Origin: Squalus acanthias
Lineage: Eukaryota
DNA: 64,000 nucleotides
Direction of reading: 5' to 3'
Assembly: GCA_030390025.1 (NCBI GenBank)
Contig: CM059431.1
Location: forward strand, 117,368,001-117,432,000
The position numbers and the translations under genes are program-made. The number at the start of each line of letters is the position of its first letter. Within the stretch, counting starts at the first letter, position 1. The notes beneath the pieces are model-generated. The model did not search any database. It saw nothing but the letters and a program-made list of their open reading frames with translations, and had not been told where the DNA came from. Shown piece after piece: positions 1 through 64,000 of this stretch.

Positions 1-207
1 AGGCCCCCTCACCAGCATTATTTAAAGGGATCATGCAATACTTACAGGTTAGTTGCTGGTTTCTTATTTCAGGCTGCTGGTTAAATTTTAGTAACTTTTT
101 TGGTCTGTTTTATCACTCTGGAAAGTTCACTTTGTGCAAACAGTGAAAGACTTTGCTGGTGTTGCACTGTTGTTGCTGTTTGCCACAGAAATAGTTTGGC
201 TGCAGAC

Positions 208-1372
208 ATGGGTGGTCTCAGAGGGCTGCCTTTGGGACTGAAGGGTGAGGGGAAGCAGCAGGGAAGACACTGCAGAGCAGGAACAGCTACCAAAAGAGGG
301 AGAAGGAGGAGGGCACTGCGTAGGAGGTCGTATCTACAGAGGGTCTTCAGGGAGCACTTCTCCTGCATTAACTTTGCACAGGAGCAAAGTCTCAGGTGCC
401 TTCACCAAGGATGCTGCCACCAAGCTATGTCACCTGCTGCAGTCACAACTCCAGCCTCATGGACATCACTACCTGCGGCTGTCAAGGTTTACCGTTACCC
501 TCAACTTTTATGCCATGGGTTCCTTTCAGGCGGCAACAAGTGACATCAGCCATATCTCACAGTTGGCCATACTAAATGTATCAGAGAGGTCACTGAGGCT
601 CTCTACACCAGGAGAAACACCTACAGCTCCTTCCCTATGGACCAAGAGAAGCAGGACATGAGATCACGACGTTTTGCTCACATGGCCGGATTCCCCAAGG
701 TGCAAAGTGCCATTGACTTCACACACATTGCATTTCATGTTTCCTATCACCAGCCTGGCATCTTTATCAATCATAAGGGATTCCAATCCTTCAACGTACA
801 GCTGGTTTGTGACCACAGGCAGCGCATCATGCAGGTAGTCACTATCGCTATCCTGGCAGCAATCAGAACTCTTTCATTCTGTGCCAGTCCTCTGTGTCAC
901 CTTTATTCCAACTAGGCTGCCAAATTACAAGCTGGGTTTTGGGCAACAAGGTCTATCCCGTTTAGACATGGCTCATGATGCATACCACAAATCCATGCAC
1001 AGCTGCAAAGTAGGCCTACAATGAAAGCCCTGCTGTCACGTGAAACATCATCGAGTAAGTAATCGGTGTGGTGAAGCAACCCTTCCGCTGCTCAGATCGT
1101 GCAGGAAGAGCTTTGCAGTACATCCCGGAGTGGATATCCAGATTTGTTGTTATCTGCTGCATGCTCCACAACTTCGACCTCAAGAGCCTTTACCACCACT
1201 TGGGCAGCAAGAAGTGCAGGAGGAGGAGCAGGAGCAGGAAGGGAAATAGGAGGAGGAGGAGCATGAAGATGCAGAAAAGAAGGAACAGGGAGGAGGAAGA
1301 GAAGTTGTGCCCACCAGTGCCTCTACCTGCCTGAGCTCTCAGAGATCAGCTCATCGAGGAGAGCTTAACCTA
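208..1372 (+). pseudogene. Harbinger (HARBI1-like) DDE transposase remnant, frameshifted
   Basis: Peptides FAHMAGFPKVQSAIDFTHIA, FINHKGFQSFNVQLVCDHRQRIMQV and VVKQPFRCSDRAGRALQYIPEWISRFVVICCMLHN across frames; acidic E-rich tail. Confidence 0.85.
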
Positions 1373-1609
1373 AATTAGCCCTCCCATCTCCAAAACACCA
1401 ATACACCAACAGTCCCACAATCCTATCACTATCCTTACTAACACTTTACTATCCTTACTACCACCATCCGATTGCCTTCCTTCAATTCATTTAGGATCTT
1501 GCCCTCACTTCACTACAAAGATAAACACCAACACCAAATCCAGGACAAAGAACAAAGCTATCAAACAAATATTGTCACAGTATGTCTGCATTGACAAAAA
1601 AATCATGAA

Positions 1610-3400
1610 TCACCCTTAGTGCCTGTCTTGCGTGCTCGTTTTGCTACCCTAGTGCTCCTATAAAGTATTTTCCCTTTAGCTACAGCTTGGGAAGTGGAAA
1701 ACTGGTGAGCTTCCATTAGGCACACTTCAGATGACCATGGAGGATGACCTCGGGCAGCTCTGGGCCTTGACCCTGGCAGCAGCCTGTGGCATCTCAGCAA
1801 GGGTCAGGGCAATATGGCCGAGCTGGCTGTGTGGTACTAACAAAGGCACTGGTGGAGTAGATGGTGGGGGAGCAGGCACGCTGTCATCCTGAGATACGAC
1901 AGTAATTGCCTCTCCCATGGAGCCAAGGCCACTCATCTTGGATTATACCTCAGCACTCCTATGGCTCTGCTCGAGAACAGAATGCAAGAGTAGCTGACGC
2001 TCTGGAAGCCCCCTGTCAACAGTGGCCCCCAAAGCCAAGATGGCAGTCATCTGAGCTTCCATGGCAGCTGTGAGAGCTGTCAGGAGAGATCCATGACAGG
2101 GAGGGGCGCCAATGTAGTGCTAATGGTGATGACCACTCAGTCCATGTCAGACCAAATGGTCTCCATGCTCTGCACAAAGCCTTGAGACAAGTTGAAGCTG
2201 GACTTTGCCATACTCCATGACATTGTGCGTAAACTCTCTGTCAGTTTGCCCAGTATACCTAGCATTTTCTGGTAGATGCCATTCAGCCTGTATTGGTAGA
2301 CTGTGCCCTCAAAGTCAACATCTGAGTCCTCTGTAGCAGAACTAGTATGCGACCTTGCCCTCCGGCGAGCTGGAACCTGTAACATCCTTTCCCCCTGCCC
2401 CAGCTCTTATGCACTTGTGCCCTGTGAGTCACCACGTGTAGACACCTCTTCTAACCTAGCCTCTAAAGTATGCGTGGAGCCAATCACTGAGCTGGTGCTT
2501 GCGAGGGTGAGATCGAGTGACGAATCATCTTCCGGAAGGCTGGCCTCCTCTTCCTGCATTGACACAGGGGCTTCCACATCACCTGAAATGACAGAGAAGG
2601 GCAAGAGTCAGCTTGCGGTGTGAGGTGAGAGCAGAGAGAGGGAATGGGCTGGTGAAAGCATCTGCAGCTTGTCATGCAGAGTGTGTAGGGTGAGAGAGAA
2701 GTCAGAAGGGACAAAAAGGATTAGGTATAAGGAAACCCTGCGCAACATCTCCTCCAGTGTTGCCAATCACCACAGCCTTGATTCTGCCCCTGCCCGTGAT
2801 GGCCAGCATGCTTTCTTCGGGGTGTTGGGGTGGGAGGAGAGGATCTGCAGGCAGGTTCTTCCTCCTACAGTGCCAGCCAGCTGTCTGGAGTTGTTTGTAA
2901 CCTTGTTTTGCAAGACAGAAGGAAGTGTGTTAGTGAGAGTCTTGTGAGGTGTTTGGAGCATGTAGCTGTCATTTTTGAATAGCTGATAGTCAGTATGTGA
3001 GTTGTGGTTATTGAGTGATGTAATAGTGATGAGAGTGTGAGTATGAAGAGAATGCAGTGTGGTGCAGTGATGGTAGGAGAGTGAGGGGAAGTTGGGAAGG
3101 GGAGTCTTGCGAGTGTTGTGATTAATGAGGCTATAAGTGATGCGACTGTAAGCAGAGCGTAAGAGAGCAGTATACTTACCTTAAGAACTCTAGTTTGATC
3201 ATTGAATTTCTTCTGGCATCACAGCCATGTCCTGGGTGGAATTTTCCTGGCATTCACATGCTCCACTGTTTCTTCCCATTGAATGCAGGGAGGAAGAGGA
3301 TGTCCTTCCTCCCGCCCAGTGCCTGCACCAGGGCCTCCAAGGCAGCATCAGAAAATCTTGGTGCCTTCTCAGTACTTGCTTCAGCCATACCTCTCCTTCC
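1610..3400 (-). pseudogene. Harbinger Myb/SANT-like DNA-binding gene remnant (multi-exon)
   Basis: APRFSDAALEALVQAL at ~3320-3365 (-), donor at ~3173-3178, downstream low-complexity ORF fragments (2407-2604, 2137-2385) resembling the Myb exon 3 at 30047-30877. Confidence 0.7.
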
Positions 3401-3944
3401 AAAATGCACCTCCCCTTTAAGATTTGCTGGCTGTCTTTAAGTGGTGTCATAGATGCCTCATATCTGGTTGGTACATGGTACTATTGGTACATGGAACTCG
3501 GCTAATTCAGGCTTCTGAAAAGTGCTCATGTTTAGCTCATTCAATAAAGAGCAACAAAAGTGATTGACATCATTGAATAGAGAAAGAGAGAGATAGAGAT
3601 AGATATGGATTTCACTTAGCAACAGTCAGTTTGTTCAAGTAATCAGTTTCAGGGCTTTGGGACTGAAACTGGGATTCCTGCCAATAGGATGTTCAACAAT
3701 GACATTGCAACTTACACAAGAAGAGGTTGATGTACATTGCAAAAGATTGTTGATGTACATATGTTATAGAGAAATGTAAACTTGTGTGCGTAAGAATCGG
3801 CTGAAGAACGGTGCATTGATGAAGACTACCATATAAGGCAAGGCCATTTCCTGGCATGTTTGAATTTCTAAGCCTTGATATCCAGCACACCCATGGACCA
3901 GAAACTCATACAGCACCCTCCCCTACTCCCTTTTACATTAAAAA

Positions 3945-4250
3945 AAAAGAATTCTCGGTATGTGGGCCTTACTGGCAAGATCAGCATTTATTCTCCTTCC
4001 CTAGTTGCTCATGAGAAGGTGGTGTTGTGCCTTTTTCTAACTGAATGACTTGCTTGGCTTCTGCAGAGGGCAGTTAAGAGTCAACCAGGTTGGTATGGGA
4101 CTGGAGTCACATATAGGCCAGACCTGGTAACTATGGCAGGTTTCCTTCCCTAAAGGGCATTAATGAGCCAGTTGGGTTTTTACAACAATCCTACAGCTTC
4201 ATGGTCACATTTACCGATACCAGCTTTTCATTTATAAATTTCTAAAACTG
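3945..4250 (-). mobile_element. SINE-like element whose 3' tail is shared with the CR1-group LINE at 33175
   Basis: 3955-4030 (GTGGGC..CTGGCAAG..CAGCATTTATT..CCCTAGTTGC..GAGAAGGTGGTG) matches the LINE tail at 33190-33270 and, in reverse, 56800-56890; non-coding body. Confidence 0.6.
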
Positions 4251-6370
4251 AATTAACAACTAAAATTAGAGGGGCACAATTAGATATCTATGACTTAAAA
4301 CTAAATTGCAAAAATGTAAGTTACAGGAGCTGTGATTATTAATCTACAAAGCTATTTGAATTTCTTAGCATTTTTCTATCTGATCATTTTGAATCAGTAT
4401 TTGGTAGAATAACTTGTCATTTTTTGTGTGTGGGACTGTGTGGGTGTATGGGTAGGTGTTTGTTTGGAGGGGGTGAACATACTTGACCAGCTTAAAGACA
4501 TCATATAGCTAAGCTAGCAACAGGCTTAGCAACAGGAAAGAAACATGCTTCAAAGAGAAAATAATCAAAGAACCTCTTTCCTTTGTAAATCTGTTGTGTG
4601 TATGAGGGTGAGAAAATTTCATACTAATTAAATCTGAGGAATAAGATTGCTGTAGAATAGAAATGGGTTGTCTTTTAATCACTGCAACAGCGATTCAATG
4701 ATATCAACAATCACTGAAACAGGAATTAGAAGTATTTTCTATAAAATATCTGTGTGACCTATTTTTTATAATTGATGATTTCAGGAATAATTAATTGGAC
4801 TTGGCTTGAATGCAGTGGAAAATAGTACCTTTTGTGAAAGTGTTGCTTGGCATTTATCTCCACAACAAAATGGTTCAGGGTCTTTACTAAAACTGCAGGC
4901 ATTAATTACCTGTATAAACGCTATGTAAATAATTGCCTATAATCCTTTCTCTAGTAATTGACTATTAGAATTGCCCTCAAAATGGTTTGGGAAATGTATC
5001 TCCATTGTTGCTTGTGTGGATAATTGCTTAATGTGTTTTTTCAAAATCCAGAATGGTTATTAGTCATTAGTGTCTGACTATTCTGATTCATTGGGTGAAA
5101 AAGCGGGTGAAAATTATTAAAAGATTAACATGTAGCACAGTAGCTCTAGCAGTATAGCATAATACTCAATCTAAAAGTCGGTAAAAGAAGGAAAAATTGC
5201 ACCTACATTACGTTTTATATCTCTCAGAAACATCTGTTGGACATCTTAGAGAGTTATATGTTGGGCATCTTGGAGAATTACGGGTTAATAATTTAACTTC
5301 TTTCTATCTTTGAGAAACAGGCTTTCCAAGATAGACAAGATAGTTTCAGGGTGCCACAGAAGAAAGCATAGCTTATCTTTTGTTCCAAATGTCTGAGTAT
5401 TATCTATGAGAAATGCTTGAGCAAGGAAATAAGTGACTGGGATGAAATCAACCATGAGTGATTAAAGCACAACATTAGTGGCTAGTGTAATAAATATAGG
5501 CAGAGGGGTCCATTAACTATAATATAGAAAAATAAACGGTTAATAAACCTACTCCTCAAAGGATTTGAGAACAGTTAAGTCAAGAAGTCTTGTTTGAGAG
5601 AAGTATCTTTGAAGTAAAAACTATGACTGTTTATGTAAATAGAGGGGGGTGATTTCCAGCAGCACATTCAGGGGCTAAAGAGCCTCTGAGGTGGCCAAGA
5701 TGGAGTCATGAGCTGAAATGTCAGTTTAGTCTGTGTTTAGCTCAAGATGCTATCTTCGTAAAGGAGTTGAAGCAAGCGCTAGGAACAGCCGCCCGGAGGC
5801 ACGTTAAGGCACTGATTGCCACTTAAAATGTCTGCTAGCACTCATTAAGGAGATTTCATGGCATTTCGGTGGCTAGTGCTAGTCCTAACGCCCTCTCCTA
5901 ACAGCGACCAGTTGTTTGGGAGTAGACAAATTGTTGATGTGGATTTCAAGCGCTGCATAAAGGGATACTCACCATTTCATATTCACTTGCTGCTGGAGCT
6001 GTGAAGAGGACCTCTGAATCACATCAGCAGGCTTTCTGGGACACTTTGTCAAGACTTCACCAACACTCAAGCAACATTTATTTTGCAAATTCTCTAAGGA
6101 CTTCACTTGAAAAGAGTAAGTGCTGTGCTACTCTACGTTATTGGACACCTTATAGGAGTCACCAGGATAAAGGAAGTTCTTGGTTATAAGTATCTTGCTA
6201 GGGGACCCTCTTGGTCTGGACGATGAGGCCAGGCAGAGCAGCACCAGCTGCTGCAGGAGAGAGGGCAAGGAGGAAGAGGTGGCATCCTTTCCCCCTGCGG
6301 GGTAGATAAGCAGTGGCAGACATTTAAGGAGATATTTCATAACCCTCGGCAAAGGTTTATTCCAGTGAGA

Positions 6371-8892
6371 AAGAACATAAAAACATAAGAACGTAAGAAA
6401 TAAGAGCAGGATTAGACCATACGGCCCCTCGAGCCTGCTCCGCCATTCAATAAGATCATGGATGATCATCAACCTCAACTCCAATTTCCCGCCCGATCCC
6501 CATATCCCTTGATTCCCCAAGAGTCCAAAAATCTATCGATCTCTGCCTTGAGTATACTCAAAGACTCAGCCCTCTGGGGCAGAGAGTTCCAAAGATTCAC
6601 AACCCTCTGAGTGAAGAAATTCCTCCTCATCTCAGTCTTAAATGGACTACCCCTTATCCTGAGACTATGCCCCATAGTTCTAGATACTCCAGCCAGGGGA
6701 AGCAACCTCTCAGCATCTACCCTGTCAATCCCCTTCAGAATCTTCTATGTTTCAATGAGAACACCTCTCATTCTTCTAAACTCCAGAGAGTATAGGCCCA
6801 TTCTACGCAACCTCTCATCATAGGACAGCCCTCTCATCCCAAGAATCAATCTAGTGAACCTTTGTTGCACTGCCTCCAAGGCAAGTATATCCTTCCTTAG
6901 ATAAGGAGACCAAAACTGTGCACAGAACTCCAGGTGTGGTCTCACCAAGGCCCTGCACAATTGTAAGAAGTCGCACAACACCAGGTTATAGTCCAACAGT
7001 TTATTTGAAATTACAAGCTTTCGGAGCTCGACTTCTCATTTTTGTCCACCCCAGTCCAACACTGGCATCTCCACATCTGTACAATTGTAGCAAGACTTCC
7101 TTACACTTATACTCCAATCCCCTGGCAATAAAGGCCAACATGCCATTTGCCTTCATTATTGCTTGCTGTACCTGCATGCTAGTTTTCTGTATTTCTTGCA
7201 CGAGGACACCCAAATCTCTCTGAACACCAACATTTGAAAGTTTCTCACCATTTCAAAAATATTCTGTTTTTCTATTCTTCCTACCAAAGTGAATAACCTA
7301 ACATTTCCCTACATTATACTCCATCTGCCACCTTCCTGCTCACTCACTTAGTCTATCTATATCCCTTTGCAGACTCTTTGTGTTCTCCTCATAGCTTACT
7401 GTCCCACCTAGCTTTGTATCATCAGCAAACTTGGATACATTACACTCAGTCCCTTCATCTAGGTCAATAATATAGATTGTAAATAGCTGAGGCCCCAACA
7501 CTGATCCTTGCGGCACCCCACTAGTTACAGCCTGCCAACCTGAAAAAGATCCGTTTATCCCTACTCTCTGTTTTCTGTCCGTTAACCAATCCTCTATCCA
7601 TGCTATTATATTACTCCCAGCTCCATGAGTCCTAATCTTGTGTAATAACCTTTTATGTGGCACCTTATCCAATGCCTTTTGGAAATCCAAATATACTAGA
7701 TCCACTGGTTCCCCTTTATCTACCCTGCTAGTTACATCCTCAAAGAACTCTATTAAATTTGTCAAACGCGATTTTCCTTTCATAAGACCATGTTGACTCT
7801 GCCTAATCATGTTATGATTTTCGAAGTGACTTGATACCACTTCCTTAACAATGAATTACAGCATTTTCCCGATGACTGATGTCAGGCTAACTGGCCTGAA
7901 GATCCCTGTTTTTTCTCTCCCTCCTTTCTTGAATAGCGGTGTTACATTTGCAACCTTCCAATCCACTGGGACCATTCCAGAATCTGGGGAATTTTGGAAG
8001 ATCAAAACAAAGTCATCCACTATCTCTTCAGCCACCTCTTTTAGAACCCTAGGATGTAGGCCATCAGGCCCAGGGGATTTTTTGGCTTTTAGTCCCATTA
8101 GTTTTTCTTGTACTTTTTCTCTACTTATATTAATTACATTAAGTTCCTCACCATCATTTTTGGTAAGCTTTTTGTGTCTTCTACTGTAAAGACAGATACA
8201 AAATATTTGTTGAACAGTTCTGCCATTTCCTTATTCCCCATAATAATTTCTCCTGTCTCAGCCTCTAAGGGACCAACATTTACTTTTGCTACTCTTTTCC
8301 TTTTTACTTACTTGTAGAAACTCTTACAATCTGCTTTCATATTTCTTGCTAGTTTTCACTCATATTCTATTTTTTTCCTTTTAATCAACTTTTTGGTCAA
8401 CCTTTGCTGGTTTCTGAAACTCTCCCAACCTCAGGGTTACTATTGTTCTTTGCAACATTATAAGCTTCTTCTTTCAATCTATTGCTATCCTTAACTTCTT
8501 TAGTTAGCCACAGTTGGATCACTTTTCCCATAATGTTTTTGTTTCTCAATGGAATGTATTTTTGTTGAGAATATTTCTTGAAATATTTCTTTAAATGCTA
8601 GCCACTGCTTATCTACCGCCATACCTTTTAATCTATTTTTCCAATCTACCTTAGCCAACTTGCTCCTCATACCTATGTAATTGGCTTTTTTTAAGTTTAA
8701 GACTCTAGTTTCAGACTTAGGCAAGTCACTCTCAAAATTACAGTGAAATTCTATCATATTATGATCACTCTGCCCCAGAGGATCCTTTACTATGAGATTG
8801 CTAATTAACCCTGTCTCATTACACAATACAAGCTCAAAAATAGCCTGTTCCCTGGTTGGTTCCATGACATATTGTTCTAGGAAACTGTCCCA
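6371..8892 (-). mobile_element. CR1 LINE, 5'-truncated (end of endonuclease, RT, 3' UTR)
   Basis: ORF fragments [63 protein letters not shown]; (TTCTTATG)n-like tail at 6371-6400. Confidence 0.95.
6966..7076. mobile_element. 111-bp Penelope-like (family 1) terminal fragment with internal inversion, inserted in CR1
   Basis: Matches 18887-18990 in two oppositely oriented pieces; flanked by 13-bp TSD CTGCACAATTGTA / CTGTACAATTGTA (6953-6965, 7077-7089). Confidence 0.85.
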
Positions 8893-10962
8893 AAGAAAGA
8901 CTCTACAAGAAGGATGAACCATCTGTGGCTAACTAAGGAAGTTAAGGATGGTATCAAATTGAAGGAAAAGGCATACAATGTTGCAAAGATTAGTGGTAGC
9001 CCAGAGGGTTGGGAACTTTTTAGAAACCAGCAAAGGATAACTAAAAAATAATAAAGAGGGAGAAGGTAAATTATGAGAGTAAACTCGCAAAAAAATTAAA
9101 AAACAGACAGTAAGAGCTTCTATAGGTATATAAAAAGGAAGAGAGTAGCTAAAGTAAATGCTGGTCCCTTAGAGGATGAGACTGGGAAATTAATAATGGG
9201 AAACAGGGAAATGGCAAGACTTTGAACAAATATTTTGTATCGTTCTTCACGGTAGAAGACACTAAAAGCATCCCAATAATAATTGATAATCAATGGGCTA
9301 TAGGGAGGGAGGAACTTAAAACAATCACTATCACTAGAGAAAAAGCACTAGGCAAACTAATGGGAATAAAGGCTGACAAGTCCCCTGGACCTGATGGTCT
9401 GCATCCTAGGGTTTTAAAAGAAGTGGCTGCACAGATAGTGGATGCGTTGGTTGTAATCTACCAAAATTCCCTGGATTCTGGAGAGGTCCCAGCAGATTGG
9501 AAAACCGCAAATGTAACTCCTCAATTCAAGAAAGGAGGGAGACAGAAAGCAGGAAACTATAGGCCAGTTAGCCTAACATCTGTCATTGGGAAAATGCTGG
9601 AATCCATTATTAAGGAAGTAATAGCAGGACATTTAGAAAATCATAATACAATCAAGCAGAGTCAGCATGGTTTTATGAAAGGGAAATCATGTTTGACAAA
9701 TTTACTAGAGTTCTTTGAGGATGTAGCGAGCAGGGTGGATAAAGGGGAACCAGTAGATGTAGTGTATTTGGATTTCCAGAAGGCATTCGATAAGGTGTTG
9801 CATAAAAGGTTACTGCACAAGATAAGAGCTCATGATGTTGGGGGTAATATATTAGATTGGATAGAGGATTGGCTAACTAACAGAAAACAGATATTCGTTA
9901 AAAAATGGGTCATTTTCAGGTTGGCAAACTGTATCTAGTGGGGTGCCACAGGGATCAGTGCTGGGGCCTCAACTATTTACAATCTATATTAATGTCTTGG
10001 ATGAAGGGACCGAGTGTACTGTTGCCAAATTTGCTGACGATACAAAGATAGGTGGGAAAAAAAGTTGTGAAGGGTCACAAAGTGTCTGCAAAGGGATATA
10101 GATAGGTTAAGTGTGTGGACAAAAATTTGGCAGATGGTGTATAATGTGGGAAAATGTGAGGTTATCTACTTTGGTAGGAAGATTAAAAAAGCAAAATATT
10201 ATTTAAATGGAGAGAGACTACAGATTTCTGCGGTACAGAGGGATCTGAGTGTCCTCGTACATGAAACACAAAAAGTTAGCATGCAGGTACAGCAAGTAAT
10301 CAGGAAGGCAAATGGAATGTTGGCCTTTATTGCAAGGGGGATGGAGTATAAAAGTAGGGAAGTCTTGCTACAACTGTACAGGGCGTTGGTGAGACCACAC
10401 CTGGAGTACTGCGTACAGTTTTGGTCTCCTTATTTAAGGAAGGATATACTTGCATTGGAGGCAGTTCAGAGAAGGTTCACTAGGTTGATTCCTGAGTTGA
10501 AGCGGTTGTCTTATGAGGAAAGGTTGAGCAGGTTGGGCCTATACTCATTTGAGTTTAGAAGAATGAGAGGTGATCTTATTGAAACATGTAAGATTCTGAG
10601 GTGGCTTGACAGGGTAGATGCAGGGAGGATGTTTCCTCTCGTGGGGGAATCTAGAACTAGGGGACATAGTTTCAGAATAAGGGGTCGCCCATTTAAAACA
10701 GAGATGAGGAGGAAATTCTTCTCTCAGAGGGTCGGGAAACTTTGGAATTCTCTGCCCCAGAGAGCTGTGGAGGCTGGGTCATTGAATATATTTAAGGTGG
10801 AGATAGACAGATTTTTGAAAAATAGTGGAATCAAGGGTTATGGGGAGCGGGCAGGAAAGTGGAGTTGAACCCAAGATCAGATCAGCCTTGATCTTATTGA
10901 ATGGCGGAGCAGGCTCGAGGGGCCGAATGGCCTACTCCTGCTCCTATTTCTTATGTTCTTAC
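8893..10962 (+). mobile_element. CR1 LINE, 5'-truncated RT plus 3' UTR
   Basis: ORFs 9222-9938 and 10113-10868 with CR1 RT motifs (NYRPVSLTS, YLDFQKAFDKV, FADD, RPHLEYCVQFWSPY); TTCTTATG tail. Confidence 0.95.
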
Positions 10963-11639
10963 GGGTACAGCACAGCCCTCCTCCTCTGGACCTCCTCCAC
11001 CAGGACCTCCAGAGCCGCATCTGAGAAACTGTTCTCCCTCTCCCTTGGTCCTTGAGCCATCCTGCAACGTGCTGCTGTGTGCCAGCCAGCACACTCCACA
11101 CTTTCAGTGGAAGCAGGTGCAAGGAGCCCACATATACTGCTCAATGAAAATTGTGTCTAATCAGTGCTAAACCTGCAGGTGTCTCTGTTTTAGCACCTCC
11201 AGGCAAGTTCAAATTATGGTAGTCAGCAATTACGACCAAACAATGCGTGCTAAATCCAGATTTTTAAGCAGGTGTGTCTTATTAGCACAGCATCCATTTA
11301 GCGCCTGTTTTCACCCTTTGTCCAAAATAACCCCCAAACTGTTTTCAAAGGATTCAGGAACAGTTACATCATGAGGTCTTATCTGTGACATGTACCTTTG
11401 ATGTAGGTAAACTAAGTTGTTTAGAGAAGTATGGTTTTCAACAGTTATTTGGAGAGCTCGTAAGATACAGAAACCAAAAAGCTACTCTCTGTATACAACA
11501 TAGATTGACCACCTGTGCTGTATATCAATAACGTCTGTTCCGTATACTCCATCAAGTGTCTCGTGCTTATTTGAAGCGTGTCGTTGTGAACCACAGAAGG
11601 AAGGAGTTTGACTAACAGTTGATCCTTAACAATATCCAG

Positions 11640-11830
11640 AAGCACTTCACATACATGAATTACTTTGAAGTGCAGTAACTGTTGTTATGTGGGGAAAGCA
11701 ACAGCTAATTTCACACATTGAGGTCCTACAAGCAATAATGAGATGAATGATGAATTCATTTATTTTTGGTGGTGTTGATTGAGAGAGGAATGTTGTCCAG
11801 TGTACTGGGATTACCCTCCGCTCTTCCACA
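11640..11830 (-). mobile_element. Deu-domain SINE fragment (diverged)
   Basis: Reverse complement resembles the 14090-14385 copy. Confidence 0.65.
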
Positions 11831-11984
11831 AGCAATGACAATACAGAGGTTGAAGTGTGCTAAGATTGCCCAGGGCACCATTTTGGTTCTTGTCTCATTG
11901 GATACTTACAGGCTTTTGATTTTCTCATAGGATTTCCAAAATTGGGCTTTTTGCATTGGTAGTTAGATTTGGTAAGATTAGGAA

Positions 11985-12360
11985 ACATGTAAGATTCTGA
12001 GGGGGATTGACAGGGTAGATGCTGAGAGGTTGTTTCCCCTGGCCGGAGAGTCTAGAACTAGGGGGCATAGTCTCAGGATAAGGGATCAGCCATTTAAAAC
12101 TGAGATGAGGAGGAATTTCTTCACTCAGAGGGTGGTGAATCTTTGAAATTCTCTACCCAAAAGGGCTATGGATGCTGAGTCATTGAGTACATTCAAGGCT
12201 GAGATCGATAGATTTTTGGACTCGAGGGGAATCAAGGGATATGCGGATCAGGCAGTATAGTGGAGTTGAGGTCGAAGATCAGCTATGATCTTATTTAATG
12301 GCGGAGCAGGCTCGAAGGGCCGTATGGCCTTCTCCTGCTCCTAATTCTTGCGTTCTTATG
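11985..12360 (+). mobile_element. CR1 3' fragment
   Basis: Matches 10583-10960; ends TTCTTGCGTTCTTATG. Confidence 0.9.
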
Positions 12361-12475
12361 AAAGGATTAGTGGCATTTAAACTTCGTTGTTATCATTGGA
12401 CATGTTGCCGCAGATTTCTGTTTAACACAGAGATTGATAGAAATAACTTTCCCTCATATACCTCAAAAAGAATTT

Positions 12476-13776
12476 GGCCTGGAGTTTCCGCTTGGTTGTG
12501 CTGGTTTTTTTGGCGCAATTCAGCCGAAATCAGTGTAACCGGCGCAAAAGATCATGGAATTTTAAGCGCAATTTGCGTTCAGCGCAACTCGAGTTTCCAC
12601 GATCTTTTGCGCTACTTTTAAAAACATCGCGTTGGAAGCAGGCCCCGCCCACAAAATTGGTCATGCCCCCAGGGTGAATTAATCACCATTGGGAGTTTCC
12701 ACTAATTGCGCTCGTTTGCAAGACTTCAGGGAGGCTTTAAAAATTAAGCTGTCTCTTTTGGACGTAAGGATACTAAAAGCTACATTTTAAGGCTTTGGGC
12801 TGGATTTTGATACTGGGGCGGGCTTGGGGTCGTGTCATCCACTTTTTGTGTTATCCACCCGACTCCAATTCGATGTGGGAGATTGATGCGATTTTCACCT
12901 AATTGGGCAATTGAGTTCCAGCATGTGGGAACCCATGAACCAATTAGTGGTTTCAGTCTGAAAGTCGCCTCTGATGATGTCATCATTGCTGCTGCATTGA
13001 AGGTCTGCAAAGACTGCCTGGCCTTTGCTGTGAGAGGACCTGGAGGCAAAATGAGCAGCAGCAGCCCTAAGTCTGCTCCCAGATATTTCACTGCCACCAC
13101 CACCACCACCACCACCCTCGAAGGTTCATTCATCAAATCCCCATTGTAATAGTGGGCCTACAGCTCGTCAGCAATCCAAATGTGCTACCGCCAGGTTTCA
13201 TATTCATGGTTCAGAACAGGCGTGCGTCACGTGGAAAAAGGGTTAAAATCACAAAGGCCTTTCAAAATGGCATTATAGAGGCAATTTAGTGCCTTAACGG
13301 CCTATCCCGCCTCCTGGAGGCGGGACGGAGTCGGGACCAGCAGATACGATTTAATGAAAATTGCGTGGAGGCGGGATGGAGGCGGACTTGTGCCCGCCCG
13401 CCAGTTTTCGCAATTTTAACCCCCCACACGCCTCCAAACCCGCCTCCGCGGGTCAATGAAAATTCTGCCCATTGTTTTACTTTACTAAGAAACTCACTAA
13501 AAATGCCTATTTTTGTGATAAACCTATTTACAGCTGTTTTAATCAAACTTCACCAAGTTACCACTTTTAAATATAAGGAAAGTTTTTAAAGCAAAATTGA
13601 AAAAAAAAGTACTTTTTAAAATGCTGCCTGATTGCGCTGGTTCATGGCAGATTTTGCGTTCAGCAATATGCAAATGAGTTTGAGTGGAAACTCGGGGAAT
13701 TAAGACACTTTTCAGAAGGGCGCAATTTTGGGCAGGCCGGAATCAGCAATTGCGCCCAAAGCGGAAACTCTACCCC
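12476..13776. mobile_element. Harbinger-type MITE (family A) hosting a nested element
   Basis: TIRs GGCCTGGAGTTTCCGCTT / rc GGGGTAGAGTTTCCGCTT; TTT/TTT 3-bp TSD. Confidence 0.8.
12797..13470. mobile_element. Harbinger-type MITE family B, copy 1 (nested)
   Basis: Termini GGGCTGGATTTT / AAAATTCTGCCC; highly similar to 50750-51484. Confidence 0.85.
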
Positions 13777-13904
13777 TTTAAATACTAGCTTAGAAATTCT
13801 TGCCAGTGAAAATGTGTCAGAACTGGGCGAACAGGGGCTGAAAACTGCAAGTTCAGAAAACAACTGTCATCCCACCTACTTTATGCATTGTGCAATTTCC
13901 TTAC

Positions 13905-13953
13905 CTTGTGTCTCCTGGCAATGTACACGCTTGCACATGTGAAGAAGTGAGAG
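13905..13953 (-). other. Candidate 49-nt exon
   Basis: Minus strand TTTTTTTAATGAAG acceptor and AAG|GTAAGG donor. Confidence 0.25.
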
Positions 13954-14089
13954 CTTCATTAAAAAAATACAAATTTAATGTAAATCAGCAGATAATGTAA
14001 AGCTTCACTGTGAATTTGCTTTTGCCATTCTTCAACTACAAGCTGTGGGATTTGTTTCCAATGCTCTTCGGATGAAATGATAAATCTGC

Positions 14090-14385
14090 TCTTTCAGGTG
14101 GACATTAAAGATCCCATGGCACTATTTTGAAGAAGAGCAGGGGAGTCATTCCCGGTGTCCTGGCCAATATTTATCCCTCAATCAACATCACTAAAAAAAA
14201 CAGATTATCTGGTCATTATCACATTGCTGTTTGTGGGAGCTTGCTGTGTGCAAATTGGCTGCCGTGATTCCTACATTACAACAGTGACTACACTTCAAAA
14301 TTACTTCATTGGCTTTAAAGCGCTTTGAGATGTCCTGAGGTCGTGAAAGGCACTATATAAATACAAGTCTTTCTTTCTTTTCTTT
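14090..14385 (+). mobile_element. Deu-domain SINE (SacSINE1/AmnSINE1-like), 5'-truncated
   Basis: Deu core CATTGCTGTTTGTGGGAGCTTGCTGTGTGCAAATTGGCTGCC; L2-type tail GAAAGGCACTATATAAATACAAGT plus (CTTT)n. Confidence 0.85.
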
Positions 14386-14439
14386 TTCCCACGAAACGTC
14401 ATATAAAATGATGAACAACAAAGGCATTCCAGGTGATAT

Positions 14440-16290
14440 CAGCTGGCACCAGAGACAGGTTATCTCTACTCGCCATTATACTACCAGCTATAGCTACAGA
14501 TCCAGGCACAGCAATCTGACAATGATGGAGGAACACTGTTTCCAAAGAGTCAGGTTCAGCAGGGAGGCAGTTATAGAACTGTGCCATCTGCTACATAGAA
14601 ACCTCTAGGCAACTTTCACAATAGAGACAATACCATCATTCTCATCTTTTATGCTTTCACTACCTTGAAGGCTGCCACAGGGTCACCTACATTATCAGCC
14701 AATTTAGTGCTCACAGATGTATCAAACTGGTGACTGATCCATTGTCTATCAGGGCAAGCACTTTCATCTCTTTTTCCAATTGAACACCGCAGCAGAATGA
14801 CAGGTTGCCAATTTCACCACACGACAAAAATTCCCAAATTACAGGGGGTTATTGATGGAATCACGTGGCTTTCTGATTACCTTGGTACTATGCCAATTAC
14901 CTAGATGAACAGAAAGTGCCTTGACTCCATCAGCATGCAGCTGGTCAGTGGCTATTAACACTATCATGCAAGTCACCAGGCAGTGGTCATGGTGCCTTTA
15001 CATTTAGACAATCACCTGTGCCAGGCTTATTTGAAAGCGAAAGCACACTGGAAGAAGAGGACAAACCATGGCTACCTTCATGTCCATGACTAATGGCACC
15101 CTTGTGGCAGGTATGCATAGAACGGAGCACAGATTTAATGAGAGCCATACAGCTACCAGCATTATTCAAGAAGATACCATCGGCACTTTGAAGCAACACC
15201 TCAGTAGTTCTGGGGAAGCCTTACAGCACAACCCTACCATGCTCTCCATGATCAACAGCATCTGCAGCATGTTCCACAGGTCAGCATTACAAAAAGGCCT
15301 AAATATGGAGCAGGAGGAGGGGACCAACCTACAATCAGGACTAGAGCAGGATGCAGATATTGGACAAAAGAAAATCTGACACCATAAAGGCAGACAAGAG
15401 TTGAGTGTCTTAGCTCTGTGTGTTGTGTAAAAGCTGATACCATGCCTTCAGGTGATGTTATTATGGGGCAATGTTATAGGTAGGGAAGAGGCTAAGGGTA
15501 GATCTTTAGGGGAGCCTGGAGGTGACAGTGTGATCATCAAATAGAAGCCGTTGAAGGTACATTGGCTACATTTATATAAGTTGGAATATAAAAATATAAG
15601 GACAGATCCCGAAGCTGGAGGAAGGGAGAGAGGAAGAGATTGACATGGTCAACGGTGTCAAATGGTGCGCAAAGAGGAAACCATTGACAATGATAGCTAG
15701 CATGACAGTTAAGATGTTGATTGGTCAAGAGTTGAGTGGGGATTGAGAGAGCAGAAGGTGGATTTCATGAAGGGGAGGGGGCAGGGAGGGAGATAGGGGA
15801 ACTGCAGAAAGATTGATGTTCAGACTAAATTAGGTGGAAGCAATGGAGGCAGCTGCACAGATGATTTGATCTTAGAGGCTAAGATATCTACGAGCTCCTT
15901 GAGCTATTCACAACAGATACCCCCACTGTGCTACGGACATGTGCCACCAGGGTCTTCACTGTAGATTCCCCTGGAGTTGCCACACACCCCATGTTACACT
16001 GCTAGTGGACTCATCCATCCTCTTAGCTAATCTTTGCAGCGTATTTTGGATGGTCTCAAGGGACTCATGCTCAATCAGCAATCTTCCTTCATAAGCAGGT
16101 TCTATGAGTTTTGAATGTTTGGGCTCTACAGCCAAGCTAGGAAGTGAGCAAGCCATCTGGCCAAGAGGTTTCTGTTCCTTCGTGCCAACAACATTTGCTG
16201 CTCTACATGCACACACTTTGACTCACCCAGTATCACCTCCTCAAGCTCACAATCTCAATTCTCTGGTGTGGGTATAGTTCTGCTGGTGCT
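14440..16290. mobile_element. Highly degenerate Harbinger (transposase + ~14450-15380; Myb remnant - ~15930-16290) with an L2 fragment at ~15400-15720
   Basis: EEHCFQRVRFSREAVIELCHLL and RFNESHTATSIIQEDTIGTLKQ..GEALQHNP; L2-like APFDTVDH on -. Confidence 0.65.
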
Positions 16291-16379
16291 TGCAATTGTT
16301 TCTGAGAGTGATACAGGGTACTATGAGGTACTGGCTTTTTCTGGCCACTATGCTGACAGCTTATTTTTTGAGGACTACC

Positions 16380-17500
16380 CTAGTATCGCTGGTATTTGTC
16401 CTCCCCCTCTACTGTAAACAAATACAAAGTACTCATTTAACAAGTCTGTTTTTAATGAGCCGAATGTGGCTCACACTCCGGCAATTTATCACTCTTTCTC
16501 TTATATTGAAAAAAACATTTCCTGTTAGCTTTGCCAGTTTTTTCATATTTTTGTTGTGCCACTTATTACTTTCTTTGTATTCCTTTGTTGTTATTTTTAG
16601 CTCTCCCAGTCTGCTAGATTTCCACTTTCCCTCTGTGCAACGCTTTTCTTTTAGCATGATACTGTCTCTTACCTCATTTGTCGACCGTGGTTGCTTAACA
16701 ACACAAGTGGAGCATTTCTCTTTTTGGGGTATGTATTTGTTTTGCATCATACCAACTACTTCTCTGAATACTTCCCATTGTTTGTCTGCAGGTGTACCCA
16801 GTAACAGTTCAGTCCAGTTACCTGTGGTTAATTCAGTTCTCATCCTTTCAAAGGTTGCCTTACTTAAATATAAAACCTTGGTTTGTGACTCTCCTTTCTC
16901 AAACCTAACATCAAATTCAATCATATTATGGTTACTATTTGCAAGATACTCCCTTACCATTTGATTATTAACTAATTCTGGTTCTTTACTCATCACTTAA
17001 TCCAATATGGCTCGTTCCCTTGCCAATTCTAACTAGAAAGTTATCCTAAATACATTCTAGAAATTAATTGCTTTTACTAGTCTATGTGAAAATTAAAATC
17101 TCCCATTATAACCACACTGTTTTTGCTCTATTCTTCCCTGATCTCCATATTTAAACATCCCCCCACTACATTACTGTCAGGAGGTCTATAGATAACTTTG
17201 ACCAAGGTTTTACATAATTTGCTGTTCTTTAACTCGACCCCTAATGTTTCTACTGCTTGATCAACCTTACTGAAGTCCCTTCTTTCTTCTGCGGTAATCA
17301 ATAATGCTACTCCCATTCTTTCCCAATTCCCCTGTCCTTTCTAAAGATCCTGTAGCCTGGAATATTTAGCTCCAAATCATGCTCAGGCTGTAGCCAGGTC
17401 TCTGTAATGGCTGCTACGTCATACTCTTTAAGTTGAATTTGTGCTTCCAACTAACTTGTTTTATTTCTTATGCTATGTGCATTTGTGTAGATTCTTGTGT
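16380..17500 (-). mobile_element. Old CR1 fragment (endonuclease and linker region)
   Basis: GVALLI..IYRPPDS (17128-17316); EYLANSNHNMIEFDV..DKQWEVFRE (16433-16996). Confidence 0.85.
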
Positions 17501-18886
17501 CTAGGTAACTGTCCCCAATCCGTCCATATGTCCTGCTAGGCTTTTTCTCACACTTGTTGACTTACAGTGTGGATGTTCCCCCCCCCCCCCCCACCACTAC
17601 TTTAAATATTTTCCCACTGTCATCTTTACCCGTTACAGTCGGAATGGATATATTTCTATTTGGCCTGGCCTGATGAGTCAGGCATTACTTTGTCTCCCAC
17701 CAATATTTCATGGTGATCCCTTCGCACTTCCACCTGCTCTGTTATTTGTCCCTTGTGTTTGGTCTTATCATTGGTAGTCTACATTGTAATAATACATTCC
17801 CTTTGCAGTTAGTCATTATGATCAGTTCAGTGACAGTCTTCAGCATTCTCATTCATCAGGCTGAGCTGGCATTGGTAATGAGTTTACAGGAAGTATAACA
17901 GGCTGAAAGGTGACTTTCACAATACAGGCACCATATCCATCACCACATTTCAGCCAAAAGGAGGATGGAGAATGGCACATAACAACACATTTCGTTCACC
18001 CACAGAGCTTAACTTTCAAGCAGCAATATGAGTGTGATTAGCTTGCATTTGGCTCTTTTGGAAGACACAGCTGAGGGGGTCATTGGCACCTTGACAGGAC
18101 TCTGTAGCATTGGTAGGACAAGAGCTTCTTCATCCACTTGATTATATTTTCTTTGAGATAGTTTCTTCACATGTAATACACTGTCACCTTGCTTTAAGAT
18201 AAATTATTGTCATGTACAATAATCGCCATGGGCTTTTCAGGAGGAAGCAGTTAATATACAACATGATAGCTGTGAAGCACTGGTAAAATTCTAACAATTT
18301 GAGAGAGCAAAATGCTTCTAATATAGAATGTGGCACATTGTGGTTTTTAATATATTGTTTTTAGACCAATTTGTAATTGGGATACATTCCTCAATGCCAA
18401 CATACAGCTCCTTTGATATTTACCAAATTCTTCCATCTTATTATTTCAACATATCTGTTCCTTCATTAGTGTAATAAAAAGACATAATTCTTGTTGAATA
18501 AATATTGGTTTAGAAACGGTGAATGAAACAGACCTATCAAGTTTAGTGAGTCTGATGCATATCTAAATAACTTCATGAATGAAAGACTAAAATACTATAT
18601 ATGGCTCAGGGAGATTTTGGACTAGCTCATTATATTGAATGTGACCTTTGAAGGTTTTAAATCCATTTCATGGTTGAGTGCAGTAATAAATGCCACAGCT
18701 GACAAGTGTATGAATGGATACTTAAACAACCTATGCTGAACATTTTCTCTGGTCATTTTGTCAAGTTGACATCTTTTTTGTGGGTTTGGAGCTGCATGTG
18801 TCAGCAGTAGCTGTGTAATAATGAGGGAAACATTAAAAAAAGAGCATTCTGTAGCCAGAAGAATCAACTCCACCGGGGATGGTTTG

Positions 18887-19276
18887 ATGCGGAGATGCCG
18901 GCGTTGGACTGGGGTGGACAAAATTGAGAAGTCGCACAACACCAGGTTATAGTCCAACAGATTTATTTAAAATTACAAGCTTTCGGAGCTATGCTGCCCC
19001 TTCTTCAGGTAAAGTTACTGTGAGAGAATCTACAAGAATTCACAGAATATAAACACAGAGAAAATGCAGAGATACAATTTTTTTTTTTACATCAAAGACA
19101 CACTAAGAGCATGAGATGTGTCCCAGGGGGTCCAACGTGTCAAAACACCTGCTGTCTGCATATCCTCTCCATTTGGGTTTGTTTTTTGTGTTTGTTTTTT
19201 GTGTTTGTTTTTTTTTTAAACTGGAAAGACAGGCAACGATGTCAAGTCACGTTCTGTAGCATGACATGAACCCAAT
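18887..19276 (-). mobile_element. Penelope-like family 1 solo pseudo-LTR
   Basis: Near-identical to 34019-34418; perfect 8-bp TSD ATGGTTTG (18879-18886, 19277-19284). Confidence 0.9.
18973..19012 (-). ncRNA. Minimal type I hammerhead ribozyme motif (PLE family 1)
   Basis: Minus strand UUAC-CUGAAGA-A-GGGGC[AGCAUA]GCUCC-GAAA-GC-UU-GUAA: core boxes, 5-bp stem II, stem I UUAC/GUAA, palindromic AAGCUU. Confidence 0.75.
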
Positions 19277-19444
19277 ATGGTTTGCACACACATTACTCAA
19301 ATAGTTTCGCAAGCTGATGTAGGTGTATAGCAAAGGTGACAATGGGGAAAACTGCCTTGACACCCTGCTAATGTTAAACAGCAAGGCGTTGCAAAGCAAC
19401 TGGTAAACAATTCCTGGGAATCACACTTTAGCATTAAATACCAA

Positions 19445-22150
19445 GGAGGTGAGTTTCTCCTGCTCCACTGCCATAACTTTGGTGGAAGTTCGACGGGACC
19501 CAGTTTAGGCCGAAGATACAATGGTAGAGGGTGAGAAGTTCAAAGAAACCTCAGCCTCCAAATGTCTCTTTTCGCGTTCAAAATTAGATTTTTCTAAACA
19601 AGTATTTTTGTAAATTTGTCTTTTACCACGTAGGATCATAATACTTTAAAGGGATGAAATTCCTCTTTTCACATGGCAAATGAGCTAAATGACTATGACC
19701 TAGAATTTCCTCAATGTGATTCACACTATTGTCATACCTGTAAAAAAATTGTAACATCTGCTGAAGACCTCTGGAGAAAGACACAAGGATGTTTCCTGGG
19801 AATACTCATTTGCATACCTATTGGTACAGGCATTGGTCTAAAACTGGTGCAAAAACTGGTGCTGTAACTGAACCAGCCTCATAAGACTTGTGCTGCCTGT
19901 ACATTCCTGATCTTCCTTTCCTCCAAACACTGCTGCTTTTCCTCCGCCTCCAAAATAATAGCATAAATAGGTATCCCCATGGGAAAACCATACCTGTCCA
20001 TTGGGAAAGCCATACTGGGAAGCATTGACATTCTACTAGAGGAACACTTAGAAGGAGCACAAGGTTAGGCAGCAGAAGATGCTTTGAGTAAAAGGAAAGG
20101 ACTGGGAAAACACGTTGAACACAGCAGCACTAAACACTGGGAGAGTTAACGGAAGTTGCATTGACTGATTCTGGAATGTGTCATAGGGATATCAGGTATA
20201 AGACAACTGGTACCACGACTTCGGAATATACAGACCAAAGTGCTCCTACTTTCACCTGACATAGGAGCAGTGTTTGTGGAGGTCATGTTTCATAGGGAAT
20301 CCACTAATGAGTTGTGCTGCATGCTGCAACATACCTGCAGCCCACCTGCACCATGGCACTGCACTACCAATGGATAGGAAGGTTACTACGGGTACTCACT
20401 TTTCCATCATTCCAGGCTCCTTCAGGGATATCACTAACATTAATCAGTGGACTGTGCACAGATGTATCAAGCAGGTCACTGCTGCATTGTATGTTAAACT
20501 AAACTTGTTCATCAGCTTCCCAATGGACAACCACAAGCAGCATGATAGAGCCTTGCAATTTTACCAAGTGGCTGGACTCCTCCAAGTCCAAGGTATAGTA
20601 GATTGCACCATGTGACCATATATATTCCCTTCAACAATTTCATCACTGACATGAACAAGAGAGGCTTCCACCCTTCAATAGACAGCTTATCTGTAACCAG
20701 CAATGCCATATCATGCATAGAAATGCTCACATTCTTGGAGGTGCCACAAGGTCTTCATATTAAAGCGCTCCACCATGTTCGCATTTTTTCGACTATAAAT
20801 GGCAATATTTGGGTGGATTCAGGAATATCGTGGCTACGTTCTACAGCCTCGGCTCATAACACCCATGTACTTTCCCACATCCCCAGCTCAAATCCATTAT
20901 AACAAGGTCCATTCTACCACTAGATCCACCATTAAGCACACAAGCCTGCTGGAGGTGCGCTATAATATAGTCCAGCTGGAATCTCTAGGATATTGGTGGT
21001 CTGCTGTAGGCTGCTTGCACAACATTGCTTGGCAAAGAGGCCTTTTCATGGAGGGCTGAGAGGAAGAAGGCAAACTAGGGAAGCAAGTGCATCAGGCAGT
21101 CCAGCAGCAACAGCTGGAGAATGCCAAAGATAACCCGTGTTGGCTGCAAGAGATATTCATGCTCGACTGACTTGGGAGACTTCCTTTTGACTACCACATC
21201 TTCCCACTGCTTAAATAGTCATGTCTTTATCTTCTTCCTTCTCATCTCATATCTGCCACCAGCTACAGGCTCTTCTGGGTGCTCTACAACTCACACTGCG
21301 CCCATTCATCCCTCCTCATTCATGCTATTTCTGAACCTTACCAAAGATATTGTTGGTGCACACTTCGACTTAAGTAGTACCCACATTTTATTTACAACCT
21401 AGACTGTATATGGATGTACTTCTTACCACTGTGTTTGTCCCTTGTAGCCAGTGTATGATGTTCTAACTCAACCCTAATATAGTGCTCCTACTATGTGCTA
21501 CTTGAAAGGTAAATGTGCGTGAGGTGACTGACTGTTGTCTGTCAATATGAGCCTCTTTGTATTCAGGTGGCTCTTGTTTCATGGCAATCAAATCCAGAGA
21601 TGGATAAGCTGCAACTTGCATATATTGCATGGACAGCTTAATCCTACCTTCTTTCAGCCACATGTGCAGGCATCTGAGTAGGTGTGCTGCATTCCTGAGA
21701 GACTGCAGCATCATATGAGCACCTTCATGCCATGCCACTGGTACTGGGCATTGGCTTTCGTAGCTATTCCTAAGTCGGAAAATAAACCAAATGATACCAA
21801 TCAGATTGTTAAAGTACGCTGAGAGACTTGGTCTGTATCACAGCCTCAATAGCTTGGAGGCCGGTAGAAGCAGCCCCAAACCTTTATGGCAGCAATCTGA
21901 ACCCCCACAGCGAAAGCACAGACTGCTCTTGAGCTCTCTGTAATGGACACATCCAATGCTGATATGTCAAGAGTTCCATTCATTCCTGCAGTGCTGCAAA
22001 ATCAGCCACCGTAGTGGTTAGCAGTGGACTCCTTCAGTTTCTTTATCATCTTCTGCCTATTCTGGGCGATTGTCCACCATGCTTGCAAATACGATTAATT
22101 CTTGGCAAGTATCCAACTTTTAAAAGCAGGACTCATGAGATCTGAATCTG
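19445..22150. mobile_element. Degenerate Harbinger (transposase + ~20200-21150; Myb remnants - ~21450-22100)
   Basis: QWTVHRCIKQVTAALY..FISFPMD..QFYQVAGLLQVQGIVDCT; NKRGFHPS; YNKVHSTTRSTIKH..CLHNIA. Confidence 0.7.
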
Positions 22151-22169
22151 GGATTCGGCACTTTATAGC

Positions 22170-22555
22170 TTTTTGGACTCAACGTTGAATTCAACAACTT
22201 TAGTTCATAACCACCGCTCCCATTTTCTCAGACAGCAGGTGCTGTTAATGGGTCTGTTATTGTCATTTACACCTCCTCTGGACCCATCTTTTGTTTCTTC
22301 ATTGATATTTTTGCCTTTCACCATCATCCCTTTTGCCATTTAATCACTCCTGCCCTCCACCCTATCACAGACCTTCTGTTTTGTTCTTTCCTCCCCTCCC
22401 TTTTTTCACTGCTTCTGTACTTGCTTATAAATTGTTAAATCTCTAGCTTCTTCCAGTTCTGATGAAAGATCATTGACCTAAAACATTAATTCTGTTTGTC
22501 TCCACAGATGCTGATTGACGCTGAGTATTTCCAACATTTTCTGTTTTTATTAAAG
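22170..22555 (+). mobile_element. Penelope-like family 2 pseudo-LTR with decayed hammerhead (~22455-22492)
   Basis: LNVEFNNFSS C-terminus; CTGATGAAAGATCATTGACCTAAAACATT; matches reverse of 23640-24070. Confidence 0.8.
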
Positions 22556-23728
22556 AAAACACATGCTCAGTTCACATTCCTTTCTGGTTCCCGTAGGATC
22601 TGATTCCCTTAGATCTGATGTTCTCTAGGTGGATGTCTTTGGGCTGTTGCTTGGTAGAGAGTTGGTGAGTGATGGCATGTGGGATGCATTGCTAGCTGGG
22701 TAGGAAACAGGCCTGGCAGATCTTATCCCTGCTCCTCTGCTTCTTCTTGTTGGGTGACATCTAAAGGAGGATCAGAAGACAAGTGAGAATGGTTTGCAGA
22801 GGAGCAAAGTTCTCTTATGACTTGCAGGTAGAAAGAGTACATAAGAACATAAGAAATAGGAGCAGGAGTAGGCCTGCTCCACCATTTAATGAGATCATGG
22901 CTGATCTGATCTTGGGCTCAGCTCCATTTCCCTGCCCGCTCGCCATAACTCATCACTCCCTTATTGTTCAAAAGTCTGTCTATCTCCACCTTAAATATAT
23001 TCAATGACCCAGCCTCCACAGCTCTCTGGGGCAGAGAATTCCACAGATTTACGACCCTCTGAGAGAAGAATTTCCTCCTCATCTCAGTTTGAAATGGGCG
23101 ACCCCTTATTCTGAAACTATGCCCCCTAGTTCTAGATTCCCCCATGAGGTGAAACATCCTCTTTGCATCTACCTTGTCAACCCCCTTCAATATCTTATAT
23201 GTTTCAATAAGATCACCTCTCATTCTTCTAAACTCCAATGAGTATAGGCCCAACCTGCTCAACCTTTCTTCATCAGACAACCCCTTCATCTCAGGAATCA
23301 ATCTAGTGAACCTTCTCTGAACTGCCTCCAATGCAAGTATATCCCTCCTTAAATAAGGAGACCAAAACTGTACGCAGTACTCCAGGTGTGGTCTCACCAA
23401 TACCCTGTACAGTTGTAGTAGGACTTCCCTGCCTTTATACTCCAACCCCCTTGAAATAAAGGCCAACATTCCATTTGCCTTCCTGATTACTTGCTGTACC
23501 TGCATGCTAACTTTTTGTGTTTCATGCACAAGGTCCCCAGGTCCCTCTGTACTGCAGCATTTTGTAATCTCTCTCCATTTAAATAATAATTTGCTTTTTT
23601 CTTTTTCTTACCAAAGTGGATAACCTCGCATGATAGCAAAATACTGTGGATGCTGGAAATCCGAAATAACAACAGAAAACGCTGGAAAAACTCAGCAGGC
23701 CAGGCAGCATCCATGGAGAGAGAAACAG

Positions 23729-23765
23729 AGTTAACGTTTCAGGTCGAAGACCTTTCGTCAGAACT
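23729..23765 (-). ncRNA. Minimal hammerhead ribozyme motif (PLE family 2)
   Basis: Exact reverse complement of 24526-24562. Confidence 0.75.
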
Positions 23766-24525
23766 GGAAAAAAGCAGGAAATGAAATAGATTTAAAGCAA
23801 GTATAAAGCTGGGAAAAGGGGGAGGGGATGGAAGAACAAAAGGAGAGATTAAGAGACATTGAGAGACATTAAGAGATGATCAAGGCAAGAGGACGTGTTG
23901 ATGTAACAGGTTGAGGCTAAATGAAGTGTGAAATGCACTGGCAGAATGGAGGACAGCTGGCAGCTTCTGGGAGGAAAAAAAAGGGGGGGCCAAACAAAAG
24001 GGTGGATGAAAAAATAAAATATAAATGTGATAGGGGCCGAGGTTATGATCTAAAATTGTTGAACTCGATGTTGAGTCCAGAGGGCTGTAGGGTGCCTAAA
24101 CGAAAGATGAGGTGCTGTTCCTCGAGCTTACGCTGCGCTTCCGTGGAACAGTGTAATAGGCTGAGGACGGTGAGGTCAGAGTGGGAGTGGAGCGGAGAAT
24201 TAAAGTGACAGGCCACCGGGAGCTTGGGGTCCCCCTTACGGACTGAACGGAGGTGTTCCGCAAAACGGTCACCCAATCTGCGTTTGGTCTCCCCAATGTA
24301 GAGGAGACCACATCGTGAGCGGTGAATACAGTATACTAAATTGCAGGAAGTACAAGTAAATCGCTGTTTCACCTGGAAGGGGTGTTTGGGGCCCTGGACA
24401 GTGGGAAGAGGGGAGGTATAAGGGCATGTGTTACATCTTCTGCGCTTGCACGGGAAGGTGCCGGGCGAAGGGGAAGGGGTGCTGGGGTACTTGCTTTAAA
24501 TCTATTTCATTTCCTGCTTTTTTCC

Positions 24526-24562
24526 AGTTCTGACGAAAGGTCTTCGACCTGAAACGTTAACT
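24526..24562 (+). ncRNA. Minimal hammerhead ribozyme motif (PLE family 2)
   Basis: AGUU-CUGACGA-A-AGGUC[UUC]GACCU-GAAA-CG-UU-AACU; perfect 5-bp stem II, stem I AGUU/AACU, palindromic AACGUU. Confidence 0.8.
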
Positions 24563-25379
24563 CTGTTTCTCTCTCCAAGGATGCTGCCTGGCCTGTTGGA
24601 TAACCTCACACTTTCCCACATTATACTCCATCTACCAAATGTTTGCCCACTCACTTAGCCTGTCTATATCCCTTTGCAGATTCTTTGTGTCCTCTTCACA
24701 ACATGCTTTCCCACCTATCTTTGTATCATCAGCATATTTGGCTACATTGCACTCGGTCCCTTCATCCAACTCATTAATATAGATTGTAAATAGTTGAGGC
24801 CCCAGCACTGATCCCTGTGGCAACCCACTAGTTACCGTTTGCCAACCGGAAAATTACCCATTTATCCCAACTCTCTGCTTTCTGTTAGTTAGCCAATCCT
24901 CTATCCATGCTGATATATTACCCCCAACCCTGTGAGCTCTTATCTTGTGCAGTAACCTATTATGTGGCACCTTATCGAATGCCTTCTGGAAATCCAAATA
25001 CACCGCATCCACTGGTTCCCCTTTATCCACCCTGCTCGTTATATCCTCAAAGAACTCCGGCAAATTTGTCAAACATGATTTCCCTTTCATAAAACCATGC
25101 TGACTCTGCTTGACTGTATTATGATTTTCTAAATGTCCTGCTACTGCTTCATTAATAGTGGGCTCCAGCATTTTCCCATAATATGATGGCTTTTGATGTA
25201 GCCCTTTGACATGTTCTATGTGTAACGATAGCATCAGAAGAGGGAGAAGGCAGATGTTTTCCCCTCATGCAATTTAACACAGTAATTAAAATCCTTTTTT
25301 GACCAGTTAGATCTGATTTTTTTCATTTGAAGTGATATCTCTGCTCCACTCACATCACTTATAACACTGCTAGTATTCT

Positions 25380-25900
25380 GTAGGTGTCTTACCTGTGTTT
25401 TGATAGTTTCTGCTGCTCTGCCAGTATCAACTGCATCTATTGATTTAGACATTTTCCTGTTAGTAATCTGACTCTGACTTGATCATCTGTTATACAGACT
25501 ACAGTTTTATCTTTTATGAAGCTATCTGCAAGGGATCTGGGTTCACAAGATTTGCTCATTGTTCACATATCTATCATACGTTGATTAATGCTTTCTCCTT
25601 GAGCTTGAAGCCTGACATTGAAAACACATCTTTCTTATGAATTATTCTTCTAAAGTGTGAAATATTCCTTGCAAATATCGATTAATATCTTCAGATTCTA
25701 GTTATTCTTTCCCTCACCATATACAAGCATATCACACACCTCTGTTGCCTCCTCACCTATTGCATACAGAAGGTACTGGCCTGCACTTTCTCTGTTTAGT
25801 TTTCTCAGCCTTTGCTGCTGCCTAGGAATCAAAGCATTCTTCGCCATTTTCTTAGCACTTCTTTGAATTTCCTTCTTGTCTCAGATAATGTGGAAGCTTT
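25380..25900 (-). mobile_element. Ancient Gypsy-type gag remnant
   Basis: Minus-strand fragments LLYAIGEEATEV and DAVDTGRAAE resemble Gypsy gag motifs; many stops. Confidence 0.5.
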
Positions 25901-25909
25901 AAACCTTCC

Positions 25910-26078
25910 AGCCCTAATTTTAACCTAATCCTCCCGACGGGAATGGGGTGGGATCAAGTCGGATATCCGTTTTACACTACATTGACTTCAACGGAGAGTA
26001 AAATTGGACGGGGTGTAAAACAGGTGTCCAGTCTGAACCCGCCTCAGTCCCACCAGGTTAGGATAAAATCGAAGCTTC
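25910..26078. mobile_element. Short hairpin MITE; related copies at ~28682-28821 and ~32999-33110
   Basis: Imperfect palindrome TTTTAACCTAA..CCGTTTTACAC / GTGTAAAACAGG..TTAGGATAAAA. Confidence 0.6.
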
Positions 26079-26204
26079 CATTTCTATCCCAGTTCTGGTA
26101 ATATGTAAATATTTATTGTATATTTGAACAACAACACTCAGGAGATGGTCTGCAGTGCATCAGAAACTTTATTCAAAATGTCTGCTCCCTTCTCTTAACA
26201 CACA

Positions 26205-26834
26205 GGCCCCGAAAATCCATGGGCTAGTGATCCCGGCAATTATGCTGGGATTCGTGTCCTCTTAGGAATCCCTACCACAGAATCCAGCAGATTTTACAGG
26301 GCCAGTGGGAGGTTCTCTCATTAGAATCCCATTGGCAGGTGCCTGCATCACTAAGAGTGCATTTGGTGCATCCACCATAGCAGCTGGGCTGGAAGGTCTG
26401 GTGGACGAGTCCTGGGCACCGCCCCCCCCCCCCCTGCCCCCCGCCCCCTGCCCCCGGAAAGAACCTGTAGGCATCCTCAACAACCCTGAGAAAGGGTAGT
26501 GCTTTAAAAATGTAAAAACAACCATTATGGCGCCAAATCTTCAGTGGTCCAGATCTGTCAGTGATTAGCGACGTACGCCTTGCCCATGCATACTTCTCTC
26601 GACCATACATCAGGTCCTCCTGAAGGCTGGGGCACAGGAACTACTAAAGAAGAGAGTCTCGCCCCCGGCCCCTCCTGCACTCATGAAGATGGCCTTGTAA
26701 GGGAGGTTGGAGGTCCTGCTCGCAAACGACCGTCTCAGAAATGTGCGCAAGGCCGGAACATAAATATAACGAGTGCCAGCCTAGTTTTTGGACATTCCAG
26801 TGGACTGCTGGAATACCAGTGGATTTTCAGGGCC
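26205..26834. mobile_element. Harbinger-type MITE; related sequence at ~61150-61713 in reverse
   Basis: TIRs GGCCCCGAAAATCCA / rc GGCCCTGAAAATCCA (14/15). Confidence 0.7.
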
Positions 26835-27067
26835 TTGGTATTTATAGCTCAATTTCAACTCTGATCACGAGACAGGTTTTACACATTATTGCATAATCTT
26901 ATACATCAACAGTAATTTAGAAGCTACAATGATTATGTAAGGTTTATCTCTAATGAACAGCAACAGGTCTGTTCCATGAAATTCTTAAATACCTATGACA
27001 TTTAAAATAGTGACACACACATGTACAAGAGCAGTGTTTTACAATGACTTAATAAGTCAAATTCTAT

Positions 27068-27793
27068 GGGCCGTATTTTCCGATCGGAGGCTTCCCGCGT
27101 GCGGAGGCCTCCGATCTGGAAAAAATCTACGCACTTACCTGAGGGATTCCGAGGTGCGTATAGTTCCGATCCTGGGCCTCTCGAACTCCAAGTGCGCAGG
27201 GCCCACGTATCCCAGGGCGCATGCAGTTCGCAAGTGTCCCTGGGATCACGTGGGCCATGGGGAGCCAATCAAAGAAGGGAATTTCCCTTCATATACTTGA
27301 CAGATAGACCTGTCAAATATATGAATGGAGATCACCCCAAAAACACCTTAAAACATTAAATAAATTAAAAAAAACATCACATTTTTAAATTAGTTGAAAT
27401 TACAATAAATTAAATATTTTAAAGAAAAATGTAATTTTTTGAAAAAAATAATTAAAGTTTTTTACAGGGCTAAAAATAAACTTACCTTTTTTTAAAGTAT
27501 TTTTAAATGATAAATGACTGAAAATTTTTTTTTAAACTTTTTTTTCAACTCTTATCATGGTAAAAGCAGGCCTTATGCCTGCTTTTACCAGGCGTAAGAA
27601 TTCTAAAGATTTTCTGTGGGCGGAGGGGCTCCAGAAAGCGGAACTATCCGCCCGCAGAGGCCCTTCTCTAGGGCAGACGTCCGATCTGTCAAGAGCATTC
27701 TTGCGCTGTGCATGTCTGAAACCGGCATTTCCGATGTCCCTACGGGTGCGTACACAGCGCGCACCCACCCGTAGGGATCGGAATATCCGGGCC
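27068..27793. mobile_element. Harbinger-type MITE family C
   Basis: GC/CpG-rich arms around an AT-rich centre; termini GGGCCGTATTTTCCGATC / GATCGGAATATCCGGGCC; similar to 41590-42272 and 50409-51856. Confidence 0.85.
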
Positions 27794-28619
27794 ATTGTTT
27801 ATTATATGAGATCCCAATTCTTTTACTGTTGTTTTGGGATTATGTTCTGTTCATGATTAAGGCCACTGATTTATGATGACTCAAAAAGTCAAATGCCATT
27901 TTAATCCCATGGAATTCTGCGATTTTCTGGAATTTTTACTGATATTTTCAGAACTCTACATCAGTTCATTTTTTCTATGAAAGCGCCAAACCAGTGGCCT
28001 TGTGATTTTTGCATTTTATTTGGTAAACCTGGGTCTGAAGTGTTTGTCATCAGGCAACTTTGGGTCTTTTTTCTCTTCTGAATAACACTCACCCATAACT
28101 AAAGATATGGAAATCCTTTCAATCAAGAGAATGACTGAGCCTCAAAATAAACTGAAACATCCCAGTCCTGCCTATAGTCAGTTTAGGCTATGGTATTCTC
28201 TTATCTCATTAGGTTTGTGTTGCCTCCTGTCATGGTTTCGACATCTCATGGCCAATTCAACTGTTACAGTTTCACTTTAAAAATAAAGATACTCCAGGGA
28301 AAGCATTCGTAATTGCAGCAACCAATTTTCCTTCAAAAATTAAAACCGTGTTTTAAAAATTATGAAAATTATTCCACCAAACATATCTCAACAATATCAT
28401 GGAGACAGCTTTGATAGCTGTCTTATCAAAGCAAATTGAGAAAGGTGACATGGAAGCTGTACGTTGACAGGAGATTTGAATGTATTTAACTGGGCATTGC
28501 AGTCTCACCTCAAAGACATATGAGCAGTCACAGCACTTCAAAAAGTAATTCATTGTGCAAAGAGCTTTGAGGCATTTCAATCTGAAAGACACTAAATAAA
28601 TGCAAGTATTATATTGCGG

Positions 28620-29110
28620 GATGCTTTGATAGAGGTTTTTTAAATTATGAAGCGAAGGGACAGAGTAGATAAAACTGACTGTGGGTAATTTTGGCTTTGG
28701 GCGATAGTGTAAAACGCGTGATATCAGATTATTGGAAATGAAAAGCAGGAGAGGTGTATGATGGGTGGCTGATTCAATTTCACCTGTTTTACAGTATCAC
28801 CCAAAGTCAAAATTGCCACACTGTTTCCAGTGATTGAGGGAGTCTAGATCAAGGGGACATAGAGATAAGATTAAATGTAAGAGATTTAGCACAGAGAGCA
28901 GAATGATCCTTTTTTTACACACAGAGGGCTGTGAGGCTATGAAATGCACTACTGGAGTTAATGATTGGAAGCAGAGACCATGCAAACATTTAAGAATAGG
29001 TGGTTGAATGAAAGGGAAATAAAGGGATAAGTGAACAGAGTGGGCACATAGAATTAGGACTACTCCTCATGCGCAAGCACAAACCAATACGGACTGTTTG
29101 GGCCAAACTC
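28620..29110 (+). mobile_element. Old CR1 3' fragment interrupted by a hairpin MITE (28682-28821)
   Basis: TTGATAGAGGTTTTTAAATTATGA..GAGTCTAGATCAAGGGGACATAG homology to the CR1 3' region. Confidence 0.7.
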
Positions 29111-29311
29111 CATTAATTACATTGGGCGGAATATTCCCGTTCCGGCAAGTGCGGGTTTGGGGGCAGGTCGGCAGTGAAAATGCCAGAAATAGCAAACGCA
29201 TCGGGAACCCGCCGTCATCCCGCTGACTCGAGCATTTAACTCGGGCGGCTTTGAAGGCGCGACACGGACCTGATCCGCAGAGGCAGGTGATCTCATTGAA
29301 ATCCACTGAAA

Positions 29312-29703
29312 ACGTGGCTCATGACACTCTTGAGGAGGCCAAGTGCTGAGGCCGAGGAGCACTACAATGAGTGATAGAACAAGCAATAGGCATGCTGAAG
29401 ATGCGCTTCAGATGCCTTGACAGATCTGGAGGCGCCCTTCAGTACCCACCAGCCAGGGTCTCCAGAGTCAACGTCGTCTGCTGCGTGCTGCACAACACAG
29501 CACAACAGCGAGGATTGGAACTGCAGGATGAGTATGGCGCACAGCACACAGCCTTTTCAGAGGAGGAAGAGGAGAAGGACAAGCAGGTGGAAGATGAGGA
29601 GGAGGAGGAGGAGGAGGAACCTGAGATGCAGGTGGCACTAGCAGCAGTGCACATTGCTGCCCGGGAGGTCCAGGATGGCCTCATCATGGCCAGATTTACT
29701 TAA
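29312..29703 (+). pseudogene. Harbinger transposase C-terminal fragment
   Basis: TWLMT..HYNE; IEQAIGMLKMRFRCLDRSGGALQYPPARVSRVNVVCCVLHN; poly-E tail. Confidence 0.9.
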
Positions 29704-30009
29704 CTTGCTCCAATGCAGCCACATGCCTGCCACATGCTGTACTAAATTCCCCCCAGCAACAACACCATAAAGCTTCACTACAATGACCACTCCATTCCTC
29801 TCAACCAAAACCCCAATGCTCGAGGTTAAATAATGTCTTACCATTCACTTCAAGTGACAAAGCCACTTCCAAGGCTTGGGGCAAAAATGGACAAGACCTG
29901 GAAGTGATGCAAAGAAAAACATTTATGTGTGTAATCAAAATAACTGAAACTTACCACTAACATTTTTTCATACACCCATGTGCATACCCTTGTGCATCTA
30001 CTTTTGTGA

Positions 30010-31870
30010 CATTTTTTTTTCCGAGTGCTTCTACGAGGTGCAACTCTTATGGCTTCAGCAGGAGGCTGCTTAATTCCCTGCTGCGACTGGTTAGACACTT
30101 TGGGGGGACGTCCTCTGGGCTTTGGAGCCTTTGAGGGCCCCGGCAAAATCTGCTCCTCCTGCGACTGTGCAGGGGCGACTCGGCCATTGGGATCCGAGGA
30201 AGCATCTGGGGCTCTGACTGAGGGGGAGGAAATGAGGGAGAAGTGGTAGCGCTTTGATAAGACCTCCACTTCCATGTCCCCCTCTCATAATCATCCCTCT
30301 CATGGGCCACCCGCACTTCCCTGCTTACAAGGAGCTGGCAAGCACCTGGCTGCACAGCAGTGGGGCGATGAAGGCCCAAGTCAATGTGTACATCCTTCCT
30401 AGAGAGGAGGTCTATGAGTTCCTGCCATCTGTTGTCCATAGCTAGCATGTGCTCATGTGAGTGGCGCATTTGCTGCTCCATGCAGGTGGCCATCCTTTCC
30501 ATGGAACAGCACATCGTCGCCATCGCCTGCGATATGGTGGTGCTCATGTTGGAAATGGACTCCTCCATTCTCTGACCATTTGCAGACATTGTGGCTGCAA
30601 AAGTTGCCAGAGCCTCATACAATTGTTGCTGCCCCTCCTGGATCACTCTCTTTCTGGATGGCCCCTGAGGCTCAGCATCTGCATGCAGCTCAGCAGAGCT
30701 TGGAGCATCCTGCGCCCTCCAGCGAGGAGTCTCCACTGCTGTCCCTGTCAACACCACCTGCTCTTGCTCACTTGTGAATTGTGAGACACCAGGTGACAAC
30801 TCTACTCCATGGTGCAAATGACCCACGGAGGTGTACGTATCTGCGCTGGTGCTGGCTGCACTTGGGTCTGCTGGCACTGCACCCGCAGAGGCTGGAAGTT
30901 CCGCTGAGAAATTGTCTTCCTCCTCCTGCTAGACAGTGGCTGGGGGATGGGGGGGGGGGGGCAGCTGATGGACCTGTGGGAGAGTAAAGAGATGAATTAG
31001 AAGTGTTATAGTAAGAATGGGTAGCACTACCATTACGCACATGATGACATTTCACTGGCTGCTGACACCAGTCCCCATATGCGTGACTGTTGTATGCCAT
31101 GTGGCTTTATGAGATGTGATTGTCACCAGGTTGCTGGGATGTCCCCCTCTCTCCATCTCCCACTGCCAGTGTCTCTTGAGCTCCTGAGATCGCCAGAGCC
31201 ACATCCTCTGCTGCTGTTAGGGTGCGAATACTGAAGGGCCACCTCCGGTTCTCTCCCTCTCTCTGTTGTTGTGGGCTCTTTTCTCTTGCAAGGAGGGAAA
31301 GAAAAGAAGTTTGAGTAAGAGCGATGGAATGAATGTAAGGAATGGATGGGTTACATCTGTAGAGGGTGACTATGATGGAGTGGGCTGCCAATGCCAAATG
31401 GCCTCCTTCTGTGGTGTTAGTTGCTATGATTGCATTAGGATGAGGGTAAGTGTCAGGGGTGGTTATTCAGATGGGGATGTGAGTATGCACATAGAGGGAG
31501 AGGGATGGCTGGACCTGCAAGGTAGGTTGGTGTGAGGAATGATGTGCAGGAGTAGGCTTGGGAAGGCTGAGTGATGGGGATGTGTTGACAGGCACATCAG
31601 GATAAGGGTGAGTGTGGCATTGCACTCACCTTTCCTGACCTCATGAGATCATTGAAGCGCTTCCTGCACTGTATCCAGGTCCACCTCACCACATCCCTGC
31701 TGCTGACCTCCTCAGCTATATCCAGCCAGGCTCTTTTTTATTTCTTGTGGAGGTCTCCTTTACCTATCAGCAGGGAAGAGGACCTCCCTGCATGCTCTGA
31801 CAACCTCCACAAGAGTATGCAGCGATGAATCTGAGAAGCGAGGTGCAGCCCTCTGCCTTTGGCTATTCAT
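30010..31870 (-). pseudogene. Harbinger Myb/SANT gene: exons ~31870-31630, ~31286-31127, ~30973-30010
   Basis: QRAAPRFSDSSL..WIQCRKRFNDLMRSGK|GTGAGT; exon 2 KRAHNNRERERTGGGP..; acceptor TCTCCCACAG before the exon containing the 276-aa ORF 30047-30877. Confidence 0.8.
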
Positions 31871-32469
31871 CCTTCCAAATGTATAACAGTACTGTGGCCT
31901 TTCTTTGTCACGTTTCACTTTCCTCTAGCAACCTTCAAGTGAGTTGAGTGCAAGGCTGCTTTAAATAGGGGCACTGGAAACGAGTCATCGATGATGTCAT
32001 CAGACCCGCTCCATTTAATAGGGCTGGGAAACGTGCATGAGTCTTTCAATTGGCCATTAAGTAAACGTCGCACTGAGCAAAGGGCTGCTCAGAACATCAC
32101 GTTCCTGACCCACTACGCGGCCTGCACGCACCCGACCCAACTCAAAGGTAACATTTCTGGCCATTGTTTTGTGCCCTGATCTTCCCATTGCAAAGTTACT
32201 CCGAAATTTCCTAGTAAAGCAATTTAGCAATGTTTGGTAAATGTTTTTCATATCCTTAGAATACACAAAATGAAGTTTCTCTGTTTATTATTTTAACGAG
32301 GACATTAACCCATTTATTTTAAATGGCATGGATAACATGTTATGTCAAATGTTGTCCCATAACGGTCCTGTGAAGTGCCTTGGGATGTTTTACAATGTTA
32401 AAGGCGCTGTATAAATGCAAGCTGTTGTTGTTATCTTGTTCAAGTGATCGTTATTCATGTATGAGCATT

Positions 32470-32757
32470 GACTGTGAGGGTCAGCATATTATTCACCCCT
32501 GTGGAGCCTCATCGTAAAGTCACATCCTATCCTACATGAATATCCATACATCCAGCAGGGGCTGATGGATAATGATCAGGAACAAGAACCTGGGCCATTC
32601 TTTCCCTGCCTACACCAGGGACGTTCAGACCAATTGTAGTAACCCTACTTCCGCCAAAGCCGAGATTGGCTAATGGCACAAACTAGTGTCAAAACCTGGC
32701 ATCTTCCTGGCCTGGATGGCTCAGTTGCTCATTGTCTCCATGAGCTGAGCCATTGGG
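32470..32757 (-). mobile_element. Probable tRNA-headed SINE, diverged
   Basis: Minus strand begins TGGCTCAGC (A-box-like) with a degenerate B-box-like GGTTTTGACAC. Confidence 0.4.
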
Positions 32758-34104
32758 ACGATTATAGCAAATATAATTTGAGGAACAGAAAAGGAAAATG
32801 AAAGAGAAATACTGATGATGAGATTAATCGTTATTTCTCCAGTCTTTTGGGTAACTTGTACTGATGGAGCTGGCTCAAACGTTTCAACCACATGGTTAGA
32901 AAAGTACATTTATTTCTCCTCTAGAAGCTCAACTGCATTATTATAAGTAGCAATCCTGTGAAATACTTAACAGGCCACAAACAAATAACAGATATAGTGG
33001 GTAGAGGTTCATCTTCAGCGGTTGTGTAAAACGGGCGGCATCACACAGGCCATTATACAATCTGCCCATTATTCAGTTCCACTTACTTCAAGATAAATTT
33101 CGAACCTAACCTGCATTAATCCAAGCCCCAAATTAATTACGATACTGAAATAATATTTTAAGCATTACAAAAATCTTTTTTTTTATTAGTTTATGGGATC
33201 AGGGCGTCGCTGTCAATGCCAGCATTTATTGCCCATCCCTAATTGCCCTTGAGAAGGTGGTGGTGAGCCTCCTTCTTGAACCGCTGCAGTCCGTGTGGTG
33301 ATGGTACTCCCACAGTTCTGTTAGCTAGGGAGTTCCAGGATTTTGACCCAGCGATGATGAAGGATCGGCGATATACTTCTAAGTCAGAATGGTGTGTGAC
33401 TTGGAGGGGAACTTGGAGGTGGTGGCGTTCCTATGCGCCTGCTGCCCTTGTCCTTCTAGGTGGAAGAGGTCGCAGGTTTGGGAGGCGCTGCCGAAGAAGC
33501 CTTGACGAGTTGCTGCAGTGCATCTTGTAGATGGCACACACTGCAGCCACAGAACACTGGTGGTGGAGGGAGTGAATGTTTAAGGTGGTGGATGGGGTGC
33601 CAATCAAGCGGGCTGCTTTGTCCTGGATGGTGTCGAGCTTCTTGAGTGTTGGAGCTGCACTCATCCAGGCAAGTAGAGAGTATTCCATCACACTCCTTAC
33701 TTGTGCCTTGTAGATGGTGGAAAGGCTTTGGGGAGTCAGGAGGTGAGATACTTGCCGCAGAATACCTAGCCTCTGACCTGCTCTTGTTGCCACAGTATTT
33801 ATGTGGCTGGTCCAGTTAAGTTTCGGGTCAATGGTGACCCCCAGGATGTTGATGGTGGGGGATTTAGCGATGGTAATGCCGCTGAATGTCAAAGGGCAGT
33901 GGTTAGACTCTCGCTTGTTGGAGATAGTCATTGCCTGGAACTTCTGTGGCGCGAATGTTACCTGCCACTTATCAGCCCAAGGCTGAACGTCATCCAGGTC
34001 TTGTTGCATGTGGTCATGATGCAGAGATGCCGGCGTTGGACTGGGGTGGACAAAAATGAGAAGTCGCACAACACCAGGTTATAGTCCAACAGATTTATTT
34101 AAAA

Positions 34105-34144
34105 TTACAAGCTTTCGGAGCTATCCTGCCCCTTCTTCAGGTAG
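34105..34144 (-). ncRNA. Minimal hammerhead motif (left arm)
   Basis: Reverse complement of 36001-36040. Confidence 0.75.
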
Positions 34145-34386
34145 AGTTACTGTGAGAGAATCTATCAGAATTCACAGAATATAAACACAGAGAAAATGCA
34201 GAGATTAAATCTTTCCCTACATCAAAGACACACTAAGAGCACAGCCAAGACAATGAGATGTGTCCCAGGGGGTCCAACGCGTCAAAACACCTGCTGGCCG
34301 CATATCCTCTCCATTTGGGTTTGTTTTTTGTGTTTGTTTCTTGTGTTTGTTTTTTAAAAACTGGAAAGACAAGCAACGATGTCAAG

Positions 34387-35021
34387 TCACGTTCTATAGT
34401 GTGACATGAACCCGATATCCCGATTGAGGCCGTCCTCATGAGTGCGGAACTTGGCTATCAGTTTCTGCTCGATGATTTTGCGTTGTCGTGTATCCCGAAG
34501 GCCGCCTTGGAGAACGCTAACCCGCAGATCCGAGGCTGAATGCCCTTGACTGCTGAAGTGTTCCCCGACTGGGAGGCAACCATCCTGCCTGGCGATTGTT
34601 GCGCGGTGTCCGTTCATACGTTGTCTCAGTGTCTGCATGGTCTCGCCGATGTACCATGCTCTGGGGCATCCTTTACTGCAACGTATCAGGTAGACAACGT
34701 TGGCCGAGTCACATGAGTATGTACCATGTACCTGGTGGGTAGTGTCCTCATGTGTGATGACGGTATCTGTGTTCATGATCTGGCATGTCTTGCAGAGGTT
34801 GCCGTGGCAGGGTTGTGTGGTGTCGTGGTCGCTGTTCTCCTGACAGCTGGGTAATTTGCTGCGAACGATGGTACTTTTGAGGTTAGGCAGCTACTTGAAG
34901 GCGAGTACTGGAGGCGTGGGGATGGCCTTAGTAAGGTGTTCGTCGTCATCGATGACATGTTGAAGGCTGCGAAGAACATGGCGTAGTTTCTCCGCTCCGG
35001 GGAAGTACTGGACGACGTAGG
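34387..35021 (-). pseudogene. Mirror copy of the PLE GIY-YIG ORF with a nonsense codon at 34891-34893
   Basis: ORF 34387-34776 differs by 2 aa from 35368-35757; CAG to TAG change upstream. Confidence 0.9.
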
Positions 35022-35757
35022 ATATGACGCTCGACTCATCGATCGACAGTTCCGACGGGCCACAGCGAATAACCGCATAGACCTCCTCAGAAGACGAACC
35101 CGGGACACAACCAACAGAGTACCCTACGTCGTCCAGTACTTCCCCGGAGCGGAGAAACTACGCCATGTTCTTCGCAGCCTTCAACATGTCATCGATGACG
35201 ACGAACACCTTGCTAAGGCCATCCCCACGCCTCCACTACTCGCCTTCAAGCAGCTGCCTAACCTCAAAAGTACCATCGTTCGCAGCAAATTACCCAGCTG
35301 TCAGGAGAACAGCAACCATGACACCACACAACCCTGCCACGGCAACCTCTGCAAGACATGCCAGATCATGAACACAGATACAGTCATCACACATGAGGAC
35401 ACTACCCACCAGGTACATGGTACATACTCATGTGACTCGGCCAACGTTGTCTACCTGATACGTTGCAGTAAAGGATGCCCCAGAGCATGGTACATCGGCG
35501 AGACCATGCAGACACTGAGACAACGTATGAATGGACACCGCGCAACAATCGCCAGGCAGGATGGTTGCCTCCCAGTCGGGGAACACTTCAGCAGTCAAGG
35601 GCATTCAGCCTCGGATCTGCGGGTTAGCGTTCTCCAAGGCGGCCTTTGGGATACACGACAACGCAAAATCATCGAGCAGAAACTGATAGCCAAGTTCCGC
35701 ACTCATGAGGACGGCCTCAATCGGGATATCGGGTTCATGTCATGCTATAGAACGTGA
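35020..35757 (+). pseudogene. PLE ORF C-terminus (linker, Cys motif, GIY-YIG endonuclease), open over ~245 codons, 5'-truncated
   Basis: GYDARLIDRQFRRA..PLLAFKQLPNLKSTIVRS..CHGNLCKTC..VVYLIRCSKGCPRAWYIGETMQTLRQRMNGHR..GLN. Confidence 0.9.
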
Positions 35758-36000
35758 CTTGACATCGTTGCTTGTCTTTCCAGTTTTTAAAAAAACAAAC
35801 ACAAGAAACAAACACAAAAAACAAACACAAATGGAGAGGATATGCAGCCAGCAGGTGTTTTGACGCGTTGGACCCCCTGGGACACATCTCATTGTCTTGG
35901 CTGTGCTCTTAGTGTGTCTTTGATGTAGGGAAAGATTTAATCTCTGCATTTTCTCTGTGTTTATATTCTGTGAATTCTGATAGATTCTCTCACAGTAACT

Positions 36001-36040
36001 CTACCTGAAGAAGGGGCAGGATAGCTCCGAAAGCTTGTAA
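36001..36040 (+). ncRNA. Minimal hammerhead motif (right arm)
   Basis: CUAC-CUGAAGA-A-GGGGC[AGGAUA]GCUCC-GAAA-GC-UU-GUAA. Confidence 0.75.
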
Positions 36041-38302
36041 TTTTAAATAAATCTGTTGGACTATAACCTGGTGTTGTGCAACTTCTCATTTTTGTTGCGT
36101 GTGAGCATGGACTTCTTCATTATCTGAGGAGTTGTGAATGGTGCTGAACACTGTGCTGTCATCAGCGAACATCCCCATTTCTGACCTTATGTTGGAGGGA
36201 AGGTCATTGATGAGGCAGCTGAAGATGGTTGGGCCTAGGACACTGCCCTGAGGAACTCCTGCAGCGATGTCCTGGGGCTGTGATGATTGACCTCCAACAC
36301 CACTACTATCTTCCTTTGTGCTAGGTATGACTCTTATCTTAGAACTTCCAGGAGGTGGAATTCTGAGGTAGGCATGCTGGTGGACTTGCCATTTGGAGTG
36401 AAACCTGGATCTGCTGGGTTTCCACCGCATTTACAAAGAGGAAGGAAATCCCGATTGGTGGGGTGGGAAAGCAGTAGTTTCAGGCTGTTTCTGGCATGTT
36501 CTTGGGTTATCCCAGGAATCCTGTCAGATAGGCTCTGATAAGCCCAGTGGTACTTTATGTCTGCTGACTGCAGGCATTTGTACTATTCTAGGCCTCTGTA
36601 AGACTCTTACTTGCCAGTTTGGTGTCAGGACTCTTGACTTCCAGCTTGGGATGAAGATTCAGCAATGTAAGTGATTCCAAATCTTTGGCCTGTATCCCCC
36701 ATTGGATAGGCCCCTATTATTTAAATGACCCATTCCCTGGGATTTGGGACAGCATCACGGCTAAGTCAGAATAGTGGGCAAAAGTTAAGCCAACATGATT
36801 CTATCTAGTCCATTTATAGTTAGCAATTGTCCCACTTGATAATTTTCTTCTGCAGAATTTGTGGATATAGAATGGGATTCATAAGTCATAGTTTAAAGAT
36901 AGGACCACTGGTTATCATTGTAGGTTCAGAGCTGACTCAAAGCTCCCACACAGAATGAAATCACAACAAGAACTCAGGTAATTACATGATAGAGATATGA
37001 TGATATGCTTGGCATCACACACTACCTGCATATTAGTATGATAGTATCTGGTATGTCATGCTTTCCAATTACAGAGAGTAAGTTGTCTCTGAAAGCAAAT
37101 ATAGCTCTACATGTGTGATTAATTATATTTGAATTTGTGGAGAAACTAGCAATGACATGAAGGTCATGTTTCTGTTTCTCCTGAATTGCCGGAAAAATAA
37201 TATATGAGTTGAAGTTCTGCATGTTCAAAATTTGGGGCTCTAATAGGCCTATTTGTCATCAAATGCATTGAACTTGCAAGAAGGCCAGATTGCTGAAGTT
37301 TCCTCTCAATGTCCCCACATTAACCACTATTCATCAAGATCAGGGCAATATGACTGTAGATGGAAATTGATAGAATTTAGAATTTAGCAGTTAGCCATGA
37401 AAGCTGCAGAGGGAAAGTTAAAGCAGCAGATGTGGTGAAAGAGGAGGGTGCAGTGGGAATGATTTTGGTTAACTCAGAAGCGATGGTAGGTTCTGAATCT
37501 TTAGGAATCTGCATAAGAAAAGAATAGGTGGCCCAAGAAAATTGTTTATCCAGAGATTGACAAGAAGGTTGCAATGACGTTGAAGGTAACTGTCAGTTTT
37601 ACAAAGAGAGTGCAGTTCACTATGAACTGGAATTCTAAATCCTCAAATCAACATGTAATGATTCAGTTTTTGACTTGACACGACAGGCAGAGAGCCTTGT
37701 CCACTGGAAATGCACTTCAGAAGTTTGAGCACACATTGTCCATTATTTTCTTGCCTTTCATTTAAATAGTCAGAAAATCTTCTGCAGCGCACATTAGGAA
37801 GCTCAAAGTTAGAAATTTATCCCTGTAGATCCACTATCTTGTAAGCCGACAGATAGGCCGACTAAAATTTGTTTCTTTCATCCAAATCTAGATTTAATAT
37901 GTCTTTCAGTAACGGCCGGGAAAACTCCACTGGGGCCAATAAACCCACTGCAAAGGTTGTGGCCTTCACTTCAGGATTCTTTCTCTAACTGCAGCTGCCA
38001 AATACATTGTAATGTATCCTACCAGTGACATAATCTATCTGCACGCTGAAAGAACTTGCGCTGTTTTATATGGCTGGGCATTATTAAAGCCAATTCAAAT
38101 TAGTTTCATTGAAGGCAGGCCTTAATGCTCGATATCTGTTCTAAATTTACTTGACACAAATTTCCATCTTTGTCCTCTTGTCCTAAGTTCTTGATGCATT
38201 TAAAAGTATTAATCGGGGTTTAAGTTATTTATACGATTCAGTATCATATAACTTAAATGAAGTCCTCCCTTAGCCTTCTTCATTTTGTACTATAACACTA
38301 AT

Positions 38303-38968
38303 GGGGGCAAAATTGGGTTGCGTCCCCCTTCCAGTAGCACCCCGAAAAAAGTTACCGCCCCCGCGCCCGGATTTCGCTGGTAGTCCCCCAAGAGAGAGGC
38401 GGGGCGCTACTGGAAGCGCCACGCCTCCCTCTTGGGGTGCTACCAGTGAATATCACAGCACTACGTGCCGCAGCGCCATGCACTGTGGCACATCGCGCCG
38501 TGGTATTTTAGGAATTCTTCCCCTTATTAAAGGGGAGGGACCTAGCGCAGCGCGTCCTGGGGCCCAGCTGGGCCACCAGGGTTCGGAGTGCCGGAAAAAG
38601 AGCCCGGCACTCAAGAGGAGCGCTGGGCTCACAGAGCGCAGCCGGCACCCCGCGGGGGGGCTTCACAGGAGGCCGGGGTGGCAACGGGAGCAGGTGCTGG
38701 CAGGAGGCCAGCAACAAAAATGGCCACCCGGCACCTCCCTTTTAATTTGTGCCGCTCCGGCCGCAGCGTCCAGCGGTAAGTCAGGGGGCGCTACTGAAGA
38801 TCATGGCCGAGGTGCGAGCGGGGTGCTGTACACAATGATGACGTCATCGCCGGAGGCGCAGCGCCGCGGAGAGCTAACAGTTACCGCCGCCACTAACCTC
38901 CCGCTGAATTTCGCGGGAGGCATTAGCGGCACCGCGCCTGGGCGCACATCAACCGAATTTTCGCCCCT
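38303..38968. mobile_element. GC/CpG-rich Harbinger-type MITE
   Basis: Termini GGGGCAAAATTGGGTTG / rc GGGGCGAAAATTCGGTTG; sharp GC boundary against AT-rich flanks. Confidence 0.8.
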
Positions 38969-40639
38969 TAATTTATCTTCTGTTATTTTTTCTTATCGTT
39001 TGTCCTCTCTACATTTGGGATCAGTCTTGTTGCTGTTTTCTGTACTCGTCCAAATAGAAACATGCTTTTTTTGTGGCACTGTAACCAAAACTGAATGCAA
39101 AATTCTGGGTGATGTAATTAGTGTAATGTAAAGATTTAGCATGAATTCTGTAGAGTTATAAAGACAGAAATTGGACAGCTTGACTGCTGGCGTGGAACCT
39201 TGCTGGATGTGTATGTGGGACGCAGAATCAAAGCTACAATGGTTTAACTGATCTCTGAGTTGTGTTCTGCACTGACCAAGCAGCCTCACAATTTCTGTCA
39301 TGTATTCCATTGATCGAGCTAAATACCCTGGGATTTTAGTAATTTTTTTTGAATAGTTTTGCCACACGGGTCATTGAGGTTGGGATGGTCCTGTTTGGGG
39401 AAGAGTTCTGATGGGGCGGAACTTCTGCCATCCCTCATGATCTGCCCCAACCCCGATTACGACCTGTTTCCCACGGGTCGAGGTTTCATCCCATATGTAC
39501 AGTGGGCTCCCAGCGGCATTCCCGCCACCAAGAGGGAGACATGTCTTAAATTTCAGTTGCGGTGTAGCTGCCCAGTTGCATAGCTAGTCTAAATCCTTTT
39601 GCTGCATCCTATAGGTCTTTCAACACTAGGTGATGTTAACTATCACTTTAGAGCAAAAATGTATTACAGCACAACTAAAATAAAACAGAAGAAGATGTGA
39701 CATCCTGTTGGTGGAAATATATATGCCACTGCACCAAGGGGAGCACTGCATTGGTCTTATTGTTTATGGCTTTCTAATTGATGTAGAAACCACAAAAGAA
39801 CTTTAATCTCTGTAATATACTTGCTACAATAAAACACACTTTGAATGGCTCCCCAAGTAGTATTATGGAGAGTCCAGCACACATGTATAGTTCCTAGTGA
39901 TAACATTTTAGATTTAAATGTTATTAATTAAATTAGTTACTTAAGTATGTTTTAATTTGACTATTTAATAATCAATTCTGGCAATATTTTTAACATGTGG
40001 ATGTTGCAAGATTTATCTGTGCACTACTGAATTCAGTTAAGATATATAGCTCAGCTATTCATGCTGAGAAACCAGTGTTACATTCCTCATTATTTCAGCC
40101 AGTACTGCCAAAAAGCCCTTAGCCATTACCAGTGTCATTTCTGACACAGAACCTCAGCCTCTTGACGAGCTTCGACATCTTAAACAATATGTATCATCTG
40201 GAATAGTTTTACTTTGAATTCTGACAATGCCCTTAAAGCAATCTTCGCTTCCGCAGGACGAGTATTAATGGAGGCAGCTACAAAACTCTGCTGAAACAAG
40301 GGCAGTTATTTTATCATATTGTACAAAGTGACTGTAGAAATGATGGCGGTGATGGTGGAATGTAGGATTGCGATAACAATCACAACTGGAATATGACACT
40401 CTTGATCGTGTACATCACTGCTGGAGGTGGTGGTCAAAGAATGTCTTTGTGCAATTCAAAGTACTGTAAGTGCTATGATCCATCTCCATTTCCATTGGCA
40501 GTGGCATCTCTGAGAAGATGAGGTCAGCAACAGGATCTTACAAAGCTACCTAGCTGAGAGATAAATTTGTAATATGGATTTAAATTAATGTTTACATATT
40601 TTCCAGCTCGATAAGATTTAATGCTCCATATTTGTTACC

Positions 40640-41340
40640 TCAAGAATCAAGGGAAGCAGGTTCAAAAGGAAGAAGGTTCTGTCTGCAAGTTCCCAGTCAC
40701 TTGCCACTTTAATTCTCCATACCACTCTGACCTCTCTGTCCTTGGCCTTCTACACAATTGTAGTGAAGCTCAATGCAAGCTCAGGGAACAGCACCTCACC
40801 TTTCTACTAGGCACTCTGCAGCTGTCTGAACTTAATACTGTCTTCAGCAACTTCAGACCTTAACCACAGCTCCCATTTTCTCGCTGACAGTAAGTACCGG
40901 TAATGGAGTATGGGTTTACCACCACTTCTAGGGATGTGGGGGGAAGGAGATGGTTGGTGCTTGAGATGCGGATCCCCCATCTCTGCTAGTGGGGTGGTCT
41001 ACACCCTGTTGTCGACCATCCTGTTTCTTCCACAAGACTCCTAGGCCACCTAGAGCCTGCTCTGCTTTGCCAAGAATTCATGCTTCCCAACTTAGCTTAC
41101 CTACTTTAATTATTCACACATTCTCTGGGTCGCAACTCACATAAAAGTTTTTTTATTTCTCTAATTTCTCTTATCCTGCCTCCTTTTGTCTTACGCTATT
41201 ATTGCTTCTGTCATTTAATCATGTCCTTTTTGCACCTAATTACTTTACAGCGCATTTCTTTAGTTTTCTTGGGTTTGTGTTTTAATGCCCTTTCCCCTGT
41301 TCTATTTCTTTTATAAGCTATTCCCAATTTGCCTGATTGC
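40640..41340 (+). mobile_element. Old Penelope-like family 2 fragment (GIY-YIG C-terminus and decayed pLTR)
   Basis: PVTCHFNSPYHSDLSVLGLLHNCSEAQCKLREQHLTFLLGTLQLSELNTVFSNFR matches the 24043-24230 peptide. Confidence 0.8.
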
Positions 41341-41589
41341 ATTTATTTGAAATGAATCAACCTTGAAACCAGCAACTTTTATTGAACTCCTGGAATCTTG
41401 CAAAGTACATATAATAATGGCAACCTTTTACTCTGTCCTACCTTGTGCCAACATTAGCTTCTAGATCTGATTATTTAATCTTTATGACATCATTTTCTTG
41501 AATATTACAATATATTAAACATAGACATTGCCTACTCTTTTACAAACCAGCCGACTTCCACACTGAATTCAATATTTTCACATGACACT

Positions 41590-42272
41590 GGCCCAAAATT
41601 TGCGGTCGGATGCCTCCGACCTACAAAAAAATCTACGAACTTACCTGGTGGCCCGTGAGATTCATAGATCCGCGATCCTGGGCCTCTCCGAGTACCTGCG
41701 GGTAGAGGCCCACGTTTCCCGGGGCACATGCAGTTCACAACCAATGAAAGAATGTACGGAGCTCCCATAAGTATGAATGGGGATTACTTAAAAAATACAC
41801 GAACACAGGAAATAAATTTAAATAAATACATATTTAAAATTAATTAAAATGCCATTTAATTAAATATTTTAAACAAAAATTTAATTTTTTGAAAAAGAAA
41901 TTATATTTTAACAGGGCTAAAAATAAACTTACCTTATTGGACAGGGTTTTAAATGTATAAATGAGTGATAAAATTTAATTTTTCTATCTTATAAAACTCT
42001 TACGCTGGTAAAAGTAGGCCTTAAGCCTGCTTTTACCAGGCGTAAGAATTTCATGGGCATTCGCTGGGCAGAATTTGGGCAAACAGCGCAACTCTCCGCC
42101 CACGGAGGCCCTTCTCCCGGGGATGCGGATAACCTGTCAAGAAAATTCTTGACAGATTGCAAGTTCCGGGTTTTCATGCATGCGCTTCGCATGCCTAAAC
42201 GCGGAACTTGCGTGGCCCCTACAGGCGCGTGAGCACCTTGTACGCACCCATAGGGGTCGCAAATTATGGCCC
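41590..42272. mobile_element. Harbinger-type MITE family C
   Basis: TIRs GGCCCAAAATTTGCG / rc GGGCCATAATTTGCG; flanks ACT/ATT. Confidence 0.85.
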
Positions 42273-42434
42273 ATTATTACAGTATAACAACACTGCAACA
42301 TGGAGCATGCAGCATACTTCCACCATCGCAAGTTCCAACAGAATAAAACCATTCTGTTATTTAAATTTATACAAATAACTTGAATAACCTTGTAAAATCA
42401 GTCAATATGGCAAATTAAATCTCTAAATTATATA

Positions 42435-44470
42435 AAATAAAAGCAGAAAATGCTGGAAACACTCAACAGTTCAGACAGCATCTTTGGAGAGAGAGAAACA
42501 GAGTTAACGGGCTGGATTTTGCGGGGGGTGAACAGGCGTGATCAGTGGCGGGTCGGATGGGAAAGTGTTTTTGTTCCCCAGCGGGTCGGGACCCCACTGT
42601 GAACCTGCCACCACGCGCCTTTCCCCGATGTCAGGTCTGTCAACGCTGAGCAGACCCGACAAGCAACGGCGGGTTCACAGCGGGGGATCCAATTCAGGTA
42701 ATTACTGGCTTGTTTAGATCCACTTAAGAATGAATTTCAGCTCACCTTCTGCATTTGACGGCTTGCCCACGGAGTCCACGCCAGTCGATGCAGGAGTTCA
42801 GTGGCCATTAAATCAGCTGTTGCGTTGACAGCTTCAAATGTACAGTAAAAGCTCCCACCTTACAGAGATATCTTTGCTCAGCCACAAACATTTCCTCATT
42901 GCATTTTCACAACAGATTCACCATGCTGCAAGTCTTTACACAAGTCTCCATCCCATCTGACCTCATTACCTCTCTCTCACCATTGACAGATCGATTCTGT
43001 CATCTCTACTTCACCTGTCATCTATTCCATCAGCTTGTGTGCCCTTTATACTCTCTCACTTTGGTCCTCAGAATCCCACCACGATCAGCCTCAACACCAG
43101 CAGCACCAGGCATGCCAGCAGCACCAACAACGCCACCGACCTTCTCTGCCATCAACTCATGCTGCACAGGACACAGGGCATCAGTACATGACCACATTGT
43201 TGCCTGGGAGGCCAGGGATGGCCTCAACATGGCCAGATTTACTTCACTTGACGCTGTAAACCCTGGCTGCCACATGATGCGCCAGGTTGGCACCACCCCA
43301 CAGCAGCACCATAAAGCATCCCTACAATGTCCAAGCCATTCCATTCAAACTCATGACCATTGCGGGGGGTACCGTTATGTCTCACCATTCACTGTAACTC
43401 AATAATTCACTTCCAAAGGTGCACACGAATCTGTCCAAGAACGCAAAGTGTTGAAAATAAAGGTTTCAATGTTTGACAGTACATTAACAGAACCTTGACA
43501 TGAACATTGCATAAAACACCCAAGTGCCTACCCTTGTGTGTTGTTAGTTGGTATGATTGCAGTAGGATGAGGGTGAGTGTGAGGGGTGGCTAGTGAGATG
43601 GGGAAGTGATAATGTAGATAGAGAGGGAGGGGTGGAGGTGCAAGCTAAGTTGGTGTGAGTAAGGGTAGGATAGGGAAGGCAGAGTGATGAGGATGTGATG
43701 AGAGGCACAGCAGGATGAGGTTGAGTGTGGCTTTGTAATAACGTTTCATGATCTATTGAGATCATTGAAACCTTTGCAGCACTGCAGCCTGGTCCTCCTG
43801 ACCACATCCCTGCTTATGCCCTCCTCTGCAATGTGCAACCAGGCTGTGTTGATCTCCTGGGGATGTCTCTTCCACCCATGGGAAGGGAAGAGGACCTCCC
43901 TGCGTGCAAGCATATGGAGGGAGTCATGGGAGAACCTGGGTGCAGCCCTCTGCCTCTGCAGTGCTTGTCATTGTTTGCAGTACCTCAATGCTGTAGGACA
44001 CTGACAGCAGAAATATCAAAAGAAAATTGGCCATGGTCCCTTTAAGGAATCCGGCTGATGATGCGTCATCAAATGACGTCATCAGATCCGCTTCCTCTAA
44101 TTGGCCGGGAAACGCGCTGGGCAAGCCCACTCTCGGCAAATTAATTTCAGAGGCCAAGATGGAGACAGCAGCGGGGTCGGGACCCACCACCGACGTCGCC
44201 TGCCATGAACCCGCTGAGGTTCGTCAAATTGCGGCCTTCGTTTCAGGTCGATGACTGTTCCTCAGGACTGGAATATGTTAGAGATGAACAGCTTTTAAGC
44301 AAATACAAAGCCAGGAGGGTAGGGAAGGAACAAAAGGGAGAAGTCTCTGATAGGGTGGAAGGCAGGAGTGATTAAATGAGAAAAGGCATGATGATGCAAG
44401 GCAAATGGAGGTGATAATGAGACGAGTGAATAAACAAAAACAGGTCCAAATAAGGTGTAAATCGTTACAG
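42435..44470 (-). mobile_element. PLE family 2 pLTR (42435-42508 plus 44237-44470) split by a Harbinger insertion
   Basis: GAAACAGAGTTAAC | (TTC)GTTTCAGGTCGATGAC rejoins into the pLTR seen at 23720-23760. Confidence 0.8.
42509..44236. mobile_element. Internally deleted Harbinger (transposase tail ~43160-43250; Myb exon 1 - ~43745-43990)
   Basis: Termini GGGCTGGATTTTG / CAAATTGCGGCC; HIVAWEARDGLNMARFT (compare HIAAREVQDGLIMARFT at 29650); RQRAAPRFSHDSL..QCCKGFNDL. Confidence 0.85.
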
Positions 44471-45107
44471 CAGACATGATGGGCCAAATGGCCTCCTTCT
44501 GTACTGTATCATTCCATTAGAGCAGAGAAGGGGGGTAGAAGTATTAAATTATACAGCTGATTTAACTCACATGCTCAAAATCTGTGGTTTACCTCTAACT
44601 GAGGCAGTTCTACATAAAATACAAGACCAAAAGCCCCAGTTTCACGCTGTGATTTACTACAAAGTGGGACAAGCCTATATGGCTTACAGTCTCAAGCTAA
44701 AGGAGCTTAACGTCATTGTGTATTGTATTTATCCCATAACTATTTCGAATTGACACTGTCATAGGCAATTTTCAAACACAATTGAGGCTTGTTAAAAAGT
44801 AGCTATGATGATTTTTTAGTTGACTTCTTGTTGGACCATTTACACGTATTGCACTGTAATGGGCCTGGGAAATGTTAGACTTCTGGCTCATGTCTTATTC
44901 TGCTCCAATACTTCCTACAAAATAGGAAGTGTAGGTACAGCTTTAAGGTGCTGCACTGGTATTTTAAAGGCTTCACACAGGAACTCTCACCCTTCCCTGA
45001 CTTCAGCATTCTCAGTGTGCCATAGAAAGTGTACTGGGAGCACAACTGTATGGTAACAAGTGCACCTTGGAATACCCGAGCTGTTCCCTCAGTGCGTCAG
45101 TGGTGCA

Positions 45108-45325
45108 AAGAAAGAAAGACTTGCATTTATATAGCGCCTTTCACGACTACCGGACATCTCAAACGGCTTTACAGCCAATGAAGTACTTTTTGAAGTGGAG
45201 TCACTGTTGTAATGTAGGAAACACGGCAGCCAATTTGCACACAGCAAGCTCCCACAAACAGCAATGTGATAATGACCAGATAATCTGTTTTAGTGATGTT
45301 GATTGAGGGATAAATATTGGACAGG
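45108..45325 (-). mobile_element. Deu-domain SINE 3' part
   Basis: Reverse complement of 14160-14380. Confidence 0.85.
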
Positions 45326-45779
45326 AAAGTGGTACATCAGGAGCACAATTTCAGGCCCCGTGAACTTACCAAAAATGCTCACACAGTTCAAGGGAAGCAG
45401 TGTCAGAAGATCATTTTACACAAATTTTATATCTTACATCTACACACACTTCCTGTCCACAAGCCTTTAATTCCTGTTGTCATATATTTGTCACATTTTT
45501 GTGTCAACTGTTTCCATTATAAGTTCCTATGTTCACTTTTAGAATGGAAAATGCCTGATTAAAATGATCATACTTTTATTGCACCAGTGGTGGTGCTGTA
45601 ACACCTCAGCTTTGAATCTCCCAGTTTTCAACCTGTACTGCATAAAAACTCCAATGCTCCAACCACGTCTACTTGTCCATTTTAGTCAGGGGGCAAAACT
45701 GCAGGTGATGATATGAAGGAATCCACTTCCAGCCTGTGTAGTGTGATTTCCCAGTGCATCAGCGCTCTTTAAGGTTGCA

Positions 45780-46360
45780 GAGCTAGGTGGAGTAATGTTA
45801 AGGATGGATTTGAAGATAAAGTCAGATTTTTAAATTCAGAGCTTTGAAGGACAGAGACAATGTTGATCAGGAAGAAGATGAGTGATGGGTGAGCAGGACT
45901 TATTACAGGACAGAATAAGGCCAGTTGAGTTTTTGAACAAGTTGCAATTCATGGAGAGCCCGGTAAAGAGGTCATTGGAGAAATCAAGGCTGGAGATTGC
46001 AGAAACATGGATAAATGTTGCAACAGCAGTGGGCATGAGGTAGTGGCAGAGATAGTTGAGGGATTGGACATGGGGTCTGAAACTCAGCTTTGGGTTAAAC
46101 AGAATGCCAAGTCTCTGCACAGTCTAGCTGTGCAGGACCAAGTTACTGGGGAGGAGGATGAAATCAGTGCCAAGGAAGTGGAGTTCATGGCGTTGGCTGA
46201 AAATTATACCTTCAGTCTTCCTGATTTTCAGCTGGAGGAAAGCATAACTCATCCATGGCTGGATGTCTGATAATACTTAGGTGGTTGTGGAGTTCAGGGA
46301 CATTGTGGAGAGATGGTTTTGGGTGTCATCTGATTACATGTGGAAGCTGACTCCTTGCAA
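45780..46360 (-). mobile_element. L2 LINE RT C-terminal fragment, old
   Basis: LGILFNPKLSFRPHVQSL..TFIHVSAISSLDFSNDLFTGL parallels the 62291-62494 peptide. Confidence 0.75.
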
Positions 46361-46449
46361 GTATTTTTGTACATGTTTAAAATACCATCAGTTCCCACAA
46401 ACATAGCGATGTTGGTACTTTGCAATGGCATTAATGCAGTAACATTTAA

Positions 46450-47105
46450 GGATTGATTTTAATGCAGGGTGGGAATCAGGGGGGCGGGGGCTAAAGCTTG
46501 CAGTAAACTGTCTGGCCCCCGAGAGTTTGAGGCTGAGGAGACTTTAACTCCTAGGCCTCATTTGCATGTCCCAATACTAACACCCACCTGAAACCGACGG
46601 GAATGACGTCACTGCCGTCAGGCGAGTGTCAAAATTGGCGGGGTCAGGCTGTTGCCTGGGATTCACGAAAACAGTCCTCAGCAAGGTAAGTATGGATTGT
46701 GAGGGGGAATTGGCAAGTCCACGATCGGTAGGGGGGCGGGGGGGTCGGTGGGGGTTGGTGGTGGAAGACTGGGGCAGGGGAGGCCCAAGGTATCCTTGTG
46801 GGGCCAGGATACGTTGCCCCACAAGGTATCCTGCTCCTCCTGGCCTCACAACGAATTTTAAAAATAAAAAAATTAACACTTACCAGCCATTCCTGTGGCT
46901 TGTGCTAGCGGGCTAGGGACCGTGCAGGCCATGGTTGTGCCTGCAGTTAAACTCCCGTGCGCATTACGACACTGCCATTTAAATTAGGCTCCTGCTCCTC
47001 TGGGATGGGTCACCTTCCAGTGCCTGAATTCAGGTGAGTAAAAATGGTAGGGGCAGGGAACCTGTCGAGAATGATGCTCGAACCACTCCAGCACTATTTC
47101 ACCTC
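46450..47105. mobile_element. GC-rich MITE-like element
   Basis: Shared octamer, CRE and donor motifs and G-rich core with other Harbinger derivatives; termini decayed. Confidence 0.55.
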
Positions 47106-47419
47106 TGTCAGTTATCTCAATGGACAGAGGGGTTTCATACTCACACATTAGTGCATTAACCTCTATTGAAATATATGGATTAATACATTCAATAAAATAG
47201 CAGATAAAGGAATTTCACATGAACATGTTAACACGTGAGTAATAATGGGTTACAAGGAACTCAATAATTTAACATTCATTTTGATTACATTGGAATCTGG
47301 GCTTTTTACCAATTTTTGGGAATCACATTCTGGGTTTTATTGGTACGCTGAAAATGAATGCTGTATAGTTTAAGCAAGGGTTACATCATGCTTAGTATTG
47401 CAGAGTTTGGCCAACTTAC

Positions 47420-47451
47420 CTTTCCAATTTACTTTTCATTGGCGCACTTTC
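47420..47451 (-). other. Candidate 32-nt exon
   Basis: Minus strand poly-T-CTCCAAG acceptor and AAG|GTAAGT donor in non-repeat DNA. Confidence 0.35.
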
Positions 47452-48324
47452 CTTGGAGAAAAAAAAAACAGCCATTTACTGGATTTTCAAAGGCTGAACT
47501 GTATCAAATGATTGCAATAGGAAGCCTATAATTAAATGGCAAATGCATTATATGGAACAAAATCTGTTTTGTTCCTTAATATTCTTGAAGCCACTCTGTC
47601 AGACATTCTGCCCCATCATCCGTAACATCATTTTCCTTTCATCACACAGTGTTCTGGCAAAATTGAAACAGAGATACATTCAAAGTGATACGTGGACTGT
47701 TGTGTTGGAACTGACTTTATGCAGAATTCTTGCAAATTCACATTTATTTGGAATTTATTGCCATCCCAAATAAAGTACTAAACCTGACTGCAGTGAAATA
47801 ACTTGGAATAAAATTGAAATGTGGCATATAATTTGAACTGCTTGGTTGGCAATTAACATGTTGTCCAAGTCAGCTTTCAAAGACATTATTTGACAGAACA
47901 GCAATAATGAAGTTGCATTTAATTAACATTCATTGGCATATTAACCTGTGCTTTGTTTGGCAGAAACCAACACTTAACTTTGTTATTAATTGATCATTAA
48001 GCAAAAACTGCAGATGCAGAAACTCTGAAACAAAAACAGAAAATGCTGAAAACACTCAGGAGGTTAGTCAGTATCTGTGGAGAGAACAGAGAAAAACAAA
48101 ACCAACTTGTATATATATGGAACTCTATTCGTCCCGAGGTACTTCAGAGACAGGCAATCAGAAATACGTGGATGCCAAGACAGGCTTTCCTGGAGACTTG
48201 TGCCATTATAATATCGTAGGGCTGGTTTTATTGCACAGAAGTGACTTACGCCACGCCATACTTTCCTGGGACTTTTGCGACACTCTGCCATTTTCCTCCC
48301 CAAAACGGTAAACTCTTATTTATT

Positions 48325-49791
48325 GGCCCTGAATTTGCGGTCGGTATGACGGCGAACTGTCATCGTATGCCATCATACCGCCTTTGAAACTGACCACAAG
48401 TTCGGGATTTCCGCCTACTCTTGTACAAGCGCTAAATCCCAAACTTACAATCTGCTACGTTACAACTACACAGAGGCTTCGCTGCATCTTTCACCTCCTG
48501 ATAGAAATCAACGTGCTGCCGAAAAGTTGGGCTAATTGCCCACCTACTCCGAAGTAATTACGCTTTCGGTTATTAAGTCTTGTGTGCAGGATGCCTGTTG
48601 TACAGTTTAAGGGGACCGGATGAGAAAATTGTAAGAACAAAAGTTCTTTGTCAACAATTTGTAACAGCAGAGTACACAGTGCTGAGGCTTGTAATAACAA
48701 AGGGGAAGATTTGTCCTATACAGCAAAATCGTAAATACATTTATAAGTACATTTATGATTTTGCTACACGAAGTGAACAAACAAATCTTCCCACAAAATT
48801 AGTTAACAGTTTGAGGTTTTAGTAACAGTCATCTCTTCATTTTTTTTGCACAATATGTTCCATTTAATTTTAATTTGTAAAATGCCAAAAATGGCAAGGG
48901 AATTGCATATTGGCTCACCTACGCTTTCATTTTTTTCACCAGTAATAGACATCGATTAAAAAGACAAACAAAACTTATTTAAATGTGGAATGCAATGGTT
49001 AATGATGTCTTTCCCATGCATTGTCTCAGTTTCATTGATCTTCAGTGGAGACCAAGTGATAATCGAGCCCATCTCGAGGTGGTAAAGAATTGTAAAATTA
49101 CAGCCGAATTCCTGTTGTTAAAAGAGTTAAACGTGGAAAGCTTCAACATGTCATAAGCCATGATATTTAAGTTCTTGAGCTTGGTAATGTTTCTCTTACA
49201 GCAATTGCACCTTGAAGTGGCTATAACTTTTTCTTCTCCCCATTTATTTTCATTTACCCTAACGTTCCATTTTTTCACTAGATCCACAACTATGTTGGTA
49301 TTTGCTTTTTATTGCTCACCCTGTTCTACTGTCACAAATGTGCACAAATGTTTCATGAACATGTCCAAATGTAATTTATGACATTTAATGCTCTCTAAAT
49401 TGGACAACATAACCAAAATCTACCGACTCCTGCAGCATTAGTTGCTGAAAAGGGATCAACTTATTTCGCAATGATTATATTTGTGAAGGTTTAATTTCCA
49501 TTCTTATCCTATATGAGTGAATCCTTCCTCTTGTCACTTCACACTTAAGGGCTCTGTTGTAGCTTATAGGCTAAGAATCAGGAAGTAAAATAGCCACCGC
49601 CCCACGTGATCCCAGGTTTGCATACGCAGAACGATGCGCTCCTGGGCTCCGTGGGGGAGTGCGCTGCGCGGAACTCTGCTGCGTTTGAAAGGAAGTTCTC
49701 GCAGGGGGGAATCGCACGAGGTAGGTGTGGATTTACTTGCGATGTTGGAGGCGTACTCCTCAGCTTCACCACCAACCGCAAATTCAGGCCC
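48325..49791. mobile_element. Family C-type MITE arms enclosing ~1 kb of unrelated sequence
   Basis: TIRs GGCCCTGAATTTGCGGT / rc GGGCCTGAATTTGCGGT; ATT/ATT TSD; arms 48325-48580 and 49580-49791 resemble the ends of 50409-51856. Confidence 0.75.
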
Positions 49792-50408
49792 ATTATATCT
49801 CCTCTCCCCCCATTAAAATCAATGCCGATCACAAATTTGTTGAATTAAAGCTACTTTGATCACCACTTCCACTGAGACCATTAAAGAATGGTGCTGGTGG
49901 GCTTGCTAACTTTAGTTAATACTGTTGCAATTCATTCAAATGCGTTCAATTGGTGTTGTCCTGGTCCTTAGACTTTCTAAGTTGTTTAAATTGCATAAAA
50001 CTTGCATTACCGTCAATATTTAACTAACTTAAAGACAAACCACTACCTTGCGGAATCTGGAGACTACTTGATTCCTGCTTAAAATTGGTCCATACAATGT
50101 ACCCATAATCATTCTTTTCCCCCTCTGCATGAATTATCCCATTTGTTTGTGCTTTAAACATTTATATTTAATACTAGTAACACAAATCAGGCAACAGGAG
50201 AAACTCAGGTAGTGCGAGCTACAGCCACCTCAATCATCAAGGCTGGATGAAAGTTGTCACAGGAATGGTGCAGACAAGACTGAGTTGAACACAGCTACAG
50301 CGCACAGCATACCATGTAATTTATCTGCCTTCCATGAGATCACATTGCTTCAGACTCAATTCAGAGCAAACTTTTTTTAGGCGGTAGATATGCAGGCAGG
50401 GAGACAAT

Positions 50409-51856
50409 GGCCCTGAAATCGCGGTCTCCGTGACTTCGTACACACAGCGTACGCCGTCGTAAGCCTTGTAAAAGGCCCCGCAAGCTCCGGTTTTCCGCAT
50501 GCGCTGTGTATGCGCGAAAACCCAAAGCTTACGATCTGTCAAGGTTCGCCCTGACAGATCGTCTACCTGTGACCCAAAAACACTTTTGCTGGCACAGAGT
50601 TGGGCTATTTGCCCAACTACTGCCGAGAAAATGCTCACAAAACCTGTACGCCCAGTAAAAGCAGGCGTAGGGCCTGCTTTAAGTAGCATAAGGGTTAATA
50701 TAAATGTTAAATCAAAATTTAAAAATAAAACAACTTACACAAACACTTAGGGCTGGATTTTGATACGGGGCGGGCTAGGGTCGTGTCATCCACTTTTCGT
50801 GTTATCCACCCGACTGCAATTGGATGTGATTTTCACCTAATTGGGCAATTGAGTTCCAGCATGTGGGAACCCATGAACCAATTAGTGTTTTCAGTCTGAA
50901 AGTCGCCTCTGATGATGTCATCATTGCTGCTGCATTGAAAGTCTGCAAAGACTGCCTGGCCTTTACTGTGAGAGGACCTGGATGCAAAATGAGCAGCAGC
51001 AGCCCTAAGTCTGCTCCCAGATATTTTTGCACCACCACTCCCAGATATGTCTCCCCCTCATCCATCCACCCAGATATGTCTCCCCCTCATCCATCCATCC
51101 AGATATTTCTCCTCCTCATCCATCCATCCAGATAAGCCAGCCAGCCAGCCAGCCAGCCGGCCGCTGATAGTCAGCTATCCGAATGTGCTCCATCCAGGTT
51201 TCACATTCGTGGTTCAGAACAGGCGTGCTTCACATAGAAAAAGGGTTAAAATCACAAAGGCCTTTCAAAATGGCATTCTAGAGGCAATTTAGTGCTTGTT
51301 AAGGGCCTTAACAGCCTATCCTGCCTCTTAGAGGCGGGACGGAGTCGGGACCAGCAGACACGATTTAATGAAAATTGCGTGGAGGCGAGATGGAGGCGGG
51401 CTTGTGCCCGCCCGCCAGTTTTCGCAATTTTAACCCTCCACACGCCTCCAAAACCACCTCCACGGGTCAATGAAAATCCAGCCCTTAAAATTAGTTTATG
51501 TAAATTTTGGCCATGATTAAAAAAAAATAATTAGTATTTTATTTTAAATACTTCATTAAAGGGACTTTTAATTAATTTTGAAAATGGGAACATTTATATT
51601 TATTTCAGTTGTGTAAATTATTTATTTATTTGGGGATACCTCATCAGCTTATGAGGAATCCTCCTTTCTGATAGGAGGACCAGGCCCACGTGATCTCAAG
51701 GATGCTTCCAAACCTGCTGCATCCCTGGGATCCATGGGCCTTTACAGGCCCAGGACCCAAAGACTCCGAAGCCCAGGAGCCAGCAGGTAGGTTCGGATTA
51801 TTTTTCGGGTCGGAGGCGTACTCCAGAGGTACGCCTCTGACTGCAAATTTCAGCCT
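50409..51856. mobile_element. Family C MITE (reverse orientation) hosting a family B copy
   Basis: AAT/AAT TSD; arms match the reverse of 41590-42272. Confidence 0.85.
50750..51484. mobile_element. Harbinger-type MITE family B, copy 2 (nested)
   Basis: Perfect 12-bp TIR GGGCTGGATTTT / AAAATCCAGCCC; canonical TTA/TTA TSD. Confidence 0.92.
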
Positions 51857-52269
51857 AATGCTTTGATTCATACCTGCCTCACTTGCTCAGAAAATCCAGC
51901 TCCCTAAAGACCACTTTGCAGCATGGACAAAGATATTCGTCACATGTACATAGATGAATACATAGGCATATATGTTTGTCTGTGTATGTGCAAAGGATTT
52001 AAAAGATACAAAATTTAATATAATCATTTCAAAATGTCTTTACATGTGACGGAGAAAAGGGAATCTCGATTTAAGCGAAGGCTTTCAATTATAATCGCGG
52101 GAGAATTTTTTTAAGAGAAAAGATTTTCCGCTGGTCTCGGAATAAATGTGTAGCCGAGGCCCTAGGGATTGTGTCCAGGTGAACCAGGGAGATCTATCGA
52201 TTCCAAACACACATTTTAAACTTCAATTTCACACAATGTGATCAATTTAATAGTTAGCAGAAAATTTGA

Positions 52270-52943
52270 ATTCAGGGCTGCCTTTAAAGAGGAAATAGTT
52301 CGGGTACAGTCAAGGTATATTCCCACGAGGGGGAAAGGTAGGGCAACTAAAGTCAGAGCCCCCTGGATGCTGAAAGAGATAGAGAGTAAGATGAAGCAGA
52401 AAAAGAGCGCGTATGACAGATGTCAGGTCGAGAATACATCTGAGAATCAGCCTGAATATAGAAAGTTCAGAGGAGAAGTGAAAAAGAAAATAAGAGGGGA
52501 AAAAAGAGGGTATGAGAATAGAATGTCAGCTAAAAGGTAATCCAAAAGTCTTCTATAGGCATATAAATAGCAAACGGGTAGTAAGAGGAGGGGTGGGGCT
52601 GATTAGGGACCAAAAAGGAGACCTACGCATGGAGGCAGAGGGTATGACTGAGGTGCTAAATGAGTACTTTGCATCTGTCTTCACAAGGAAGAAGTTGCTG
52701 CCATAGATATAATGAAGGAGGAGGTAGAGGAGATACTGGATGGGATAAAAATTGATAACACAAGAAGATAAGAAATAGGAGCAGGGGTAGGCCATACGGC
52801 CCCTCGAGCCTGCTCCGCCATTCAATAAGATCATGGTTTATCATCCACCTCAATTCCACTTTCCTGCCCGATCTCCATATCCCTTGATTCCCCCAGAGTC
52901 CAAATATCTATCTATCTCAGCCTTGAATATACTGAAAGACTCA
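52270..52943. mobile_element. CR1 internal fragment (+, 52270-52760) abutting a CR1 3' tail (-, 52763-52943)
   Basis: KGNPKVFYRHINSKRVVR..VLNEYFASVFT; tail matches 6395-6570. Confidence 0.85.
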
Positions 52944-52944
52944 G

Positions 52945-53730
52945 GCCGCTAATTTATCGATCGATGCAGCTTGGGAGCAGGTCAGCTGGTTTCCGGGTTC
53001 CAGTCCCGCCCCCAACTTCATCCGGCCCACGGACGTGATTTTACGTCCATTGGCCTTGTTAAGCCTGCCCTATGGGCTTACCGGCCAATTAAGAAGAAGC
53101 CGGTCAGATGACGTCATTTGATGACGCATCATCTGCCGGTTTTCTTAAAGGGACAACGCACATTTTTTCTTTGACAGCTCATTTCTCAGTGTTTGACAAC
53201 ATTGAGGTGCTACAAACACTGACAATGACTGTTCACAGGTGAGTTCTTGCACCCAGGCTCTCCAGAGACTCCCTCCTTAGGCTAGAACAGATGGCAGCTG
53301 CAGGTGAGGTTACAGAAGCGATCTGTCACTGGTGAGAGAGGTTCTGCCAATGAGGTGGGACTAGACATACAATTCAAAACTTGTTACCTACAGAAAAGTC
53401 TAAATGCATTAAAAATGAATGTCCCAATTTCCTTACCTCTGAAACTCACCAGTGCACCATTGGATCCTTCACACCACTTCTGCAGCTGTCATCAATGCAG
53501 AAACATTACAGCAGACTCACAACACACCACACTTACCTGGCGTGGTGTCCGGACATCGGGAAGCCCGAAGTAGAAGTGTCAAAATTTCAAAAGAGCCTGT
53601 TAACTGCCTGTTAACAATCTTTAACAAGCAGTTAAGTGGCTATAATCCTCTTCCCGCCACTAGGTGTCGGGTACATGCGCAAATTGGGGACCCGACACTT
53701 GGGAAGATTGATTGGAGGTGGGTTGACAGT
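52945..53730. mobile_element. Deleted Harbinger derivative related to 42509-44236 (reverse), followed by a CR1 tail 53730-53830
   Basis: 53085-53150 is the reverse complement of 44038-44105; Myb remnant APRLSRDSL. Confidence 0.75.
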
Positions 53731-53945
53731 GGGGGAGTGGGACTAGCTGAAGTGCTCTTGCAGAGAGCTGGCACGGGCTCAACAGGCTGAATGGCCCCCT
53801 ACTGTGCTGTAACCATTCTATGATTCTATTTATTTATCCCTCCTATTAAAAGGAGTTTCTTGTCCTTGTTTTACAGGTCTCTAATCCATAGAGGGAAATG
53901 AACCTTCAACACACACTTGAAGGTGGTTTATGCTTTTATTTTCAG

Positions 53946-54086
53946 ATGACTGTCCCCAACTTTTTACAAGCAGTTTCATAACACGGTCCATTGACTTATT
54001 GCACCAGCTCCTGAAGGCCATCATACTGCAAGCAGCGATGGATTTGCCTATTTCTTTCTGTGAATTTAAGCATGCTTTGCCTGAAG
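53946..54086 (+). other. Candidate exon of unknown gene (141 nt, phase 1-1)
   Basis: TTTTATTTTCAG acceptor, GAAG|GTAAGT donor, one open frame xDCPQLFTSSFITRSIDLLHQLLKAIILQAAMDLPISFCEFKHALPE; no recognised homology. Confidence 0.35.
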
Positions 54087-55934
54087 GTAAGTTTTTTGTG
54101 ACATTTTAACGGCATCTGCCCTGCTGGTGCCATCATAAGATCTTGATGATTGATTATTTAATATTTCTATCATTGTGCTTTTATTGATTCTGGAGATTAT
54201 TTTTTCATTCTTCATAAATGGGGCACAGTCCATTACCTGTGCCATTGCCATGCTTGTCTAGTCCAAGTTGAAAATACTCCTCTCTTGAGAATTAATTCAA
54301 CTGGCTGTAATAGAACATATTTTCAGTAGAGCATAGGACATTGAATGTGTGAGACTTCACTCATCATCTGACTACCTGCACACTACACACACGTATTTAA
54401 AAACTGAGCATAGCTATTAGCTTTTGTTAAAGGGGAAACAGTCTTTACCCTTCCTCTACCACTTTTATCACTTTCAATAACACTGGTTATTGCCTAGTGG
54501 AAAACTTAAACCTAATTTGGATTCCTGTATTTACAACAATGGTGGCTAGCTCTATTAGATGGGATTTCCTTTTATAGGATGTTTTCAATAGTATTGTTTA
54601 ACCCTAATGACAGGTGGAACTGGTTGTGTCAAGAGCCAATCTCAATTACTTACAATTAGACATTACTTATGACTCCCTCCTGAGGTAGATTCTATTATCA
54701 TTTAAACCAAGTGGTTGAAACCTTTCCTGCTAATAATTTGAGTGAAAATATCTGTATGAGTACAAACCAGGAAATCACAGGAATTACTTTCATCTGGTGT
54801 GCGCCTCAGAAACACTCGGATTTCCATCCCAGCATCATCCTGGTGAAACAATGTTGTATGCTCTCTATGGCTTTGATGTTCTTTCTAGAATGAGGGGCCC
54901 AAAGCTCCTCGCTCTTTGACCAACCCCCACTTCTGTGTCATCAGCAAATGTCGAGATTGTGCTCCCTGTGCCCAACTCCAAATCATCTGTATATTCTGAG
55001 AACAAAAGTGCACCTATTAAGAGAAGAGAAATTGGAATGTGATAAATTATTTGTGAATTTTTATTTTGTTAATAGCGCATTGTTGCCTTCCTTTTTGATT
55101 GTGGATTCTGCCTGTAGTCTTTAGCTACCTAAACTTCAGAAGTAATACTTGCTTAAATTGAAGTTTAGCATTGCAACAAGCCTCGCTCCTGTTTGGTTTT
55201 CTTGGTGCTGTTGCTGCTCACCGATATTTTGTGCGACCAAACATTGTGGCTGGTTATTTATTGTGTAAAGCACATTGCATTCTTCCCTCTACACTATTTA
55301 TATATGTACCATGTATCATATATGAGCTATTAAAAAAAAGTAAGAATTATGGATGCTCAACAATGTGTATTAAGGTTGTAATTTACTCTAGCAGTTCAGA
55401 TAATATCATGAACTGCAAGAGAATCCAAGTGATTTACAGATATTATATAAGCCACAAAATCAAATTACTTCCTTATACTCACTCCCCATCATCTATAATT
55501 TATTTGTAACATAAGCATTAGTTGCAACAAAATTAAAAGAATGAAATGTAGACTAAATTTTGATTGTAGATGGCTATTGCCACATGACTCATAGGAAGAT
55601 ATCAAAAGAGAATTATTTGGCAGAATCTTGAAGAAATTTAAAGCATGGGGAATTAAATTGCTGCTGTGGATGACTTAAGTGAAAAAAGTTAATCGGAGCA
55701 CAAGTTGCGAGGGATGATTTTTCATTACCCCTGGGGGAGTTCACCTGACATGAATAACCATCATTGCTTCCAGAGGATAGGCCAGCAGCCAGATGGCCTC
55801 CAGCCTCAATCCTCAGTTTTCTTCTGCGACTGAAAGATAAGACATGTGCCTGCTGCAAGGTGCTAGCAGGAAGCACCCAAGCCCCGCTCAGATCAAAGGA
55901 TCTGAATGAGTCTGAGCAGAAAACCTAACACCCA

Positions 55935-56226
55935 ACTTCCTTGAGGGGCCGTGGGGAGCGCTCTCGCTGTTCCTGGCCCACAAGGAGTGCGATAAGAGGC
56001 ACTTACCTTCTGGAGCCGGAGTTCCCGCCTCCCTTTTGCTGGCGGGTTTCCCGAGTCTTGGGAAACCTGCGTGGCAGCTGTCAAGTTTAAATCAGGCTCC
56101 CAATTGCACTGTGGGAGCCTGATTTAAATATGTTAATTGTGTCCTGCCTCTCCAAGACCAGACACTCGCACAGTACGCTACCCACAGCCATAAAAATAGC
56201 AGCAGGCAGGTTGGGAACCCATTTTT
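55935..56226. repeat. ~290-bp MITE segment duplicated at 57220-57512 (direct orientation)
   Basis: Near-identical sequence including a 17-bp perfect hairpin stem. Confidence 0.9.
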
Positions 56227-56265
56227 GCAGAACACTTCTCCAAATGGACAAGAACATGCAATAAG

Positions 56266-56562
56266 TAGGTCAGGCAGCATCTGTGGAGAGAGAAACAGAG
56301 TTAACATTGCAGGTCGATGACCCTTCGTCAGAACTGGAAAAAGCTGGAGCTGGAACAGGTTTTTAAGCAAGTGTTGGGGCAGGGAAAGTGGGGAGGGGAG
56401 GAAAGAACAAAAGGGAAGTTCTGTGATAGGATGGAAGGCAGGAGAGATTAAGAGACAAAAGGGATGATGGTGCAAGGTAAAAGGAGATGATAATGGGACA
56501 AGCTAAGAAGTATTTTCTGTTTTTATTTTAGATTTCCAGCATCTGCAGTATTTTGCTTTTGT
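56266..56562. mobile_element. PLE family 2 pLTR with inversion (body -, 3' tail +)
   Basis: 16-bp TSD AAGAACATGCAATAAG / AAGAACATGTAATAGG; decayed hammerhead at ~56299-56335 (-). Confidence 0.85.
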
Positions 56563-56689
56563 AAGAACATGTAATAGGAGGGTTTACAACGTCCCTCTTG
56601 CCTCATTTGCATAAAATGACCCTGCTTACATCTAACTATTCCGTCCCCATTGGGGGAAACCCCAGGGCAACATAAAGCGAGTAGAGAAC

Positions 56690-56898
56690 CGACATTATGG
56701 CCCCGTTGCCTTCATCGTCGCTGGGTCAAATTCCTGGAACTCCCTCCCTAACAGCACTGTAGGAGTACCTTCACCACACGGACTGCAGCGGTTCAAGAAG
56801 GTGGCTCACCACCAACCTTCTCAGTGGCAATTAGGGATGGGCAATAAATTGCGGCCTTGCCAGCGATGCCCACATCCTGTGAATGAATTTTTAAAAAA
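56690..56898 (+). mobile_element. 3' end of the CR1-group LINE subfamily seen at 33175
   Basis: Reverse complement of 33180-33365. Confidence 0.85.
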
Positions 56899-56929
56899 TT
56901 TACGGGGAGGTGGGGAAGGAGTGGGGGAG

Positions 56930-57576
56930 GCCTAAAGCTGCCGAAGAACTTAATGAAGAACTGAATTTAACGGCAGGACCTCATTATCATTTTTAAAATT
57001 CCGTTTCTTGTCCGGCAGCTGGCCAAATTGACAGGCTGGCCAGTTGCCGGGTGGGAAAACCAGCGGCAGGAGGCCGCAGCCGGGGATCCTTGGGGACAGT
57101 CCCCAACAATCGGATTGTGAGACAGACTGCAGATCGAGGCTGGGGGGTGGGGGTGGGTGGAGTTTGCGATCGTGGGATGGACTAGACAGATGCTACGATC
57201 AGCAGAAGGGAGGCCGAAGACTTCCTTGAGGGGCCGTGGGGAGCGCTCTCGCTGTTCCTGGCCCACAAGGAGTGAAATAAGAGGCACTTACGTTCTGGAG
57301 CAGGCAGCTCCCGCCTCCCTTTTGCTGTCGGGTTTCCCGAGTCTTGGAAAACCTGCGTGGCAGCTGTCAAATTTAAATCAGGCTCCCAATTGCACTGTGG
57401 GAGCCTGATTTAAATATGTTAATTGTCTCCTGCCTCTCCAAGACCGGACACTCGCACAGTACGCTACCCGCAGCCATATAAATAGCAGCAGGCGGGTTGG
57501 GAACCCATTTTTTTAGGATTTAACTCTCCCGACCTGCTCCCGCTCATTGTAGGAGGAGGGTTTAATATCGAGGCCA
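56930..57576. mobile_element. GC-rich Harbinger-type MITE
   Basis: Right end TTAATATCGAGGCC; shares motifs with 59194-60487. Confidence 0.65.
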
Positions 57577-57664
57577 ATGGATCTCTGCCCCCTTTTTTAA
57601 TATACATTGCATCCAGGAACATCTAGAGATACTAGGACTATTTTCACTGGAGCAGAAAAGGCTA

Positions 57665-58871
57665 TGTAGAATTCGCAAATTATCGCGATTTAAAAATAAT
57701 GAGAAAGAGACATACAGTTTCGTAAACACAGCTTTATTTCAGCAAAATGCTGTCAGGTTTCAAAACGGACACAAGCAGCCTGTAAAATGGCCGCCACGCC
57801 TCGTGGCAGAAGTTTCTAGACTTTTCAGCAGGCAGACAAGATGGCGTTTCAATAAACATTTCAGCAAGATCGGACAGGACTCAGCATATTGAGATGAGAC
57901 AAGACGAGATCGTTTTGCATTTTAAACACCCAAACAAGGAATATAAGTGCTGGAATCAGGTTTTCCATGCGCAAATAAGAGCTATTGTACTGGACAATTA
58001 AGGGCCCATCCAAAAGACATTGATACGCAAATTCCCCACGGCTCTACGATGAGAGAGCCGTTCGCGGGTACTCACAGCAAGCCGGTTCCACAAGGGGAGA
58101 AATATTAACGGGTACTCAGACAGTTACAAGTGTCACCGAAACCCATTAACGACAAGTACCACCCCATACAAGAAGTTTGAGCGCCAAAACATGACAAAAG
58201 ATGAACATTAAGATTGGGCGGGAGATAATGAATTACAGTACTATAACTGTAGTGTCCAAACGTCCATCTTTCTCTTATTCGCGCTCTTATTCGCTCGACT
58301 CTTATTCCTTTGACTCGCTAGAGAACTCTTGACTCTTATTCTCTGACCCGCTGATTTTTCCGGGAGTCAACCTCGTGGCTTGCCGCGAAGATCTGTGGAG
58401 AGCTGGTCTGCGAAGGCCAGTAATCGGGCGCACCATCCCGAGAAGTCGGTAAACGATGTTGGAACCGAAGGCCCGAGAGGAGATGAGATGAGATGAGATG
58501 AGATGAGAAGAGAAGAAGACAACTACACGTGCCGCCGCGGTCAGTAAACCCCGACTGCGCCCGAAAATCAATTAACCACTTCTTCGAATTCTATCGGCTA
58601 CTCCACAACTGGCCCTGGAAGACCTTTCTTCGAGTTCTACCGACAACCGGTGTAGGGCACAGGAAGACTCTTTTTCGAGTGGTATCCGAACTCCGAGGTC
58701 AACACAGATCTTCATGACAGCAGACGGTCCAGCCTGCTAGCCGGAGCAAAGCGAGTAAATAAGAGGGGTACAGGGACCCCTGATCAACACGTGAATAGTC
58801 AGGTGTTGCCGAGCAGCGTTTCGGAATTCTCCGAGTTATCACGAGTGGTGAGCATGAGTCTCGATCCTACA
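57665..58871. mobile_element. Probable solo LTR (~1.2 kb) inserted in an old CR1 fragment (57625-57664, 58872-59190)
   Basis: Termini TGTAGAATTCG / rc TGTAGGATCGA (TG..CA); CpG-rich; (GAGAT)n at ~58480-58506; CR1 LGLFSLEQKRL on the left resumes on the right; no clear TSD. Confidence 0.6.
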
Positions 58872-59193
58872 GATCTAGATTAGGACAGGTATTGATAGGG
58901 GAGGGTTTATGTTTTAAGGAAAGACTATTTCCTCTGGTTAGGGAGCCAGTGACGCGAGCTCGTACATTTAAAGTTGTCTTCAAGAAAGTAAAGCGAGACA
59001 TTCGGGAAAATTTCTTCATGCAAAGTGTTTTTGAAGCATGGAATATTTTGCCTCAGGAAATGGTTGAAGCAGAAATAATTTTTCATTTGAACATTTTTCA
59101 AGGCAAAGGAGAGGAAAATACAGGGCTGTGGGAGGGTGTAGGGTAATGAGATTAGTTTTGGATTGCTCGAGCAAAGAGCCAGGAGAAACATGG

Positions 59194-60487
59194 TGGCTGG
59201 ACTTTTAATTTGGAGTGTAGTGGGCAAGCGGATGGGAAACCAGGGAGAATGGGATTCCCGCAGGCCCTGCTGAATTTAATGGCAGGGCCTGATTAGCATT
59301 TCAAAGCACTGTTTCCCAGCCGCAGCCAACTAGATGGTGAGGCTGGCTGGCTGTCGGGTGGATAACCTGCAGCACTAGGCCGCAGAGAGGAGGGGTGGGG
59401 GGGCGTCAGCAGGGGGGTGGGGGGGGTGGTGGTCAGGGGCTGGAGAAGGATTGCTGCCAGAGGATTGGGGCCGGAGGAGGATCGGGGGGCTGGGGCGTTG
59501 GTCAGGGGCCAGAGGAGGATCAGGGCTGGAGGAGGAGTGGAGCCACGGGATCGGGGGTGGGGAAGGATCGAGGGAGGTGGTTAGGGGCTGGAGGAGGATC
59601 GGGACTGGAGGAGGATCGGGACTGGAGGAGGATCGGGACTGGAGGGGCATTGGGGCTGGAGGAGGATTGGGGCTGGAGGGGGATCGGGACTGGAGGAGGA
59701 TCGGGACTGGAGGGGGATCGGGGCTGGAGGAGGATCGGGGAGGGGTGGGGGCGCGCGTACTTGGGAGCCGGAGGAAGATCGGGGCCGGTGGAGGATCATG
59801 GGAGGTAGTCAGGGGCCGGAGGAGGATCGGGGATGGAGAAGGAGCGGGGGAGGTAGTCAGGGGCCGGAGGAGGATCGGGGGTGGAGAAGGAGCGGGTTAG
59901 GTAGTCAGGGATTGGAGGAGGATCAAGGGTGGGTGGTCAGGGTCAGAGGAGGATCGGACCTGGAAGAGGATCTGGGCTGGAGGGGCTAGAGGTCAGAAAA
60001 CCAGGAAGGTGATCGGGGGCTAGAGTGGGGAGGTAGGAAGGCCAGAGGTGGGATTGGATGCCTCGGTGGGGAGGTCGGAGGCCTCTTGGGGGGAGATCGG
60101 AAGGGTCGGGGGGGGTGGTGTATGATCTCGGGGGTTGAATGAGGCAGGAACGCTGGATCCACCAGGTAAGTGGAAAGGTACTTACCTCCTGGATCCAGCA
60201 GTCCTCGCCTTCCTTTAGCTGGCAGGTCCCCCCAGGCCAGAGTAACCCGCCTGCCCACAGTTAAAATTGAAATGGTGGAGCACCATGAGACACGTCAGCC
60301 TCATTATAATATTTAAATGGCCGACCCACGTCCTGGGAGCGGGTTGGCTCCCCGCACCCCTGCCCGCCTCCGTTAAAAGCAGAAGTGGATGGGTTGGAGG
60401 CAGTTTGGTGTCGGGATTCAGTTTTTTAAAATCTGTAACCAACCACTCAACCCCAAACCACCTGGTTTTTGGGTTAAAATTCCACCC
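59194..60487. mobile_element. Harbinger-type MITE expanded by a G-rich minisatellite
   Basis: Termini GGCTGGACTTTTAA / TTAAAATTCCACCC. Confidence 0.7.
59450..59990 (+). repeat. 17-bp G-rich minisatellite (GGAGGAGGATCGGGACT) with a longer ~46-bp variant unit at 59800-59900
   Basis: Tandem copies visible directly at 59590-59740. Confidence 0.9.
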
Positions 60488-61839
60488 GAAGGGTCAATGG
60501 TCTTCCGTGCTTTAAACTTCTATTATTTTTTATCCTTTGCATTACTAATAAACATTCACACGAATACAGCTGATGAGATACCCACATTTGCAATTGAAAA
60601 ATATAACAGGAGTTTGGCTGGATTTTCCTTTGAAATGCCTCCTGCCTTCAAGTGGTTTTGAGGTGCAGAAAAGATTAAAATCTAGTGGAGTGGCTTATTT
60701 CTGCAATACCACCCCAAGAAATGGCAATTACCATTCTTCACTCATCTTTAAAGCCACCAGTAACAAATAACCACTCGCCTAAACTTGCCCCGATGCATGT
60801 AAATGAGTCGGACAGAAGTGACCATGCTTTTCCTGCTATTTTCCACAATTAGCATCCCTAACCTGCCACTATATGAGTGCCAGTATCAGCAGCACAGTGG
60901 TATCCCCAAGGCGGAAACTGCATCGAGGAGATCTTGTCAGATGAACTTAACTTTTCCGAAATAGTGATTGTTGTTATTTTGTGCTCTGGAGATTCACTGA
61001 GGGGTTTTCTGACATTAAAGTGAGCAATGGAACTAAGTAAACTAACTAAATGGGTATAATATTGGCATCTGAAAGTTAATATAGATAAGTATACGTTATT
61101 GCACACTGGAACAAAAAATACACAGCCCACATTACCTTGGTTATTCGCTGGCAATAGCTCTGGCGGGAATCAAGCAGAATAGCTCGGAGAAAAACTACGC
61201 CAGGTCTTGATCCGTGTTGAGGTTTCCTGCTTGGTTTTAGAAGAGGTGGAGCCTCTACCTGCTCCCTACAAGACCAAATGACTCTGATGGTGCAGGCTGG
61301 GGTTGAGGTTTTTCCAACCCTCGGACTTCCTGCTTCCCTCGAGTGTGTGCCCAGTGAGATTCCGGAGGGGTGAGAATGGGCCCCACTGGAGGAGGTCTAG
61401 GTTAGGGAAGTGGCCTGGTCCCTTGAATATGAGGATTTTTTTTTGCAATGTTAGGATCAGCCCTTGTACATAGGAGGCTCAGGAGCGGGGAAGTCAATGG
61501 GCTCTCCGATAGCGGCCAGATTTGAAGTTTCCAGCAGCATGAGGCAGGCGGGTGCTGGAGATGTGCCTGCAGTGGCATGGGTGACCACCAGCCCATGCAA
61601 ATGAGGGGTCCTCCCACTGACCCCGCAAACTCCGCAGGAATCAGCACTGGAGGGCACTAACAGGTGCAATCCTGCTGTTATTGTCAGTATCGCAGCCTGC
61701 ACATTTTTCAGGCCACATAGTCCATGAATGACTGTAAAAACTAGTCACAACTCGAGACTCAGAGCTCACTTGCTGAAGAGAGAAAGTCGGTTCTCGGAAG
61801 AATTTGTTTTGTGGTTTGATGTTCTATTTGCTGTATTTT

Positions 61840-63150
61840 GCTCCGTGTAATTGTTGTTTTTGTTGTGGAAAGAAGTCATCATCTGGACAAGATACACAAG
61901 TTTCAACAAGTGGCAGGGTTCCCTCAAGTGCATAAAGGGTACTCCTGTAAGCCTCAGGGGGCTTCAATCAATCCCATGTTCTTCATGAAAAGTAAGAGTT
62001 TGCACTCAATTAATCATCAGGTGATATCTGACCATGGAAGCATCATCTTGCACATCTGTGGCTGTTGTATAGGAACTAGCCAAGATGCCTTCATTGTACA
62101 GCATTCCACAGTTCCCACATTTTTAAAGGATGTCCAACATCCAATACTGGATGAGCAGAAATTTCCTCCAGCTAAATATTGAGAAGTCCAATGTAATTGT
62201 CCTCAGTCCCCGCCACAAACTCCGTTCCCTAGCCATCGACTCCATCTCTCCTGGCAACTGTTTGAGACCGTTCGCAACCTTGACCCCGAAATGAGCTTCC
62301 GATCACATATCCGCTCCATCACCAAGACCACCTACTTCCACCTCCGCTCCTGCCTCAGCTCATCTGCTGCTGAAACCCTCATCCATGCCTTTGTTACCTC
62401 TAGACTTGACTATTCCAATGCTCTCCTAGCCGGCCTCCCATCTTCCACCCTACATAAACTTGAGCTCATCCAAAATTCTGCTGCAATATTCTAACTCGCA
62501 CCAAGTACAGTTCACCCATCACCTCTTGGCTGACCTACATTGGTTTCCGGGCCGGCAATGCCTCGATTTAAAAATTCTCATCCTTGTCTTCAAATCTCTC
62601 CTTGACCTTGCCTCTTCTTATATCTGTAACCTCCTCAGCCTACAACCCTCCGAGATCTCTGTGCTCCTCCAATTCTGGCTTCTTGCGCATCCCCAATTTT
62701 AATCGCTCCACCATTGGCGGCCGTGCCTTTAGCTGCCTCGGCCCGAAGCTCTGGAATTCCCTCCCTAAACCTCTCTGCCTCACTACCCCTCTCTCCTCCT
62801 TCAAGATGCTCCTCTTCTGTCCTAATACCACCTTATGTGGCTCGGTGTGAAGTGCCTTTCAACATTTCACTAGGTTAAAGGCGCTGCATAAATGCAAGTT
62901 GTTGTTGTTATTGTTGTTATTACTAGGTAGATGGCTTTGAGATGAAAAAGGCTATCCTCCGCATCCGTGGCTCTTCCTTAGACAGCGAAACCCCAGACAG
63001 CAGGGGAGCATCCTGCCCTGGATGCCTCAGCATCTGTTTGCTATTCCTCAGCTGCTACCACCACCTGCTTTGGCGCAGTGAAAGAGTATGTACAAAAGGG
63101 CAATGGTTGGTTGCAGTGCTTCTAATAGTACCTCCCAGAGGGTAAAGCAG
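61840..63150 (+). mobile_element. Harbinger transposase remnant split by an L2 insertion
   Basis: FQQVAGFPQVH..FFMKSKSLHSINHQVISDH..GTSQDAFIVQHS (61838-62182); DEKGYPPHPWL at 62941. Confidence 0.7.
62185..62920 (+). mobile_element. L2 LINE 3' fragment
   Basis: AETLIHAFVTSRLDYSNALLAGLP..LHWFP; GGRAFSCLGPKLWNSLP; tail AAAGGCGCTGCATAAATGCAAG(TTG)n. Confidence 0.9.
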
Positions 63151-63479
63151 TTTCTAACCTAATGTTTGTGACATGCTAGCTGGGCCCTACAAGAAATTTG
63201 AGCAAAATTGAGGGAAACAATTATCTACAACATCTTCTTGATACTGGTAAACTTCTTCCTCAAGGGAGCTGGATAACTGCATTGACGTGGTTGATAACTT
63301 GCCTCCATGCAGCTGGTGTCTGTGTTTTTATTGAGTGAGTCCACTAACCCTAAATAGGACCACCCTCTTTTGCTGTACCTCCTGCAGGAGGACTTCCAAC
63401 TTTGGCATCCATCAAAGTGAACAATGATAGTGACATGTCTCTGTTGTGCCATTGTAAAGAATGAATCAATGGAAATCCA

Positions 63480-63840
63480 AATCAGGCGGCCGACACGTTT
63501 TACACTTCAGGTAAGTCTAAAACTTTCCTGAGTGGGACAAAGAGGAGCAGGAGTGACCCACCGGGCCCCACAAAGAAAGTTGTGGTCACCTCTGTCCCGG
63601 ACTCTCCTCCTCCCTCCTGTTAGATCCTTCCGAAACCTCCTCTCCGCCACTTACCTGGAAGCTGGCGGCAGCCGCTCTGCATCCTCTTCATATCCGTTCC
63701 GGGTCGGAAGTGCACCAGTGGCATTTAAATGAAGCCCGGCAGTTAAAATCACCATAACCTTCTGTTGCCTCTGCTGGGCAGAAAATAACTGGCCAAAGTG
63801 ATTTCCCACTGGAAACCCACACCGAGTTAAAATCCGCCCC
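63480..63840. mobile_element. Harbinger-type MITE fragment
   Basis: Right terminus GTTAAAATCCGCCCC; inward-facing GTAAGT donors as in other copies. Confidence 0.6.
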
Positions 63841-64000
63841 AGTGTGTGGCTACCTCATTCAAGTCATCTCACGCATCATGGGAAAACGCTGCACCTTTGT
63901 AGTCCAGCAGAATCATATGGAGTGATATTGTAAGACTCCATTGCTGCCATAGAGCATCACTAGACATGAACAAGATTCAGAGATAGGCCAACACAACAAT

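What the first reader, a model, noticed from the sequence alone, without database searches (positions are those of the whole stretch)
6953..56578. Four PLE insertions share an inverted architecture with family-specific second breakpoints and long TSDs
Seen: inserts 6966-7076, 23631-24596, 34019-36091 and 56266-56562 each have the true 3' end at one TSD and an inverted piece at the other (TSDs of 13, 14, ~18 and 16 bp). The inverted arm starts at nearly the same site per family: CGACTTCT(CATTTTTG), ~32-40 nt from the 3' end in family 1, and GCTGCCTG(G/A)CCT, ~65 nt from the end in family 2. Overlap between arms ranges from a small deletion through 8 bp and 108 bp to ~970 bp. The one non-inverted copy (18887) has an 8-bp TSD. 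Inference: a programmed two-site (twin-priming-like) integration, in which both target strands prime reverse transcription, the second at the pLTR/tail boundary. It may use two templates, since the large overlaps are hard to make from a single RNA.
Basis: partly seen in the sequence, partly recalled or inferred. Interest (0 to 1): 0.7.

Follow-up and report, generated by a model that had tools for sequence, protein, structure and literature searches.

The report
Double-primed Penelope insertions in a shark
Four real back-to-back insertions of Penelope-like jumping genes in a shark-like genome follow a layout already described for this class, and their junctions suggest that both cut DNA strands likely start copying one RNA at two fixed points, a testable account of how these elements integrate.

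Summary
The four inserts are real. Each is a head-to-head pair of 5'-truncated arms of a Penelope-like element (PLE), with the tail on one arm only. Two TSD lengths need correcting: 13, 14, 12 and 14 bp rather than 13, 14, ~18 and 16; the first two are proven by empty paralogous sites. The layout is published (PMC3846280, PMC8557442), as are two internal RT start sites bounding the tail and extension of both strands in vitro (PMC11167929). The family-1 short end is a genome-wide pile-up (70 of 1148 and 55 of 902 partly laid contigs). The family-2 short end (-62 to -65) is not among the displayed peaks, which lie at about 0 and -33, so family 2 likely has three end tiers. Microhomology is only 0-4 nt. 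Two templates are not needed: two tail arms stop at the second start site, and the ins3 arms share 25 of 30 family-variable sites. Likely mechanism: double priming on one RNA. I found no paper stating this for PLEs, but this scan noted it before on other DNA (18 notes, at least 9 genomes, this one included).

The parts
6953..6965 (.). ins1 left TSD copy (13 bp; right copy 7077-7089, 1 mismatch) in a CR1-like LINE
   Evidence: empty paralogous sites 10369-10381 and 23405-23417
6966..7028 (-). ins1 tail-less arm, family 1, from inside hammerhead stem II to -40
7029..7076 (+). ins1 tailed arm, family 1, -47 to 0; overlaps the other arm by 8 nt
7077..7089 (.). ins1 right TSD copy
18879..19284 (-). 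one-armed family-1 copy 18887-19276 with tail, hammerhead motif and 8-bp direct repeats (18879-18886, 19277-19284; 2 nt shared with the element end)
22154..22551 (+). solo family-2-like copy ending at the middle tier (-34); no TSD found
23617..23630 (.). ins2 left TSD copy (14 bp; right copy 24597-24610, 1 mismatch) in a CR1-like LINE
   Evidence: empty sites 10155-10168 and 7290-7303
23631..24489 (-). ins2 tailed arm, family 2, ~860 nt: GIY-YIG fragment with CX4CxxC linker (24046-24495 frame), 3' region, hammerhead (core starts 23761), ~65-nt two-unit tail
24488..24596 (+). ins2 tail-less arm, -172 to about -64, hammerhead at 24530; 2 differences from the other arm over ~111 nt
24597..24610 (.). 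ins2 right TSD copy
34001..34012 (.). ins3 left TSD copy (12 bp; right copy 36092-36103, 1 mismatch) in a LINE RT fragment read on the minus strand
34013..35021 (-). ins3 tailed arm, family 1, ~1.0 kb, EN region, hammerhead core at 34140
35020..36091 (+). ins3 tail-less arm, ~1.07 kb; open frame to 35757 with CX4CxxC linker and GIY-YIG core; hammerhead at 36005; ends -35..-31 (4-nt microhomology with the TSD)
36092..36103 (.). ins3 right TSD copy
42435..44470 (-). solo family-2-like copy ending at the middle tier (-33), split by another ~1.7-kb insertion (42510-44238); right boundary approximate
48000..48091 (-). short solo family-2-like end with full tail; no TSD found
56250..56263 (.). ins4 left TSD copy (14 bp; right copy 56563-56576, 1 mismatch)
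56264..56509 (-). ins4 tail-less arm, family 2, about -284 to -63
56510..56562 (+). ins4 tailed arm, last ~52 nt; ~11 nt missing between the arms
56563..56576 (.). ins4 right TSD copy

Best explanation
These are four head-to-head, 5'-truncated insertions of two endonuclease-bearing Penelope-like retroelement families with 12-14-bp target duplications, likely made when both cut target strands prime reverse transcription on one element RNA at two fixed internal start sites. Shown: the anatomy, TSDs, unlike ends in 4 of 4 inserts, the genome-wide family-1 short end, and one source lineage for the ins3 arms. Inferred steps: (1) the enzyme nicks both strands 12-14 bp apart, leaving 3' overhangs; (2) one end starts at the outer site (tailed arm), the other 30-65 nt further in (tail-less arm), the exact base being tuned by 0-4 nt of pairing; (3) the tailed cDNA either stalls at the inner primer (ins1, ins4: overlap +8 and -11) or goes on by displacing the inner cDNA or by using a second repeat of a tandem transcript (ins2, ins3); (4) the two cDNA 3' ends are joined with 0-3 nt of microhomology and filled in. 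The inserts are dead 5'-truncated copies.
For: TSDs beyond chance and proven at empty sites. Proteins carry the RT-linker-GIY-YIG order in full-length relatives. Family-1 ends pile at 34057 with diverse flanks: 70 of 1148 and 55 of 902 partly laid contigs in two studies of organism A; the two window short ends lie 2 and 3 nt from it. In 3 of 4 inserts neither arm is contained in the other, and ins4 has no overlap at all, which one folded-back cDNA cannot give. ins3 arms agree at 25 of 30 family-variable sites, 3 of them near-private, and the 5 that differ are private to the left arm. All five long arms run through the predicted hammerhead cut, so the template was uncut there, as in vitro. PMC11167929: two internal start sites bound the tail, both strands are cut and extended, dimer predicted.
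Against: Only four inserts; 4 of 4 unlike pairs has P=0.06 under free choice. Contigs cannot tell whether the 34057 ends belong to two-armed inserts. The family-2 inner site used here is not among the 24 displayed loose-end rows (1196 hidden). In ins2 the tailed arm runs 690 nt beyond the tail-less arm, which needs full displacement, a tandem transcript or a second RNA. Shared alleles could also come from two RNAs of one locus or later gene conversion. The in-vitro work is on a Poseidon-clade element, found no difference in start site between strands, and does not discuss inverted copies.
Confidence: 0.65

Rival explanations
1. Two RNAs: a dimeric complex holds two transcripts and each cut end copies its own.
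For: Overlaps of ~108 and ~968 nt are simplest with two templates. The anole protein is predicted to dimerise. L1 has a described case of two ends extended on different mRNAs (bioRxiv 2024.12.14.628481, passage).
Against: 0 of 4 like-ended pairs. The tailed arms of ins1 and ins4 stop within 8-11 nt of the other start site, which independent templates do not predict. The ins3 arms are 98.6% alike and share subfamily alleles in a family where the other window copy is 90-95% alike.
Confidence: 0.2
2. Fold-back: one strand primes on itself (perhaps an antisense RNA) to give a hairpin that the endonuclease resolves asymmetrically, leaving the tail on one side (PMC3846280 Discussion; PMC8557442).
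For: It is the published reading. ins3 could be a hairpin with a 95-nt loop trimmed unevenly; the ins1 centre holds a 6-bp palindrome.
Against: ins4 has a gap and ins1 only 8 nt of overlap, so neither is a hairpin. No long palindrome at any of the 4 centres. Internal start sites in vitro explain the tail without a resolution step.
Confidence: 0.1
3. Ordinary L1-type twin priming: the second end anneals wherever 2-5 bases match, and the clustering is chance or sequence bias.
For: Geometry, TSD length and the short TSD of the plain truncated copy parallel L1 (PMC2912911 passages). ins3 has 4 nt and ins2 2 nt of microhomology at the inner end.
Against: About 125-fold pile-up at one base in family 1. 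ins1 has 0 nt. Joint chance of both pairs clustering is 0.003 over a 200-nt range. Long overlaps are not part of the L1 model as read.
Confidence: 0.05

Closest known systems
Complex insertions of endonuclease-positive PLEs (Adineta vaga Pen2a/Pen2/Pen3a, PMC3846280; general scheme in PMC8557442 Fig. 2)
   Same: Head-to-head inverted 5'-truncated copy, tail on one end only, TSD around the unit, minimal hammerhead near each end, arms of unequal length.
   Different: TSDs here are 12-14 bp against 8-10 bp in the Adineta examples read; the family-2 offset is ~62-65 nt (two ~30-nt units) against the stated 30-40 bp; two inserts have almost no overlap, so they are not hairpins.
Anolis Poseidon PAc in vitro (PMC11167929)
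   Same: Two preferred ends a tail-length apart downstream of a hammerhead; uncleaved template used; inner start in a stem-loop region.
   Different: PAc is Penelope/Poseidon clade; both families here have the CX2-5CxxC linker of Neptune/Nematis. The parts of that paper read do not treat inverted inserts or TSDs.
L1 twin priming (as described in PMC2912911)
   Same: Two target ends primed on one RNA, cDNAs joined at the centre with short microhomology, long TSD with inverted and shorter with a plain truncated copy.
   Different: No poly(A); the inner start is fixed by the RNA rather than by target microhomology; overlaps reach ~1 kb.

Membership tests
EN+ Penelope-like elements | RT followed by a C-terminal GIY-YIG endonuclease in one ORF | tested here: met
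   EN region in the window for both families (Pfam GIY-YIG hit for family 2 only, E=0.0019, below cut-off). RT is truncated away in the window but present in relatives with DKG, YxDD, linker, YIG in order (P0001 at 88%, P0003; P0033, P0043 at ~52% to family 2).
EN+ Penelope-like elements | [quoted passage not shown] | tested here: met
   Family 1 has both cysteines between the two core halves and downstream histidines; the single family-2 copy keeps one of the two.
EN+ Penelope-like elements | Minimal hammerhead motif with palindromic helix III in the terminal repeat | tested here: met
   Pattern scan finds 5 motifs in the window, all in these elements; Rfam gathering scan found none; cleavage not testable.
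EN+ Penelope-like elements | Inverted 5'-truncated copy, one-sided 30-40-bp tail, TSD | tested here: met
   4 of 4 inserts; family-1 offset 31-44 nt; family-2 offset 62-65 nt, about two units.
EN+ Penelope-like elements | Direct partial tandem (pLTR) before a full-length copy | not testable with these tools
   No full-length copy in the window and no genome held.
Neptune/Nematis clades | CX2-5CxxC linker between RT and EN | tested here: met
   CX4CxxC in both families; definition from PMC8557442 passages.
Neptune/Nematis clades | RT phylogeny places it in the clade | not tested
   No named reference sequences were available to the tools.
Penelope/Poseidon clade | Linker Zn-finger absent | tested here: not met
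   Linker present in both families.
L1-type twin priming | Second primer placed by 2-5 nt of target-RNA microhomology at a variable internal site | tested here: not met
   Inner ends have 0, 4, 2 and 0-2 nt and cluster at fixed sites.
L1-type twin priming | Both cDNAs from the same RNA, joined at the centre | tested here: inconclusive
   Abutting arms in ins1 and ins4 and shared alleles in ins3 fit; two RNAs of one locus or conversion not excluded.

The most novel reading that the evidence does not exclude
PLEs integrate by programmed double priming on a single uncut RNA whose start sites are set by the RNA itself. In both families the tail pairs back with the stretch just upstream of the inner start (9-bp helices, two compensatory pairs between ins2 and ins4). 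In family 2 a duplicated tail unit gives a ladder of three start sites ~30 nt apart, the inner two lying 4-8 nt before a repeated motif. The overlap length then records whether the trailing cDNA stalled at, or displaced, the leading one.
Probability: 0.35. Interest if true: 0.6.

Novelty: new member of a known kind. Interest (0 to 1): 0.36.

Why it matters
How PLEs make their inverted ends and one-sided tail is stated as open in the papers read (PMC8557442, PMC11167929). If double priming on one RNA is right, it joins the genomic signature to the in-vitro start sites and gives sharp predictions (mixed end pairs only, 12-14-nt stagger, overlaps piling near zero) that can be tested on the very many copies in shark genomes. 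PLE RTs are the closest retroelement relatives of telomerase, so RNA-defined internal start sites are of wider interest. These four copies add only a small sample to that case.

Tried and rejected
Pattern scans for more loci found nothing usable: viral contigs 0 and 0, metagenome 0, and 51 loci of which 0 match either family. Rfam gathering scan: 0 matches. Whole-end folding is no more stable than shuffles (z 0.14, -1.24, -0.06), so the helices rest on pairing and two compensatory pairs only; the family-1 helix has probability 0.34 in one copy and 0.89 in the other. A test of whether the tail encodes the ORF's N-terminus found no match to full-length relatives. No RNA holder was listed; run X20 is only guessed to be RNA, so expression and splicing were not tested. 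The 23716 loose-end group was considered as indirect support for the family-2 inner site and rejected as inconclusive. The 18-bp and 16-bp TSD readings were rejected for 12 and 14. Hammerhead cleavage as the cause of arm ends was rejected: the long arms cross the cut site and 5' ends pile 31-32 nt upstream of it. No empty site was found for ins3 or ins4. The supplements of PMC11167929 gave only 7,325 characters of text and no hits; its Fig. S2 could bear on tail spacing and was not seen.
Full report
Setting. The window is repeat-rich vertebrate DNA. The closest named proteins to both element families come from sharks and rays. No whole genome is held. Family 1 (ins1 at 6966, ins3 at 34013, solo copy 18887) and family 2 (ins2 at 23631, ins4 at 56264) share no detectable DNA similarity, and their EN regions are about 37% alike as protein. 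Distances below are from 34019 for family 1 and 23631 for family 2, negative towards the element's 5' end.

Observation. All four inserts consist of two arms joined at their 5' ends, with both 3' ends against the target duplication. ins1: tail-less arm from hammerhead stem II to -40, tailed arm -47 to 0, overlap 8 nt. ins2: tailed arm -859 to 0, tail-less arm -172 to about -64, overlap ~108. ins3: tailed arm ~1.0 kb, tail-less arm ~1.07 kb reaching 95 nt further 5' and ending at -35 to -31, overlap ~968. ins4: tail-less arm about -284 to -63, tailed arm the last ~52 nt, ~11 nt missing. The tail is on the shorter-reaching arm in three inserts and on the longer in one.

TSDs. With one mismatch allowed the repeats are 13, 14, 12 and 14 bp; 3 of 3000 random junction pairs reach 12. 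For ins1 and ins2, left and right flanks searched separately overlap by exactly 13 and 14 bp in two empty LINE paralogues each. Neither correction has an empty site behind it. The 8-bp repeat of copy 18887 is modest (50 of 3000 by chance) and includes 2 nt shared with the element end. Of three solo family-2-like ends tested, two gave no TSD and one an 11-bp AT-rich candidate. A link between inversion and TSD length cannot be drawn from 4 against 1, though L1 shows the same trend (PMC2912911, passages).

Identity. Both families have a CX4CxxC linker before a GIY-YIG core, full-length relatives with RT, linker and EN in that order, and minimal hammerhead motifs with palindromic helix III; all 5 motifs found in the window lie in these elements (motif type from PMC4209133, parts 1-2 of 4 read). 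By the linker they are Neptune/Nematis-like, not Poseidon (PMC8557442, passages); no tree was built.

Are the breakpoints fixed? I laid contigs of public runs on one arm of each family. Family 1: the largest displayed loose-end site in both studies of organism A is 34057 (-38), with 70 of 1148 and 55 of 902 partly laid contigs and unrelated flanks, about 125 times the uniform expectation; a second site at -28 has 27 contigs in X5. Only 24 rows were shown and 925 hidden, and the outer end appeared only in X20. The window's two short ends lie 2 and 3 nt from the peak. Family 2: displayed 3'-end peaks are at -1 to -4 (245, 153, 282, 479 contigs) and at -32 to -34 (262 in organism B; 493, 503, 452 in organism E); the -62 to -65 site is not among the 24 rows shown (1196 hidden), and the middle tier was not displayed for organism A. 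In the window, family-2-like ends fall at about 0 (3), -33 (2) and -64 (2). The family-2 terminus repeats a 9-nt motif at a 29-nt interval, and the two inner tiers lie 4-8 nt before a motif copy. Microhomology at the inner ends is 0, 2, 4 and 0-2 nt, enough to shift an end by a few bases but not to set it. Contigs cannot say which ends belong to two-armed inserts.

One template or two? Four of four inserts pair a tailed with a tail-less end (P=0.06 if ends were chosen freely). In ins1 and ins4 the tailed arm stops within 8-11 nt of the other start site, as expected if the second primer sat on the same RNA. For ins3 I compared the arms at 30 of the 40 family-variable rows shown, leaving out 10 rows with low shares in organism A: the arms agree at 25, including 3 alleles that 95-99% of X1 depth lacks, and the 5 that differ are all private to the left arm. 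The ins2 arms agree at 12 of 13 rows typed. Depth sums are crude, and later gene conversion or two RNAs of one locus would look the same. Long overlaps can come from one RNA if the trailing cDNA displaces the leading one (no RNase H family was found in three relatives; displacement by non-LTR RTs is recalled, not tested) or if the transcript is a partial tandem, as PLE loci often are (PMC8969392, passage). A single folded-back strand cannot give ins4 or ins1.

Known work. The inverted 5'-truncated copy, the 30-40-bp tail at one end and the TSD are described for Adineta (PMC3846280, passages and Discussion) and as general PLE traits (PMC8557442, passages); those papers explain them by self-priming or by endonuclease resolution. 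PMC11167929 (parts 1-2 of 4 read) shows that the anole enzyme cuts and extends both strands, starts at two internal sites that bound the tail, uses uncleaved RNA and is predicted to be a dimer; it does not discuss inverted inserts or TSDs in the text searched. I found no paper that applies double priming to PLE inverted ends in searches with Penelope + twin priming + inverted (2 papers, listings only, off topic), Penelope + head-to-head + TSD, Penelope-like + target-primed + both strands from 2024, Penelope-like + cryo-EM + dimer from 2023 and Penelope + Neptune + shark (0). The library lacks most subscription papers, including the 2005-2006 PLE reviews, so this is weak evidence of absence. 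Earlier notes of this scan reach the same reading on other windows of this genome and on at least 8 other genomes; they are unchecked and are not counted as support.

Verdict. The feature is real and is the standard complex insertion of endonuclease-bearing PLEs, here in two Neptune-like shark families. The best mechanism is double priming at RNA-defined sites on one template (0.65), ahead of two templates (0.2), fold-back (0.1) and microhomology-placed twin priming (0.05). What these copies add is small but usable: zero-overlap inserts that exclude fold-back, shared alleles in a 1-kb overlap, a probable three-step ladder in family 2, a tail-closing helix with two compensatory pairs, and a 5'-end pile-up at a splice-acceptor-like site. 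Interest 0.36.

Noticed in passing
window 23764-23765 (also 34150): Family-2-like 5' ends pile up here in all four runs (200; 147 and 112; 253; 191 contigs, unrelated flanks). In element sense this is a pyrimidine run plus CAG directly before hammerhead helix I, like a 3' splice acceptor; in D. virilis Penelope the intron ends at the 5' end of helix I (PMC4209133). It is 31-32 nt upstream of the hammerhead cut. It may be a transcript start or a splice junction. Family 1 has a similar site at 34150 with no displayed pile-up.
   Followed up: partly
window 23647-23655 with 23705-23713; 34037-34044 with 34084-34091: In both families the tail can pair with the stretch just upstream of the inner start site (9 bp); ins2 and ins4 differ by two compensatory pairs. 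Whole-end folding is not above shuffles.
   Followed up: partly
window 42424-44555: A family-2-like copy ending at the middle tier is split by a ~1.7-kb insertion and may be closed by an 11-bp AT-rich repeat at 44545, with an oppositely oriented piece at 44478-44520 that resembles a CR1 3' end (resemblance recalled). It could be a second arm copied from another RNA.
   Followed up: partly
window 6956-6965, 56254-56259, 34005-34008: Three of the four TSDs contain a short palindrome (10 bp in the ins1 target, 6 bp central in ins4, 4 bp central in ins3); not tested against chance.
   Followed up: no
window 34013-34018 and 23629-23631: Both tailed ends stop at or beside an ATG in element sense, which could be the start of the next copy's ORF; not confirmed from proteins.
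   Followed up: partly
window 6366-12360 and 22872-25264: Several CR1-like LINE fragments in both orientations, 82-92% alike; ins1 and ins2 sit about 200 nt apart in two copies of this family, and ins3 in another LINE.
   Followed up: partly
window 59400-60010: G-rich array with a 17-nt period and longer-range 48-nt units.
   Followed up: no
P0006, P0012, P0014, P0016, P0023, P0025, P0028: Several annotated shark and ray host-gene isoforms contain translated pieces of these PLE families, probably exonised repeats or annotation artefacts.
   Followed up: no
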